Source: an uncultured candidate division Zixibacteria bacterium (GTDB lineage: Bacteria > Zixibacteria > MSB-5A5 > RBG-16-43-9). From it: DNA of 64,000 bases. Under the pieces are notes generated by a model. The model worked only from the letters and a program-made list of their open reading frames with translations. It did no database searches and had not been told where the DNA came from. Below, piece by piece: positions 1-64,000 of this stretch (position 1 is its first letter; each line of letters begins with the position of its first letter). The position numbers were made by a program, and so were the translations under genes. Location of the stretch: the NCBI GenBank assembly GCA_963713865.1, contig OY970208.1:1088001-1152000 (forward strand), read 5' to 3'.

Positions 1-3000
1 TGGTCAAAGTTTCTGAATCAGCCACTGGAATCCCCTCGGATGTGAGCAATGCAGTATTTACCATTGCTCCTCAGGTTATAACTGTGACCGCACCGAATGG
101 AGGTGAAGACTGGCAGGCGGGTACTTCTCACAATATCACCTGGACTTCCTCCTGCTTTACCAGTACGGTGAAGATAGAATATTCAACCGATTATGGCTCG
201 AGCTGGAATTTAGTAGTAGCAAGCACAGCTAATGACGGGACTCATCCCTGGGTTATACCCAATACCCCCTCGGATAGCTGTTTAGTTAGAGTTTCAGCTG
301 AAGCTGCTGGAGTACCAAATGACGTAAGCAATTCGATGTTTACCATATCACCACCGCCACCTGCTCAACTAACTATAACCTCCCCCAATGGAGGCGAGAA
401 CTGGTTTACGGGAAGCTCACATAATATAACCTGGACCTCGCAGGGAATTATCTCAGATGTGAAGCTTGAATACAGTATAGATGGAGGAGCAAACTGGCTT
501 TCAGTTATAGCCAGCACTCCCAATGATGGAACTTATCCCTGGACTATACCTGATACCCCTTCGGATAGCTGTCTGGTAAAAATCTCAGATGTCTCTAATA
601 GTGAGACTTCAGATGTAAGTGATAATTACTTCACTATCACTAGACAAGTTGTATCTGGCTGTAAGATACTTTTCGATATCAGCCATGGATTTTCGACTGT
701 GCCTGAACCTTTAGATACTACCTACTGGTCGCATCTGATCTCAGCCCTTAGAAGTGCCGGGCATGAAGTAGTAACAAATCAGCTTGACTTCAACTTGAAT
801 GGCTATAATGTTGTCTTCCTGTCATTGCCGGGTGAAGATTACTCAACCCCTGAACTTTCAGCCATTCAGAGCTTTGTGCAGAATGGTGGGGGAGTGGTTA
901 TAAGCGCAGAGCATGGTGGTGGATACGGAACTGGATATCTCAATCACGTAGCTAATCTTTTTGGAATAAACTTCAAGAGCAACGTGGTATTAGATGATAT
1001 ACATAATGATCAGAGTATGAATAATTGGCCCATCATCTCTGATTATCTAACCGATCCTACAACCGCAGGGATTAATCAGACTGTTATCTATGCTGGTTCA
1101 AGTTTAGAACTTTCCGGTTCGGCTTATCCGATTGCTTATGCAGATACTGATGCTTATATTCCTCCTTCCTTAAAAGGTGTAGCACCTACCAGTGCGCTCC
1201 AGGCAGGCATATTTAAAAATGGACCGGTTAGTGATCTGACTAGAATAAGTGAACCCTCGATCGTGGTTATGGGTGCATCTGTATACGGGAAAGGGAAGGT
1301 CTGGGCAGTGGGTGATTTCAATATCTGGGCGAACGATTATCCTGCCCAGAATATCGGAATCGATTACTATGATAATCAAGAATTAGCCCTGAACGTTTTC
1401 GACTGGGCTTGTACTCCTTCAGAAACCGTTATTGTAACTGTACCGGTTTCAATTCCGGATACCTGTGTTAAGATAGGAGATTTCATCCTGATACCGGTCA
1501 ATATCGGGGATGTAACCGGCAAAGAAGTCTATTCTGCAGAGATAACCTTAACCTATGATAATGCTATATTACAGGCAACTGATGCCACCCTGATCGGTAC
1601 CATAGCTGAAGGCAGGATAATGTTCTATAATAAGTATGATGGTAAAATCGAGATCGGTATTTCAGGAACGGAACCTCTTTCTGGCAGCGGCACATTAGTC
1701 TATGTCGGGTTTAACGTATTAGCATTACCTGTGGATTCAACAATAATCCATTTTGAACGAATGAGGTTTAACGAGGGAATTCCAGCCGCCGAAACCAAAG
1801 ACTGTGTAATCAAGCCCTGTGAGGTTTATCAGATCTCCGGAACTGTGAGATATTGTTTGAATGACAATCCGGTTGACTTAGCCCTGTTGCGGATAACTGG
1901 TGGTAAGACCGATTCGGTATTAACCGATGCCAGCGGTGGATATAGTTTCTTGAATCTACCTGGAGGATTGGATTACACCGCAAAACCTAATAAATGGGGT
2001 CATCAGGGAGATGCTATAACTGCCTATGATGCCTCTTTGGTTTTGCGGAATGTGGTTCATCTGATACAGCTTTCGCTCTGCCAGAAGATATCCGCAGACG
2101 TAACCGGGAACTGTGAGGTTTCAGCTTATGATGCCTCTTATATCTTGAGGTATGTGGTTGGAGAGTTAACCCAGTTTCCAACCGGAAAAGACTGGAGATT
2201 CTTCCCGGCTGATTATCCTCTGGGTAATGAATTGTGCAGTGGAATACCGGATTCGATCTTCTATCCTGACCTATCCGCCAATATGTTCAACCAGGATTAC
2301 AAAGGTATCCTGTATGGTGACGTATCCGGTAACTGGATAGGAGGAGACCTGTTAGTAGCCAGATCTGCAGATTTCGGTCCACTTCCCAAGGTTAGTACTA
2401 AGAATATTACCGTAAAGCCGGGTGAAGAATTTACTCTACCCATTGAATTGAGAGAATTACCTGAGACCTATTCAGCCGAGTTCAGCTTAAGCTATGATGT
2501 TAACTGGTTAGAGGCAAGGAAAGTATCTTTATCTGAGCTAACATCAGGGTTTATGTTAGAGGATAGAATTACTTCTGACCGGATAAAGATAGCTTTAGCC
2601 GGAGCCAAGCCAGTTTCGGGTAACGGCAATTTAATTGGCATAACCTTCAAGGTATCAGATAATGTTAAACCGGGAGAGAGAACAGAGATAAAGCTTGTGA
2701 ACCTGAGAGTAAATGAGAGTCAGGTAATGGAGCTGAATTTGTCCTATGTAGTTTCAGTTGGAGCATTAGTTCCTGAGAAGTTTTTATTATCTCAGAACCG
2801 ACCCAATCCGTTCAATCCGGTAACCAGTATAGAGTATAGTTTACCTGCAAGATCACATGTAGTTCTGGAGGTATATAACCTCTTAGGACAGAAGGTAACC
2901 ACGCTGGTGAACGAGGAGCAGGAAGCAGGAGCACATCAGGCGATCTGGGATGGAAAAGATAAGGTAGGCAATTCAGTCTCCAGTGGAATCTATTTCTACC

Positions 3001-3053
3001 GGATGAAAGCTGAGAATTTCTCAGAAGTTAAGAAGATGGTTTTGATGAAGTAA
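1..3053 (+). CDS. Large secreted multidomain protein, 5'-truncated by the window: Ser/Thr-rich Ig-like repeats, DUF4350/GATase-like domain, cohesin, dockerin-like, second cohesin, FlgD/T9SS-like C-terminal domain
   Basis: The frame is open from base 3 (VKVSESATGIPSDVSN). It has repeated 'PNGGE.W..G.SHNITWTS', 'KILFDISHG', cohesin-like 'VSIPDT..IPVNI..SAEITLTYD', dockerin-like 'ADVTGNCEVSAYDASYILRYVVG' and C-terminal 'QNRPNPFNP..YNLLGQKV..GIYFYRM'. Confidence 0.85.
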   Translation, partial: VKVSESATGIPSDVSNAVFTIAPQVITVTAPNGGEDWQAGTSHNITWTSSCFTSTVKIEYSTDYGSSWNLVVASTANDGTHPWVIPNTPSDSCLVRVSAEAAGVPNDVSNSMFTISPPPPAQLTITSPNGGENWFTGSSHNITWTSQGIISDVKLEYSIDGGANWLSVIASTPNDGTYPWTIPDTPSDSCLVKISDVSNSETSDVSDNYFTITRQVVSGCKILFDISHGFSTVPEPLDTTYWSHLISALRSAGHEVVTNQLDFNLNGYNVVFLSLPGEDYSTPELSAIQSFVQNGGGVVISAEHGGGYGTGYLNHVANLFGINFKSNVVLDDIHNDQSMNNWPIISDYLTDPTTAGINQTVIYAGSSLELSGSAYPIAYADTDAYIPPSLKGVAPTSALQAGIFKNGPVSDLTRISEPSIVVMGASVYGKGKVWAVGDFNIWANDYPAQNIGIDYYDNQELALNVFDWACTPSETVIVTVPVSIPDTCVKIGDFILIPVNIGDVTGKEVYSAEITLTYDNAILQATDATLIGTIAEGRIMFYNKYDGKIEIGISGTEPLSGSGTLVYVGFNVLALPVDSTIIHFERMRFNEGIPAAETKDCVIKPCEVYQISGTVRYCLNDNPVDLALLRITGGKTDSVLTDASGGYSFLNLPGGLDYTAKPNKWGHQGDAITAYDASLVLRNVVHLIQLSLCQKISADVTGNCEVSAYDASYILRYVVGELTQFPTGKDWRFFPADYPLGNELCSGIPDSIFYPDLSANMFNQDYKGILYGDVSGNWIGGDLLVARSADFGPLPKVSTKNITVKPGEEFTLPIELRELPETYSAEFSLSYDVNWLEARKVSLSELTSGFMLEDRITSDRIKIALAGAKPVSGNGNLIGITFKVSDNVKPGERTEIKLVNLRVNESQVMELNLSYVVSVGALVPEKFLLSQNRPNPFNPVTSIEYSLPARSHVVLEVYNLLGQKVTTLVNEEQEAGAHQAIWDGKDKVGNSVSSGIYFYRMKAENFSEVKKMVLMK

Positions 3054-3062
3054 AATTAAATC

Positions 3063-3090
3063 GTAGGGGCGTATTGCAATACGCCCCTAC
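3063..3090. repeat. GTAG-type REP-like perfect palindrome
   Basis: GTAGGGGCGTATTGCAATACGCCCCTAC is a perfect 28-bp palindrome, with a near copy at 38119-38146. Confidence 0.85.
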
Positions 3091-3114
3091 AGAGAAAATA
3101 GGAGACAGGAAAAA

Positions 3115-3933
3115 ATGGGGAAGAGTAAAATCTTAAAAACTATACTATGGAACTTTTTGAGCCTTCTGCTCTTCTCCGGTTTGGCTTTTGCCAGCACAGT
3201 AGAGGTTTCGATACCTGATACCACTGGAGCTCCTGGGGATGTGACCCAAGTACCGATCCTGGTAAAGGATATACTCCCTTCTGATACAGTCAGGTCTGCG
3301 GATATATCAATAACTTTTAATCCTGTAGTGGTTCAGGCTGAAAAGATTGCTATCCTATCAGGAACTCTGACCGAAAAATGGTTCAGTGCGGTTAATATTT
3401 TAAGTGATTCGATAATAAAGATTGCCCTGGCGGGGGCAGATTCTATAAGCGGGAGCGGGACTTTAGTCTATCTAAGATTTAAAGTCCTCTCCTCCGCTTT
3501 ACCGGACGATAGTTCTCTTATTCATTTCAAAAAAATGGTGTTCAATGAAGGTGCGCCTCCGGTTTCAGCTAAAGATGGGATATTGAAGATTACTCCGACT
3601 GCGGTTTTTGAAAATGATAACCTAAACCTTCCTCAGAATTTTAATCTGGGACAGAACTTCCCGAATCCGTTTAACCCAACCACATCCATTCCCTTCAAAG
3701 TTAAGAGTTTGGAGTTTGGAGTGGGGAGACCCAGCCACACAACCCTGATTGTTTATAACATCCTTGGGCAAAAGGTGAGGTCACTAGTGGATGAGAGCTT
3801 GAATTCGGGAACGTATCAGGTTACCTGGGATGCGAAAAACGACAGGGGGGAAAAGGTACCCAGCGGAGTTTATTTCTACCGGCTGAAGAGCGGGGATGTT
3901 TCTGAAGTTCGGAAGATGATTTTGTTGAGGTGA
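3115..3933 (+). CDS. Secreted single-cohesin protein with FlgD/T9SS-like C-terminal domain
   Basis: Signal peptide (..GLAFA), cohesin-like 'VSIPDTTGAPGDVTQVPI..ADISITFNP..GSGTLVYLRFKV..FNEG', and C-terminal domain 'QNFPNPFNP..GVYFYRL'. Confidence 0.85.
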   Translation: MGKSKILKTILWNFLSLLLFSGLAFASTVEVSIPDTTGAPGDVTQVPILVKDILPSDTVRSADISITFNPVVVQAEKIAILSGTLTEKWFSAVNILSDSIIKIALAGADSISGSGTLVYLRFKVLSSALPDDSSLIHFKKMVFNEGAPPVSAKDGILKITPTAVFENDNLNLPQNFNLGQNFPNPFNPTTSIPFKVKSLEFGVGRPSHTTLIVYNILGQKVRSLVDESLNSGTYQVTWDAKNDRGEKVPSGVYFYRLKSGDVSEVRKMILLR

Positions 3934-3951
3934 GGAATACCAGTCTTTTCA

Positions 3952-3991
3952 AAAAGCCCTTAATTCACTTCTGGCGGATTAAGGGTTTTTT
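3952..3991 (+). terminator. Intrinsic terminator
   Basis: AAAAGCCCTTAAT...ATTAAGGGTTTTTT hairpin plus T-tract just after the stop at 3933. Confidence 0.7.
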
Positions 3992-4498
3992 GTTTTCTGG
4001 ATTTATTTTGAGTGTATTAACCGGGTTAATGCCATTTAAAGCGACATGGATTATTTTTTCGTAGTGCGGCCCTTTTTCCTAAACGGATCCATAGGACAGG
4101 GTCACTTAAATTACAACCTATGCAGGTTCTTACGGGTAAACTTTAGTCAAGTCAGCCCTCCAGCACGCATAGGGTGTCAAATTATTTTCAAGTTAAATAT
4201 ACGGGGATTATATTTTGCAGTGTATAGATTAATAACGAGACGGTTCTGGTGTAAATCGACATATTTTCGAGGGCTCCGGAAATTAACCTCAAAGGGCAGG
4301 ACTGCCCATTTATTTTCTAATAGAGCGTCAACCATATCGCTTGTTCCTCTCCGTACGGCTAATTCCACAAAACTGGCCTTAGGAGTAGAACCTTAGATAG
4401 GGTAATCTCCTTGTCAATTCTTTGCAAATTACTGCACATCTTTTTAATGTTTTTGAATATATTTTATTGATAGACATTCAGTTAAATGGAGAGGAATT

Positions 4499-4515
4499 TT
4501 GGCACTAAAATTGCT
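4499..4515 (+). promoter_or_regulatory. Sigma-54 (-24/-12) promoter of the PEP-CTERM gene
   Basis: TTGGCACTAAAATTGCT matches TGGCAC-N5-TTGC. It lies about 43 bp upstream of ATG 4558, which has an AAGGAGGT RBS. Confidence 0.75.
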
Positions 4516-4557
4516 TTATTTCAAAGTTGAAAGAATTACTAAGAAGGAGGTGATAAG

Positions 4558-5343
4558 ATGAAGAAAGCTATGGTGATAAGTCTGAGTTTACTTTTTTTGC
4601 TTCCAATCTCGGCATTTGGTTTTGATTTTATGTTTTCTGATTTTGGCACCAACTCTTTTGATTATAATAACAACTGGAGCCCAATAGCTTATCCAAACGG
4701 GATTGGTCATCTTCCTTCTCCTGGGTATTTTGCTGAGGGCGGTGAAAAGTTCGATTTGGAAGGCCTGTTTGCAAATATGGACTTAGGCTCAAAAATGCTT
4801 AATTTAGCATTGACAAAATCTTTTGGTCAGACTGTTTATAGCACTGGATGGGGACAACTCTTCAATGCGGGTGACATCTTTATTGACTTTTCAACTGGTG
4901 AAAGATTTGCCATTGATGTTTCCACCGGTCATTTATGGAGAGTTGGTAATGCTTTTGGAATCTCCAACCGTCCAGGAACATATTATGGAAATGAAGCTAT
5001 TAGAAATGCAGTTGGCGCTTTTTCGATTGATCAAAATAAAAGCACAGATTTAGGAGCAATTAATTCCAAGGAAACATTCCTGCCCGGTGAGGAAACCGGG
5101 TATTTGAGTCCTGGAGACGGAAATACCTGGGTCTGGGAATATGCCTTTTCTACTGATAAGTTCAATTTGGGAAGAGCAATGGATAATTCAGAGCAAATCT
5201 TTGTACATAATACCCTGGAGTGCGGGAATGATTACATTGAAGGAAGATTCTCCGCAGTCCCTGAACCATCCACGTTGATTCTTTTCGGCTCAGGATTATT
5301 CGGATTTCGAATATTTGCGAGATCAAAGGAAAAAAGGCGATAG
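4558..5343 (+). CDS. PEP-CTERM sorting domain protein
   Basis: Signal peptide and C-terminal 'VPEPSTLILFGSGLFGFRIFARSKEKRR' (PEP, transmembrane segment, basic tail). Confidence 0.92.
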   Translation: MKKAMVISLSLLFLLPISAFGFDFMFSDFGTNSFDYNNNWSPIAYPNGIGHLPSPGYFAEGGEKFDLEGLFANMDLGSKMLNLALTKSFGQTVYSTGWGQLFNAGDIFIDFSTGERFAIDVSTGHLWRVGNAFGISNRPGTYYGNEAIRNAVGAFSIDQNKSTDLGAINSKETFLPGEETGYLSPGDGNTWVWEYAFSTDKFNLGRAMDNSEQIFVHNTLECGNDYIEGRFSAVPEPSTLILFGSGLFGFRIFARSKEKRR

Positions 5344-5366
5344 AGAAAGGGAAATGCAAGTTTTAT

Positions 5367-5397
5367 AAAAAAGCCGTCAAAATTGGACGGTTTTTTT
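5367..5397. terminator. Bidirectional intrinsic terminator
   Basis: AAAAAAGCCGTC-aaaattg-GACGGTTTTTTT between convergent genes. Confidence 0.75.
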
Positions 5398-5542
5398 ATG
5401 AGTGAAGCACTAGAATCATTTTTCCCTTTTCGCACGGGGCGTCAAATATTTTCAGGGTGACAAATGAAAAGGGACAAGCTACATTTAGCTGTGACTACGT
5501 AAAAAGTAGAAACGATTCTATCCAATCAGCAAAAAGATGTTT

Positions 5543-7753
5543 TTAGCAGGGTGGGGGTCCGCCTTTGAAAAGGTAATTTATTAAATATATTATGTCTGCG
5601 ACATTCACACTTCCATCGCAGCTGGTATCAGCTTTCTCTAAAGGAGAAGGCGCAGGTCCTCCTTTATAGAGATAATTAATCATATTGACAACATCTGAAA
5701 CCGTGACTTTAGAATCGCCATTGGCATCCCCTCGTATAAACGGTATCCCCGAATTCACTTTCAAGGGTAGAGTCTTGGTGTTGCTTTTTTGAGGACTGCT
5801 GGAATCTTTTACTAAAACCGAGCAGGTGAAAGTCCCGGTATCCGCGGGCACACCTGAGATTATACCGGTTAAGGAATCCAAGGTCAAATTGTAAGGAAGA
5901 GTCCCACTCCAGAAATATGGGGGTGTCCCGCCTTTAGCTATCAGGGTATCGGTATAGGGATAATCGGAGACTCCATCTGTCAGTGAAGTTGAGACGATAT
6001 TCAGACCATAACTTACATTGCTCGAGTATTTCAAAATCCAGTTATCTTTGTCTAAAAGCAGGGAAATCGGCTGGAAAAGCAGTTCAAACTGGAAGTCCTG
6101 GTTTCTCTGATTGTTGAAAACTACAATGGTGGTATCACCCAGCGGTGTAGAGATGGTTATATCCACGGGCATAGTGAAAACCAGGGGTGGAGTGGACTGA
6201 ATTTGATCTATATGCAGATAGACCAAATATGTTCCACCCGGGTTCTCATACATCCAGGAAACCTGATAATTTGGCCGGTAAGTCCCGTAAATCCAATCCT
6301 GAAAAAGCCAACTTAAATCTATACCAGAAACTTCCTCACACACTCCCTCGAAATCTGCAGTCAAAGCTGTGCCATAGGCAAATCTTGGGTCCGAATAATA
6401 GGCTCGTAAGCTCCCAAAGAAAGCTGAATCTCCAACTACATGTCTCAACATATGTAAAACCCAGGCAGCTTTGTCATAAACGATATTGCTGAAAATCTGG
6501 CTTACGTTTGTGGTATCCTGCACATAGATGGAACCTCCCTTGGTATAATCCATATAACCCATATAGGTATGATAGTACCCTGTTCCATATATATACTCAA
6601 AATACAAAGCCTCGCAATAGCTGGCAAAACCCTCATTTAGCCAGATATTATGCCAGTCTCCGCAAGTTATATAATCTCCCCACCACTGATGAGATAATTC
6701 ATGAACGATGACATAAGGGTCATACCAGGAAGCAAGTAGAGAGGTGCAAGTCTGGTGCTCCATACCTCCGCTCCAGGGGAATTGTGCCATCCCGTATTTT
6801 TCCCCGATGAAAGGGTATTCCCCAAAGGTTCTAGCGAAAAAGTCAATTGCTCCCGGAGTTACCGCATAGCCAGCAACTGCCTGAGAATAGTTCTCTGGGT
6901 AGACAAAATACCTGACCTCCATTGAATCGGTAGGGGAATAATGGTAATAGTCAGAAAAGATTGTATAATTAGTGATAGCAACCGAGATGAGGTAAGTGGT
7001 TATCGGGTAACTCTCATGCCATTTATAGGTTTTGGTTCCATTGCCGTTGTCAATCACTACCCTTAAGACACCATTGGAGGCAACTATGAGGTTAGAAGGT
7101 ATAGTCACGTTTATGTCCGCAGAATCAGCTTTATCAGAGGGATGGTCCTTGCAGGGCCACCAGGTCCGGGCATAATAGGGTTCACTCAAAGAGGAGATGA
7201 TCGGCGCACTTGGAGTTCCGTGATATCTAAAAGCAAAAGCCAGGAAACCGCCTTCAACCGGATGTCCATGATAATATACCGTGATGAGAAAATTCTCATT
7301 CAAAGTATATGCCCTATCCAGAGTTATATTGATAAGATTAGAGGAGTGAGTATAGGAAAGACTTGTTCCTGCCATCTTTATGGAGTCAACCACCATATTA
7401 TCAAAAAGGTCTAAGGAAACAGTATTTAAGCTCAAGATCTTGCTTTGAGCCAACATCTTTACCGCCCCATAGATTACCTTAAAGGTAGTATCGATATTCA
7501 AATCCAGACCATAATAGATGGCATCGAAATCCCCCTGATTTGTCAAAACTTTGGCAAGATACGCCTCTCTGGCCATAGCCAGGGCTTTTGCTTTGCCCTG
7601 ACCTAAAATCTTATGCCCTTCGCTCGGAGGGATAGAAAAGACCGGTTCTGGTTGGGAGGAAAATTTTTCCCTGGCTCCCTGCTGAGCAAAACTTAAGTTA
7701 AAATGAATTGATAAAAAAATAAACAGAACCCAGACGAATGATTTTTTATACAT
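5543..7753 (-). CDS. Secreted M1-family zinc aminopeptidase with He_PIG Ig-like domain and C-terminal dockerin
   Basis: GGMEH exopeptidase motif, HELSH..(18)..E zinc motif (WLNEGFASY), 'GGTPPYFWS..LTLDSLTGIISGVP', and duplicated 'GDANGD..VSDVV..INYL.KGGP'. Confidence 0.92.
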   Translation of the reverse strand: MYKKSFVWVLFIFLSIHFNLSFAQQGAREKFSSQPEPVFSIPPSEGHKILGQGKAKALAMAREAYLAKVLTNQGDFDAIYYGLDLNIDTTFKVIYGAVKMLAQSKILSLNTVSLDLFDNMVVDSIKMAGTSLSYTHSSNLINITLDRAYTLNENFLITVYYHGHPVEGGFLAFAFRYHGTPSAPIISSLSEPYYARTWWPCKDHPSDKADSADINVTIPSNLIVASNGVLRVVIDNGNGTKTYKWHESYPITTYLISVAITNYTIFSDYYHYSPTDSMEVRYFVYPENYSQAVAGYAVTPGAIDFFARTFGEYPFIGEKYGMAQFPWSGGMEHQTCTSLLASWYDPYVIVHELSHQWWGDYITCGDWHNIWLNEGFASYCEALYFEYIYGTGYYHTYMGYMDYTKGGSIYVQDTTNVSQIFSNIVYDKAAWVLHMLRHVVGDSAFFGSLRAYYSDPRFAYGTALTADFEGVCEEVSGIDLSWLFQDWIYGTYRPNYQVSWMYENPGGTYLVYLHIDQIQSTPPLVFTMPVDITISTPLGDTTIVVFNNQRNQDFQFELLFQPISLLLDKDNWILKYSSNVSYGLNIVSTSLTDGVSDYPYTDTLIAKGGTPPYFWSGTLPYNLTLDSLTGIISGVPADTGTFTCSVLVKDSSSPQKSNTKTLPLKVNSGIPFIRGDANGDSKVTVSDVVNMINYLYKGGPAPSPLEKADTSCDGSVNVADIIYLINYLFKGGPPPC

Positions 7754-7959
7754 GGGCACCTCTTTTCTTGAGTTTTATCTTCAGGTTTCAATTATATCTT
7801 CGGGTATTTTAAATCAGAAATCAACCAGAAAGAATTAAATCTATAACATTTCTTATACGTTTCAACTCTCTTGACTATTAGGGTTCATCGATTGAAATTT
7901 TATTGGAAACTGATAGAGTAAGGCAAGGATTGTTGATCTTATTTGGTGCTTTCGTTAAG

Positions 7960-8010
7960 AAAATCCGGTGAGGTTTAAACCTCATGTCGGTTCAATTCCG
8001 ACCTCCGGCA
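7960..8010 (+). tRNA. 3' fragment of a tRNA-Leu (not an intact gene), probable att-site remnant
   Basis: AAAATCC (end of anticodon arm), long variable arm GGTGAGG-tttaaa-CCTCAT, T-arm GTCGG-TTCAATT-CCGAC, acceptor strand CTCCGGC-A. No matching GCCGGAG 5' half or D-arm lies upstream. Confidence 0.7.
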
Positions 8011-8164
8011 TTGATTTTATGGGCTTTTGGACTTCCCCTCAAGGACTTGGCAATTACCCCGAATTTTCGCAATAACCCATAAAGGCCCAAGATAACCCGC
8101 GGAAACCCAGACTAACTTGGCACAAATTTGGCACAGGGGTGGCGGGTAGCGTTTCCCTACCCTG

Positions 8165-8537
8165 TCTGTTCAGAATTACATCTGCCTGATAGAATTTCTA
8201 CAGGATTATTAGTGGAGATTTTAATCGAGTGAGCCTTAACTTGCCCAGGGGGTCAAAATATTTTCAGGTTGGAAAAAGAAAAGGGACAGGCTTCATTTGT
8301 CTGTCCCTTTGTTAATAGGTAATTTTCCTATCTGGTTGATAAGAACTTCTTTTTAGCTACAGGGTGCTGGTCCACCTTTGAAAAGATAATTGATTAGATA
8401 AACCACATCGGAAACTGTTGTTTTATCATCACAGTTGACATCCCCTAAATACACAGGGTCAGGTGGAGGTCCTCCTTTGAACAGATAATTAATCAAGAAA
8501 ATCACATCCGAGACAGTTGTTTTCTTATCCATATTCG
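8165..8537. repeat. Direct repeat copy 1 (dockerin-coding 3' end plus about 190 bp trailer)
   Basis: By eye identical to 10429-10801 (offset 2264 bp). Confidence 0.9.
8280..8310 (-). terminator. Intrinsic terminator (copy at about 10544-10574)
   Basis: AAAGGGACAGGC-ttcattt-GTCTGTCCCTTT hairpin with an A-rich tract on the + strand, downstream of the minus-strand gene. Confidence 0.7.
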
Positions 8538-10224
8538 CATCTCCGCGCAGATATTCGATTACTGGATAAGTAAACGTATTGACCTCTCCTGGTGGTGGAA
8601 TGGGGAAATTTTGTGCCAGAGGTTTATCCTCGTTTCCATCTAATTTTATGGTTATAGAATAGTGTCCTGTATCTGCATCAGGCTCTCTTTTGACTTTAAT
8701 AAGATATTCACCTAATAAGGGATTAGGTATAGTCACCTTATCCTGGTCATTAGTTGTATCGTAAGTGGCATCTAAGATGGTGTTAAAATCTATTCCGATT
8801 GAGTCTCCGCTTGGGTCGGTTACGATTAAATCCACTGGTGAGTAAGCCTTAAAATACAAGGTATCAGCTCTCTGTCCTATATGGAAATATTTGATAGTGG
8901 TGTAATCAGGGCCTGTTCCACTACCCGTGCTATATCCTGTGACATAGACATTTCCAGAACCATCAACAGCTATATCAGAAGCGATATCAGCAGAATTACT
9001 CTCCCCGTTGTATGTTACTATCCAGTGAAGGTATCCATTCAGGTCATACTTTAGAGTAACATAATCGAAATCTGTTAAATTCCCTCTGCTCCATCCAGCC
9101 ACATAAACATTGCCTTCACCATCAATGGTTATTGCTTGACCCCCGTCGCTATTGTTATCCGGATCGTTTTCTCTTCTTACCCAGGCAGTATCTCCATCCG
9201 GATGATATTTAATGGTGACGATGTCGTCGTTTATTCCACTGCCTCCCGCGCTAGATCCGGTCACATAGGCATTTCCAGAACCGTCTACAGACATAGCAAG
9301 AGCATCATCATAGTCGTTAGCCGGTCCATCATATCTTTGTACCCAGGCAAGAGACCCATCGGAATAATACTTTACGGTGGTATAGTCATAAGAAGAAGCG
9401 GATAGACTTGTTCCGGTCACATAGACATTACCAGCACCATCTACACCTATTGCCTTAGCATAATCCGTGGAATCTCCTGTTCCATTGTATCTTCTTACCC
9501 AGGCAGGATCACCATTGGGGTAGTACTTAATGGTGGTATAGTCATAGTCTGACCCTCCGCCGTAACTATGCCCGGTAACATAGACGTTGCCAGAATCATC
9601 TACGGCTATGGCATTAGCATAATCAGCGCCGTTTGCCGGGCCATTATATCTTCTCACCCAATTCTCATTTCCAAGTGCATCATACTTTACCGTTGCATAG
9701 TCATGGCCGGTTGAATCACCGTAACTATAGCCAGTCACATAGACATTTCCAGGACCGTCAACTGCCATGGCAGTAGCGTGGTCGTTTAAATTTACAGTTG
9801 AGTTATTATATTTCCTCACCCAGGCAGTATCTCCTGTGGCAGCATTATACTTTATGGTAACATAGTCATAGGAAGTTACAGCGTTAACGCTCCATCCGGT
9901 TACATAGACATAGCCAGAACTATGTGTGACTATAGCTTGAGCTTTATCTTCGTTGTCTGCTGTTCCGTTGTATGTTTTCACCCAGGCAACAGCCCCATCA
10001 GGATAATATTTGACTGTAGCATAATCCGGTAGAGGTTCCGTCCCAAGGGGAGTAACATAACCCGTAACGTAAACATTGCCAGAGCCATCTACAGCCAGGG
10101 CATTGGCTACATCCGTCCCATGTGAGTAGTCATACCTTCTCACCCAGGCAGTATCAACTGGTTGAGCGAACGCAGGCACACTAACTAAAAGCATAACCAC
10201 CAAAATGATTAGCTTCTTAAACAT
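8353..10224 (-). CDS. Secreted SBBP-repeat beta-propeller protein with C-terminal dockerin (paralog 1)
   Basis: Signal peptide, about 8 repeats of 'AWVRRYNG..D.A.AIAVD.SGNVYVTG.S..DY.T.KY', and dockerin 'GDANMDKKTTVSDVIFLINYLFKGGP'. Confidence 0.92.
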   Translation of the reverse strand: MFKKLIILVVMLLVSVPAFAQPVDTAWVRRYDYSHGTDVANALAVDGSGNVYVTGYVTPLGTEPLPDYATVKYYPDGAVAWVKTYNGTADNEDKAQAIVTHSSGYVYVTGWSVNAVTSYDYVTIKYNAATGDTAWVRKYNNSTVNLNDHATAMAVDGPGNVYVTGYSYGDSTGHDYATVKYDALGNENWVRRYNGPANGADYANAIAVDDSGNVYVTGHSYGGGSDYDYTTIKYYPNGDPAWVRRYNGTGDSTDYAKAIGVDGAGNVYVTGTSLSASSYDYTTVKYYSDGSLAWVQRYDGPANDYDDALAMSVDGSGNAYVTGSSAGGSGINDDIVTIKYHPDGDTAWVRRENDPDNNSDGGQAITIDGEGNVYVAGWSRGNLTDFDYVTLKYDLNGYLHWIVTYNGESNSADIASDIAVDGSGNVYVTGYSTGSGTGPDYTTIKYFHIGQRADTLYFKAYSPVDLIVTDPSGDSIGIDFNTILDATYDTTNDQDKVTIPNPLLGEYLIKVKREPDADTGHYSITIKLDGNEDKPLAQNFPIPPPGEVNTFTYPVIEYLRGDANMDKKTTVSDVIFLINYLFKGGPPPDPVYLGDVNCDDKTTVSDVVYLINYLFKGGPAPCS

Positions 10225-10283
10225 CTTTCCTCCTTTTTCAGGTTAGGGGAAGCAAGGTTCTTAACATTTATTTATTCAATAAA

Positions 10284-10311
10284 AGGATAATGCAAAAATA
10301 GGAAAAGTCAA
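10284..10311 (-). promoter_or_regulatory. Putative sigma-70 promoter, duplicated upstream of the paralog at about 12551-12578
   Basis: Minus strand TTGACT-N16-TATCCT upstream of an AGGAGG RBS. Conserved in both copies. Confidence 0.45.
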
Positions 10312-10428
10312 GCTAAATTCCTCTCACTAAACCCTAAGACAAGATACTCTTGACGGGTTTTGAAAGGTATAGTCCCAAAAAGGATCCTTTGGGATTCGAG
10401 AGGTGGGAGTAGCGCCCCTCTACCTCTA

Positions 10429-10801
10429 TCTGTTCAGAATTACATCTGCCTGATAGAATTTCTACAGGATTATTAGTGGAGATTTTAATCGAGTGAGCCT
10501 TAACTTGCCCAGGGGGTCAAAATATTTTCAGGTTGGAAAAAGAAAAGGGACAGGCTTCATTTGTCTGTCCCTTTGTTAATAGGTAATTTTCCTATCTGGT
10601 TGATAAGAACTTCTTTTTAGCTACAGGGTGCTGGTCCACCTTTGAAAAGATAATTGATTAGATAAACCACATCGGAAACTGTTGTTTTATCATCACAGTT
10701 GACATCCCCTAAATACACAGGGTCAGGTGGAGGTCCTCCTTTGAACAGATAATTAATCAAGAAAATCACATCCGAGACAGTTGTTTTCTTATCCATATTC
10801 G
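10429..10801. repeat. Direct repeat copy 2
   Basis: Matches 8165-8537. Confidence 0.9.
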
Positions 10802-12491
10802 TATCTCCGCGCAGATATTCTATAACCTGATAAGTAAATGTATCAAACTGGTCTGGGGGTGGAATGGGGAAATTTTGTGCCAGAGGTTTATCCTCGTTTC
10901 CATCTAATTTTATGGTTATAGAATAGTGTCCTGTATCTGCATCAGGCTCTCTTTTGACTTTAATAAGATATTCACCTAATAAGGGATTAGGTATAGTCAC
11001 CTTATCCTGGTCATTGGTAATATCATAAATAGCACCTGGTATAGTATTGAAATCTATCCCGATTGAGTCTTCGCTTGGGTCTGTTACTATTATATCCACT
11101 GGCGAGTAGGCAGTTATTTTTAGGATATCACTTCTCTGTTGTAGAGGTACATATTTGATAGTAGCATAGTCATAATCTGTCCCACTGCCGTAACTACATC
11201 CAGCCACATAGACATTGCCGGAACCATCTACCACCACTGCCGCAGTAGAATCTGAACCATTTCCCGGCCCATTGTACCTTTTTACCCAAGCCATGTCTCC
11301 ATTAGAATAATACTTAACAGTAGCATAATCAGTATAATAATGAGGCATACAGAAAATATATCCGGAAACATAAACATTACCAGAATTATCTATGGCTATT
11401 GCAGAAGCATAGTCATCCAAGTTGTCAGGCCCATTGTATCTTCTTACCCAAGCAGTATCTCCATTGGGATAATATTTCAGAGTAGCATAGTCCATATTCC
11501 AACGTCCTCTGCTATAGCCAGTAACATAAATATTGCCAGAATTATCTACGGTCATAGAAACAGCGTGATCATCCAAGGCCCAATCTATTCCATCGTATCT
11601 TCTAACCCAAGCAAGATCTCCATTGGGATAATATTTCAGGGTGGCATAATCATAATCTGTCCCACTGCCGTAACTCCATCCAGTCACATAGACATTACCT
11701 GAACCATCTACAGCTAAGTCGTAAGCTACATCCTCACCATTTCCCGGGCCGTTGTACCGTCTTACCCAGGCAGTATCTCCATTGGGATAATATTTCAGGG
11801 TAGCATAATCATAGCCTGTTACACTACCAATAGACTGACCAGTCACATAGACATTGCCAGAATTATCCACAGCTATGGCTTGGGCTATGTCGTCACTGTT
11901 TCCCGGTCCATTATATCTTGCTACCCATAGCTCATCCCCTGCAGAATCGTACTTTATAGTCACATAGTCACGATATGTCAGACTGTCGTAGCTAAGTCCG
12001 GTTACAAAAACATTCATAGAATTATCTACCGCTATTCCACGAGCCCAATCATCACCATTTCCTGATCCATTATATCTTCTTATCCAGGCGGTATCTCCGT
12101 TGGGGTAGTACTTTATCGTAGTATAGTCGTAATCTATTCCAATACCACCGTAACTGTATCCGGTTACACAGATATTATTATAACTATCCAAGGTTATAGC
12201 AGAAGCGCCATCAATGTAATTTGCTGGCCCATTATATCTTCTTACCCAGGCAGGGTCTCCGATAGTATTATACTTTATAGTAGCATAGTCATAATTTGTT
12301 CCAGTGCCACCGTAACTACATCCAGTAACATAGATATTGCCAGAATTATCTACTGCGATACCATTAGCATAGTCCCCACCGTATCCCAAGGGTCCGTTGT
12401 ACCTTCTCACCCAGGCAGTAACAAAGTCTTGAGCTAAGACGGGGATGCTTGACAAAAGAAGAACCAGCAGAATCATTAGCTTCTTAAACAT
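10617..12491 (-). CDS. Secreted SBBP-repeat beta-propeller protein with C-terminal dockerin (paralog 2)
   Basis: Same architecture as 8353-10224, with a near-identical C-terminus. Confidence 0.92.
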   Translation of the reverse strand: MFKKLMILLVLLLSSIPVLAQDFVTAWVRRYNGPLGYGGDYANGIAVDNSGNIYVTGCSYGGTGTNYDYATIKYNTIGDPAWVRRYNGPANYIDGASAITLDSYNNICVTGYSYGGIGIDYDYTTIKYYPNGDTAWIRRYNGSGNGDDWARGIAVDNSMNVFVTGLSYDSLTYRDYVTIKYDSAGDELWVARYNGPGNSDDIAQAIAVDNSGNVYVTGQSIGSVTGYDYATLKYYPNGDTAWVRRYNGPGNGEDVAYDLAVDGSGNVYVTGWSYGSGTDYDYATLKYYPNGDLAWVRRYDGIDWALDDHAVSMTVDNSGNIYVTGYSRGRWNMDYATLKYYPNGDTAWVRRYNGPDNLDDYASAIAIDNSGNVYVSGYIFCMPHYYTDYATVKYYSNGDMAWVKRYNGPGNGSDSTAAVVVDGSGNVYVAGCSYGSGTDYDYATIKYVPLQQRSDILKITAYSPVDIIVTDPSEDSIGIDFNTIPGAIYDITNDQDKVTIPNPLLGEYLIKVKREPDADTGHYSITIKLDGNEDKPLAQNFPIPPPDQFDTFTYQVIEYLRGDTNMDKKTTVSDVIFLINYLFKGGPPPDPVYLGDVNCDDKTTVSDVVYLINYLFKGGPAPCS

Positions 12492-12848
12492 CTTTCCTCC
12501 TTTTTCAGGTTAGGGGAAGCAAGGTTCTTAACATTTATTTATTCAATAAAAGGATAATGCAAAAATAAGAAAAGTCAAGGTAAATTCCTGTCAGTTAGCC
12601 CTCAGACAAAAGACCCCTGACAGGCTTTAAGTAGGCATAGCCCCATATGGGAATTCTTTAGGATTCGAGGGGTAGCATCCCCTATACTTATCAGATTACT
12701 ATTTAGTTTAGCAGAGAGAATCTAAAGGTAATTTTATAGATAGAGATTACTGAAGAAGGTTTAACTAATTTCCATTTTGCTCCATTATTACTGCTAAAAA
12801 GTTCTTTACATCAATTATCTTATTAATTAAATTTATGAAGAATTTTGT

Positions 12849-15020
12849 ATGAAAAAAGAATCTGAAGATAAAACCCAGGACAATAAATCTTTTCTAAGAT
12901 TTAACCTGCTTATAGCTCTTCTGTGCGGGCTTTTAATCTTGGCTCATTTTCTCTCTTCTTTTTTCCCGAAAAGCAGATTGTGGGGGATTAACCATCTGGC
13001 ATATTTCCCTCTATGGGTGAGGCTTGTTTTCACCTTTCTGGGGCTTTTAGTCCTTGTGCCCGGGATTAACTCAAAAGTTTATAGCCTCTTTGAGCTGATC
13101 CTTTCATTTTTCCAGAGGATTTTTGCCAAGAGGGAAGTTTTAGGTTATGCCTTTTTAATTTTAGTTTCTATGTTCTTCTTCTGGCTTCTGAAGACCAAAA
13201 CCCATTTCTTGGGGGATGGTTATTATTCCATCTATCAGTTGAATACTGAAAAATATATAAGAATCGGCATAGAGCCTCTGGAGATCTTCGCTCATCTTTA
13301 TATCTATAAGTTCTTGAAGTTATTCTTTACACCTTCAGGTGAGGGTGTATATGCGGGAATGAGCATCTTAGCAGGTGGGGTCTTTGTCTTCTTTTCTTCT
13401 TTTCTGAGCAGGAGTTTAGCTGAGGATAGATTCGATAGAACGGTTATCTTCTCCTTACTTATTTTCTCCGGGGCAACCCAGCTTTTCTTAGGGTATGTTG
13501 AACATTATACCTTAACCTATGTCAGCGCTTTGGCCTATATTTATTTCTCCTTGAGGTATCTTCAGGGCAAAGGCAAAATCTTTTTACCAATATTTACCTG
13601 CATCCTCTCCGTAGCTTTCCATTTCTCCTTAGCCTACCTTCTTCCCTCACTTTTCTTTTTGTTTATCTTAAGAGAGAATAAAGGGGAGCTGGTCTTCAAT
13701 TTGAATAAAGCCTTACCCTATATTTTAATCCTTTTTTCCATACTTTTGCTTTCGGTCTATTATATCTGGAGTATGCATCATTTTTTGCTGGAGATTTTCA
13801 TCCCTTTTCTGAAAGAGAGGGCGTATGCACCAGGATATACCCTTTTTTCCTTTTCTCACCTTTTGGATATGCTCAATCAGTATCTTCTCCTTTCCCCGGC
13901 CGGGCTGATTTTACTTATAAGCCTGGCTGGGGTTTATAAAAATAAAATAAAATTGAAAGATCCGATCATAGTTTTCCTGATAATAGTCGGCATTGGACAG
14001 TTTCTCTATCACTTTTCAGTTGACCCTAAGTTTGGGGCAGTTAAAGACTGGGACTTGTTCTCCAGCGTAGCGTTAGGCTTTACCCTCTTAAGTATCTATC
14101 TGTTTATCAATTTAATTGAATCTAAAAGGTATTCGGGTGTAGTTTTGCTTTTCACCGCTTTACTCTCCACTCTCCCCTTTTTTATGCTGAATGCAAATGA
14201 CGGACGAGCCATCGCTCGGCTGAAAGATTTCCTGGATTTAGATGTGAAACGCGGCCTAGCTGGTAGATACTCCCTGATTACCTATTACCTTCAGCAGGAC
14301 AATCCGATAGAGGCTGAAAAGATCCGGGCTGAAATCTATAAGGCCTTTCCAGAAGACTCCTTAAATCGTATGGCGAAATTTTATATGAAATCAGGTAACC
14401 TGGATAAGGCTACCAGCTTGTTGAAAAGGGTGGTGGAGTTGAATCCGAGATATCAGGTGGCTTATAATGACCTGGGGATGATCTATCTAAAACAGGGTAA
14501 AATAGATCAAGCGATTGAGCTTTTTAAGTCGATTCTACAGACCGATCCTTTTAACCCTCAGGTTCACGTGAACTTAGGGTTAGCCTTTATGCTTAAAGAG
14601 GAGCTGGGGGAAGCCAAAAAGGAATTGGAGAAGAGCATAGAGTTCGGTATAAAAAAACCAGAGGTTTACTTTGACCTTGCCTCCATTTATTTGAGGCTTG
14701 GAGAAACGGAAAAAGCCATAAATTCATTTAAGGAAGCCCTGAGGATAAATCCCCGGTTTTATTATGCCCATTTCGGATTAGGACAGATCTATCTGGAGAT
14801 GAATTTGCTGGATGAGGCTCTGGCTGAATTTAGCCAGGTAGCAAAGCTACAGCCTGATTTTGCTTCATCTTATTATCATCTGGGGTTGGTTTATGAACGA
14901 AAAGGATTAAGAGAAAAAGCGATTGAGCAGTTCAAGCTATTTTTGAGATATAGTTCAGATGAGGCTCAAAATGAAAAGGTAAGAGGCTGGCTTCTAAAAC
15001 TTCGTTCCCAGAAGCCTTGA
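12849..15020 (+). CDS. Polytopic membrane protein (GT-C glycosyltransferase-like) with C-terminal TPR repeats
   Basis: About 12-13 hydrophobic segments, an acidic loop motif 'FLGDG', and C-terminal TPRs ('AYNDLGMIYL', 'AHFGLGQIYL'). Confidence 0.75.
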   Translation: MKKESEDKTQDNKSFLRFNLLIALLCGLLILAHFLSSFFPKSRLWGINHLAYFPLWVRLVFTFLGLLVLVPGINSKVYSLFELILSFFQRIFAKREVLGYAFLILVSMFFFWLLKTKTHFLGDGYYSIYQLNTEKYIRIGIEPLEIFAHLYIYKFLKLFFTPSGEGVYAGMSILAGGVFVFFSSFLSRSLAEDRFDRTVIFSLLIFSGATQLFLGYVEHYTLTYVSALAYIYFSLRYLQGKGKIFLPIFTCILSVAFHFSLAYLLPSLFFLFILRENKGELVFNLNKALPYILILFSILLLSVYYIWSMHHFLLEIFIPFLKERAYAPGYTLFSFSHLLDMLNQYLLLSPAGLILLISLAGVYKNKIKLKDPIIVFLIIVGIGQFLYHFSVDPKFGAVKDWDLFSSVALGFTLLSIYLFINLIESKRYSGVVLLFTALLSTLPFFMLNANDGRAIARLKDFLDLDVKRGLAGRYSLITYYLQQDNPIEAEKIRAEIYKAFPEDSLNRMAKFYMKSGNLDKATSLLKRVVELNPRYQVAYNDLGMIYLKQGKIDQAIELFKSILQTDPFNPQVHVNLGLAFMLKEELGEAKKELEKSIEFGIKKPEVYFDLASIYLRLGETEKAINSFKEALRINPRFYYAHFGLGQIYLEMNLLDEALAEFSQVAKLQPDFASSYYHLGLVYERKGLREKAIEQFKLFLRYSSDEAQNEKVRGWLLKLRSQKP

Positions 15021-15039
15021 TAATTTGGGAGAAAGAACC

Positions 15040-15205
15040 GCAGGGGCAATTCATGAATTGTTCCTACACTTTTCTCCAAACCTATTCTATTGGGTGGGGC
15101 TTAATTCCCTACGGATCCTAAGGCTTTTATCGACTGCCCCTACGCGGGCTTGATAAATCAAGCAACTACAGATATGGAGGTAGGGGTTCGATTTATTGAG
15201 CCCGA
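15040..15205. repeat. Cluster of degenerate GTAG/CTAC REP-like palindromes
   Basis: GCAGGGGCAATTCATGAATTGTTCCTAC, GCGGGCTTGATAAATCAAGCAACTAC and GTAGGGGTTCGATTTATTGAGCCCGA. Confidence 0.7.
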
Positions 15206-15326
15206 ATTGTCTCACAACAGCCCATCTTAACCCTTCATCATTTCACCCTTACAGCCGATAATTAGAATAGCGGAAAAGCCCCCGGATATAAGGAGGCTAA
15301 GAACAAATGCTATTTTAGAAAATTCT

Positions 15327-16487
15327 TTGCCAATGGATGATCTCAGACTACCAAAGCATAAGGAGAAAATAGGTTACAGGGGGAATACCTATGCGGTTGA
15401 AACAGAATACGATTTGTTGTTAGAACGGGTGTCGGTTAGACTGTTTAAGAATCGGAGGCTGGTCTCCTCCCGGTCAATAAAGATCAGAAGTGCTCAATCT
15501 GAAAAGACCCCGGATCAAACAGAAATTGAAAGGATAAAAGAGCAGATCGCTTATTATCATAGAGAAGAGTATGCTTTACTCCTCTCACTTTTCGAGCTTT
15601 CCCAGAAGTTAAAAGTCTCAGGTGATGGGCCTTCTCACCATAGTTTAGGGTTGATCTTTTTAGGGCGTGAGCTTTTAGAGGAAGCCAAGGAAGAATTCTT
15701 AAGTGCTCTGGTTAAGACCCCCAATTATTCCCTGGTTTACAATCATTTAGGCATAGTCTATCTGAAGTTAGGGATGGTAGATGAGAGCATAAAAAGTTTT
15801 CAGTCCGCCCTTAAGATCAACTCTGATTTTGCAGATTATCATCATAATTTAGGAAATGCAATCCTGGAAAAGAAAAATTACTTAGAGGCGGAAAAGGAGT
15901 TTAAGGAAGCTTTGAGACTGAATCCGAGATACCAGGAGGTTTACCTTAATTTAGGTTACAGCTGTCTGGAGTGGGGAAGGGAGGATAGGGACATAAGCAC
16001 AGATACCGTTTTGAAAGAAGCTTTAGATAATTTCAAAAGGGCTTATCAATATGGTTTTAAGAAAGACCTGCGCATGGAGGAGCTTTTAGAGAGAGCTTTC
16101 ACCTGGGAGGACCTCTCCCGGGTCTATATGATTTTGAGAAACCTGCTGACTGAAGGGAGCAGTCTGGATATCAAATCGCTCTGCGAATATTTCAGATTGC
16201 GTTTTAAATATGACCCTAAAGCAGTGGAGAAAAAAGAGGTGGAGGATTATCTTCTCCAGCTTTCAAGTGAGATAGTCGAGGGTAAAAACTATCCGGATTT
16301 AAGGTATTCTTTAGCTTTAAGTTATATTTTCTATTCCCGTTATTTTCTCAAGCTGGCAGAAAAACGATTTCAGAGTTACTTCCAATTGGAAAAAGATAAA
16401 AGCTCAGAAAAAAACAATTTTAAAATCACTGAGGAACTGGAGAAAAAAGTAGAGGAATTTTTGGAGGAGGTTGAGATCAAAGGTTAG
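15327..16487 (+). CDS. TPR-repeat protein
   Basis: TPR motifs ('VYNHLGIVYL', 'YHHNLGNAIL', 'VYLNLGYSCL'). ATG 15333 is the likely start. Confidence 0.85.
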   Translation: MPMDDLRLPKHKEKIGYRGNTYAVETEYDLLLERVSVRLFKNRRLVSSRSIKIRSAQSEKTPDQTEIERIKEQIAYYHREEYALLLSLFELSQKLKVSGDGPSHHSLGLIFLGRELLEEAKEEFLSALVKTPNYSLVYNHLGIVYLKLGMVDESIKSFQSALKINSDFADYHHNLGNAILEKKNYLEAEKEFKEALRLNPRYQEVYLNLGYSCLEWGREDRDISTDTVLKEALDNFKRAYQYGFKKDLRMEELLERAFTWEDLSRVYMILRNLLTEGSSLDIKSLCEYFRLRFKYDPKAVEKKEVEDYLLQLSSEIVEGKNYPDLRYSLALSYIFYSRYFLKLAEKRFQSYFQLEKDKSSEKNNFKITEELEKKVEEFLEEVEIKG

Positions 16488-16488
16488 T

Positions 16489-17436
16489 ATGCAGAATTCA
16501 GATCAGATGACACTCAAAGAGAAATTGAAACCGGGCTCAAAAGAGTTAAAGATCGATTTAGAAAATTATCCGCCCGGCATTATATCCCTGCTCGCTCTCA
16601 ATTTTAACAGTGAGGGATTTCCGGATAAGGGGGTCTCTTTCTTAATTTCGGCTCTAACCGAGGAGCCAGAGAGATGGGAGCTGTATGATAAATTAGTGAT
16701 TTTAGCTGTCAGAGCTGAAAAACCTGCCGAAGCAGAAAAGGCACTTTTAGAAGCGCATGCTCTTTTCCCGGATAATTCTCAGGTCTGCGGGAGCCTGGGG
16801 AAGCTCTGCTTTCTGCAGAGAAAATTTTTACCGGCAGAAGAATTTCTGGAAAAGAGTATAAAGCTTAATCCGGAAGACGGGGTAAACCACCTTTTTTTAG
16901 CCTTGAGCAGATTGGCTCTTTTTTCCGAAGAAGAGAGGATAGATTCTGCCGAATTCCAGGAGTTTTTAAAAATCGAGAGAGAGGTTCAGAAATTTAAAGA
17001 ATTAAATCCGGAGATGATCGATGACGCCCTTCTCAAAGGGGAAGAGCTTCTGGCCCAGGGGAATCATTCTGAAGCTTTTAAGTTTTTAGAAAAAAGTTTG
17101 AGTAATTATCTGGATAAAGAGATGGAGTTCTCCAGATTTCACCAGCTTTTCTGTTCTCTCTACCTTGAGTCCGGCAAATCAGATTTGGAGGAGCTGAAGG
17201 AGTATATCTACGAGCTGGAAAAAAAATTGAAGATTTCCTCACCCTCGGCCGAAACGTTAAACCGTCTGGGCTGCGCTTATCTGCTCTTCTTTATAAACCT
17301 GATTAAATCCGGCGAGGAACAATTAGAAAAGGCATTGAGTCTGGATCCGGAATTTGATGCGGCCTCAAAAGCACTGGATTTTTTGAAACACAAGAAAAAA
17401 GGTATGGCTGCTCTTCTCGATTCCCTGAAGTTTTAG
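16489..17436 (+). CDS. TPR-repeat protein
   Basis: TPR-like helices ('AEEFLEKSIKLNPED', 'LEKALSLDPEF'). ATG lies directly after the upstream stop. Confidence 0.75.
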   Translation: MQNSDQMTLKEKLKPGSKELKIDLENYPPGIISLLALNFNSEGFPDKGVSFLISALTEEPERWELYDKLVILAVRAEKPAEAEKALLEAHALFPDNSQVCGSLGKLCFLQRKFLPAEEFLEKSIKLNPEDGVNHLFLALSRLALFSEEERIDSAEFQEFLKIEREVQKFKELNPEMIDDALLKGEELLAQGNHSEAFKFLEKSLSNYLDKEMEFSRFHQLFCSLYLESGKSDLEELKEYIYELEKKLKISSPSAETLNRLGCAYLLFFINLIKSGEEQLEKALSLDPEFDAASKALDFLKHKKKGMAALLDSLKF

Positions 17437-17448
17437 GGAGGAAATAAT

Positions 17449-19341
17449 TTGACTGACCGGCTAAGGAATAATCTCTATTCTAAAAATCAATCCGCAGATC
17501 CTGTTTTCTGCCAGAGGGTTATACCCCTGGGAATCTGGGTTTTGGTGGGCACGATTTTGCTTCTCTTGGCCTTTTTCTCTTCCAATCCCTACCTTAGATT
17601 ATCAGGGTTAGGAGTGGTTTTAGGGGGTGGACTTTACCTTTTTTTCTTCAGAGTTTTGGTCTTAGAAAATAGATTTAAAATGATTCAACAGGGAAATCTT
17701 AACCGCTTCACGCTTTTCGAGCGATTAGAAGAGGCGACCTCCTCCTTCCTAGACAGAAAGGACAAGGAAAAGCTTACTTCTTTTTTACTAGATTTTTTCA
17801 GCCATCTTCTTCATACTAAAACCTTTCTTCTTTTTCTGAGAGACGAGAAGGGATATAAGTTATTTGATCTAATCCCTGAAAACGCTGAGATTAAAAAGAA
17901 AACCATAAAAACAGACGAACCATTAATATCCTTTCTCAAAAGACAACCGGATGCTCTGATTTTCGATCTGGGGGAGGAAAACGCAGTAAAGGAACATGAT
18001 AAACGGTGTTTACCATCAGGGCTTAAAGGGGTCGAGCTTAAGTCGGCACTTCCTCTCAAGGCCGGAGATGATCTGATCGGCTTCGTGTTATTTTCCTCAA
18101 ACACGCCTGGATCCCCAGGACCCGGATCCGGAGTCTCGGATGAAAAGCAGAAGCTTTTAAATCTGGTGGCAGGTAGGCTTTTGTGGCTGGAAGGGATCAG
18201 GGGATTAAAGCTCAAGCTCCAGAGGAAAAGGAAAGAATATCTTGATAAATTAAGCCAGGGAAAGATCTCGGATTCCCTGGTCGAGGCCGGGGTCAAGAGA
18301 AAAATCTTCGATCTTCATTCACTTTTTCAATCAGCTAATCAACTCTATCTGTCCCTGGATCAGAACCGGCTGTTTTTCAACTTCACCCAGACTTTGCAGA
18401 GACAGCTTAGCGCCAGGTCGGTTTTGATATTCCTACCCGAGGAAAAGGGGAAGAGTTTGAAGGCAAGGTATTCCAAGGGGGTTGATTTTCTTCAGTACTC
18501 GGAGCTGCGCTTAGAAGAAGAGGATCCCTTGTATGAAAAGTTTAAAGGAGAACAAACTACTTTTTATCTTTACCAGTTAATAGAAGAATTCCAGGGGAAC
18601 GAGCTTTTAGCCCGGACCATTGGTCAAGGGTTTCAGGTCTGTTTCCCCCTGAATCTTTTAGATAACCAGTTAGGCCTGGTTTTCTTGAGTGGAAGAAGTG
18701 AGGGGATCAGATATAAAGAAGAGGACTTTTTAATTTTAAGCTTTTTGAGCGATGTACTTAACGTCAGCCTGAAGAATATCACCCAGTATAAAATATTAGA
18801 GGAGCTTTCTTATACCGATAGTCTAAGCGGTTTATACAACAATCGTTATTTCTGCAAACGTCTGAACGAAGAGATCTTCAGGGCTAAACGTTACCAGAGG
18901 AAATTAGCCCTGGTGATCTTCGATATCGATGAATTCAAAATCTATAACGATTCCTTTGGCCATCAATCCGGTGACCAGATCATAAGACAGTTAGGGGAGC
19001 TGATCGTGAAGGTAGTCAGATCCATCGATGTGGTCTGCCGCTATGGCGGGGATGAGTTCTGCGTAATTATGCCAGAGACCGACCAGGAAGAATGTCTTAA
19101 GTTCATCGAGAGGCTGAGAAAACATATCCTGCACCATTCCTTTAAAAATGAATTCCTCCAGTTAGAACACCACCTGACCTTAAGCGCTGGCGCGGCCATC
19201 TATCCTCAACATGCCCGAACCTCGGAAAGGCTTATCTATTGCGCGGACATGGTTCTGCTTAAGGCTAAAAGTTCAGGGAAGAATAAAGCATTTATGTATA
19301 ACGGTGAGGATGTGAACTTAAAAAGTACAGTTCCGTTTTAA
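17449..19341 (+). CDS. Membrane-anchored GAF-GGDEF diguanylate cyclase
   Basis: Two N-terminal transmembrane segments, GAF-like domains, 'TDSLSGLYN', an RxxD I-site (RSID) and a GGDEF A-site. Confidence 0.9.
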   Translation: MTDRLRNNLYSKNQSADPVFCQRVIPLGIWVLVGTILLLLAFFSSNPYLRLSGLGVVLGGGLYLFFFRVLVLENRFKMIQQGNLNRFTLFERLEEATSSFLDRKDKEKLTSFLLDFFSHLLHTKTFLLFLRDEKGYKLFDLIPENAEIKKKTIKTDEPLISFLKRQPDALIFDLGEENAVKEHDKRCLPSGLKGVELKSALPLKAGDDLIGFVLFSSNTPGSPGPGSGVSDEKQKLLNLVAGRLLWLEGIRGLKLKLQRKRKEYLDKLSQGKISDSLVEAGVKRKIFDLHSLFQSANQLYLSLDQNRLFFNFTQTLQRQLSARSVLIFLPEEKGKSLKARYSKGVDFLQYSELRLEEEDPLYEKFKGEQTTFYLYQLIEEFQGNELLARTIGQGFQVCFPLNLLDNQLGLVFLSGRSEGIRYKEEDFLILSFLSDVLNVSLKNITQYKILEELSYTDSLSGLYNNRYFCKRLNEEIFRAKRYQRKLALVIFDIDEFKIYNDSFGHQSGDQIIRQLGELIVKVVRSIDVVCRYGGDEFCVIMPETDQEECLKFIERLRKHILHHSFKNEFLQLEHHLTLSAGAAIYPQHARTSERLIYCADMVLLKAKSSGKNKAFMYNGEDVNLKSTVPF

Positions 19342-19444
19342 CCTGGAGGTATCAGGCATCTTTAATTTTCCCTTTACATCCCTATAATTTTCCGTATATT
19401 ATTTCGAAACTTTTGGGTAGAAAGAAAAAAAACAGGAGAGGGTT

Positions 19445-20419
19445 ATGTTTTATAGAAGAAAATACAAAATTAAGATGATTTTCCTGCTGGGTCTTTTCCT
19501 GAGCATAGGGGTTTTATCTTTTTCTCAGGAATACAAAATTGGACCAGAGGATCTTATGAACATAAGTTTCTGGCAGCAGCCGGATTTGAATAGCGTGGTT
19601 AAGGTCAGGCAGGATGGTAAAATCTCTCTTCCGGTTATCGGTGAGATAATAGCAGCCGGGTTAACCCCAGCCGAGCTTTCCAAAAAAGTAGTTGAGAAAA
19701 TTTCCTTCTACAATAAAAGTATCTCCCAGGCTACGGTGGTGATAACGGAATATAACAGTCAGAAAGTCTTTGTTCAGGGACAGGTAAATCATCCAGGCAA
19801 ATACAGTTTTGAATCGATTCCAAATCTATGGGAGGTTATCAGAGAAGCTGGAGGTCCAGCTGAGGGTGCGGATCTAAGCGCGGTAAAGATTATTCGTGGA
19901 GGGGAGGAATCAGGCAAGATTTTGTGGGTAAACTTGGCGGAGATGCTGAAAAAGGGTGATTTTTCCAAACTGCCCAAGCTGAAAGTCGGGGATACGATAG
20001 AAATACCCAGGTCGATTTTGAGCTTTGGAGTTGAAGGGGCTGCTCCGAGCTACACCGGTAGAAATATCTACTACATTTATGGACAGGTCCAAAAGCCTGG
20101 CGTTTTTCCCTTAGAGTCCGAGATAGACCTGTTAGATGCTATTGTCCTGGCTGGAGGTCCTACCCAGAATGCTGATCTGAAAAAGGTTAAGGTTTTGATC
20201 AAAGGGTCGGTTTACTCCAGTGTAGTTGAGGTCAACCTGGATAACTTTGGTTCCAGAGGTAAGCCCTCTCGCTTACAGATTCATCCGGAGGACACTATAA
20301 TTCTGCCAGACAGGAGAGGTGGATTTTTTGCCAGGATCTGGAATTTTGGCCGGGAGATTATTCCCCTGTCCACGGCCATCATCAGCCTTTATCTTTTAGT
20401 AGATAGGCTTGAACAGTAA
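19445..20419 (+). CDS. wza: Polysaccharide export protein (Poly_export + SLBB, Wza-like)
   Basis: 'EYKIGPEDL..VRQDGKISLPVIGEIIAAGLT', plus SLBB 'GQVNHPGKY' and 'GQVQKPGVF'. Confidence 0.88.
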   Translation: MFYRRKYKIKMIFLLGLFLSIGVLSFSQEYKIGPEDLMNISFWQQPDLNSVVKVRQDGKISLPVIGEIIAAGLTPAELSKKVVEKISFYNKSISQATVVITEYNSQKVFVQGQVNHPGKYSFESIPNLWEVIREAGGPAEGADLSAVKIIRGGEESGKILWVNLAEMLKKGDFSKLPKLKVGDTIEIPRSILSFGVEGAAPSYTGRNIYYIYGQVQKPGVFPLESEIDLLDAIVLAGGPTQNADLKKVKVLIKGSVYSSVVEVNLDNFGSRGKPSRLQIHPEDTIILPDRRGGFFARIWNFGREIIPLSTAIISLYLLVDRLEQ

Positions 20420-20434
20420 GGGGTAAAAGATCAG

Positions 20435-21964
20435 ATGAGCTCAATTCAAAAAAAAGAATTTGACCTGAGGGAATACTGGAAACTATTGCTCAGGAAAAGA
20501 TGGTTACTTATCATTCCCTTTTTTACCGTTACCCTAGTCAGTTTCTCAGGCAGCTTCCTTCTTCCCCGTCAATACAAATCCTCCACCACAGTGCTGATCA
20601 GCGAGAGTCGACTTCTAACCAGACCCTTAGAGAATTTAGTTCCCGGAGTAACCCCGGGCCGCAGTTCTCAAGAGGAAAGAGGACAGAGGTTAGCCACTAT
20701 AACCAACCAGATAATCTCTACTGGTTTCTTGAAAAGGTTAATCTATAACCTGAACTTGAACCAGAATCCTCAGGCGACAGGTGAAGCCCGAAAGGTTAAA
20801 TCAAAATTCCCAGAGATAAGCGAAGAAGAATTAGTTGAGAAGATTTTGATCGAGGATTTAAGGAAAAAAATCAGTGTTGGTTTCAAGGGTGAGAACTTAG
20901 TGGAGATAACGGTCTATTCAGATAAGCCTAAGTTGGCAGCAGATATGGCTAAGAATCTGGCACAGATTTTCATAGATGAAAGCTTAAGATATGAGCTTTT
21001 GGGAGTCAGGGGTGCTTTAGATTTCTCGGACGAGCAGTTAGCCATTTATAAGAAGAGATTGGAAGAAGCCGAGAATCGGTTAAGAGAATATAAAGAGAAA
21101 ACTCTCAAGAACAATGTGGATCAGAACATCTCCTCAGACACGAATGTATGGGTTATCGTTTCGGGTATCGATGCCACCAAATTGGAGATTAAAGAGCTGG
21201 AGGACCAAAACAGCTTCTTAAAAGATAAGCTAAGCGGGTTAAAGGCTTCGAATTTGAGCTTACCGGTTTCGGATAAACTGAAGAGTTTAAAGGGCCAGCT
21301 GTTTTCCTCAGTGAATGAGTATGTTCCTCTTCTGACTAAATATTCCTGGAGAGATGCCAAGGTCCTTACTCTTACCGAGAAGACCAAAACATATCTGGAC
21401 CAGATAGAGGAGGAGATCAAAACCATTTCTCAATCTCAGAAGGGGAAGCTAAGTTCGGATATTTTAGCCCTTTTAGAAAGTTATACTATCAACGATATCA
21501 ATCTGGATTTCTTAAGAGAAAAGCTCAGGGTGTTGAACCAGGCAGTTGAAGGGGTAAAAGGGGTAATTGCCCGTACCCCTTATCAGGAGCAGACCTTAAG
21601 AAATTTACAACAGGATGTGGAAACCTATAGAGGGATTTATGAGATGTTCGTCTCTCAATCACAGGGTTCCCAGATATCCCAGCAGGTTCAGCAAGCAGAA
21701 GCACAGAACAGATTCAGGGTTATAGAGCCAGCTAGTATCCCTCTTAGCCCAGTTAAGCCCAATCGGGTTAAAATCACATTGTTAGGTTGTCTTTTAGGTT
21801 TGGCCATAGGCGGCGGTAGTGTCATCTTGTCTGAGTTCTTTGACACTTCCTTCAAGAAGGTTGAAGAGGTAGAGGAATATTTAGACTTAAAGGTTTTAGG
21901 TACAGTTCCCCGGATAGAGCATCTGGAAAAATTAAATCTGAACAAGAGGAGAACTTTAAGATAA
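20435..21964 (+). CDS. Polysaccharide co-polymerase / chain-length determinant (Wzc/GumC transmembrane part)
   Basis: 'DLREYWKLLLRKRW', two transmembrane segments flanking a coiled coil, and 'FRVIEPASIPLSPVKPNR'. Confidence 0.88.
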   Translation: MSSIQKKEFDLREYWKLLLRKRWLLIIPFFTVTLVSFSGSFLLPRQYKSSTTVLISESRLLTRPLENLVPGVTPGRSSQEERGQRLATITNQIISTGFLKRLIYNLNLNQNPQATGEARKVKSKFPEISEEELVEKILIEDLRKKISVGFKGENLVEITVYSDKPKLAADMAKNLAQIFIDESLRYELLGVRGALDFSDEQLAIYKKRLEEAENRLREYKEKTLKNNVDQNISSDTNVWVIVSGIDATKLEIKELEDQNSFLKDKLSGLKASNLSLPVSDKLKSLKGQLFSSVNEYVPLLTKYSWRDAKVLTLTEKTKTYLDQIEEEIKTISQSQKGKLSSDILALLESYTINDINLDFLREKLRVLNQAVEGVKGVIARTPYQEQTLRNLQQDVETYRGIYEMFVSQSQGSQISQQVQQAEAQNRFRVIEPASIPLSPVKPNRVKITLLGCLLGLAIGGGSVILSEFFDTSFKKVEEVEEYLDLKVLGTVPRIEHLEKLNLNKRRTLR

Positions 21965-21982
21965 AGGTTTATTTGAACGGTC

Positions 21983-22699
21983 ATGAAAAGTAAAAGAAAG
22001 CAGGCTGGAAATATTCTGGACTTTTATGAGAGGGAATCTCCAATCTCCACAGAGTTCAGGAGGATATATTCGAATCTGAAATATTATACCAAAGGAGAGG
22101 AGTTAAAAACTATCCTTATCACCAGTCCGGCACTGGGCGAAGGGAAAAGCACTTTAGCAAGCTTTTTAGCCATCGAAGTTTCACACCGTCATAATAAAAA
22201 AGTTATACTTATAGATTGTGATCTGAGAAGACCGAATATTCATAACCTTTTTGCCTTAGATCAGGGGAAGGGTCTTTCTGAGCTTTTACAGGGGGAGATT
22301 AATTTCCAGGATTGTTTGCATTCGACATCTTTAGAGAATTTAAAAATTATGACCAGCGGTCAGGAAATCCAGAATTCATCAGAGCTTTTAGATACTCCTT
22401 ATTTTAGAGAAGTGATAGCAGAGGCAAAGCTTTTTTCGGATCTGGTTATTGTTGACTGTGCTCCGGTTATCCCGGTAAGCGATCCTCTGATCATAGGACC
22501 TCTAATGGATGGGGCGATTTTAGTGTTAAAAGCCGGGTTCACCCAGAGGGAGGTGGGGAAAAGAGCAGTTGAGATTTTGAGGAATGCACAGGTAAGATTA
22601 CTCGGAGTGCTGATGAATAATATGAAGGAGATTTTGCCCTATTATTACAGTTATAAATATTATGGATATGAATATGGTCATCCCAAGAAAAGAAAGTAA
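21983..22699 (+). CDS. CpsD/CapB-family BY-kinase (tyrosine kinase)
   Basis: Walker A 'GEGKST', 'LIDCDLRRP', 'VDCAP', and a C-terminal Tyr cluster 'YYYSYKYYGYEY'. Confidence 0.92.
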   Translation: MKSKRKQAGNILDFYERESPISTEFRRIYSNLKYYTKGEELKTILITSPALGEGKSTLASFLAIEVSHRHNKKVILIDCDLRRPNIHNLFALDQGKGLSELLQGEINFQDCLHSTSLENLKIMTSGQEIQNSSELLDTPYFREVIAEAKLFSDLVIVDCAPVIPVSDPLIIGPLMDGAILVLKAGFTQREVGKRAVEILRNAQVRLLGVLMNNMKEILPYYYSYKYYGYEYGHPKKRK

Positions 22700-22713
22700 T
22701 TTTTTTTGTCGGT

Positions 22714-23553
22714 ATGAAGGTAAAAAATATTCTGAGCATAGATGTAGAGGAATGGTTTCAGGTAGAAAACCTCAAAGAGGTGATCCCCTTTCAGGGATGG
22801 ACCTATTGTGAGAAGAGGTTACCTTTTAACCTCTCTGAGATTTTAATCCTTTTAGAGGAAAGGAAAGTTAAAGCTACTTTTTTTATCCTGGGCTGGATCG
22901 CAGAACGTTATCCAGAGATAATAAAGAGGATTCATAATGAAGGGCATGAGATAGGCTCCCATGGCTATTCTCACAGTTTGGTTTTCACCCAGACTGAAAA
23001 AGAGTTCAGAGAAGATGTCAAAAAATCGTTAGAGATCATAGAAAAGCTTATTGGAGAACCGGTTTGGGGATATAGAGCCCCTTCCTTTTCGATCAACCAG
23101 AGTTGCTTCTGGGCTTTTGAGGTTCTATCTGAATTGGGAATCAGATACGATTCCAGCATCTTTCCGATAAAACATCCTCAGTATGGTATACCCTCAGCTC
23201 CTCGCTTCCCTTTTAACCTGGAACTAAAAAACGGGAAGAAGTTGAAAGAATTCCCCCTATCCACGGTCAGGCTTTTAGGTTTAAACCTTCCAGTAGCAGG
23301 TGGAGCTTATTTACGAATCTTCCCTTACTGGTATAACAGATGGGGGATAAGACGCTTGAACTCAGAGGGGAGCGGAGCGGTGGTCTATTTTCATCCCTGG
23401 GAAATAGACCCGGATCAACCCAGGGAAAATATCAGCTTTTTTAAAAGATTCAGACATTATACTAATCTGGATTTGATGAAGGCTAAGATAAAAAAACTGC
23501 TTAAAGATTTCGAGTTCACCTCTTTTTCCCTTTCAGGAGCCTTAGATGATTAA
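22714..23553 (+). CDS. Polysaccharide deacetylase, DUF3473 / PEP-CTERM-locus type
   Basis: 'SIDVEEWFQV', 'ATFFILGW', 'HEIGSHGYSH', 'YRAPSFS', 'GGAYLR', 'YFHPWEIDPDQP'. Confidence 0.9.
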   Translation: MKVKNILSIDVEEWFQVENLKEVIPFQGWTYCEKRLPFNLSEILILLEERKVKATFFILGWIAERYPEIIKRIHNEGHEIGSHGYSHSLVFTQTEKEFREDVKKSLEIIEKLIGEPVWGYRAPSFSINQSCFWAFEVLSELGIRYDSSIFPIKHPQYGIPSAPRFPFNLELKNGKKLKEFPLSTVRLLGLNLPVAGGAYLRIFPYWYNRWGIRRLNSEGSGAVVYFHPWEIDPDQPRENISFFKRFRHYTNLDLMKAKIKKLLKDFEFTSFSLSGALDD

Positions 23554-24415
23554 AGCCTTAATCCTTTCTATGCGACCCCACCAATGGGTGAAAAATTCTG
23601 TGCTCTTTGCCGGACTGATCTTTTCTTTTAATCTTTTTCAACTAAATTTTTTCTTGAAGACGTTAGTAGCTTTTATTCTCTTCTGTTTTTTGACGAGTGG
23701 ACTCTATATCCTTAATGATATCATAGACCTGAAAAGCGATAGAGCTCACCCTTTGAAAAGCAAAAGACCTATTGCTTCAGGGGAATTTAAACCCTCTATT
23801 GCCATTTTTTTCTCTATCCTTTTTATCATTTTATCTCTTATTTTATCATTTTATCTTAACCAGATTTTTGGTCTAGTCTCCATCGTCTATCTTATTTTGA
23901 ATTTTCTTTACTCCAAGTACCTGAAAAATATGGTGATCTTAGATGTTATGGCTATCTCTTTGGGCTTTGTCCTTAGAGCTGTGGCTGGAGCGGTGGTAAT
24001 AAATGTAGAGATCTCTTCCTGGCTGATCGTTTGTACCACCCTTTTAGCTTTATTTTTAAGTTTTGGTAAAAGAAGGCACGAGATAGTCCTTTTAGAGAAT
24101 AAGGCAGAGGAGCACAGGAGAAGCTTAGCTGAATATAGTCCCTATTTCTTAGACCAGCTCATCTCCGTGGTGACTGCATCCACAGTTGTGGCTTATGCTT
24201 TCTATACCCTTTCTCCGGAAGTAGAGGCAAAGTTAGGCACGACTCATATGGCTTTGACTATCCCGTTTGTGCTCTACGGGGTTTTCAGATACCTTTACTT
24301 AATTCATCAGAAAGAAAAAGGGGGTAGCCCTACCTGGGTTCTTCTTACGGATAAACCTTTAATAATCGATATTCTGCTCTGGTTTTTTTCGGTGATTTTA
24401 ATCGTATATTTATAA
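23546..24415 (+). CDS. UbiA-family decaprenyl-phosphate phosphoribosyltransferase-like protein
   Basis: 'MRPHQWVKN', 'YILNDIIDLKSDRAHPLKSKRPIASG', 'LALFLSFGKRRHE'. Confidence 0.9.
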   Translation: MIKALILSMRPHQWVKNSVLFAGLIFSFNLFQLNFFLKTLVAFILFCFLTSGLYILNDIIDLKSDRAHPLKSKRPIASGEFKPSIAIFFSILFIILSLILSFYLNQIFGLVSIVYLILNFLYSKYLKNMVILDVMAISLGFVLRAVAGAVVINVEISSWLIVCTTLLALFLSFGKRRHEIVLLENKAEEHRRSLAEYSPYFLDQLISVVTASTVVAYAFYTLSPEVEAKLGTTHMALTIPFVLYGVFRYLYLIHQKEKGGSPTWVLLTDKPLIIDILLWFFSVILIVYL

Positions 24416-24431
24416 GAAGTAAGGAGAAATT

Positions 24432-25508
24432 ATGCCTGGCTCAAAAGTAGCGGTATTAAAGACCAGTGTAGGAAATATCTTAAAAGATTACCAAAAGCTT
24501 CTGCGTCTATTAGATTACCAGAAAGGTTTCTCCCAGGAAAAAGATAGTTTAATCAAACTCAATTTGTCCTGGACTAAATATTTTCCTGCCTGTTCAACCC
24601 AGCCCTGGCAATTAGAAGGGGTTGTCAAGACTTTAATTGAAGACGGGTTCAAAAAGGAAAGACTTTTTCCAGTAGAAAATAAAACCGTGGTGACAAACCC
24701 ACTTAAAGGGGCGAAAAATAACCGCTGGCTTCCGGTTCTGGAAAAGTACGGGCTAAAGTTTATCCCTTTACCTGAAGTTGAATGGGTGAAATATGAATTT
24801 AAAGAGAAGCTCTTGAGGTTAAACCAGATTTTTCCAGAAGGGATTGAGATCCCCAAACTTTTCATCGGAAAACAGATCATTCATCTTCCCACTTTAAAGA
24901 CCCATGGTCATTCGATAACCACCGGAGCAGTTAAAAATGCCTTTGGCGGGCTTCTAAAAGAGGTCAGGCATTATGCGCATAAATATATCCATGAGGTTTT
25001 GGTGGATTTGATGATTATGCAAAAAGAACTTCATCCGGGTATTTTAGCAGTAATGGATGGAACGGTGTGCGGGAATGGAGCAGGACCCCGGACCATGCAT
25101 CCGGTGATAAAAAATTATATTTTAGCCTCAAATGATTCTGTGGCTTTAGATGCGATTGCCGCCAGAATGATGGGATTTGACCCCCTGCAGATAACCTATA
25201 TAAAGCTCTCCCAGGAAAAAGGATTGGGAATCGGTGATCCACGAGAGATCGATATTATAGGAGAGGATATCTCCGAGATAAATTTCGGATTTAAAACCAG
25301 AAAAAGCCTGGTCATCTGGGGGGATCAGATGTTAAGATTAGGACCTTTGAGATTTCTGGAAAAGGTTGCTTTAAAATCACCTTTAGTCTTCTGGGCTCCT
25401 ATGGCTTCCAATCTCTATCATGATTACTTCTGGTATCCCCTGATCGGCAGAGTAAGAATTAATCGTTTCAAGAAGACCGATTGGGGTAAGTTGTTTGAAA
25501 GGTATTAA
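24432..25508 (+). CDS. DUF362 domain protein (cytoplasmic)
   Basis: 'IKLNLSW', 'LPTLKTHGH..TGAVKNAFG', 'DGTVCGNGAGP', 'DSVALDA'. Confidence 0.85.
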   Translation: MPGSKVAVLKTSVGNILKDYQKLLRLLDYQKGFSQEKDSLIKLNLSWTKYFPACSTQPWQLEGVVKTLIEDGFKKERLFPVENKTVVTNPLKGAKNNRWLPVLEKYGLKFIPLPEVEWVKYEFKEKLLRLNQIFPEGIEIPKLFIGKQIIHLPTLKTHGHSITTGAVKNAFGGLLKEVRHYAHKYIHEVLVDLMIMQKELHPGILAVMDGTVCGNGAGPRTMHPVIKNYILASNDSVALDAIAARMMGFDPLQITYIKLSQEKGLGIGDPREIDIIGEDISEINFGFKTRKSLVIWGDQMLRLGPLRFLEKVALKSPLVFWAPMASNLYHDYFWYPLIGRVRINRFKKTDWGKLFERY

Positions 25509-25580
25509 AATATACTTTTAGATAACGATTTTAAATACGTTCCTTCAGATTTTTATCTTCGATTAAATCTATAAATTCAG

Positions 25581-26366
25581 ATGATAGAAGATAAAAGAGT
25601 TTTAGTGGCAATCCTTAATAACCGAAGAGATTTTAAGTTTGCCAGGGAGGAGCACTGGTACAGGATTCCGGTTAAAACTGCACCCAGGAGATGGAAGGCG
25701 GACTATTTAGCATTTTATCAAACCAAGGTTTTTGAAAAAGAGAAATGGGCTATAAATTATTATGCTGAAATCAAGGGATTCGAGAAATCAAAAAGGATTG
25801 AGCTTCTGCCTGAGGAAAAAGATCATCCCAGAGCTTTAGAGGATTATTATAAGGTTTTACTTGGCGAGTTAATCCCTTTAGCTAAACCGGTTATGAGTCG
25901 TAGATGGCGAAGAATCACCTTTATCTCTACCACCTTAGATCATTTAAAAAAAGCTGAAGAGATAAATGATCTTTTTATGGAAAGCCCTCTGGAGGAAAAG
26001 CTCTGGTACGAGATGAAGAAAAAGAGTATAGATGGGGAAAGACAATATCTGATTGGTGAAGGAAAAACAAAATATTGTCTGGATTTCGCTATATTCTGTC
26101 AAAAGGGGAAAATAGATGTGGAGTGTAATGGCGATCTCTGGCACTCTCAAAAGAACTTTATCCTTAAGGATAATCAAAGGAATAACTACCTTGCCAGTCA
26201 GGGCTGGTCAGTTTTAAGGTTCGGGAGTAAGAAAATAAACAAGAAATTACAAATCTGTTTAGAGGTGATAAAAGAGAATGTTAATAGAATGGGTGGGATA
26301 AAAAGCCAGAAAAGCATCAGAAAGTCTTTAGAGAAAGAGGCTATAGAGCAGTTGGAACTTCTCTAA
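25581..26366 (+). CDS. DUF559 / Vsr-like endonuclease with N-terminal EVE/PUA-like domain
   Basis: C-terminal 'ESPLEEKLW..LDFAI..DVECNGDLWH..DNQRNNYLASQGWSVLRF' and N-terminal 'HWYRIPV..YLAFYQ..INYYAEI'. Confidence 0.8.
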   Translation: MIEDKRVLVAILNNRRDFKFAREEHWYRIPVKTAPRRWKADYLAFYQTKVFEKEKWAINYYAEIKGFEKSKRIELLPEEKDHPRALEDYYKVLLGELIPLAKPVMSRRWRRITFISTTLDHLKKAEEINDLFMESPLEEKLWYEMKKKSIDGERQYLIGEGKTKYCLDFAIFCQKGKIDVECNGDLWHSQKNFILKDNQRNNYLASQGWSVLRFGSKKINKKLQICLEVIKENVNRMGGIKSQKSIRKSLEKEAIEQLELL

Positions 26367-26486
26367 TGAGATAGAGAGTTTACCTCTTGAATATATTATA
26401 GATAAAATAGTGATAAAATCCATCAGAGGTGGATTTTATCCCGACTGAACCAATCAGGTATTCTTTAAAAATTCCGATACTTATAT

Positions 26487-27305
26487 GTGACTATGAGTAC
26501 CTATTATCGATCTTATAATCTGGGATGGGGAGGGGGGGTGCCCAGGGGTGTAAAAACACTTCTTCTGGCAAATGGAGCGATATTTTTAGCTCAGTATCTG
26601 ATAGGGAATAAACTCGTCTTTTTATTCGGGCTTACCCCAGCTCTGGTTAAGGAAGGGTATGTCTGGCAGGTATTCACCTATATGTTTTTGCACGGGGGTC
26701 TTTTTCATATCCTGTTCAATATGTTTGCCCTTTTCATCTTTGGAGCAGATATCGAGAGGACTTGGGGGACAAAGGAGTTCGTTAAATATTATTTCATAAC
26801 CGGGATCGGGGCAGGGGTAGCAAGTTTCCTTTTATCCTTCAACTCCTCTGCCACCATAGGGGCTTCCGGAGCCATCTTCGGGCTTTTAGTTGCTTTTGCT
26901 CTTATGTTTCCGGAAAGGATTATCTATCTTTATTTTCTTTTTCCCATCAAAGCTAAATATCTGGCTTTAATTTTCGGGGGGATCGAGCTTTTAGCCTCCT
27001 TTCGCTATACCGGGGACGGGATCGGTCATTTTGCCCATTTAGGAGGGATGGTGGTAGGATATATTTATCTTAAAGCGGACTGGAGAATTAAAAGCTTTTT
27101 CCGATTTATATTTAATACAGGTTCCCGCTGGAGAGAGAAATCTTCTGAGAAAAAAAAGGAACGACATGATGAGCTGATGCAAAGGGTGGACCAGATACTG
27201 GACAAGATCAATCAAGTCGGTTATCAGAATTTGACTAAAGAGGAAAAGAAGGTCCTGGAGGAAGCCAGCCAGATATTGTCAGAGGAAAAGAAGGAGTATA
27301 AATAG
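26487..27305 (+). CDS. Rhomboid intramembrane serine protease (C-terminal DUF6576-like)
   Basis: 'TYMFLHGGLFHILFNM', catalytic 'GASG', 'AHLGG', and tail 'DQILDKINQVGYQNLT.EEK'. Confidence 0.92.
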   Translation: MTMSTYYRSYNLGWGGGVPRGVKTLLLANGAIFLAQYLIGNKLVFLFGLTPALVKEGYVWQVFTYMFLHGGLFHILFNMFALFIFGADIERTWGTKEFVKYYFITGIGAGVASFLLSFNSSATIGASGAIFGLLVAFALMFPERIIYLYFLFPIKAKYLALIFGGIELLASFRYTGDGIGHFAHLGGMVVGYIYLKADWRIKSFFRFIFNTGSRWREKSSEKKKERHDELMQRVDQILDKINQVGYQNLTKEEKKVLEEASQILSEEKKEYK

Positions 27306-27316
27306 GGAGGGTTTTT

Positions 27317-28087
27317 ATGCCCAATAAAGTGTTGATAGCAGATGATAGCCAAACCATACGCAGCGTAGCTGAATTTTTACTCCGACAAAAAGGTTATGAG
27401 GTAATCCTGGCACAGGATGGAGAGGAGGCTTTAGACCTGATAAAGAAAACATCTCCGGATCTGGTGCTTTTAGATAATTCTATGCCTAAGATAGATGGAT
27501 TTACCCTCTGTTTGGAGCTTAAAAAAGATTATGATTTAAAGAAGATTCCAGTGGTTATGCTGCTAAATTCCAGAGAGTGGATTAATCAGGAAGGATTTCA
27601 AAACTCAGCATGTGAGGGTTATATCCTCAAGCCCTTTTCCCCCAGAGAATTTTTAGAGAAGGTGGGGGAGTTTTTCAAAAAAGAGGAACCCCCGGGAAAA
27701 ACTCTAGAGGGTAAAAGTTCAGAATTTGAGGAAATAAAAGAGCCAGAAGATTTTCTTTCTGTTCTCAAAGCCGAGGAAGAAGAAAGGCTGGAGGAGAAGA
27801 TAACCAAACCAAATCCAGAGGGAGGGGACAGCTACGAAAGATTTGTCTCCGAGTTTAAAAAGGAGATGGAGGGACTGGAAAAAGACGAGCCAGTGGTTTA
27901 TCGTGAAATGAAATTGGAAAGCCCAGAGGAGAAAGAAGAAGAGGGGTTTAAAGGTCTGGATTATGAAAAGCTTACCTCAAGAATTGTGAAAGAGGTTTCA
28001 ACCATAGTAGCAGAGAAAATAGCAGAGAAGATCGATTCTGAAGAAATAGAACAAATGATAAAAGAAAAGATCAAGGAACTGGTTTAA
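27317..28087 (+). CDS. Response regulator (receiver domain plus acidic C-terminal region)
   Basis: 'VLIADDS', 'DLVLLDNSMP.IDG', 'YILKPF'. Confidence 0.88.
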   Translation: MPNKVLIADDSQTIRSVAEFLLRQKGYEVILAQDGEEALDLIKKTSPDLVLLDNSMPKIDGFTLCLELKKDYDLKKIPVVMLLNSREWINQEGFQNSACEGYILKPFSPREFLEKVGEFFKKEEPPGKTLEGKSSEFEEIKEPEDFLSVLKAEEEERLEEKITKPNPEGGDSYERFVSEFKKEMEGLEKDEPVVYREMKLESPEEKEEEGFKGLDYEKLTSRIVKEVSTIVAEKIAEKIDSEEIEQMIKEKIKELV

Positions 28088-28215
28088 AAAAGTAATTTAA
28101 AGTAGCTTGTTTGCCTCTTTAATGAAATCCCAAAATTTTTATTTATTTAATCTTAAGTTTTTCCTGCTCCCTTTCCGTATTTTTTAATAACTGGACTTGA
28201 ATTATTGGAGGATTT

Positions 28216-28947
28216 CTGAACGACGTTTCTATCTTAGCTGCTTTTACTGGTGGCTTAATCTCTTTCATCTCTCCCTGCGTCCTTCCTTTGATCCCGGGGT
28301 ATCTATCATTTATCTCCGGGCTGACCTTAGAGGAACTTCAAAAAAAAGATGACAAGCTTGAAAACCTCAAAAAGGTGAGCTTGAACTCTCTTTTCTTTAT
28401 CTTAGGTTTTTCCTTGATTTTTATGCTTTTAGGAGCCTCAGCTACATTTTTAGGTAAGTTTCTTATCTCCAAGATTTCTATTTTCAATAAAATTGCCGGT
28501 ATAATAATCTTCATATTCGGTTTTCATCTCATCGGGATTTATAGAATTCCCTGGCTGGATTATGAGAAAAGGTTTCATGCCAGAAAAAAAGGGGTGGGTT
28601 TTTTAGAGTCATTTTTAATCGGTCTAGCTTTTGCCTTTGGCTGGAGTCCCTGTATTGGACCTATCTTAGCTGGTATATTAGTCTTGGCTTCTAATCAACA
28701 GACGGTGGCTCAGGGGATGGGTCTGCTTTTAGCTTATTCCTTGGGTCTGGGTATCCCCTTTATGATTACCGGAATCGGGTTTAACCTTTTCCTAGAAATT
28801 TTTGCTAAAGTTAAAAAATATTTCAGAACTATCGAGACGGTGAGTGGAATTTTCCTGATGGTAATTGGAGTTTTAATCTTCTTTAACGTTATGGGGTATC
28901 TTTCTGCAATTTTAGTTCGTCTTTTCCCTGGTCTTTTAAAAGGTTAA
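28216..28947 (+). CDS. ccdA: Cytochrome c biogenesis protein CcdA (DsbD transmembrane domain), probable CTG start
   Basis: 'SFISPCVLPLIPGYLSFISG' lies upstream of the called TTG, and 'FAFGWSPCIGPIL' lies downstream. GGAGG precedes CTG 28216. Confidence 0.88.
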   Translation: MNDVSILAAFTGGLISFISPCVLPLIPGYLSFISGLTLEELQKKDDKLENLKKVSLNSLFFILGFSLIFMLLGASATFLGKFLISKISIFNKIAGIIIFIFGFHLIGIYRIPWLDYEKRFHARKKGVGFLESFLIGLAFAFGWSPCIGPILAGILVLASNQQTVAQGMGLLLAYSLGLGIPFMITGIGFNLFLEIFAKVKKYFRTIETVSGIFLMVIGVLIFFNVMGYLSAILVRLFPGLLKG

Positions 28948-28971
28948 AGTTATTTTATTTGTATAAAAAAT

Positions 28972-30021
28972 ATGTCAGAGATTCTGGAGTGTAAAGCTTT
29001 AGCTCTACCCTATCGAAAAACAGGAAAATCTTTTTTGGCAAACCTAAAAGTTCGCACTCCAAAGTCGTTTAAACAACTAATTTTTCAAAGCTCTTTTCTT
29101 AATCTCTTCAAAGCATTATTGTTAATCCTCTTATTCCGAGGAGTGAGTATGGGAACTGAACTTGATTTTAAATCTTTAATACCCGAAGGTGCGAAAGATT
29201 TTAAGAAAGTAGATCAGGCACAGTTATTTGACCGGGAAAACCTGTTTGATTATATGAATGGAGGTGCAGAACTATACCTTTCTTACAATTTTCAAAGACT
29301 TTCAGTCCAGGAATATAGAGATAAGGACAGAGTGATCACTGTAGAGGTCTATGAGATGAAAACCTCACAGGATGCTTTCGGGCTTTACTCTTTAGACCAG
29401 GAGGCTGATAATCCGCCTCAGGCGGATACGGCTCGTAGAGGAAAGAATTTAGCTATTGGAAATAAAGCCAATTTCAGTTCCGGACTTTTGAAATTCTGGA
29501 AAGGTAATTATTTTGTAAGGATAGTTGATCTAAACGGGAATGATCAATTTAAAGATGTGATTATGGAATTGGGTAACAAGATTTCCAAAAAGATAGATAA
29601 GAAAGGTGAATTGCCAGAACTCTTATCTAAATTACCAGCAGAAGGGCTAATCCTAAATTCGGAGAGATTTTTCCATAAACAGATCGTCTTGAACAATCTA
29701 TATTTTCTATCCACTGAAAACCTTCTTAATTTAAATGAGAAGACCTCTGCAGTTATGGGAGATTACCTCTTGGGGAAGATGAATCTGAAACTTCTTCTGA
29801 TCTCTTACCCGGATACATTTTCTGCCAGGTCTACATTTGAAAGTTTCTGCACAAAATATCTTAAATCCTTTCCTTCAGGCAAAAAAGTTATTCAAAAGGT
29901 AGAGGAAGATAAATTCATCGGTTTAGAGTTGGAGAAAAATTATTTATGGTTTACATTTGAAGGTAAAGATGAGAGAAATACTGGAGATGTTTTGCGAAAA
30001 GTTAAGGAAAAGCTAAAGTAA
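28972..30021 (+). CDS. DUF6599-like exported protein
   Basis: 'NLFDYMNGGAELYLSYNF', 'VEVYEM..DAFGLYS', 'FWKGNYFVRI'. Confidence 0.75.
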   Translation: MSEILECKALALPYRKTGKSFLANLKVRTPKSFKQLIFQSSFLNLFKALLLILLFRGVSMGTELDFKSLIPEGAKDFKKVDQAQLFDRENLFDYMNGGAELYLSYNFQRLSVQEYRDKDRVITVEVYEMKTSQDAFGLYSLDQEADNPPQADTARRGKNLAIGNKANFSSGLLKFWKGNYFVRIVDLNGNDQFKDVIMELGNKISKKIDKKGELPELLSKLPAEGLILNSERFFHKQIVLNNLYFLSTENLLNLNEKTSAVMGDYLLGKMNLKLLLISYPDTFSARSTFESFCTKYLKSFPSGKKVIQKVEEDKFIGLELEKNYLWFTFEGKDERNTGDVLRKVKEKLK

Positions 30022-30022
30022 T

Positions 30023-30979
30023 ATGGTAAGAAAAGAAAAGATATCTTTTACCCGCCGTGATTTTCTGAAAGGGACAGCTTTTACCTCTTTAGGAGTGGCA
30101 CTGGGAATTTTATCACCTGAGGTTCTGTCTTCTCAAGAGGTGAAAAAGGAGAGAGTTGTCCTAATCAGGGAAAAAGATGTTTTAAGCGAAGATCTGAAAG
30201 TAGATTCAAGACTTCTTTCTAAGATGCTTGATTCGGGGATGATGAGTTTTGGAGGCGAAAAGGAGCCACTGGAGATCTGGAAAACCCTTTTCAGTCCCAG
30301 GGATATAGTCGGAGTTAAAATAAGTTTTATGATGACTCCCACTCATAAGGAGTTGATCGAGCTTATCGTCCAGAACTTATTAAAAGCAGGGGTAGAAGAT
30401 AAAAATATCTATGTCTGGGACAGGGATAAGGTGGGGATGGGTTCTGCGGAGATGTTTTCTCAACCGAGGAGTTTTGGATTTGACAATGACCATTTAAGTA
30501 AGGTCATAAAAAAATGTACTGCACTTATCAATGTCACAGGTATGAAAAGCCACTGGCTTTCCGGTGCTGCTTTTTCCATAAAGAACTGGGCTGGAGCGAT
30601 CGATAACGCTTATGAATATCATACTGAGGATTGCTGTTCCTCCTTGGGTGCTTTGTGTGCTATCCCCGAAATAAAATCTAAATGCCGGCTAATAATATTA
30701 GATGGGTTAAGACCACTGTTTAATGGTGGTCCTCAGGTTGATCCCAAATATCTCTGGAGTTATAATGGATTAATTATTGGTAGAGACCATGTAGCAGTGG
30801 ATACAGTGGCCCTAAGGATAATCCAGAATAAAAGGGATGAATTCAAAAAAGGAAAATGGATTTTGAGTCCACCTCCGCTTCATATAGGTTTGGCTGACAT
30901 AAAATATAAGGTCGGGACAAGCGATTTAAACAAGATTGAGCTTATAAAATTGGGCTGGCAGCAAGGGATGCTATTATGA
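30023..30979 (+). CDS. Tat-exported DUF362 domain protein
   Basis: Tat signal 'TRRDFLKG', 'DIVGVKI', 'MKSHWLSG..SIKNWAG', 'DHVAVD'. Confidence 0.82.
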   Translation: MVRKEKISFTRRDFLKGTAFTSLGVALGILSPEVLSSQEVKKERVVLIREKDVLSEDLKVDSRLLSKMLDSGMMSFGGEKEPLEIWKTLFSPRDIVGVKISFMMTPTHKELIELIVQNLLKAGVEDKNIYVWDRDKVGMGSAEMFSQPRSFGFDNDHLSKVIKKCTALINVTGMKSHWLSGAAFSIKNWAGAIDNAYEYHTEDCCSSLGALCAIPEIKSKCRLIILDGLRPLFNGGPQVDPKYLWSYNGLIIGRDHVAVDTVALRIIQNKRDEFKKGKWILSPPPLHIGLADIKYKVGTSDLNKIELIKLGWQQGMLL

Positions 30980-31893
30980 GAAGAAGAGAGTTTATAAAAA
31001 GTTCCATTGGTTTGGGTGCGGCTTTAGGTTTTTCTTCATTTTTATCACTTGACTCTTCTGGTGAAGAAGTTCAGACAGTAAGTCTGCCTGATCTGACAGT
31101 AGTTAAAAATGGTGATCCGGGATATATGGTCAGAAAAGCAATAGAACTTTTAGGGGGGATGAAAAATTTTGTTTCTGCTGGTGATATTGTGGTAGTGAAG
31201 CCGAATATAGGCTGGGATAGAAGACCCGAACAGGCAGCTAATACCAATCCAGAGGTTATCTCTGAGGTAGTGAAGATGTGCCTGGAGGCTGGGGCTAAGA
31301 AGGTTAAAGTTTTTGACCGTTCCTGTAATACCGCTCAGAGATGTTATGAGAGTAGCGGGATAAAAAAAGCAGTATCTTTGGCTGGAGCAGAGGTAAGTTA
31401 TGTTCTGGATGCAGGGTTTAAAGAGTATAAGTTTCCCAAAGGGGTTTATTTAAAATCCTGGCCTATTTATAAACCGGCCTTGGAATGCAACCTTTTGATC
31501 AACTTACCAATTGCCAAACATCACGGGCTGACCCGTTTAACCTTAGGAATGAAAAATCTTATGGGGCTTATGGGTGGGGATAGAGGTCAGATTCATCAGA
31601 GTATAGATGAGAAGTTAGCTGATATTGCTAATTTCATAAACCCTGGCCTGAATATTCTGGATGCCTATCGTATCCTAACAGATAATGGTCCTACAGGTGG
31701 AAATCCCCGAGATGTTAAATTAACCAAGACAGTTATTGCTGGAAGAAAGATTGCATCGGTTGACGCATATGGGACTACCCTTTTCAATTTAAAACCAGTT
31801 GACCTGCCCTGCATAGTCTTGGGGAACAAATTTGGCTTAGGCGAGATAGACCTGAATAAATTGAAGATTGAAAAATATAGTTTTGCTTCATGA
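30976..31893 (+). CDS. Tat-exported DUF362 domain protein
   Basis: 'MRRREFIK', 'VVVKPNIGWDR..ANTNPEV', 'PIAKHHGL..LTLGMKNLMG'. Confidence 0.88.
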   Translation: MRRREFIKSSIGLGAALGFSSFLSLDSSGEEVQTVSLPDLTVVKNGDPGYMVRKAIELLGGMKNFVSAGDIVVVKPNIGWDRRPEQAANTNPEVISEVVKMCLEAGAKKVKVFDRSCNTAQRCYESSGIKKAVSLAGAEVSYVLDAGFKEYKFPKGVYLKSWPIYKPALECNLLINLPIAKHHGLTRLTLGMKNLMGLMGGDRGQIHQSIDEKLADIANFINPGLNILDAYRILTDNGPTGGNPRDVKLTKTVIAGRKIASVDAYGTTLFNLKPVDLPCIVLGNKFGLGEIDLNKLKIEKYSFAS

Positions 31894-31899
31894 AGAAAT

Positions 31900-31969
31900 T
31901 AGCTATTTACGATTGGCTTTTAGCTGTTTTCAAAAATCAAAAAGCGAATAGCCAATAGCGAACAGCGAA
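31900..31969. repeat. Inverted pair of degenerate heptamer arrays
   Basis: TAGCTAT-TTACGAT-TGGCTTT-TAGCTGT ... AAGCGAA-TAGCCAA-TAGCGAA-CAGCGAA. Confidence 0.65.
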
Positions 31970-31987
31970 ATTCAGAGGAGATTTTGA

Positions 31988-33499
31988 TTGAAAACTCTGC
32001 GACGTATCTCTCAGATTCTTTTCCTGCTTTTCTTCTTTTACCTTTTCCTTAAAGCCAGCTTCCCTTTATCCACTAAAATTCCAGTTGACCTTTTTTTAAG
32101 AGCTGACCCTCTGCTGGCAATATCTTCGATTTTATCAGCCAGAGTTTTAATCAACACCTTTCTTTTAGCTCTTATTTTTGTCATCATTACTTTACCCTTA
32201 GGACGGGTTTTCTGCGGCTGGGCTTGTCCTTTAGGCACCAGCCTGGATATTTTCAGTTATCTTCTTAAAAATAAAATGGGGAAAAGCTTTAAAAAGCTTC
32301 TCTCTTTAAAATATTATATTCTGATCTTCCTTTTAGTGGGAGCGATTTTATCCTCCCAGCTTATCTGGTTTTTGGATCCGATACCTTTATTTACCCGCTC
32401 TATTACCCTTTCGATTTTTCCTATTATCACCGGATTATTTAATCTTATGCTTAATCTTTTGTTTCAGTTCATCTTTCTTCAAGACTGGCTGAGTAAAGTT
32501 CAACTCCTTTTCTCCTCAACTCTTCTCCCCACACAGGTAAATTTTTTCAGGATGTCTTCCCTCTTTTTGATTATTATCCTGACAATATTCCTTTTGGAAT
32601 TTATCTCCAGAAGGTTCTGGTGTAGAAATCTATGCCCCTTAGGAGCGCTTTATGCTTTTTTATCCAAATTCCAGCTCTTGAAAAGAAGGGTGGCTGAAGA
32701 TTGTACTGAATGTGGTATCTGCAAAGATTTGTGTAAGATGGATGCAATTGAGAAAGATTTCAAGAAAACTTTAGACAGAGAATGTATCCTTTGCTATGAT
32801 TGCGTTAAAGACTGTCCGGTCAGTGTTACTAAGATAAATTTCAAAGGGAGGTTTAAATCCCAGAGATTTGATCTTGGTCGCAGAAAGGTTTTATCTTCTA
32901 CTGTCTTGGGTCTGGTCTCAGTTGGTCTTTTGAAGTCAACTTTTAAGGACAGGAATCTGAAAACCGGTTTGATCAGACCTCCAGGCTCAAGGGTTGAAAA
33001 TGAATTCTTAGATAGATGTATCCGCTGTCACGAATGTATTAAAGTTTGTTCTACTTCCGGTAATTTTTTACAGCCAGCTCTTTTAGAAGGAGGGTTAGAG
33101 GGTTTCTGGACTCCAGTGGGATATGCACGCACCGGTTATTGCGAGTATAACTGTATAATGTGCACCCAAGTCTGTCCTACCCAGGCGATTCATCCACTGG
33201 ATCTGGCTACCAAGAAAAAAACGGTTATCGGATTGGCTTTTATAGACCGGAATAAGTGTATCCCCTGGTATAAAAATGTGAACTGTCTGGTCTGCGAAGA
33301 GCATTGTCCCATCCCGGATAAGGCTATTAAATTGAAAGATGAAGAAGTGGTTCATTATGATGGGAGTTTAAAGAAGGTTAAAAGACCTTATGTGGTGGAA
33401 GATTTATGCATCGGGTGCGGGATCTGCGAGACCAAATGCCCGGTTGAAGGAAAATCTGCTATTTTTATCACACCGCAGGGGGAACAAAGATATAAATAA
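31988..33499 (+). CDS. Membrane polyferredoxin (NapH-like membrane domain fused to MauM/NapG-like 4Fe-4S domain)
   Basis: 'FCGWACPLG', 'WCRNLCPLG', several CxxCxxCxxxC(P) motifs, and 'RPPGS..F..RCIRC'. Confidence 0.9.
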   Translation: MKTLRRISQILFLLFFFYLFLKASFPLSTKIPVDLFLRADPLLAISSILSARVLINTFLLALIFVIITLPLGRVFCGWACPLGTSLDIFSYLLKNKMGKSFKKLLSLKYYILIFLLVGAILSSQLIWFLDPIPLFTRSITLSIFPIITGLFNLMLNLLFQFIFLQDWLSKVQLLFSSTLLPTQVNFFRMSSLFLIIILTIFLLEFISRRFWCRNLCPLGALYAFLSKFQLLKRRVAEDCTECGICKDLCKMDAIEKDFKKTLDRECILCYDCVKDCPVSVTKINFKGRFKSQRFDLGRRKVLSSTVLGLVSVGLLKSTFKDRNLKTGLIRPPGSRVENEFLDRCIRCHECIKVCSTSGNFLQPALLEGGLEGFWTPVGYARTGYCEYNCIMCTQVCPTQAIHPLDLATKKKTVIGLAFIDRNKCIPWYKNVNCLVCEEHCPIPDKAIKLKDEEVVHYDGSLKKVKRPYVVEDLCIGCGICETKCPVEGKSAIFITPQGEQRYK

Positions 33500-33500
33500 T

Positions 33501-33540
33501 AAAAGTTCAAATGCTCAAAGGTTCAAAAGTTCAAGAGTAA
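33501..33540 (+). repeat. Octamer tandem repeat (about 5 copies)
   Basis: AAAAGTTC AAATGCTC AAAGGTTC AAAAGTTC AAGAGTAA. Confidence 0.6.
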
Positions 33541-33558
33541 AAAATAAAGGGTAATCGT

Positions 33559-33676
33559 GTAGGGGTGGAGCTTGACTCCACCCGTTTTATATCATCGGAG
33601 AGGCATTGGTAGCCACAAGCTTTAGCTTGCGAATGGATGGACAAGCATAAAACCGCAGACTAAAGTCTGCGGCTAC
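33559..33676. repeat. GTAG REP-like palindromes, including an inverted pair
   Basis: GTAGGGGTGGAGCTTGACTCCACCC, then GTAGCCACAAGCTTTAGCTTGCG ... CCGCAGACTAAAGTCTGCGGCTAC. A related copy lies at about 40149-40172. Confidence 0.75.
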
Positions 33677-33683
33677 CGAGGAT

Positions 33684-33715
33684 AAAAAAACGCCCGACAT
33701 CAAAGTCGGGCGTTA
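33684..33715 (-). terminator. Intrinsic terminator (homologous copy at about 36128-36153)
   Basis: AAAAAAACGCCCGAC-atcaaa-GTCGGGCGTT. Confidence 0.7.
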
Positions 33716-33779
33716 AGCTTTCTATGGAGTGCATTAACCGTGTTAATGCAACATCCGTTTGGATGCAATCAATAATCTC

Positions 33780-35916
33780 TCAAATATTCCACAGATAAGT
33801 TGCCTTCAGCATCAGGACCCTTTGCTTAAGCCAGAATTTGCCGGCTGAATTATCCCTTTGCTCATTATAAGCTAAATAAAGGTAACTTCCCGGAAAATAG
33901 TTATATCCTACGAGGAAATTTAGCTGATGCTGATGAGAGTCCATATTCGTTTCTAAGAAGATGCGGGTGAAGATATCCTTAGTGATTTGGTATCTTACCC
34001 AGTAGTCCAAAATCCAGATATTATAAATTCTGTCCTTGTAATCATTTTGATACTGGCTCTGGTGATTGATGTTAGTCTCCAATTCTAAGTTCACCAAAGG
34101 CTTCACAGTCGCCCAGAGGGAAAAAGACCTATAAGTCCCTGGCTCGGTTCGGGTATAATCATCTTTATAAATATAGGCCTCCCCTTGATTGTAGCTAAAT
34201 CCCCCATCTAAGAAACCATGGGACTCTCTGTCAAAGTTCAGATAGAAGAAGTCATTGGTATAGACCTGATCACTCCAGAACCAGAACGCCATCCTGATAG
34301 ATCTGAGGTCTGTCTTTTTCCCTTCCGAATCCAAAATTGAAAAACCAATTCCTGACAAAATTGAAGTCAACCTCCGGGATAATTGCCTGATAGGTGGTAG
34401 CTCCTGAATGGTTCGAGGTATGATAGATACCGGTCCCTAAATTAAAAGTCTTCAAATCTAATTTAGTTGGCCTGAACTGATAACCCCACCAGGAGCTAAT
34501 CTTCTGGTAATCGGTCCGGCTCACGTATCCGGTCCTGGGTCGGAAATTCTTTTCCAGGTCATCATATTGCAGATTGAAATTGAAACCTTTATCTGGCGAG
34601 CGGTTTAACTGGAAAGCATAAGCCCAGTCATCTTTATTCACCCCTTTATTGAATACCTTTCCCCCGCTTAAGACCAGAAGATAAATATTCTTAAAGCGGG
34701 AATCATAACCCAACCGGAAAGATCGACTGTAATCATCCTTTGTATCCAAACTGGTTCCCATAAAAGCAATATTGCCTGACTTAGAAACATCTCTTTTTAT
34801 CTGGAATATGGTGAAATAATCATCTGGTGCATCCGGCACTTCATCTACTGCCTGAATAAATCCTAAGGTATATTTATCGATTTTGCCGGTAAGTTTCAGC
34901 CCCTCTATGGGATTTACTATCCTTCGACTGTAAAAAAGGTTAAAGCGAGAACTGAATATATCTGCCCGTTCCAGAAAAAATGGCCTTTTCTCATTGAAGT
35001 AGGTCTCATAGGGTGAAAGGTTTATCTGGTCCTGGTCAGATTCTATCTGTCCGAAATCGGGATTCAGGGTAAAATCCAAGGTCAGGTTGGAGGTGACCCC
35101 GTATTTGACGTCCAGACCGGTGTCGAACTTGTTTTTTTCTTTTAAATCGATCTGCTTTTCCGACCTGAAAGTTGAGTAGGGAAGAAACTCGAAATGGTAC
35201 CCTCTTTTAATATCTTTTAATCCGACCAGTTTTGCCGAATGATCCAGAAGCGGGTCTTCCCTAGGGAAGCTGGTATAGAAAATCTGCTCCCCTTTGCGTC
35301 TTATGATTCTCAGGAAATTAACTCCCCATTCCTGCTCGTTTTGAGGCGAGAATCTCAGACTTTTGAAGGGAATGGCCATCTCACCGGTCCAGCCATCTAT
35401 GGTTCTGTTTCCGTCTGAACGCCAGATAGCATCCCAGCTCTCATCCTGGCTATTACCATCGCCGACAAAATCACCTTGAATACCATAGGGGTTCAAAGCA
35501 AACCAGTATGAAAATCTCTTATCGTTAAAGGTGTCCAGAATAACACCGACTACGTCATCATTCGAGGCATAGTCCCGGCGGGTGATATGGGCGGTCACTT
35601 TCTTTGGCTCAGAATCATAACAACGAAAAGCGATATAGAGGTTGTTCTCATCATAACACATCCAGGCGCAAGTCTTCTCAGTAGGAGCTTCGCAATTTTT
35701 CGGATCGAATTGGACAAAATCGCACAACTCCTGAGATTCCTTCCAGCAGGGGTCATCCAACTTGCCATCGATTTTAGGGGGATTAGAAATCCGATGAACC
35801 TGGATTATTTTAACTGAAGTGCTATCCTCTCCGTTACTTTCATCTGTAAAAAAAATCGTGAAGAGGAAATTGAAAAACAGAAAGAAAAACAGGGAAATCA
35901 ATAGATATTTTTTCAT
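33780..35916 (-). CDS. CBM9-like / DUF5916 outer-membrane protein, split by a +1 frameshift at about 34275-34287
   Basis: 'PKIDGKLDD..W', 'YDENNLYIAF', 'LDFTLNPDFGQIESD..EKRPFFLE', and C-terminal 'KATYLWNI'. The two ORFs join as QDGVLVWSDQVY. Confidence 0.82.
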
Positions 35917-36211
35917 TATACTTACACTCAAGGTAACTTTTCAATACAACTAATTTTTATATACGAGCAAGAAGGATTGTGGGTTTCAAAAAAGAAAGTT
36001 AGTCAGACTGTTTAAACTTTGAAGGAACTTCCCGACAAAATCTATGAACTTGTCCCTTCCCGTTAATTTTATCCCTCACCTGACCACTTTCCTGTGGATC
36101 AGTTTAGGAAAGAAAAGGGTGGAAATAAATCGCCCGACATTAAAGTCGGGCATTACGATTTCTATGCTGCTCAAAGATGTTATCACCTTCGACAAAGTCA
36201 AGAAAATCGAA

Positions 36212-37144
36212 TCAATATTTCTTCCTTCTCTCGATTATGTATTTGGAGCCGGGTAGGGATTTGGTATATTTTTTCAGGTCGTTGAGCATATGGAAGATCT
36301 CCCCGATATGCTTGAACATCCGGTTTTTGTTTATCACCACGGAGATAGAAAGAGTCAAAATGGGGAAGCGCTCCAACTGGCCTCTTCTGTTCTTGGTAAC
36401 GATATAACCGCGCTTTATATCCCTGGCTTTGTAGGTAGCTATAATCTTCTCGTCAAAAGTCCTTACAATCAGAGAACAGACCTTATCTACTTTATCTGAA
36501 GGAACGATGTAGATGAAATCGTCTCCGCCGATATGTCCCACAAACCCTTCCGGGCAATTTTCATAAACTATCTCCCTTATGATCTGGGAGCTCAGGCGGA
36601 TAAGCTTATCTCCATAGAGATAACCGTAATAGTCATTGTAAGCCTTGAAATCATCTAAGTCCGCATAACACAGGGCAAATTCCTCTCCTTTAAGAATAAG
36701 GCGATTGACCTCTTTTTCGATTATGCTGGTTCCGGGAAGGCGGGTAGAAGGGTTCACCCCTAAATCCCTCTGACTTCTACGCACAATCATCTTTAGCTTG
36801 GCGGAGAAAAGGTCTTTTTGCCAATCTCCAAAAAGGAACTCATCTGCCCCTTTGCCCAAGCCGTTAATGACTGTTTTCTTTTCTGGATGTGAATGATAAA
36901 GAACCAGAGGAATTAAGGAAAGATGGGTATCCTTTTTCAATTTTTCTACCAGCTGAAGTTCTTTCTTATAATTACCTTTTCCGGAAATAAATACCAGAGC
37001 CAGAAGATGTCGATTTATATGTTTGAAAAGATCTGGGCTATTTCTAAAATTAAAAAATTTAACCTTCTGGGGATAAAAGCTTTCCTTTAATTCTTTTTTT
37101 AGATTAATCCCCTTATCATATAAAGCCAGATTCAACATCTTCAT
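36212..37144 (-). CDS. Degenerate receiver plus GGDEF-domain protein
   Basis: 'NPSTRLPG', 'YADLDDFKAYNDYYG..GD', 'GHIGGDDF'. Confidence 0.88.
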   Translation of the reverse strand: MKMLNLALYDKGINLKKELKESFYPQKVKFFNFRNSPDLFKHINRHLLALVFISGKGNYKKELQLVEKLKKDTHLSLIPLVLYHSHPEKKTVINGLGKGADEFLFGDWQKDLFSAKLKMIVRRSQRDLGVNPSTRLPGTSIIEKEVNRLILKGEEFALCYADLDDFKAYNDYYGYLYGDKLIRLSSQIIREIVYENCPEGFVGHIGGDDFIYIVPSDKVDKVCSLIVRTFDEKIIATYKARDIKRGYIVTKNRRGQLERFPILTLSISVVINKNRMFKHIGEIFHMLNDLKKYTKSLPGSKYIIERRKKY

Positions 37145-37154
37145 CCGCTCCTAG

Positions 37155-38054
37155 CTATTTATGCGGTTTTTCTCTAGGATGATGGTCCAGGTGTTCCTGC
37201 TTTATAAATTCCCGGTCAATATGAGTATAGACCTGCGTAGTAGATATATCGGCATGTCCTAACATCTCCTGCACTGCCCTTAAGTCTGCTCCACCTTCCA
37301 AAAGATGGGTGGCAAATGAATGCCTGATCGTATGGGGGGTAACTCTTTTTTTGATCCCAGCGAGAAGTATGTATCTCTTTATAATCTTCCAGGCTCCCAT
37401 GCGGGATAATTTCTTACCTCTCCAGTTCAAAAACATAATGTCTTCGGATGAGGGCTTGGCTAAATGCGGCCGGGAGTATTTTAAATACTTTCTTAATGCT
37501 CTTTTCCCTTTGTTGCCAATTGGAATGAACCTTTCCTTGTTACCCTTACCAATTATTCGGACCCAACCAACCTCTGGGAGAAAATTCTTTCTTGTAAAAT
37601 TGATCATCTCAGAGATCCTTACCCCTGTAGCATAAAGAAATTCTAAGATTGCCTGATCTCTCCATCCCAAATAATCTTTTGGATAGGGTAGCTCCAATAT
37701 CTTTTTCATCTCATCTACGGTCAAAGTCCCAGGTAATCTTCTCCCTATCTTTGGAGAGTCGATGGTCTCAGTCGGGTTAGAATCAGAGTAGTCTTCATTC
37801 AAAAGGTAGGTATGAAAACTTTTGATCGCTGAAAGATTTCTGGAGATAGAAGTGGACTTGAGTTTTTTTCGGTAAAGTCTCAATATAAATTCGCTTATGT
37901 CCTCCGGTCTTATAGCCTTAAGATCAGGGATATTCTTCTTCTTCAGGAATTTAAAATACTTATGCAGGTCTAAACGGTAGCTCTCCAGGGTGTTTTGAGA
38001 TAAACCCCGGGATAGGTGCAGATGATGAAGAAACTCCTCTAACCTTTTCTGCAT
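37155..38054 (-). CDS. xerD: Site-specific tyrosine recombinase XerD
   Basis: 'LYATGVRISE', 'GKGNKER', 'TPHTIRHSFATHLLEGGADLRAVQEMLGHADISTTQVYTH'. Confidence 0.92.
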   Translation of the reverse strand: MQKRLEEFLHHLHLSRGLSQNTLESYRLDLHKYFKFLKKKNIPDLKAIRPEDISEFILRLYRKKLKSTSISRNLSAIKSFHTYLLNEDYSDSNPTETIDSPKIGRRLPGTLTVDEMKKILELPYPKDYLGWRDQAILEFLYATGVRISEMINFTRKNFLPEVGWVRIIGKGNKERFIPIGNKGKRALRKYLKYSRPHLAKPSSEDIMFLNWRGKKLSRMGAWKIIKRYILLAGIKKRVTPHTIRHSFATHLLEGGADLRAVQEMLGHADISTTQVYTHIDREFIKQEHLDHHPREKPHK

Positions 38055-38084
38055 TTTTTAAGATATCTATCCTTTCTTCTTGTA

Positions 38085-38146
38085 TAGAGACGCATGCGAT
38101 GCGTCTCTACACCAGGAGGTAGGGGTGTATGGCAATACGCCCCTAC
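38085..38146. repeat. Two tandem REP-like palindromes
   Basis: TAGAGACGCATGCGATGCGTCTCTAC and GTAGGGGTGTATGGCAATACGCCCCTAC. Confidence 0.8.
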
Positions 38147-39909
38147 AATACTTTTATCACAATCATGGTGAAATCATCCTGTCCAGGCTTATTCTCGGTG
38201 AACTCTTTTATCTCCTGGTAGATTTTATCCTGGATCTGGATGGCTTTTAAAGCATAATTTTCCAGAAGTATTTCTTCTAGTCTTTTTGTTCCGAACTCCT
38301 CTCCCGCTTTATTTTCAGCCTCGGTTACACCGTCAGTATAGAATAAGATAAGGTCACCCGGATTCAGACCTAATACCATTTCCTTGTAATCATGATTCCG
38401 AAGAATACCCAGAGCTACTCCCCCTTCAGTCAGATACTCGATTGTGCCTTCCTCTCTCCTCAAAATCGGAGGATTATGTCCAGCATTGGAGAAGGTGAAG
38501 ACTTTATTTTTTATATCTAAAACTCCATAGACTGCGGTAACGTAGTTTTCTCTTTCTATGCTTTCATACAGCAGATTATTAACCTTAAAAAAGATAGTAC
38601 CGATAGCATAATTATTTCTTATCTCCGCCTTCAAACTTGCACGGAAAGAAGCCATAATCAACGCTGCAGGTATCCCTTTGCCCGAGACGTCCCCTATAGC
38701 TATTCCGATCTGGTCTTCGACTATAGGAATGAAATCGTAATAATCTCCACCCACCTGCTCAGAAGGTATATTTATCCCTGAGATATCTAAACCAGCCAGC
38801 TCCGGATCTTTTGGAGGAAGAAAACTCTGCTGAATCTTTCGGGCGATCAGAAGTTCTTCCTCCAGTTTTTTCTTTATCAGGATTTCTTCATGCAATCTGG
38901 TCCTCTCTATAGCCACGGCACAATGACTGGCAAAAGCGGTTAAGAGGTTCAGATCCCCATAATCATAAGAGTTCACCCGATTGCTCTCCAGATTGAAAAC
39001 CCCGATAGTCCTTTGGTCGGTTATAATCGGTGCCACTATCTCAGATTTAGTCTCGTGTCGAGCCTCAATATATCTCGTATCTTTTTCCACATCCGGGACG
39101 ATCACGGTCTGTCTATTCACCGCTACCCAGCCAACCAATCCTTGACCTAACTTTAATATTAAATCTGGCTCTATGGCTGGATCGAACCCCTTGGTTTTTA
39201 TCTCGCCCACCTCCTTTTTTTCCTTATCTATCAGGAAAATGGCGGCGGCATCATATTTCACCAGTCTTTTCAAGGAATCTAAGATCAATTCCAGAACCTC
39301 ATCTAAATTCAGGGAAGAGGAGATTAACCGGTCAACGTCTAAAAGGATTTCCTTTTCCATTGTTTCCTTTTTAGCTTTGCGATAGAGGTAGGAGTTGTCC
39401 AGAGCGATTGCCACCTGGTCGGCTAAGGAGGAGAAAATCTTTAAATCGTCAGGAGTAAATTCCTTACCGTGAAGTTTATTCATCGCCACCACCACTCCAA
39501 AGAGCTTCTCTCTTCTTAAAAGGGGAACGCAGATTAGCGAATCTATCCTGAACCCGAACTTTTCTTCTAATTCTGCTGAAAAGCGGCGGTCTTTTCGTGC
39601 CTGGTTAGCGATCACCGGTTTCTGGTTTAGTGCTACCCAGCCTGAAATCCCCTGGCCCAGTTTCAAGGATAAATTTTTTCGCTCCCCTTCTTTTTTCCCG
39701 CTATAGAGATAGAGATTTAGCTCCTGAGTTTTTTTGTCTAAAAGGGAGATAGAGCTGAAAGAGGCTTCCATAGCTTTGGTGATTAACTCTAAGATTATAT
39801 CCAAAAGCTCCTCCAGCTCAAGGGTAGAATTTAAAAGCTTGGAGGTTTCCATGAAAACACATCTTTCCGGATGATAGATGATTTTCTCTTCTGTATTTTT
39901 CTGTTCCAT
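38143..39909 (-). CDS. GAF-GAF-SpoIIE/RsbU PP2C phosphatase
   Basis: Two GAF domains, 'VGGDYYDF', 'IGDVSGKG', 'NAGH', 'YTDGVTEA', 'QDDFT'. Confidence 0.92.
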   Translation of the reverse strand: MEQKNTEEKIIYHPERCVFMETSKLLNSTLELEELLDIILELITKAMEASFSSISLLDKKTQELNLYLYSGKKEGERKNLSLKLGQGISGWVALNQKPVIANQARKDRRFSAELEEKFGFRIDSLICVPLLRREKLFGVVVAMNKLHGKEFTPDDLKIFSSLADQVAIALDNSYLYRKAKKETMEKEILLDVDRLISSSLNLDEVLELILDSLKRLVKYDAAAIFLIDKEKKEVGEIKTKGFDPAIEPDLILKLGQGLVGWVAVNRQTVIVPDVEKDTRYIEARHETKSEIVAPIITDQRTIGVFNLESNRVNSYDYGDLNLLTAFASHCAVAIERTRLHEEILIKKKLEEELLIARKIQQSFLPPKDPELAGLDISGINIPSEQVGGDYYDFIPIVEDQIGIAIGDVSGKGIPAALIMASFRASLKAEIRNNYAIGTIFFKVNNLLYESIERENYVTAVYGVLDIKNKVFTFSNAGHNPPILRREEGTIEYLTEGGVALGILRNHDYKEMVLGLNPGDLILFYTDGVTEAENKAGEEFGTKRLEEILLENYALKAIQIQDKIYQEIKEFTENKPGQDDFTMIVIKVL

Positions 39910-39990
39910 CTTTTTTGCTTTCGAGAAATTTACGACAACTTATTTAATACGATTCAACCTGTCAATCTGTTTTTTTCTTAAAATCCCAGA

Positions 39991-40172
39991 AACTCACCCT
40001 AAATCCCTCTTTTAAAAAGAGAGGGACTTATTTCCCCCTTCTCTTTTTAAGTCGTAGATCCCGCTCTTCGACAGACTCAGGGTGGTAAGCGAAGTTCAAC
40101 CACTAAAAGCGGGGAGAAAGGGAAAGCGGGATGAGTTTAGCATAATAACGCAGATTCAAGTCTGCGGTTACC
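39991..40172. repeat. Nested palindromic repeat cluster
   Basis: An outer AACTCACCC...GGGATGAGTT element encloses CCCGCT...AGCGGG, which encloses a TTCGAC..CTCA-type element. Confidence 0.65.
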
Positions 40173-40331
40173 ACTAAACTTTACTCAGATGTTACATAAA
40201 ATATGTCGAAAAAATTTTCCCACTTCAAGAAATTATTATTTATATTAGTGAGTTGATTAGTCTGGTTTAAAAGATTTTAATCCAGGATACTGGACTACTT
40301 AAAATTTAAAAATGTCTTCAAAGGATAATAT

Positions 40332-41430
40332 ATGAACGAACCAAAGAAAACCCCTTTTTACAAGATCCATCTGGATAACAAGGCAAAGATGGTGGAGTTT
40401 GCCGGATACTGGATGCCAATACAGTTCAAGGGGATAATGGAGGAGCACCGCAGGGTAAGGTCTACGGTCGGGCTTTTTGACATCACCCATATGGGAGAGT
40501 TTGAAGTGAGGGGAAAAGATTCTCTTGCTTTTCTGCAGAAGATGACCACTAATGACGTTTCCAAGCTTTCGGATTATCAGGTGCAGTACTCCTGTATGTG
40601 CTATGACGATGGCGGGATCGTGGATGATCTTCTGGTCTATAGATTACCGGACCGATTCTTTTTAGTGGTGAATGCAGCAAATATGGAAAAGGATTTTAAC
40701 TGGCTAAAAAGTCATCTTTTCGGGGATGTTAAATTAGAGGATTTAAGTGACCAGAACCGCACTTTTAGCTATTCAGGGACCAGTGGCGGAAAAGGTTATG
40801 GCGAAATTGACTTCTGTTGATTTGAAAAAGCTTCAATTCTACTGGGCAGCTAAGGGGAAAGTCACAGGGAAAGAGATACTTTTTTCCAGAACAGGATATA
40901 CCGGAGAAGATGGCTTTGAACTCTATATGCCCAACGAGTATGGTGAACACTTCTGGAATGCAATTATGCAGGCAGGTAAAGAGTTCGGAATGGAGCAAAT
41001 CGGACTTGGCGCCAGAGATTCCTTGAGGCTGGAGATGAAATATATGCTTTACGGAAACGATATAGACAAAACCACAAATCCCCTGGAAGCAGGGCTTGGC
41101 TGGATCGTCAAATTAGATAAAGGTGATTATACTGGTAAAGAGCCGACCCTTAAATTAAAAGAGAAAGGGATAAGAAGAAAGCTGGTTGCCTTTGAGCTTT
41201 CAGATAAAGCTTTTCCACGCCAGCATTACCCCGTAGAAAAGGATGGGAAAAAGATAGGCGAGGTAACTTCTGGCACATTTTCCCCTTCCTTAGAAAAAGG
41301 TATTGGATTAGGGTATGTGGAGGTAGGATACTCTGAGATCGGGACAAAACTGGATATAAATATCCGGGGTAAGAGCTTAGCAGCAGTGATAATTAAACCA
41401 CCATTTTACAAAGATTATACTCATAAATAA
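40332..41430 (+). CDS. gcvT: Glycine cleavage system aminomethyltransferase, +1 frameshift at about 40755
   Basis: 'KTPFY..MVEFAGYWMP', 'GLFDITHMGE', 'SRTGYTGEDGFE', 'GLGARDSLRLE'. The halves join as DLSDQTALLAIQGP. Confidence 0.92.
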
Positions 41431-41432
41431 AA

Positions 41433-42161
41433 ATGAAAATTGGCCTTTTTTTTACTCCAAATGAAGTCAGGGAAGAGGAATTAAAGAATCGAACCGTTTT
41501 AGTGATCGATGTTTTAAGGGCATCTACCACTATTGCCTATGCTTTGCATAACGGATGCAAGGGGATTATCCCAGCTAACTCGATTGATGGGGCGATTGAC
41601 TTGTCCAAGAAAATAGGGAGAGATTCTGCCCTTTTATGCGGTGAAAGGGAGGGTATAAAGATAGAAGGGTTTGACCTGGGGAACTCTCCTTTTGAATATG
41701 AAGCCGAAAAGATCAAGGATAAAACCCTGATCTTTGCTACTACCAACGGCTCCAAAGCGATTGTAAAAGGTTCAAATGCCAATTTTTTAACAGTTGGCTC
41801 CTTTGTCAATTTCCAATCAACTTTTAACTATATTTCCTCCAGCCCAAATGACCTAACAATTATCTGCTCAGGGAAACTGGACCAATTCGCCATAGAGGAT
41901 GTAGTCTGTGGTGGGTTATATGTAAGCTCCTTCTTAAAAGAAGGAAAGTACGAGTTAAATGATGCGGCTTTTGCAGCTCTTAATCTTTATGAGAGATATA
42001 AAAATAATCTTTTAGAGATGTTGAAAGAATCCTCTCACGGCAGGTATCTAATCGAACTGGGGTTTGAAAAAGATTTATATTTATGCGCTGAGCTTAATTC
42101 CCTGAAAGTAATTCCTCTATTGGACCAAGGCAAGCTGATTAGCTACAATAATAATACATAG
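41433..42161 (+). CDS. comB: 2-phosphosulfolactate phosphatase family protein
   Basis: 'VIDVLRASTT', 'LCGEREG..GFDLGNSP', 'TTNGS', 'EDVVCGG'. Confidence 0.88.
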   Translation: MKIGLFFTPNEVREEELKNRTVLVIDVLRASTTIAYALHNGCKGIIPANSIDGAIDLSKKIGRDSALLCGEREGIKIEGFDLGNSPFEYEAEKIKDKTLIFATTNGSKAIVKGSNANFLTVGSFVNFQSTFNYISSSPNDLTIICSGKLDQFAIEDVVCGGLYVSSFLKEGKYELNDAAFAALNLYERYKNNLLEMLKESSHGRYLIELGFEKDLYLCAELNSLKVIPLLDQGKLISYNNNT

Positions 42162-42175
42162 CAAAGAAAGTCAAG

Positions 42176-42598
42176 ATGAAAGATAAAAAGGATATTTACA
42201 GGATTCTGGATGCTAATCTGAATCGTGCGCGTGAGGGTTTAAGAGTAGTGGAAGAGGTAGTTCGATTCCTGTGGAAGGATGAAAAACTTTCCAAAAAATT
42301 GAAAAGCCTAAGACACAGGATAACCAAAATCTCTCAGGAGAATTTCGATCAGAAGCTTCTTCTGAAATACCGGGATAGCCAGAGTGATTTAGGAGCGAAA
42401 GGAATGGGTTTTTACGAGGGCAAAAGAAAAGATGTGACGACGATTGTGCAGGCAAACCTGAGAAGGACCGAAGAGGCTTTAAGGGTTTTGGAGGAGTTCG
42501 GGAAGCTGATAAAAAAAGATTCGGCTGAGTCTTTTAAAAATCTGAGGTTTAAAATCTATACCTTAGAAAAGGAGATTTGGAGTAAGTTGAAGGAATAA
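42176..42598 (+). CDS. Stand-alone ThiD2-like domain (N-terminal domain of long ThiE proteins)
   Basis: 'RILDANLNRAREGLRVVEE', 'ANLRRTEEALRVLEEF', 'RFKIYTLEK'. Confidence 0.8.
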   Translation: MKDKKDIYRILDANLNRAREGLRVVEEVVRFLWKDEKLSKKLKSLRHRITKISQENFDQKLLLKYRDSQSDLGAKGMGFYEGKRKDVTTIVQANLRRTEEALRVLEEFGKLIKKDSAESFKNLRFKIYTLEKEIWSKLKE

Positions 42599-42605
42599 AA
42601 TCATC

Positions 42606-42651
42606 TGTTATTGCGAGGAATCCTGATGTATGCGGGACGACGAAGCAATCT
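42606..42651. repeat. TGTCATTGCGAGG...GAAGCAATCT-type dispersed repeat (inverted copy at about 52401-52445)
   Basis: TGTTATTGCGAGGA...CGACGAAGCAATCT versus AGATTGCTTCGTCG...TCCTCGCAATTACA. Confidence 0.7.
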
Positions 42652-42692
42652 GCGTTTGTGTCCATCCTGATTTCTTTTACATCAAATTTATC

Positions 42693-42721
42693 TTGACTAC
42701 GTAAAAAGGAGCTATTATTAT
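42693..42721 (+). promoter_or_regulatory. Putative sigma-70 promoter
   Basis: TTGACT-N17-TATTAT upstream of the aldolase gene. Confidence 0.5.
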
Positions 42722-42785
42722 CTTTCGAGTCCTATGGTTTAGAATTGGGACGGTTTAACACCTGAATGATTCTTCCAGAAAAAAT

Positions 42786-43439
42786 ATGAGCACAATTCTT
42801 AAAACTAAAAAGGAAATAATAGAGATAGGGAAAAGGATGTATAATAAAGGGTATGTGGTGGCATCTGAGGGAAATATGAGTATCCGGCTGGGGGAAAATA
42901 AAATTCTGATCACTCCATCTGGTAAAAATAAAGGATTGCTTAAGGAGAAGGACTTAGTTGTAGTTGACCTGAAAGGAAAAAAACTTTCCGGTCCGCAGGA
43001 TCCAAATTCGGAAAATTTAAAACCTTCTTCTGAGCTTTTAATGCATCTTTTCGTCTATCAGAAAAGGAAAGATGTCAGTGCAGTGGTGCATGCTCATCCT
43101 CCCTATTCCTTAGCTTTTGCCTCTGCTCATCTTCCTTTAGCCCGAAATTTATTGCCGGAAGTGATTATGTTCTTAGGGGAAATTCCTTTAGCTGCTTATG
43201 CTACTCCCTCTACTGAAGAGGTCCCAAAATCTTTATCTTCATTCATAGAGAAGCATAATGCTTTCCTGCTTGAAAATCACGGGGTCTTAATCCTGGGTAA
43301 AGATATATTTGAAGCTTATAGTCGTCTGGAGATGGTAGAGCATTTAGCTGAGGTTAATTTATTATGCAGAATTTTAGGGAAAACAGAAGAGCTATCAAAA
43401 GAATCTTTAGATAAATTAGAAAAGTTGAAAAGGATATGA
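42786..43439 (+). CDS. Class II aldolase/adducin family protein (FucA-like)
   Basis: 'EGNMS', 'ITPSG', 'KPSSE..MH', 'VHAHP', 'LENHG'. Confidence 0.9.
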   Translation: MSTILKTKKEIIEIGKRMYNKGYVVASEGNMSIRLGENKILITPSGKNKGLLKEKDLVVVDLKGKKLSGPQDPNSENLKPSSELLMHLFVYQKRKDVSAVVHAHPPYSLAFASAHLPLARNLLPEVIMFLGEIPLAAYATPSTEEVPKSLSSFIEKHNAFLLENHGVLILGKDIFEAYSRLEMVEHLAEVNLLCRILGKTEELSKESLDKLEKLKRI

Positions 43440-44633
43440 GAAAAGTTATAGTGGAAAAAGCCGAAAGGTTAGAGAAGATCCCACCTTACCCCTTGTTTGA
43501 CATCAATCGAACCCTGAAGAGGCTGGATAAAAAAGGAGTGGAGATAATCGATTTAGGTCGATTCGATCCTGCTTTTTCTTTACCTGATTCAATTCAAAAG
43601 GTCTTGTCTTCGCTTTATACTAAAGAGAACTTCAGTTATGCCGAAGCTTCTGAGGTCTTAAAATTAAAAGAGATTTTTTCTGTTCTGGTTCAAAAAAAGA
43701 TATGGGATTCTGTTAAATCCTAAAACCGAGATTTTATTCTATACAAGCAAAAGAGAAATTATAGCTCAATTATCCCTCTTTTTCATCAACCCGGGGGATA
43801 AGGTTTTCATAACTGAGCCTTCCAGTCAGATTTACAAAGGTTGTACCCTGTTAGCTGAAGGAGAGATAGAAGTCCTTCCTCTTTTAGAAAGGAACGATTA
43901 TCTTCCGAATTTAAACCCTCTAAAAGGTCAAAGTAAAAATAAGCGTAAGTTTTTCTTTTTAAACTTTCCTCATAATCCTACGGGTTCTTTAGCTGATCTT
44001 TTTTTCTATCAAGAATTAGTCGAGATAGCTTTAAAAAATAATATCCGAATAGTACAGGATGCTACCTATAACGAAATCTATTTTGATGAGCATTTACCTC
44101 CCAGTCTGATGCAGGTTGAAGATGGTAAAAAGGTTGGAGTGGAATTGCATTCGCTTTCAGCTGGCACAGGTCTTTCAGGATTAGATTGTGGTTTTATAGT
44201 TGGGAACAGGGAGATGATCTTCGGGCTGGATTCCCAGAACAAACTGTTTAGCCAAAGGCAGAACAGGTTTATACTTAAATTAGCTGAAGCTCTTCTGCAG
44301 GAATATGAGTCGGTAATAAGCAGGAACCGGAATGAGTATAAAATTAGAAGAGATATTATGATAGAAATCCTTTTGGGTTTGGGCTGGAGAGCAAAGAAAC
44401 CCAAGGCAACGCCATTTTTCTGGGCTCAAATACCTGGCAGGTATTCATCCTTAGGTTTTTGCCGGATGCTTTTGAGGAGGACCGGAGTCTTAGCTTCTCC
44501 AGGTATAGAATATGGAGGAATTGGAGAGGGTTTTATCCGGCTTAGCTTGAATCAGCCTAAGGAAAAGCTTAAAGAGGCAGGGGAAAGGATAAAAGACCAT
44601 TTCCATATCTGGCAGAAGAAGTACCGGAGCTAA
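43436..44633 (+). CDS. Class I/II aminotransferase-like protein (LL-DAP aminotransferase-like), +1 frameshift at about 43683 and no catalytic Lys
   Basis: 'ERLEKIPPY', 'INPGD', 'NFPHNPTG', 'QDATYNEI', 'HSLSAG' (Lys absent), 'GEGFIRLSL'. Confidence 0.8.
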
Positions 44634-44637
44634 AGAG

Positions 44638-44994
44638 ATGGGTATAATCAGACTGCATAATATGATCTTCTACGGGTTTCACGGGGTTTCTTCTGCTGAA
44701 AAGGAGACGGGTAGGAGATTTGAGGTGGATCTGGAGCTTTCCTTAGATTTATCCAGGGCAGAGCAAAGTGACAGATTGAAAGACACAGTAAATTATAAGG
44801 AGGTCTATCAGACTGTAAATGAGATTATTACTGGAGAACACTTTTCCCTTATAGAGGCGCTTGCCAGCCGCATAGCGGATGCTGTATTACTAAAGTTTAA
44901 ACCTGATCTGGTCAGGGTAAAGGTAAGGAAGAAGATACCTCCAGTACCGGGTAATTTAGATGACATCGAAGTAGAGATCGAAAGAAAGAAGTAG
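44638..44994 (+). CDS. folB: Dihydroneopterin aldolase
   Basis: 'FYGFHGV..EKETGRRFEVD', 'DTVNY', 'LIEALA'. Confidence 0.93.
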   Translation: MGIIRLHNMIFYGFHGVSSAEKETGRRFEVDLELSLDLSRAEQSDRLKDTVNYKEVYQTVNEIITGEHFSLIEALASRIADAVLLKFKPDLVRVKVRKKIPPVPGNLDDIEVEIERKK

Positions 44995-45019
44995 ATTTAA
45001 TATAAAGGAAGCGTGGAAA

Positions 45020-45520
45020 TTGGCAATCGTTTATCTCGGTCTGGGCTCGAATAAAGGGGATAGGGAAAAAAGTCTAAATCTGGCTTTAAAAGAGCTAAAA
45101 AGTTTAAAGCCTATTAAAATCCTAAAAATTTCATCTATCTACGAGACCGAGCCGGTGGGCTTTAAAGCTCAAAACTGGTTTCTAAATGCAGCGGTTAAAA
45201 TTAAGACCAAACTACCCCCCTTGGAACTATTCTATACCCTGCAGGGGATAGAAAGAAAAATGGGCAGAAGGAAAGGGAAAAGATGGGGTCCCAGAAAAAT
45301 AGACCTGGATATGCTCCTTTTTGACAGGATAGTTATGAAAGATGATAAACTCATCCTTCCCCATCCAGAGATGCACAAAAGAAGATTCGTCTTAATCCCT
45401 TTGATAGAATTAGGCGTAAGGTGGAAACACCCGGTTTTGAATTTGACTCCTAAAAGGCTTTTGGAGAATATTGAGAAAGTTCAGGAGATAAAATTATTTA
45501 AATCCTGCGGATCAAAATAG
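45020..45520 (+). CDS. folK: 2-amino-4-hydroxy-6-hydroxymethyldihydropteridine pyrophosphokinase
   Basis: 'YLGLGSN', 'YETEP', 'WGPRKIDLDML', 'LPHP..RRFVL'. Confidence 0.93.
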   Translation: MAIVYLGLGSNKGDREKSLNLALKELKSLKPIKILKISSIYETEPVGFKAQNWFLNAAVKIKTKLPPLELFYTLQGIERKMGRRKGKRWGPRKIDLDMLLFDRIVMKDDKLILPHPEMHKRRFVLIPLIELGVRWKHPVLNLTPKRLLENIEKVQEIKLFKSCGSK

Positions 45521-45527
45521 GAAGGAA

Positions 45528-46169
45528 ATGGCAGAGTTAAATTATATTGTTATAGAGGGGGCAATCGGGGCTGGAAAAACCAGCCTAGCTCAGCTTTTAG
45601 CTGAAAGGTTCGGAGCTTCTCTGGTATTAGAGGAAGTGGAGAAAAATCCTTTCTTAATGGATTTTTATAAAGACCGAAAAAGGTTTGCCTTTCAGACTCA
45701 GGTTTATTTTCTTTTGTCCAGGTTCAAACAGCAACAGGAGCTGCTGGAAAGGGACCTTTTCAGATCCAGGGTGATAAGCGATTACCTATTCTGGAAAGAC
45801 CGGATCTTCGCCTCCATAACTCTGAGCGAGAGGGAGCTTTATTTGTATGAAAAAATATTGCCCATATTGGAAAAAGACATATCCAAACCTGATCTGGTAA
45901 TTTATCTGCAAACCGCACCAGAGCTTCTACTTAAAAGAATCAAAGAAAAGGGAAGAGATTTTGAAAAGAGTTTGGATTCTGAATATATCTCTCATCTGGT
46001 GGAATCATATAACCATTTCTTTTTTCATTACAATTCAAGCCCTCTTTTGGTGGTGAAAAATGATAATTTAGACTTACAGCGAAAGCCAGGACAATTAGAG
46101 GACTTGATAAATATAATCAAAGAACAGAAAGAAGGGACCAGGTATTACGTGCCTGCAGTTGAAGGATGA
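45528..46169 (+). CDS. Deoxynucleoside kinase
   Basis: 'IEGAIGAGKT', 'NPFL..FY', 'Q.YFLLSRF.Q', 'PDLVIYL'. Confidence 0.9.
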   Translation: MAELNYIVIEGAIGAGKTSLAQLLAERFGASLVLEEVEKNPFLMDFYKDRKRFAFQTQVYFLLSRFKQQQELLERDLFRSRVISDYLFWKDRIFASITLSERELYLYEKILPILEKDISKPDLVIYLQTAPELLLKRIKEKGRDFEKSLDSEYISHLVESYNHFFFHYNSSPLLVVKNDNLDLQRKPGQLEDLINIIKEQKEGTRYYVPAVEG

Positions 46170-47026
46170 ACTTTATGCCAGTTGACAAAAATCTTACAGC
46201 AGCTACGCCGGGCAAAGCTCCTCGGAGAGAAGAAAAAGTTACGGTTAAGACTTTCCTCAAGATGAAACAGAAGGGGGAAAAGATTGTTATCTTAACTGCT
46301 TATGATTTTTTCACTGCTAAAATCCTGGATGAGCTTGGAATAGATTCTATCTTAGTGGGAGATTCAGCCAACATGGTCTTTTACGGGGTAAAGAATACCC
46401 TTTCTATAACTTTAGAGCAAATGCTCTATCATACTAAAGCGGTCTCAAGTGCAGTTAAAAGAGCACTGGTCATAGGAGATATGCCCTTTCTATCCTATCA
46501 AACTTCAATTTCAGAGGCGATTTTGAATGCAGGGAGATTTTTGAAAGAGGGAGGGGCGGAGGGGGTAAAGATCGAAGGGGGAATAGAGATGGTTGAGACA
46601 GTCAAAAGGCTCATAGAAGTCGGGATACCAGTAATGGGCCATATCGGGATGACCCCTCAATCGACTGGTAAATTTGGAGGCTATTCTGTGCAGGGGAAAA
46701 ATGAGAAAGGGGCACAATATCTTTTAGATAGTGCTAAAGCCCTGGAAGAGGCGGGCTGTTTCTCTATAGTCTTAGAATGTATTCCGAAAGAGCTGGCAAA
46801 AAAGATAACATCTACCCTTAAAATTCCTACCATCGGAATCGGTGCGGGACTGGATTGCGATGGACAGGTGTTAGTAGTTAATGATATCTTGGGACTTTAT
46901 GAAGAGTTTAAACCCAAATTCGTAAGAAGATATGCGGAACTGGCTAAAGAGATAAGAAAAGCCTGCAAGAATTTCATAGAGGATGTGAAAGCTAAAAAAT
47001 ATCCTGCCGAAGAGGAGAGTTATTGA
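46166..47026 (+). CDS. panB: 3-methyl-2-oxobutanoate hydroxymethyltransferase
   Basis: 'LTAYD', 'LVGDS', 'VKIEGG', 'GHIGMTPQ', 'IGIGAG..CDGQVLV'. Confidence 0.95.
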   Translation: MNFMPVDKNLTAATPGKAPRREEKVTVKTFLKMKQKGEKIVILTAYDFFTAKILDELGIDSILVGDSANMVFYGVKNTLSITLEQMLYHTKAVSSAVKRALVIGDMPFLSYQTSISEAILNAGRFLKEGGAEGVKIEGGIEMVETVKRLIEVGIPVMGHIGMTPQSTGKFGGYSVQGKNEKGAQYLLDSAKALEEAGCFSIVLECIPKELAKKITSTLKIPTIGIGAGLDCDGQVLVVNDILGLYEEFKPKFVRRYAELAKEIRKACKNFIEDVKAKKYPAEEESY

Positions 47027-47198
47027 GTAGCAAGGAGTTAGGGAAAAAGATTACTCAGGCATCTTTAGATGAACTCTATTATTATAGAATACTTTCAAGG
47101 GATTTGGGTTTTATTCAGGATAGTAAGAACTCTATGAACCAAATCGAAGAGACAGCAAAATGTTATCAGGGTTAATAAAATCTATTAAGACAAGATAA
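47023..47198 (+). pseudogene. Remnant of a four-helix-bundle (23S rRNA IVP-like) gene
   Basis: Reads ITQASLDELYYYRILSRDLGFI..QIEETAK, then after a frameshift MLSGLIKSIK. The N-terminal two-thirds is missing. Confidence 0.7.
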
Positions 47199-47302
47199 GA
47201 ATGTTTTCCATCATACCAATCTACTCGTCACTCACTACTGGCATTAGCGTAATGTTAAGACGGAAAAGAAAATCCCAAAAGTGACACAGCCATTTTAAGA
47301 CT

Positions 47303-48151
47303 ATGCATCTAATCTCCTCCCCTAAAAAAATGCAACAGCTTGCCCTTTCCCTCAAACGGAAAGGTAAGAAAATCTCTTTTGTGCCTACGATGGGGGCTTT
47401 GCATCAGGGGCATTTGAGTTTGGTTAAAAGGGCAAAAAAATTGGGGGATTTTGTGGTGGCAAGTGTTTTTATTAATCCTACACAGTTTGGGCCTAAAGAG
47501 GATTATAAAAAATATCCCAGGGATTTTAAAAAGGATAAAGAATTGCTCCAAAAAGCTGGATGTGACCTTGTTTTTGCTCCGAGGGTAAAGGATATATATC
47601 CAGAAGTATATTTAACTTATGTTAATGTCGATGAACTCTCGGAGAAATTGGAAGGTGCTTCCAGGCCCGGGCATTTTAAAGGGGTATGCACGATTGTGGC
47701 TAAGCTTTTCAATATAGTTATGCCGGATTATGCTATTTTCGGGCAGAAGGATGCTCAGCAGGCGATTATCATCAAAAAAATGACAGAGGATTTGAACTTT
47801 CCGGTCAGGATAATCGTATCTCCAACAATAAGAGAAAAAGATGGACTTGCCTGTAGTTCCAGAAATAGTTATCTTAACCCTGAAGAGAGGAAACAGGCTA
47901 AAGTGTTGTACCAGGCTCTAAAACTGGGAGAGAAGCTGATTAAAGCTGGTGAAAAAAATCCGAAAAAAATCGTAAATAAGATGAGGAAGCTGATTAATAA
48001 GGAAAAACTGGCAAGAATAGATTATATTTCCCTGACCGATAATGAAAAATTGGAATCGATAGAGATAATCAAAGGTGAAATTCTTCTCTCTTTAGCGGTG
48101 AAATTCGGCAAGACCAGATTAATAGATAATATGAAACTAAAAGCAAAATAA
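47303..48151 (+). CDS. panC: Pantoate--beta-alanine ligase
   Basis: '[12 protein letters not shown]', 'FINPTQF', 'RPGHF', 'FGQKDAQQ', 'SSRN', 'RLIDN'. Confidence 0.95.
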
Positions 48152-48164
48152 AAGGTATAAATAT

Positions 48165-48518
48165 ATGATGATAGCGGTTTGCAAGTCGAAAATCCACCGG
48201 GTGAAGGTTACGGATGCCAATCTAAACTATGAAGGGAGTATAACCATCGATCAGGCACTTTTAAAAAAAGTGAATATAATCCCCTATGAGATGGTTCAGG
48301 TAGTTAATATCAATAACGGCGCCAGGTTTGAGACCTACGTTATTCCTGGAAAAGCAAATTCTGGAATAATCTGTCTTAATGGACCTGCTGCCCGGCTGGG
48401 CGAAGTCGGGGACATTTTAATCGTGATCTCCTATGCCTGGATGGAAAAAAAAGAAGCTTTTAGATTTAAACCAAAAGTTGTTTACGTCGATAAGAATAAT
48501 AAGCTCAAGAAAAGATGA
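48165..48518 (+). CDS. panD: Aspartate 1-decarboxylase
   Basis: 'KSKIHR', 'YEGSITID', 'NGARFETY', 'NGPAAR'. Confidence 0.95.
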
Positions 48519-49303
48519 ATCCTGACTTAAAGAAGGTCGGTTGCGTAATCTTAGCTGCGGGCAAAGGGGTAAGGATGAAGTCCGACCTCCCCAAGGTTCT
48601 CCACAGATTAGCTGGAAAACCACTTTTATCTTATGTTTTAGATACAGTTCAAAGTTTAGGTCTGAAAAGAGTTGCCGTTGTAGTCGGGTATCAAGGAGAA
48701 AAGGTCGTTGATTTAACAAAAGGTAAAAATGTGGAGATCGTCTGGCAAAGGGAACAGTTAGGCACCGGGCATGCGGTTATGCAGGCTGAGCCACTATTCT
48801 CTGACTTCAAGGGGGACCTCCTGGTACTTTACGGTGACGTTCCCTTAATCCGAGCCCAAACCATAATTGACCTGGTCGAAATTCACCAGACGAAGAAAGC
48901 CAAAGCCACTGTGCTTACAGCCATATTGGAAGATCCTAAAAGGTATGGAAGGATAGTCCGGAAAAAAGATGGTACCCTGGATAGAATCGTAGAAGATAAA
49001 GATGCTACTCCCGAGGAGAAGAAGATAAAGGAGATCAATTCAGGGGAGATCTGTTTTTCTGCTCCGGACCTGTTTGGTGCTTTAAAAAAGGTGAAAAGGA
49101 ATAATCTGCAAAAGGAATATTATCTTACCGATGTTTTGAAGATATTGAGAGAAGGAGGTGAGACGGTAGAAGCGGTGCTGGTTAAAAATCGATGGGAAAC
49201 TGAAGGGATTAACTCCACTCTGGAATTGAAGCAGATGGAGGAATACCTTTCAAACAAGAAGATTGAATCTGGCGTAAATAAATTAAGCTTGACAAAAAAA
49301 TGA
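48515..49303 (+). CDS. GlmU-like nucleotidyltransferase (N-terminal domain only)
   Basis: '[18 protein letters not shown]', 'QLGTGHAV', 'YGDVP', 'EYYLTD'. The protein ends before any left-handed beta-helix domain. Confidence 0.88.
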
Positions 49304-49316
49304 AAGAAGTTATATT
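49289..49316 (+). promoter_or_regulatory. Putative sigma-70 promoter
   Basis: TTGACA-N16-TATATT upstream of a GAGGGG RBS and ATG 49342. Confidence 0.5.
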
Positions 49317-49341
49317 AAATTATTTCTGGCAAGAGGGGAAA

Positions 49342-49761
49342 ATGAAAAAGGTTTTATTTCTAAACCTGATTACAGTTTTACTTTTAGTCTTCTTCTCTAC
49401 GGGTTTTAGTCAGCAGGGAAGTGTAGACGAACCAGCTATCAAATTAAAAGGGTCAAGTTTACTTGATCCCAGCCGGATGAAACTATACCAGAGCTATTCT
49501 TTTTCTTACTTTTATTCTGGCAAGCAAAGCGGGACATTCGGACTCTATACCAATACCTTAGAATACAAGATCTCCGAGCCTTTACTGGTTCGGGTTGGAC
49601 TGGGTTATCTGCATCAGCCTCTCTCTTTACTCAATAGAGGTAGCCAGGATCTCAAAGGTGTTATCCTACCCAATTTCCAGCTCTTTTATCAGCCGAGCAA
49701 AAATTTTTCACTCCGCATCAATTATTCCAGTATACCTGGCTGGTTAGAGTATGGATATTGA
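49342..49761 (+). CDS. Hypothetical exported protein (beta-strand rich)
   Basis: Signal peptide 'MKKVLFL..TGFS' and alternating aromatic strands. Confidence 0.7.
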   Translation: MKKVLFLNLITVLLLVFFSTGFSQQGSVDEPAIKLKGSSLLDPSRMKLYQSYSFSYFYSGKQSGTFGLYTNTLEYKISEPLLVRVGLGYLHQPLSLLNRGSQDLKGVILPNFQLFYQPSKNFSLRINYSSIPGWLEYGY

Positions 49762-49876
49762 TGAGAGGAAGGTCGCCTTAAATTCTTTATTTGGTTTTTT
49801 CTTATAACGGGTTTTATCTAATATAGATTTTCTAATAGACTTTCTGCAGTGATGGATTTAATCTTTTCCTGAAATT

Positions 49877-50389
49877 ATGTTCAAGAGAAAAGGGAAGGTA
49901 AAAAGTTACCGGTTTTACCGGAAAAGGTCTAAGAAGAAAAAAGGTAGCAGATTTCTGGATCTGGGAATAGCCCTTTTAGGGATATTAACCATTTTATTTG
50001 TGCTCTCTTCAGTCAAAAGGCTAACCCAAACTCAAGCTGAAGGTAGTTTGAGGACAACTCCTTTACGGATACAGGTTTTGAATGCCTCAGGTCAAAGGCT
50101 TAATCCAGAGATTATAAAGTTAAAAATAGAAGAAAAAGATTTGAACCCTTATTTTTTGGTGGTTGTGGAACAAAAAGATTTTTCTGATTCCTTAGTTAAA
50201 GAAAGTCTACTTCTGGATAGAATGGGGGGAAAAGGGATTTCCAAACAGGTAGCTGAAAAGTTAGGATTGAAAAGGGAGAATATCCTTTTGGAGAAATTAG
50301 AGGGGAATTATCTTAATATAAGTTATACTTTGATTCTGGGTCAGGATTACCAGAAGCTATTAAAACTAAATGATCAAAAGGAGGAATAA
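49877..50389 (+). CDS. LytR_C-like membrane-anchored protein
   Basis: Basic N-terminus, one transmembrane segment, 'IQVLNASG', C-terminal 'LILGQDY'; lies upstream of rsfS. Confidence 0.75.
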   Translation: MFKRKGKVKSYRFYRKRSKKKKGSRFLDLGIALLGILTILFVLSSVKRLTQTQAEGSLRTTPLRIQVLNASGQRLNPEIIKLKIEEKDLNPYFLVVVEQKDFSDSLVKESLLLDRMGGKGISKQVAEKLGLKRENILLEKLEGNYLNISYTLILGQDYQKLLKLNDQKEE

Positions 50390-50398
50390 AAGCTCAAG

Positions 50399-50773
50399 TT
50401 GAAAATCTCTTCCCGGAGTTTAGCTAATTTGGTTGGCAGTTATGCCCTGGAGAAAAAAGCCTCGAAGATAGAGATTTTAGACCTTCGAAAGCTTACCGAC
50501 ATCACTGACTATTTCGTGATCTGCTCAGCTGAGGTGGCTCTGCACGCCAGAGCGATAGCGGATCATATTACCGAAAACTTAGAAGAAAAGGGGATAAAGT
50601 CCTGGCATTGTGAGGGACATCAAAGCTCCAGATGGATACTTTTAGATTATGTGGATGTGGTGGTGCATATATTCTTAGAGGAGAGTCGGGAATTTTACGG
50701 ACTGGAGAAACTATGGGGGGATGCGAAGGTAAAAGAGGTTAAGGAAAAAATTAAATCACCATTAAAAGAATAG
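50399..50773 (+). CDS. rsfS: Ribosome silencing factor
   Basis: 'EKKA..LDL..TDYFVICS', 'WILLDYVDVVVHIF..REFYGLEKLW'. Confidence 0.93.
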   Translation: MKISSRSLANLVGSYALEKKASKIEILDLRKLTDITDYFVICSAEVALHARAIADHITENLEEKGIKSWHCEGHQSSRWILLDYVDVVVHIFLEESREFYGLEKLWGDAKVKEVKEKIKSPLKE

Positions 50774-50876
50774 ATCGACCGCTTTTAGATATTTCCTCTA
50801 TTAAGCAAGTTAAATGTGGATAATAAAAATTCAAGTATGAGGACATTAATCAAAACAAAATTTAAGAGGAGAATTT

Positions 50877-52124
50877 ATGGATATAGTAGAGCTTAAAAGT
50901 AAAACCGTATCTGAACTTCTGCAATTAGCGGAGGAGTTAGATATACCCGGCTGTGCAGGGTTGAGGAAACAGGACCTGATCTTCAAAATCCTGGAAGCAA
51001 AGACGGAGAAAAACGGGCTTATTTTCGCAGAAGGGGTCCTGGAGATTTTACCAGAGGGTTATGGTTTCCTGCGTTCTCCGGATTATAACTATCTTCCCGG
51101 TCCGGACGATATCTATGTCTCCCCTTCCCAGATAAAGAGGTTCGATTTGAGAAAGGGGGATACTATTTCCGGTCAGGTCAGGCCTCCCAAAGATTCAGAG
51201 AGGTATTTTGCCCTTTTGAAAATCGAGGCGGTGAATTTCGAAAATCCGGAAGTGGCTAAGCATAAAATCCTTTTTGATAACTTAACTCCTCTTTATGCGC
51301 AGAAAAGGATTAAGTTAGAGACTGTTACTGAAGAAGTCTCTATGCGGATAATGGATTTGATTTGCCCGGTTGGAAAAGGGCAAAGGGGATTGATTGTTTC
51401 TCCTCCTAAAGCAGGTAAGACCATTCTTCTTCAAAAGATGGCCAATAGCATTACCGCCAACCATCCGGAGATAAAGCTTATAGTGCTTTTGATCGATGAA
51501 AGGCCGGAAGAGGTGACGGATATGAAACGCTCGGTTAAGGGTGAGGTGGTAAGCTCCACTTTCGATGAGCCGGCAGACCGGCACGTGCAGGTAGCAGATA
51601 TGGTCATAGAAAAAGCAAAGAGATTGGTTGAACATCAACAACATGTGGTTATCCTTTTAGATAGCATCACCCGTTTGGCCCGGGCGCATAATGCAGTTGT
51701 TCCGCATAGCGGTAAGATCCTTTCCGGTGGAGTGGATGCTAATGCTTTGCAGAGGCCTAAAAGATTTTTTGGAGCGGCTCGAAATATAGAGGAGGGTGGG
51801 AGCTTGACCATTATGGCAACTGCCCTGATTGAGACCGGAAGCCGGATGGATGAGGTTATCTTTGAGGAGTTTAAAGGAACTGGAAACATGGAAATAGTCT
51901 TAGATCGGAGGCTTCAAGATCGCAGGATTTTTCCGGCTATGGATATCAACCGTTCAGGCACCCGTAAGGAAGAGCTTTTATTAACTGAGGAGGAGTTGAG
52001 TAAAATCTGGATCTTGAGGAGATTCTTGAATGAGATGAACTCAGTTGAGGCTATGGAGTTTTTACTGGACAGGATAAGAAAGACCAAAAACAATGGTAAA
52101 TTTTTGGAGTCAATGAAGGACTAA
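50877..52124 (+). CDS. rho: Transcription termination factor Rho
   Basis: '[22 protein letters not shown]', '[17 protein letters not shown]', '[12 protein letters not shown]', 'FKGTGNME'. Confidence 0.97.
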
Positions 52125-52219
52125 TTTTTTTGGGGTTCGTTTAACCTGCCCCTTTTTTATATACCATAACATTATAGTTGCTTGATTTGGCAAGTTTGTT
52201 TTGCTGAAGCGAAACTTTA

Positions 52220-52262
52220 CCCCACCCTACCCTCCCCTTTCTAATGAGAGGGAAGGGAGAGG
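52220..52262. repeat. CCCCACCCT..CCCTCCC...GGGAGAGG-type palindromic repeat
   Basis: CCCCACCCTACCCTCCCCTTTC...GAGAGGGAAGGGAGAGG resembles the outer element at 39991. Confidence 0.55.
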
Positions 52263-52588
52263 TTTTTCTGTTAGATGAGGGGAACCCAAATGGTTATGGA
52301 GACCTTTTCTTCGTTGTTGAGAACACCAATCCTGTGGATCCCCAATTTTGGGTCTTGATGAAAAATTCGGACGAAAAGCAAAATCTACTTTACCTGAGAC
52401 AGATTGCTTCGTCGTCCCACCTATGGAAGACTCCTCGCAATTACAATTGATCAATTCCCTCGGTTCGGGCAGGAATCGTACTCCTACCCGGGAATGGGGT
52501 AAAACCCCTATCTCAGTATGGTGACCACACCCCCACAGTTTAATTTTGTCTTGCGATTTTTTGAAATTTTCTATAAGTTAGTTTCAAT

Positions 52589-53614
52589 ATGAGAGGAATG
52601 CCGATTTTAGGTATCACTATGGGTGATCCAGCTGGAATAGGTCCAGAGGTGGTCTTTAAATCGATAATAAGTCCCCAGGTTAAAAAGGTTTGTATCCCTT
52701 TAGTCTTTGGTTCCAAAGACGTTTTCTCTGAGACGATGAATAAATACGCTAAAGGTTATAAGTTAAATCAAGTCTATTCAATAGAAGAACTTAATAGAGA
52801 TAAAAAGGTTATAAATATTTTACATTGCACCGATTTGGATTATAAGAAGGTAAAAATTGGAGAAATTAATAAAACCTCAGGTGATATGGCAGCTTGCTGT
52901 TTAGTTTATGCAGTTCAGTTCGCTTTAGCCCGGGAAATAGATGGGATGGTGACTGCACCTTTATCCAAGAAGGGTCTAAAATCAGCCGGTTATGATTTTC
53001 CAGGACAGACTGAGATGATCGCTTTCCTTACTGCTTCCACTAAATTCGGGATGATGTTTGTAAGAGAGGATTTAAAACTTATCCTGGTAACCACCCATTT
53101 ACCTTTATCCAGAGTGAGCAGAGAGATCAATTCTCGGAAAGTTTTTGAAAAGATTGAGCTGGCAGATAAGGTTTTAAGGTTTTTATTCCGAATAAAATCA
53201 CCCAAAATCGGTGTCTGTGCTTTAAACCCTCATTCTGGAGAGGAAGGGCTTTTTGGAAAAGAGGAAAAAGAAGCGATTATACCTGCTATTAAAAAAGCTC
53301 AAGGAAATAAGATAAGAGCATTTGGTCCTTTTGCAGCTGATTCTATATTCGGTAAAGAATTTTCAGCTAAGTTCAATTGTATAATAGCGATGTATCATGA
53401 TCAAGGGCTTATTCCGATGAAAATAAACGGAGTAGGGAGCTCGATTAATCTCTCAGTTGGTATTCCAATCATCCGTACCTCTCCGGATTTCGGTACCGCC
53501 CTGGATATTGCAGGTAAAGGAAAGGCAGATCCAAAAGGGATGATTAAGGCTATAATTTTAGCGGTCAATTTGACAAAATCTGCAAAATATTTAGAGAAGG
53601 TCTGGTCTAATTAA
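52589..53614 (+). CDS. pdxA: 4-hydroxythreonine-4-phosphate dehydrogenase family protein
   Basis: 'TMGDPAGIGPE', 'TAPLSK', 'LNPHSGE', 'MYHDQGL', 'RTSPD.GTA.DIAGKG'. Confidence 0.88.
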   Translation: MRGMPILGITMGDPAGIGPEVVFKSIISPQVKKVCIPLVFGSKDVFSETMNKYAKGYKLNQVYSIEELNRDKKVINILHCTDLDYKKVKIGEINKTSGDMAACCLVYAVQFALAREIDGMVTAPLSKKGLKSAGYDFPGQTEMIAFLTASTKFGMMFVREDLKLILVTTHLPLSRVSREINSRKVFEKIELADKVLRFLFRIKSPKIGVCALNPHSGEEGLFGKEEKEAIIPAIKKAQGNKIRAFGPFAADSIFGKEFSAKFNCIIAMYHDQGLIPMKINGVGSSINLSVGIPIIRTSPDFGTALDIAGKGKADPKGMIKAIILAVNLTKSAKYLEKVWSN

Positions 53615-53624
53615 AGGTAATTAA

Positions 53625-54290
53625 ATGAAAGATATTATTATAAAAGCACAGGGTATCACTAAAATCTATGAGGGCTTTAAAATCGCTTTGAAAAATATTG
53701 ATCTGGAAATAGAAAAGGGTGAATTCCTTTTCCTGGTTGGATTGAACGGGGCCGGGAAAACCACGTTACTTAAACTTCTCTGGATGGAGGAGGAACCAAG
53801 TTCAGGTATGGTCTTCATAGATGGATGCAGTACTCTGGAAAAAGATAAAAAAAGGGTTTCAGATTTAAAACGGAAATTGGGGCTGGTGTTCGAAGATTTA
53901 AAGCTTATGAGGAAGAAAACTTTAGAAGATAATTTAGCTTTTCCTTTGAGGGTTCTGGGTAAAAATGAAAAATATATTAAATCAAAAGTAGCTGAGCTTT
54001 TGGGAACTTTTAACCTCTACTCCAAAAGGAGACTTTTACCAGAAGAGATTTCAGCCGGGGAAAGGAAAAAACTGGCTATTGCCCGGGCAGTGATAAACGA
54101 GCCGCTGATAATTTTAGGGGATGAACCTTTCGGAGGGTTAGATGAAAACTACTCCTCTGAGATAATCGACTTTTTTAAACAAGTAAATTTTAAAGGCACT
54201 ACCGTGTTTTTAGCTACCCATAGAACTAACCTTGTCAGAAATTTTAAAGGGAGAGTAATCCAGTTAGAGAATGGGGAGATAAGAAGATGA
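53625..54290 (+). CDS. ftsE: Cell division ABC ATPase FtsE (divergent)
   Basis: Walker A 'GLNGAGKTT', Walker B 'ILGDEP', 'ATH'; adjacent to ftsX and envC. Confidence 0.82.
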   Translation: MKDIIIKAQGITKIYEGFKIALKNIDLEIEKGEFLFLVGLNGAGKTTLLKLLWMEEEPSSGMVFIDGCSTLEKDKKRVSDLKRKLGLVFEDLKLMRKKTLEDNLAFPLRVLGKNEKYIKSKVAELLGTFNLYSKRRLLPEEISAGERKKLAIARAVINEPLIILGDEPFGGLDENYSSEIIDFFKQVNFKGTTVFLATHRTNLVRNFKGRVIQLENGEIRR

Positions 54291-55138
54291 GCTTAGTTTT
54301 CTGGTTAAAGGAGTCGTTTGCCGGGTTTTTCAGGGAAAAAGGCTCTGCTTTTATATCTTTCTTCGTCAACACCTTTTTCTTTCTGATCTTCGCCATTTTC
54401 CTTTTAGTTACTTATAATCTTTACACCTTCACCCAGAAGGTAAAACAAAAGATGGAGATAGACGTCTATGTATCTGAGGGATTAACAGACAAAGAGAACG
54501 AGGAGTTAAAGTCTAAAATTATAAAAATAGAAGGGGTGGAGGGTGCTATATTTCGTACCAAAGAAAAAGCTCTGCAGGAACTTAAAAATTATTTAGGTAA
54601 GGATATCTTAGAAGGTCTGGAATCTAATCCTTTGCCTTCTTCCTGGGTAGTGAAATTAAAGCCAGCTCATCAGAACTTAGAGAAGATGCAAAAAATCTCT
54701 TCCCAGATAGCAAAGATCAAAGGGGTAGAGGAGACAGACTACGGAAAGTTCTGGGTAGAAAAAATGGATCAACTTTTCGAAATCTTCCTCTGGGTAAATT
54801 TAGTTTTAGGGATTCTGATAATTTCGGGCTCTTTGTTTTTGATGATTCATACCTTAAGAACTATCCGCCAGTCTAAAGCTGAGGAGCTTACTCTTTTAAA
54901 TCTTTTAGGCGCAGAAAGAGGTTTCTTAAGAAAGGTTTTTCTTTTCGAAGGAATTATGCATGGCGGAGTGTGCGCATTTTTAAGCTTATTAATCCTTTAC
55001 ATACTTCACAGATTATTTATTTATTTCGGATTCGAGCTCAGCTTTTTGTCCTTGTCCCTTTCGATTACCTTTGTTTTCTTCGGATTTCTCTTAGGCGGAT
55101 CTGCCGGGCTTTTGTCCGGTGGGAAAAAATTAAGTTGA
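54287..55138 (+). CDS. ftsX: Cell division permease FtsX
   Basis: Four transmembrane segments, 'NPLPSS', 'GVEETDYG', 'LLGA..FLFEG'. Confidence 0.85.
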   Translation: MSLVFWLKESFAGFFREKGSAFISFFVNTFFFLIFAIFLLVTYNLYTFTQKVKQKMEIDVYVSEGLTDKENEELKSKIIKIEGVEGAIFRTKEKALQELKNYLGKDILEGLESNPLPSSWVVKLKPAHQNLEKMQKISSQIAKIKGVEETDYGKFWVEKMDQLFEIFLWVNLVLGILIISGSLFLMIHTLRTIRQSKAEELTLLNLLGAERGFLRKVFLFEGIMHGGVCAFLSLLILYILHRLFIYFGFELSFLSLSLSITFVFFGFLLGGSAGLLSGGKKLS

Positions 55139-55201
55139 TACAGTAAGACAGGAATTTCAGGTTGGAGCAGGGCAATTGCCCTGTCCCAGCGGAAAAGATG
55201 T

Positions 55202-56383
55202 ATGATGAAAGGGTTTTTCAAATTAAGCGTCGTCCTTTTTCTTTCTTTTTTAAGTTCAGGGATTTTATTATATTCTGCTAATAAAGGTAAAGTCCGGGCT
55301 CAAGGTCTGGATGATAGAATCACTGAACAAAAAGATGAATTAGAGAAGATCAGAAAAGAGTTAGAAGGAAAAAGAGAGAAGGTTAAGAAGCTTTCCAAGA
55401 AAGAGTCCTCGGTTTTCATCGAGATAAAGAATTTAGAGGAAGAGCTTGAGCTTATAGATAAACTACTTTTGAGGCTTAATCAGAAATCTAAAAAGGTGGG
55501 GAAAGATATTATAACCACGGAGACGCTTTTGGGGAAATCTCAATTGAGATTTCAAGCTAAAAGGGAGGAGTTAGGGTGTCGCCTCAGAGATATTTACAAA
55601 TATATGAGGTTCAGGGAATATGAGATCCTCACCGGTGCCTCATCCCCGCTTGATCTGATGAGGAGGTTGAAATATATGAAGCTTATCACCCGACAGGATC
55701 AGACTTTAATTCAGGAGATCTCAAAAGAGATTAAGAACATAGAAGAAAACAAAAAATCCTTGGAGTCAAAAAGGAAGGAACTAACTTCTTTGATTAAGGA
55801 AAAGGATAAAGAGGAAAAGAAAAGGAATCAGGAGAAAAGCAAGAGAGAGAAACTTCTGAAAACGATTAGATCGGAAAAGGAAATCTATCTTCAATCGGTT
55901 AAGGAATTAGAGAAAAGCGCTCAGGAGATTGAAAAACTTTTAACCTCCTTAGAAAAAGAAAGGTTTAAAAAAGAAGTTGAGACCACAACCGGTCTATTCC
56001 GGGCTTTAAAGGGTAGGCTCCCCTGGCCGATTACAGGAAGAATAGTCTTAGGTTTTGGTGAGCAGAAGGAGGCAAGGTTTAATACCAAGCTTTTTAATCC
56101 CGGAATCGATATCTCACCTTCTTCAGATCTGGAGGTGAAAGCGGTAGCGGATGGCAGGGTAGTCTATTCATCCTGGCTCAGGGGTTATGGTAACTTTATC
56201 ATACTCCAGCATGATGATGGTTATTATACAGTTTATGCCAATCTAAAAGAGATTCTGGTAGGGGTAGGTGAAAATGTAGGGAGAGCCCAAACCATTGCCC
56301 GGTTAAATGGTTCTGAAAACAATTTTCATTTTGAGATAAGGAAGGGGAAAGAACAGCTTGACCCCTTAGAGTGGTTAAAATAA
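55202..56383 (+). CDS. envC: Murein hydrolase activator EnvC (coiled coil plus degenerate M23)
   Basis: Long coiled coil, 'KGRLPWPITG', 'GIDI', 'LRGYGNFIILQH', 'HFEIR'. Confidence 0.85.
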   Translation: MMKGFFKLSVVLFLSFLSSGILLYSANKGKVRAQGLDDRITEQKDELEKIRKELEGKREKVKKLSKKESSVFIEIKNLEEELELIDKLLLRLNQKSKKVGKDIITTETLLGKSQLRFQAKREELGCRLRDIYKYMRFREYEILTGASSPLDLMRRLKYMKLITRQDQTLIQEISKEIKNIEENKKSLESKRKELTSLIKEKDKEEKKRNQEKSKREKLLKTIRSEKEIYLQSVKELEKSAQEIEKLLTSLEKERFKKEVETTTGLFRALKGRLPWPITGRIVLGFGEQKEARFNTKLFNPGIDISPSSDLEVKAVADGRVVYSSWLRGYGNFIILQHDDGYYTVYANLKEILVGVGENVGRAQTIARLNGSENNFHFEIRKGKEQLDPLEWLK

Positions 56384-57522
56384 TGGTCATTAAAGATATT
56401 TTAGATCAGGAAGTTGTCAAAAAGATTTTGCAGGGAGCCTTGAGGGAGAAAAGGATTGCTCATTCCTATCTTTTTACCGGTCCAGCCGGCACTGGCAAGT
56501 GGTTTACTGCGATTGAATTAGCCAAAGCAGTCAATTGTTTAAAAGGTGGGTTTGATTCCTGTGAAGAATGTTTAGCCTGTAAGAAAATCAATCGTTTGAT
56601 CCATCCGGATTTGTCTTTAATCTTCCCGCTTCCACCCTCCTCTTCGGGCAAAAAAAGCAAAAAAGAAAAAGAGGAGGAGGAACAGAAAAACCGGACTAAA
56701 TTTAAAGAGGAAAAACTTTCCAATCCGTATAAGATCGTTAAATACGAAAAACCAGGCTCGATCTCCATAGAAGAAGTGAGAAACGCTCAGAAAAATCTAC
56801 GGTACACTCCAGTAGAAGGCAAATATAAAGTTTTGATAGTACAGGAGCCAGAGAAGATGTCATTGGCAGCGGAGAACTGTTTTCTTAAAACCTTAGAGGA
56901 ACCGCCCAGAGATTCTCTTTTGATCTTTTTAAGCTCTGAGCCGGAAAAGCTTTTACCTACGATAGTGTCCCGCTGTCAGAGGATAAGGTTCAAAAGGATC
57001 TCAGAGGAGCTTATTGCCTTGAGACTTGAAGAAATCTTTAAGTTCTCCGGAGATAAAGCCCTTCATTATGCCAGACTCTCAGAAGGGAGCTTGGGGATGG
57101 CTTTTTCCTTAGCGGAAGGAGGTAGGGATGAGATTCGCTTCAATGGGGTGGAGTTCTTAAAAGTAGTTCATAATAAGGATAGAATAAAATTGGTTGAGTT
57201 CGTAGAGCAAATCCTAAGGGATTACGAAAGAGAATCTCTTTTAGAGCTTTTAAATTTTCTTTCAGGTCTGTTGAGAGACATCTACGTTTTTTCTGAAACC
57301 CAGAAGGAAGAGAGGTTTTTAAATCCGGACCTGAGGAAGGAGATAAAAGCTTTTGTCCAGTATTTCAAAGGGAGAGAAGAATTAGAAAAGACATTAGAAC
57401 TGGTTGAAAAAATTCGGGAAGACCTTTTGAGGAATGTTAATTTGAAGTTAGCCCTTTTAAACTTAGGATTTGAGCTGAGGAAGATAACCTCAGGCTTAAG
57501 GAGAGAGAAGCTGGTTACGTAA
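56383..57522 (+). CDS. holB: DNA polymerase III subunit delta'
   Basis: 'HSYLFTGPAGTGK', Zn-binding 'CEECLAC', 'HPD', 'LKTLEEPP', 'LLPTIVSRC'. Confidence 0.9.
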   Translation: MVIKDILDQEVVKKILQGALREKRIAHSYLFTGPAGTGKWFTAIELAKAVNCLKGGFDSCEECLACKKINRLIHPDLSLIFPLPPSSSGKKSKKEKEEEEQKNRTKFKEEKLSNPYKIVKYEKPGSISIEEVRNAQKNLRYTPVEGKYKVLIVQEPEKMSLAAENCFLKTLEEPPRDSLLIFLSSEPEKLLPTIVSRCQRIRFKRISEELIALRLEEIFKFSGDKALHYARLSEGSLGMAFSLAEGGRDEIRFNGVEFLKVVHNKDRIKLVEFVEQILRDYERESLLELLNFLSGLLRDIYVFSETQKEERFLNPDLRKEIKAFVQYFKGREELEKTLELVEKIREDLLRNVNLKLALLNLGFELRKITSGLRREKLVT

Positions 57523-57553
57523 TATCATTATATAGTTAAAGAAAATAAAGGAG

Positions 57554-58384
57554 ATGGAAATGGAGTTATATTTAGTGGAATTCAAGGGTTCGAGAAAACA
57601 ATATTTTTTAAATCCAGAAAACTTTTCAGTAAAATTAGGGGATTATGTAATAGTTCAGGCAGAAAGAGGAGAGGATTTGGGGAAATTAGTCAAAAAGATA
57701 GAGATAGAAGATCCTTCGGGTATAATAGAAAAGCCTTTGAATCTTCTGAGACTCTCTACCCCGGAGGATTTACAGAGGATGAGGGAAAATCAGGAGAGAG
57801 GGGGAAAAGCCTTAGAGGAGTGTCAAAGGCTGATTGAGGAAAGGAATTTGGAAATGAAGCTGGTGGATACGGAATATCAATTCGACGGGAGCAAGCTCAC
57901 CTTTTTCTTCACCGCTGAGAAAAGGATAGATTTCAGGGAACTGGTAAAAGAGTTAGCCTCAATTTACCGTACCCGTATAGAACTCAGACAGATTGGGGTA
58001 AGGGATGAAGCTAAAAGATTAGGAGGTTATGGATGCTGCGGTCTGAAGCTCTGCTGTACCACCTTTATCCAGGAATTCTGTCCTATAACCACTCAAATCG
58101 CCAAGGAGCAGAACCTGTCTTTGAATCCAGCCAAGCTCTCCGGGAACTGCGGAAGACTTTTATGCTGTCTTTTATATGAAAAAGATTTTTATGAAAAGAG
58201 TATGGGGCTCTATCCTAAGGTCGGCTCAAAATTCCAAACCGACAAGGGAGAAGGGGTAGTGGAGAAGGTTAATCTGTTTAAAGAATATATTGTGGTGAAA
58301 CATGAGGATGGGGAGGAACAAAAGGTAGGTTTAGCTGAACTTAAAAAAAGGTTAAAGAAATCAAGAGGCGTTCAGCCCGTTTAA
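57554..58384 (+). CDS. ricT: PSP1-domain protein RicT/YaaT
   Basis: 'RIDFRELVKELA..RIELRQIGVRDEAK..G.CG..LCC', 'KLSGNCGRLLCCL'. Confidence 0.9.
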   Translation: MEMELYLVEFKGSRKQYFLNPENFSVKLGDYVIVQAERGEDLGKLVKKIEIEDPSGIIEKPLNLLRLSTPEDLQRMRENQERGGKALEECQRLIEERNLEMKLVDTEYQFDGSKLTFFFTAEKRIDFRELVKELASIYRTRIELRQIGVRDEAKRLGGYGCCGLKLCCTTFIQEFCPITTQIAKEQNLSLNPAKLSGNCGRLLCCLLYEKDFYEKSMGLYPKVGSKFQTDKGEGVVEKVNLFKEYIVVKHEDGEEQKVGLAELKKRLKKSRGVQPV

Positions 58385-58424
58385 AACGATTACGAATTCT
58401 TAAAGTTAGTAGAAGGAGGAAATC

Positions 58425-60378
58425 TTGACTGAGCTGAAGACTAATTCAAGCAAAAGAAGGTATTTCATAACAACCCCGATATATTATGTGAATGACAAGC
58501 CGCATATCGGGCATACCCGCCCTACAGTTGCCGCAGATATCCTCTCCCGCTTTCACCGGATTAAAGGGGATGAGGTATTTTTCTTAACCGGCACAGATGA
58601 GCATGGGAGTAAAGTGGCAGAGGAAGCAGAGAAATTGGGGATTTCTCCACAGGAGCTTTGCGATAGAAATAGCCAGCTTTATAAAGGTGCCTGGAAAAAG
58701 CTTAATATCTCTTATGATTATTTTGTGCGAACCACAGACCAGAGGCATATCCAGGCAGTGGAAAAGCTTTTGGAAAAGCTCAATCGGGCAATAGATGATA
58801 AAAGTCAGAAAATTGTTTATCCGGGAGAATATTCAGGATTATACTGTGTGGGATGCGAAAAATTCATCACTGAGAAAGATTTAGTAAATGGGCTATGCCC
58901 GAACCATCTTAAACCTCCGCAAAAAGTCTCAGAAAAGAACTATTTTTTCAGGCTATCCTCTTTTCTTCCTTTAGTGGAGAAACTCATCTCTGGGGATAAA
59001 ATCAAAATCCTACCTGAGGAGAAAAAAAACGAGACCCTGGGGCTTTTCAAACAGGAGCTGGAGGATTTCTCTATTTCCAGAGAGAAAGTTACCTGGGGTG
59101 TAGCTCTACCCTTTGATCCTTCTCAGAAGACTTATGTTCTGGGTGGATGCCCTTCCCAATTATATCTCGGCAATCGGATATGGGGATAATCCGGATGAAT
59201 TCAGAAAATGGTGGACGGACGGCTATGTGATTCATCTTTTAGGAAAAGATATTTTGAAATTCCACAATATATACTGGCCAGCGATGCTCCTCGCTCTCGG
59301 AGAAAAAACACCAGACATACTTTTCATCCACGGGTTTTTCACAGTTAATGGTCAAAAAATGGGAAAGTCTCTGGGCAACGTGATTGATCCTTATTATCTG
59401 GCAGAAAAATACGGCTCAGATGCTACCCGCTATCTGCTTTTGACCCATTTTCCATTCGGGCAGGATGGGGATATTCAGGAGAAAAGGTTAGAGGAGAAAT
59501 ACAATTCAGATTTAGCAAACGATTTCGGGAATTTAGCCAGCCGGGTCTTAAAACTTATAAAAGAAAATTTTCAAGGGGAGATTCCCCAGCCTTCGGATTA
59601 TCAGACAGAGGAGAGGGAGCTGCAGGATTTAGCAGAAAAGACAGTGGATGTGGTTTTTGATTCGATAGAAGAGTTGAATATCAACCAGGCGTTAGACGAG
59701 GTTTTAAAGTTAGTCCGATACACCAACCGCTATGTGGATAAAACCGCTCCCTGGAATTTGGCTAAACTTAAAGACAAATCACGTCTGGGAACGGTTCTAT
59801 ACGCTTCTGCCGAGACCTTGAGATTTATCAGCTTTCTTTTCTACCCGGCTCTGCCGGAGAAATGTCAGAAACTAAGAGAGATTCTGGGTCTGAGCAAAGA
59901 AGAAAGTATTCCTGATTTAAGAAAGGAAAAAAACTGGGGGTATCTAAAGCCGGGAACGAAAATAGGGGAGATCGTTCCTTTATTCCCGCGTCTGTCAGAA
60001 AAGACACAAATTGTAAAAGAAACAAAAGGAATTGGAGTGGAAGAAGAAAAAAAGAACGAGGTTAGTATTGAAGATTTCGCTAAATTAGATATCAGGGTGG
60101 CAAAGGTTTTAGAGGTGGAAAGAGTTGAAGGAGCAAAAAAGCTTTTAAAATTAAAAATAGAGTTCGGAGAGGAGAAAAGAGAGATAGTTGCCGGGATTGC
60201 TGAATATTATAAACCAGAAGAGTTAATTGGAAAAGAGATTATCCTGCTTGCCAATCTGAAACCAGCCAGGATAAGAGGGATAGAGTCAAAAGGGATGCTC
60301 CTTGCCGCTCAGGACGGGGAAGCTCTGACTATTCTTACTATAGATAAAAAAGTAAAGCCCGGAGCGAAGATTAGTTGA
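58425..60378 (+). CDS. metG: Methionine--tRNA ligase with C-terminal tRNA-binding domain, +1 frameshift at about 59137
   Basis: 'TTPIYYVN..HIGH', 'GTDEHG', 'KMGKSLGN', 'DFAKLDIRVA..ESKGMLLAA'. The halves join as KTYVWVDAL. Confidence 0.93.
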
Positions 60379-60388
60379 GAAAAATTAT

Positions 60389-61156
60389 ATGATTAAAACA
60401 CACAACTGGGCAGAACAAGAATTAATAGTTGTGTTTAATCTCTACTGCAAACTTCCATTTGGTCAATATCATAAAGGGAATAAAAAAGTAATTGAACTTG
60501 CACATATTCTTGGAAGAACTCCAAGTGCTGTAGCTTTAAAGTTATGCAATTTTGCTCGATTTGATCCTCTCCTCCAAAAACGAGGAATAAAAGGGATGCA
60601 ACATGGTAGTAAATTAGACGAAAAAATCTGGAAGGAATTTAATCACAACTGGGAAGAACTTGCCTATAGAAGTGAATTTGTTCTTGCTGACCTGAAAGGT
60701 GAAAAACCTTACGCTGAAATTGAATTTGAGCAAGAACAATACCCTATGGGAAAAGAAAGAGAAGCCCTTGTTAAGATAAGAGTAAATCAAAATTTCTTTC
60801 GTCAATTGATCTTGGCAAGTTATAGAAATAGATGTGCTGTATGTTTACTCCCTGAAGCAGACTTACTTGTAGCTAGTCATATTGTTCCATGGTCAGTTGA
60901 TGTGTCTCTACGCATGAATCCAAAAAATGGAATTTGCATGTGTGCTTTACATGATAAGGCTTTTGATAAAGGTTTGATTTCCGTTAATAATGATTATGAG
61001 CTAATAATTTCTGAGACTATTAAAATACTATTTAAGGAACCTTCAGTACAAAGAGGATTCATACCCTACGAAGGTGAAGAAATTGCACTGCCTGATAGAT
61101 TTATACCTGATAAAAAATATTTAGAATTTCATCGAAATAATATTTTTATTTCATAA
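60389..61156 (+). CDS. HNH endonuclease (putative restriction endonuclease, COG3440-like)
   Basis: 'RVNQNFFR..LASY..CAVC..LVASHIVPW..NGICMCALHDKAFDKG'. AT-rich relative to its neighbours. Confidence 0.88.
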   Translation: MIKTHNWAEQELIVVFNLYCKLPFGQYHKGNKKVIELAHILGRTPSAVALKLCNFARFDPLLQKRGIKGMQHGSKLDEKIWKEFNHNWEELAYRSEFVLADLKGEKPYAEIEFEQEQYPMGKEREALVKIRVNQNFFRQLILASYRNRCAVCLLPEADLLVASHIVPWSVDVSLRMNPKNGICMCALHDKAFDKGLISVNNDYELIISETIKILFKEPSVQRGFIPYEGEEIALPDRFIPDKKYLEFHRNNIFIS

Positions 61157-61177
61157 CAAAAAAGTGAATACTCCTCA

Positions 61178-61945
61178 ATGATCGATACGCATGCCCACTT
61201 AGATTTTCCGCAGTATGATAAGGACAGGGATAAAGTAATTGAAGAGGCTTTTTCTTCAGGACTAAAAGCGATTATCAATATCGGGGTGGATTTAGATTCA
61301 TCTGAAAAATCGATTAAATTAGCTGAGAAATATAATAATATTTATGCCACTGTCGGGTTTCATCCTCATGATGCTTCAAAGTTAAATAAAGATGCATTTA
61401 TTAAATTAGAAAAACTTGCCTCTTACCCAAAAGTAGTTGCAATCGGTGAAATCGGTCTGGACTTTTATAGAAATCTTTCTCCTGAAGAGGTACAGATAAA
61501 AGCTTTTAAAGAGCAGATTGGATTAGCTAAAAAATTAAAGCTTCCAATTGTCGTTCATATCAGAAACGCTTATAAAAAAGCGCTGGAAATTCTCTCAGAG
61601 AATGGCAGAGGATTAAAAGGGGTGCTTCATTGTTTTTCAGGGGATGAAAATGAGGCAAGGGAAGTTCTGGAAATGGGTTTTTATCTTTCTTTTAACGGAA
61701 CCTTAACCTATAAAAATTCCAGGTCAGCAGAGCTGGTAAAAAAAATCCCCTTGAGTTCGATTCTGGTTGAGACCGATTGTCCCTACCTTACACCTGAACC
61801 TCTGCGAGGCAAGCGAAATGAACCAAAATTAGTCAGGCTGGTTACCCAGAAAATAGCAGAGCTTTCAGCTTCGAATACTTTTAAAGAGTTAGATGAGATC
61901 TTCACTCAAAATGCAGTAGAATTTTTTAATCTCGATTTAAAATGA
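61178..61945 (+). CDS. tatD: TatD-family deoxyribonuclease
   Basis: 'IDTHAHL', 'GFHPH', 'IGEIGLDF', 'LHCFSG', 'ETDCPYL'. Confidence 0.93.
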   Translation: MIDTHAHLDFPQYDKDRDKVIEEAFSSGLKAIINIGVDLDSSEKSIKLAEKYNNIYATVGFHPHDASKLNKDAFIKLEKLASYPKVVAIGEIGLDFYRNLSPEEVQIKAFKEQIGLAKKLKLPIVVHIRNAYKKALEILSENGRGLKGVLHCFSGDENEAREVLEMGFYLSFNGTLTYKNSRSAELVKKIPLSSILVETDCPYLTPEPLRGKRNEPKLVRLVTQKIAELSASNTFKELDEIFTQNAVEFFNLDLK

Positions 61946-62775
61946 AATCTTTCTCTCCATCAGAAAAAAAAGACAAAAAGATTTACCCCAAAAAAAGATT
62001 CAGCCAGAATTTTTTAGTCAATCTGAAAGCGGCAAAAAGGATTGTCGATTATCTGGATTTAAGTTATAACGAGAAGGTCTTAGAAATAGGTCCGGGAAAA
62101 GGTGTTCTAACCCAGTTCCTTTTAGAGAAAGCAAAAAAAGTCTATGGGGTGGAGCTGGACAGGAATCTATGTTCTTACCTTCAGGAAAAATTCAAGGGAA
62201 ACGAAAACCTGGAGATTATAAATCAGGATATATTGAAATTCGATTTAAAAAAACTTACGGATAGAGAAGGGAGTTTAAAAGTAATCGGGAATATTCCTTA
62301 TAAGGTTACAACTCCAATTTTAGAATATCTCATTCAGAACCGGGAATATATCGACTTTGCTATATTGACTGTGCAGAAAGAGGTGGCTAAACGCATCTGT
62401 GCCAGGCCCGGTACTTCCGACTGGTCTCCGCTTTCCATCGGGATACAGCTTTTTTCAGACTCGGAGATTTTGTTTATCTTAAAACCGAACTCTTTTTTCC
62501 CACCTCCAAAAGTAGATTCTGCGGTGATAAAACTTAAGTTTTTTAAAGAACCCAGGATTGAGGTTGAGCTACCTTTTTTCTTTGATCTGGTAAAGTCCAT
62601 TTTCTCCCAGAGGAGGAAAAATCTTTTGAACAGTTTATGCAGAACTTTAAACTTGAATAAAGATAAACTTAAAGTTATTTTACAGGATGCGGGAATAGAT
62701 TTTAAAAGGAGGGGTGAGACTTTAAACCTGGAAGAGTTAGGGAAATTAGTCAAGTTAATTTCTGCAGGTAAATGA
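61942..62775 (+). CDS. rsmA: 16S rRNA (adenine1518/1519-N6)-dimethyltransferase
   Basis: 'QNFL', 'LEIGPGKG', 'ELD', 'GNIPY', 'QKEVA.R', 'FFPPPKVDS'. Confidence 0.95.
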   Translation: MKSFSPSEKKDKKIYPKKRFSQNFLVNLKAAKRIVDYLDLSYNEKVLEIGPGKGVLTQFLLEKAKKVYGVELDRNLCSYLQEKFKGNENLEIINQDILKFDLKKLTDREGSLKVIGNIPYKVTTPILEYLIQNREYIDFAILTVQKEVAKRICARPGTSDWSPLSIGIQLFSDSEILFILKPNSFFPPPKVDSAVIKLKFFKEPRIEVELPFFFDLVKSIFSQRRKNLLNSLCRTLNLNKDKLKVILQDAGIDFKRRGETLNLEELGKLVKLISAGK

Positions 62776-64000
62776 AGAAAGTATATTTATTATCTCTGGT
62801 CTTTACTCTTTTCCTGAACCAGCCTCTTTACGCCTCTAATCTGAAACTGGATTTCTCTCAGAATAACCAGACCTATAACTGGAACAACCGTTTGGAATAT
62901 TTTTATAATAAAGACCCGAAATTATCCTGGGAACTCATTTTTTCCCTGAATTCGCTTTTGATTAAAAAAGCTATCCAGGACCGCTGGCAGGAAGACGGCA
63001 ACCTGAAGCTGAAATTCGATTATCTGGTAAAAAAGGATTTCAAAACCGGGGTGCTTCTTAACCACAAATTGAGCTCCTTAGGTGATAGAAAAATTACCTC
63101 CCAGGATTATCTGGTTACCTCTGAGCTGAATTTCTGGCAAAGGTTCAAACTTTCTCAAAACCTGGGGATAAGCTCACTGGCCCGAAAGTCTGATAAAGAA
63201 AAAGGGGAGGAGAGTGGTTTGAATTACTCTTTTAACCTGGGATTTGGACCGGTGATCTGGAAGAGGGCAGAGCTTACTCTCGATTTAGGTCAGGATGTTA
63301 TAGATCTGGAAAAAATTCCCACCCAGGACAGGAACTTGAGATTCAACCTTCAGAGAAATTTGTCAGAAAAGGATAGTTTGAACCTTGAATATGAGGAGGG
63401 ATGGTCGAAAAAAAGCTTCTTCTCCGGAGGAGGGTCCCAGACCTACACCCAGAAAAGGAAAGAAAGGGTTTTAAGGCTGGGCACCACCAGAAAGATAATC
63501 CTTAACCTTTTGCTTAAATTCGAATATAACTTCCTGCGGAATAATTACCGTTATCAAGCAGAGGAGGATACGTTGGCTGACCCTCTTTCCTTAAGAGATA
63601 ACTCTCTTTCCTCACAGGATTATACCGTAAGCTTGAACAAAACTTTTTTTAACAGGGCTAATTTAGAAGGGTTTTATAAATACTTATCCGGGGAGGAAGA
63701 CTACGGGTTGAAAGAAAGGAATCAAGATATGAAGAGCGGGGAGTTAGGTGGGAGGCTCTCCACGAAATTCAGCAGTTCCGATTCTGTTTTCGTTACAGCC
63801 TCTATGGGGGTAACTTCGTTTTATACCTCGCCGGGCTCTTTTTTCAACGACCGGGACATACTGACCAAAATACTTCACCTGGAATACCTGCATATTTTCA
63901 GCCAGTCTTTCAATTTGAAAATCAAGACCGGGTTCAAGAATTTTCACCAGGTCTATGTTTCCAGCCAGAAGTCAGCCAATAACAATTATAACGAGACCTA
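62772..64000 (+). CDS. Hypothetical exported protein, probable outer-membrane beta-barrel (3'-truncated by the window)
   Basis: ATG overlaps the rsmA stop (ATGA). Signal peptide MKKVYLLSLVFTLFLNQPLYA, then a frame I read as open to the window end with amphipathic beta-strands. Confidence 0.7.
   Translation, partial: MKKVYLLSLVFTLFLNQPLYASNLKLDFSQNNQTYNWNNRLEYFYNKDPKLSWELIFSLNSLLIKKAIQDRWQEDGNLKLKFDYLVKKDFKTGVLLNHKLSSLGDRKITSQDYLVTSELNFWQRFKLSQNLGISSLARKSDKEKGEESGLNYSFNLGFGPVIWKRAELTLDLGQDVIDLEKIPTQDRNLRFNLQRNLSEKDSLNLEYEEGWSKKSFFSGGGSQTYTQKRKERVLRLGTTRKIILNLLLKFEYNFLRNNYRYQAEEDTLADPLSLRDNSLSSQDYTVSLNKTFFNRANLEGFYKYLSGEEDYGLKERNQDMKSGELGGRLSTKFSSSDSVFVTASMGVTSFYTSPGSFFNDRDILTKILHLEYLHIFSQSFNLKIKTGFKNFHQVYVSSQKSANNNYNET

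Follow-up and report, generated by a model that had tools for sequence, protein, structure and literature searches.

Consensus errors in nanopore assemblies are dominated by methylation motifs in the parts of one report drawn on here (PMC6591954), where Dcm CCWGG sites are among the known modification-mediated errors. Errors at GCAGC and GCTGG have been described in nanopore assemblies of Listeria (PMC10687267), and strain-specific error motifs in Klebsiella and others (PMC11610573). Such strain-specific motifs give rise to recurrent errors that are gone after amplification, and in the portions of both reports used here the modification-linked errors are mainly mismatches and purine/pyrimidine ambiguities (PMC10687267; PMC11610573). 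An artefact of this general kind is already known. Here we describe four split genes in a 64-kb stretch of DNA (the window) from an uncultured sediment lineage, each of which is broken at the heptamer CCAGAAC, read in place of CCAGAC. The extra base is probably a long-read consensus error, most likely arising through a modified CCAGAC, and not the result of real gene decay.

Four split genes in the window

A DUF5916/CBM9-family gene occupies positions 33780-35931 on the minus strand and is split into ORFs 34270-35931 and 33780-34370. The motif, with one surplus A, is found at 34275-34281 on the plus strand and is the first unit of the tandem CCAGAACCAGAAC. The gcvT gene (aminomethyltransferase; 40332-41430, plus strand) is split into ORFs 40332-40820 and 40747-41430, with CCAGAAC at 40751-40757 on the plus strand, which is the sense strand of gcvT, again with one surplus A. 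A repeat upstream of gcvT is not a tRNA and had no Rfam match. In the remaining two genes, both on the plus strand, the motif lies on the minus strand, such that the plus strand reads GTTCTGG with one surplus T. These are a class I/II aminotransferase gene (43436-44633), in which ORF 43436-43723 is followed by a frame running to 44633 and the break is at 43682-43688, and metG (methionyl-tRNA synthetase; 58425-60378), which is divided into ORFs 58425-59189 and 59113-60378 with the motif at 59136-59142.

Each of the four motif sites falls inside the overlap of two ORFs belonging to one gene. Pfam profiles abut at the break in gcvT, where one half matches positions 2-145 of GCV_T and the other positions 137-254 together with GCV_T_C. 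Both halves of metG match tRNA-synt_1g, the downstream half covering profile positions 247-391 and also matching Anticodon_3 and tRNA_bind. The downstream half of the aminotransferase covers positions 54-361 of Aminotran_1_2, and the upstream 95-residue ORF had no Pfam match. In the DUF5916/CBM9 gene the upstream half matches PF19313 (5.7e-32) and PF06452, and no Pfam match was found for the downstream half. When the sequence is read by eye with one base deleted from the motif, the frames join as DQTALL in gcvT, SVWFKKR in the aminotransferase and YVWVDAL in metG; the conserved tryptophan of metG is regained only by dropping a T or the C of GTTCTGG. The initial annotation had placed CCAGAAC at these four breaks, and the coordinates, the one-base repair and the shorter sequences of relatives (below) all agree with it.

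The window contains no other long frame-fusion interval besides these four; the rest are short overlaps at gene boundaries, carrying stop, ribosome-binding site (RBS) or ATG signals. The heptamer itself is not rare, contrary to the original expectation of about one occurrence per 8 kb: the window holds 22 copies against 7.2 expected from shuffled sequences, or one per 2.9 kb, along with 38 CCAGAC sites. We estimate the chance of a motif at ~0.03 per interval of ~80 nt and at ~1e-6 for all four, so the coincidence of every break with the motif is far beyond chance.

Frameshifts at CCAGAAC across the genome

The 2.72-Mb genome was scanned for intervals in which a one-base deletion fuses two ORFs, each of at least 60 codons. 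This unbiased scan returned 550 fusion intervals, and CCAGAAC was the top-ranked 7-mer among them, occurring in 78 against 5.13 expected (p ~1e-62). A genome-wide excess of frameshifts at the motif had been named beforehand as a check, and it is strongly present. Counted by site, 83 of the 671 CCAGAAC heptamers (12.4%) overlap a fusion interval, and looser ORF thresholds gave an excess of 94-99 sites. Intact CCAGAC sites in the genome number 1186. The consensus insertion affects about 6-8% of CCAGAC sites, and about 80-100 genes of the genome record appear to be split by an extra A at CCAGAC.

After removal of the CCAGAAC-bearing intervals, only the gene-boundary words RBS and ATGA were still enriched. 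Homopolymer runs, taken from 5 through 9 bases and longer, showed no clear enrichment in fusion intervals. Apart from the motif the assembly is clean, with a single ordinary error encountered: a surplus C in a C-run, by which dxs is broken. The dxs break was considered as an instance of a looser motif, given a GCAGAAC nearby, but alignment to five relatives placed the surplus base elsewhere, in the C-run, and with 3 of 301 sites GCAGAAC does not rise above background. A scan for missing bases offered TACGGAA (9 intervals against 1.2 expected) and GTAGAAA as a second error motif, which was rejected on the ground that the sites resemble ordinary gene boundaries. Two of the TACGGAA/GTAGAAA sites are copies of one repeat.

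The insertion is strictly motif-specific. Pooled over the 21 single-substitution variants of CCAGAAC, 68 of 8710 sites (0.78%) overlap a fusion interval, compared with a background of 0.77%, and each variant is individually at background. All six positions of CCAGAC are therefore required, even position 1 at a distance of four to five bases from the doubled A. The base that is doubled is the penultimate A, a run of one A that becomes two in the record. CCAGAC is non-palindromic and carries adenine on one strand only, its complement GTCTGG having none. A requirement this strict for every base of an asymmetric six-base motif is in keeping with recognition by an enzyme. Flanking bases differ between hit and intact sites: at +1, A is found at 41% versus 20% and T at 11% versus 30%, and at +5, T is found at 51% versus 31%. 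Because only some 6-8% of CCAGAC sites are hit and their flanks are distinct, local sequence context also matters.

Relative to the gene that it breaks, the motif is in the sense orientation at 29 sites and antisense at 50, bearing out the earlier observation, made on the four window genes, that both orientations occur and that ribosomal recoding is thereby disfavoured. Both halves at all 79 sites were scanned against Pfam and classified by reading of the result tables. At 17 sites a single family has profile coordinates that abut across the break (for example, a PFL-like profile at 1-281 and 282-647, ABC_tran at 1-94 and 100-137, and Epimerase at 1-103 and 106-239). At a further 29 the break cuts a domain or a canonical single-protein architecture, as in GuaA, LigA, RadA, NuoG, BirA, FtsA and Adk. 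Pfam gives no call between one gene and two at 30 sites, and 3 are likely to be separate genes. One gene is therefore split at 46 or more of the 79 sites, including metG, ligA, ftsA, adk, guaA, radA, nuoG and nuoL. No cell could lose all of these genes together. Since the breaks fall on both strands and split single genes, essential ones among them, they are neither real pseudogenes nor sites of recoding, and the event behind them acts at the level of DNA. Pseudogenes of a decaying genome were rejected: varied breaks that spare essential genes would be expected, whereas here one 7-mer and one kind of change strike essential genes. The proposal that the four window genes are not pseudogenes thus extends to many essential genes, and relatives have no extra base.

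The motif sites in relatives and metagenomes

A one-base gap within the motif was present in alignments with relatives at all eight sites tested, namely the four in the window and L083:579, L083:1851, L058:645 and L058:940. Against the relative G001, stretches of 2160 and 2207 aligned bases are gapped only at those motif sites, and a GTTCTGG that causes no frameshift, L083:758, is ungapped in the relative alignment. At the DUF5916 site the three genomes that aligned (G001, G004 and G008) all read CCAGACCAGAAC. All seven genomes aligned at the gcvT site are one base shorter, four of them (G001, G006, G007 and G008) with CCAGAC. The same is true of all six at the aminotransferase site, where G001 has GTCTGG, and of all four at the metG site, where G002 and G004 have GTCTGG and G001 and G003 have GTGTGG.

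Contigs from metagenome runs, which represent related strains and not the source sample, agree with the genomes. Among the gaps listed, one base is absent at position 43683 in three runs at full depth (5.71 of 5.71 in X1, 23.1 of 23.1 in X2 and 46.8 of 46.8 in X4); run X14 had no cover there. Also among the gaps listed, an X2 contig has 163 letters for the 164 window bases of metG from 59137. At the DUF5916 site, 3 of 3 pattern-matching contigs carry the form without the extra base. In a search of sequencing runs for the source sample, the best run contained 0.22 of the sampled words and none scored higher. The relatives belong to other strains or species, with identities of 71-98%, and so reveal how these sites read ancestrally and not the DNA of this strain.

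Origin of the surplus base and comparison with known errors

The reading that we favour is that the extra base is absent from the DNA of the organism and is a systematic consensus error of what we infer to be a long-read-only, single-molecule assembly. The consensus would call the penultimate A of CCAGAC twice, giving CCAGAAC and shifting the frame of the gene that contains it. CCAGAC would most likely be the recognition site of one asymmetric-site adenine methylase of this organism, Type IIG-like or Type III. Signal distortion by the modified base (probably m6A, at position 5) would then have met a basecaller or polisher without training for it.

The genome was searched for Type IIG and Type III methyltransferases, as had been suggested at the outset, and holds candidates of both kinds, namely two proteins of Type IIG-like character and a Type III mod/res pair. 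One Type IIG-like protein has HSDR_N, Eco57I/N6_Mtase and TaqI_C domains; its gene, at 395,484-398,139 of the genome, is itself broken by the motif, at position 395903. The other, of 1040 residues, has Eco57I/N6_Mtase domains and no BREX-type neighbours beside its gene, which runs from 719,455 to 722,574. The Type III system comprises mod, at about 2,683,782-2,685,760, and a 1133-residue res; its mod gene is split, the break lying away from any motif site. Several further N6/N4 (adenine or N4-cytosine) methylases are encoded, and no match to the C5-methylase family PF00145 was found in the genome. NCBIfam gave domain-level matches only to the candidates for the CCAGAC enzyme, all far below the cut-offs and with no equivalog reached. 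A literature search combining CCAGAC with methyltransferase and m6A returned no bacterial enzyme, judged by titles. CCAGAC stands as a candidate recognition site of an asymmetric-site restriction-modification enzyme.

Other explanations were weighed against this one. The plain k-mer CCAGAC might be miscalled, methylated or not, where certain bases flank it, as the low proportion of hit sites and the biased flanks at +1 and +5 would allow; the accounts cited above also report mainly substitutions at modified motifs, unlike the insertion here. We regard this as unlikely, although it deserves serious consideration, because every one of the 21 variants is at background, and an all-or-none requirement for six positions would resemble an enzyme site and not a graded context effect. 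The miscall might instead be provoked by a modification other than methylation, for example a phosphorothioate, a derivative of deazaguanine or some other bulky group. Phosphorothioation is known to occupy its sites only in part, and an insertion miscall with partial penetrance is atypical of the m6A and m5C cases in the published material used here. However, no DndC match was found in the genome, which encodes several adenine or N4-cytosine methylases; DndE also had no match, in a search that matched no control genome and is hence uninformative. We consider such a modification rather improbable. Slightly less so, though still improbable, is a modification of CCAGAC that is new to current basecalling models: a base that is hypermodified or bears a group other than methyl, or m6A and m4C combined in an unusual way. 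Its writer would be one of the candidate Type IIG-like or Type III enzymes. A modification of this kind would, if real, account for a clean base duplication in place of the usual substitution.

A genuine origin of the insertions, in which some site-specific process of mutation or editing has added an A at CCAGAC in this strain, has nothing in its favour beyond the sequence record itself and is very improbable, given the splitting of at least 46 genes, essential ones included, and the absence of the base from relatives and metagenome contigs. Programmed +1 ribosomal frameshifting or transcriptional slippage at CCAGAAC could in principle restore the proteins, and the same heptamer does recur at the breaks. 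Yet the preponderance of antisense sites already refutes recoding, AA is far too short for slippage, and the homologous genes of relatives are unbroken at the same places, with no extra base at any of the eight sites; this we hold to be scarcely credible.

If the surplus base is a consensus error, some 80-100 genes of a species-representative genome are falsely split, including those for aminoacyl-tRNA synthetases, DNA ligase, FtsA and complex I subunits, and the completeness estimate of 94.16% is probably lowered by these errors. Before a pseudogene, gene fission or frameshift is reported from this genome, the sequence should be inspected for CCAGAAC. Correction could be mechanical, since the frame returns at these sites once the surplus A is dropped. 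The ORF-fusion scan needed nothing but the assembly to bring out a candidate methylation motif and so offers a cheap screen for long-read genomes. For biology, a candidate recognition site for a restriction-modification enzyme is all that is new. If the modification were indeed foreign to current basecalling models, a modification specificity new for an uncultured sediment lineage would have come to light purely through the way in which errors are distributed in an assembly.

The site is similar to those of the Type IIG/IIL (MmeI and Eco57I type), BREX PglX and Type III families in being 6 bp long and non-palindromic, with adenine on one strand, and the penultimate A is the position typically methylated by these families. 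Domain-level homologues are encoded here. As in the modification-mediated nanopore errors of the reports excerpted here, a single short strain-specific motif is involved, the error survives consensus and polishing, only part of the sites are affected, and gene calls or typing are misled. In contrast to those published cases, which in the portions cited are mostly substitutions (PMC6591954, PMC10687267, PMC11610573), the error described here consists of one cleanly inserted base, a second copy of an A, and this difference weighs against the simplest form of the modification reading. Errors of homopolymer length in long-read assemblies likewise split genes through single-base indels, and the dxs C-run is the one case here; the motif error, in contrast, occurs in a run of one A and depends on five other bases.

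CCAGAAC at frameshifts in the window and across the genome

The initial annotation placed four copies of CCAGAAC (GTTCTGG on the other strand) at gene breaks, and all four were found, at 34275 (+), 40751 (+), 43682 (-) and 59136 (-), each inside the overlap of two ORFs that jointly form a single gene. Pfam searches directly confirmed three of the four splits. In gcvT (40751), the GCV_T profile is matched at positions 2-145 by one ORF and at 137-254 by the following one; in metG (59136), tRNA-synt_1g was found in both ORFs; and the downstream ORF of the aminotransferase gene (43682) begins at profile position 54. The upstream ORF of the DUF5916 gene (34275) contains CBM9_1 and DUF5916, and its downstream ORF had no Pfam match. 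These breaks are the only long fusion intervals (stretches where deletion of one base joins two open frames) in the window, the others being short stop, ribosome-binding-site or ATG overlaps of adjacent genes. The 7-mer is commoner than initially assumed, since the window holds 22 copies against 7.2 expected. An intergenic element 5' of gcvT (39991-40140) contains a short hairpin-like inverted repeat and has 82-95% identity to numerous further loci of the genome and of relatives. The element, neither a tRNA nor matched in Rfam, is probably a small dispersed repeat.

The genome, a single contig of 2,723,046 bp with a G+C content of 40.4% and with the window at positions 1,088,001-1,152,000, was scanned for positions at which deleting one base joins open frames of at least 60 codons upstream and at least 60 downstream, with a joined frame of at least 200 codons and unjoined continuations of fewer than 40. 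This extra-base scan gave 550 intervals and the mirror (missing-base) scan 495. With no prior motif given, CCAGAAC was the most enriched 7-mer among the extra-base intervals (78 of 550 against 5.13 expected, p ~1e-62), so that the genome-wide enrichment named beforehand as the test was borne out. The missing-base scan yielded enriched words of the ATGA gene-boundary type only, and removal of the motif-bearing intervals left enrichment only for ribosome-binding-site and boundary words. Counted per site, 83 of 671 CCAGAAC copies (12.4%) overlap a fusion interval. The 21 single-substitution variants gave 0 to 3% each and 0.78% when pooled (68/8710), against a genome background of 0.77%. All six bases are needed in an all-or-none fashion, even the first C, which lies 4-5 bases from the doubled A. 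Looser thresholds gave an excess of 94-99 motif sites. When the 1186 intact CCAGAC sites of the genome are taken into account, ~6-8% of the true CCAGAC sites are affected. The initial observation is thus confirmed, with a reach of ~80-100 sites.

No frameshifting CCAGAAC site occurs in a 350-kb stretch outside the window (genome 1,634,487-1,983,916), of which 1.7-1.9 Mb alone holds 94 intact CCAGAC sites. The stretch runs up to the GC-skew switch near 1.9 Mb and may reflect a coverage or replication effect on error rate, or chance. Certain genes carry two or three frameshifting copies: three CCAGAAC sites fall in a subtilase-like gene (genome segment L056, 1-2720), with a spacing of 19 bases between two of them, and segment L089 (1-1468) has two spaced by 16 bases. 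If one overlap interval contains two copies, the error need be present at just one.

Split genes, related strains and the origin of the extra base

Both halves were scanned with Pfam at the 79 sites where either A position lies inside an interval, and the tables were read by eye. The same family with abutting profile coordinates was found on both sides at 17 sites, and 29 show either a well-known single-protein architecture or a domain interrupted at the break. Three sites lie between apparent true neighbour genes (sdhC/sdhA; Glycos_transf_4/Bac_transf; a nearly complete MscL), consistent with the ~5 chance overlaps expected; the 30 left unjudged have one or both halves without a match or with repeats only. 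The motif is in sense orientation to the gene at 29 sites and antisense at 50. Among the genes split are metG, a class II aminoacyl-tRNA synthetase gene, guaA, ligA, ftsA, adk, radA, birA, nuoG, nuoL, gcvT and the gene for pyruvate formate-lyase.

The sequences available for comparison came from strains other than the source strain, which was contained in none of the runs retrieved by a run search. Every aligned relative (3, 7, 6 and 4 genomes, in site order) has one base fewer within the motif at the window sites, with CCAGAC or GTCTGG in most cases in same-genus and same-family genomes. At positions 579 and 1851 of segment L083 and 645 and 940 of segment L058, the gap is present in five of five relatives, and 2160 and 2207 bases aligned to a same-genus genome show gaps exactly at those sites only. 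A non-frameshifting CCAGAAC at L083:758 is conserved without a gap. One base is missing at 43683 in contigs from three sediment metagenome runs of different studies, and a contig of one run (X2) has 163 letters from 59137 onward against 164 in the window. A pattern accepting both forms of the DUF5916 site matched three metagenome contigs, all with the shorter form.

One type of change at one 7-mer, in both orientations, in dozens of indispensable genes of an otherwise clean assembly points to consensus error; such breakage is incompatible with a living cell. The extra bases are therefore very likely an assembly artefact and the split genes, as initially proposed, not real pseudogenes. The assembly is not indel-prone in general. 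Homopolymers of 5 to 9 and longer coincide with fusion intervals about as often as expected, and the single ordinary error found, which splits dxs outside the window (L045:7919, genome ~2,539,919), is one C too many in a C-run (CCCC, versus CCC in five relatives), a homopolymer-length error separate from CCAGAAC. We infer that the genome record is probably long-read only, because a short-read polish would have cleared the motif errors. The Lon protease ORF (L046:7313-9424, genome ~527,313-529,424) stops within Lon_C (profile 2-87 of 205); with a missing-base fusion interval at 527,386-527,431, this gene may hold a further frameshift away from the motif.

Proposed DNA modification and candidate enzymes

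A DNA modification is a likely, though unproven, cause of the insertions. CCAGAC, an asymmetric site with adenine confined to one strand, resembles in these features and in its six-base dependence the recognition sites of Type IIG/IIL, BREX-type or Type III adenine methylases. The flanks of hit and intact sites differ, with A at +1 in 41% versus 20%, T at +1 in 11% versus 30%, and T at +5 in 51% versus 31%. If modification is the cause, local context would therefore decide which of the modified CCAGAC sites tip the consensus; in a less likely rival reading, local sequence context is the entire cause, with no modification.

A Type IIG-like gene (L063:1-2656, genome 395,484-398,139) encodes an HSDR_N nuclease part, Eco57I/N6_Mtase and TaqI_C. 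It is broken by CCAGAAC itself at 395,903, so that the record mis-annotates a candidate writer of the motif. A second candidate, a protein of 1040 aa, has Eco57I/N6_Mtase domains. A Type III mod gene (L048:4782-6760, genome ~2,683,782-2,685,760), adjoining a res gene (1133 aa), is divided into two ORFs (N6_N4_Mtase profile 1-127 and 142-216) without CCAGAAC at the break, which may be an error, phase variation or real inactivation. The genome has about six more N6/N4 methylase genes, one adjoining a BanI-like nuclease; a search of it gave no C5 methylase and no DndC. None of the candidates reached an NCBIfam equivalog score, and they are accordingly not assignable to CCAGAC. Of 14 papers retrieved on CCAGAC with methyltransferase and m6A, judged by title, none was relevant. 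The chief value of the finding is an annotation warning for this genome and a candidate methylation motif.

The artefact is of an already known kind. Wick et al. place ~70% of consensus errors under default models within Dcm motifs (PMC6591954). Chiou et al. report thousands of mismatches at the strain-specific motifs GCAGC and GCTGG, cleared by whole-genome amplification (PMC10687267), and Lohde et al. describe methylation-linked purine/pyrimidine ambiguities, eliminated by PCR-based sequencing, at strain-specific motifs (PMC11610573). In a 2025 benchmark, errors were classed as methylation-induced when they lay no more than 5 bp from a methylated base (PMC12392509). An insertion-only signature was not found described in the portions of the literature consulted. 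The modification-linked errors in those portions are mostly substitutions, whereas those of this genome are insertions only.
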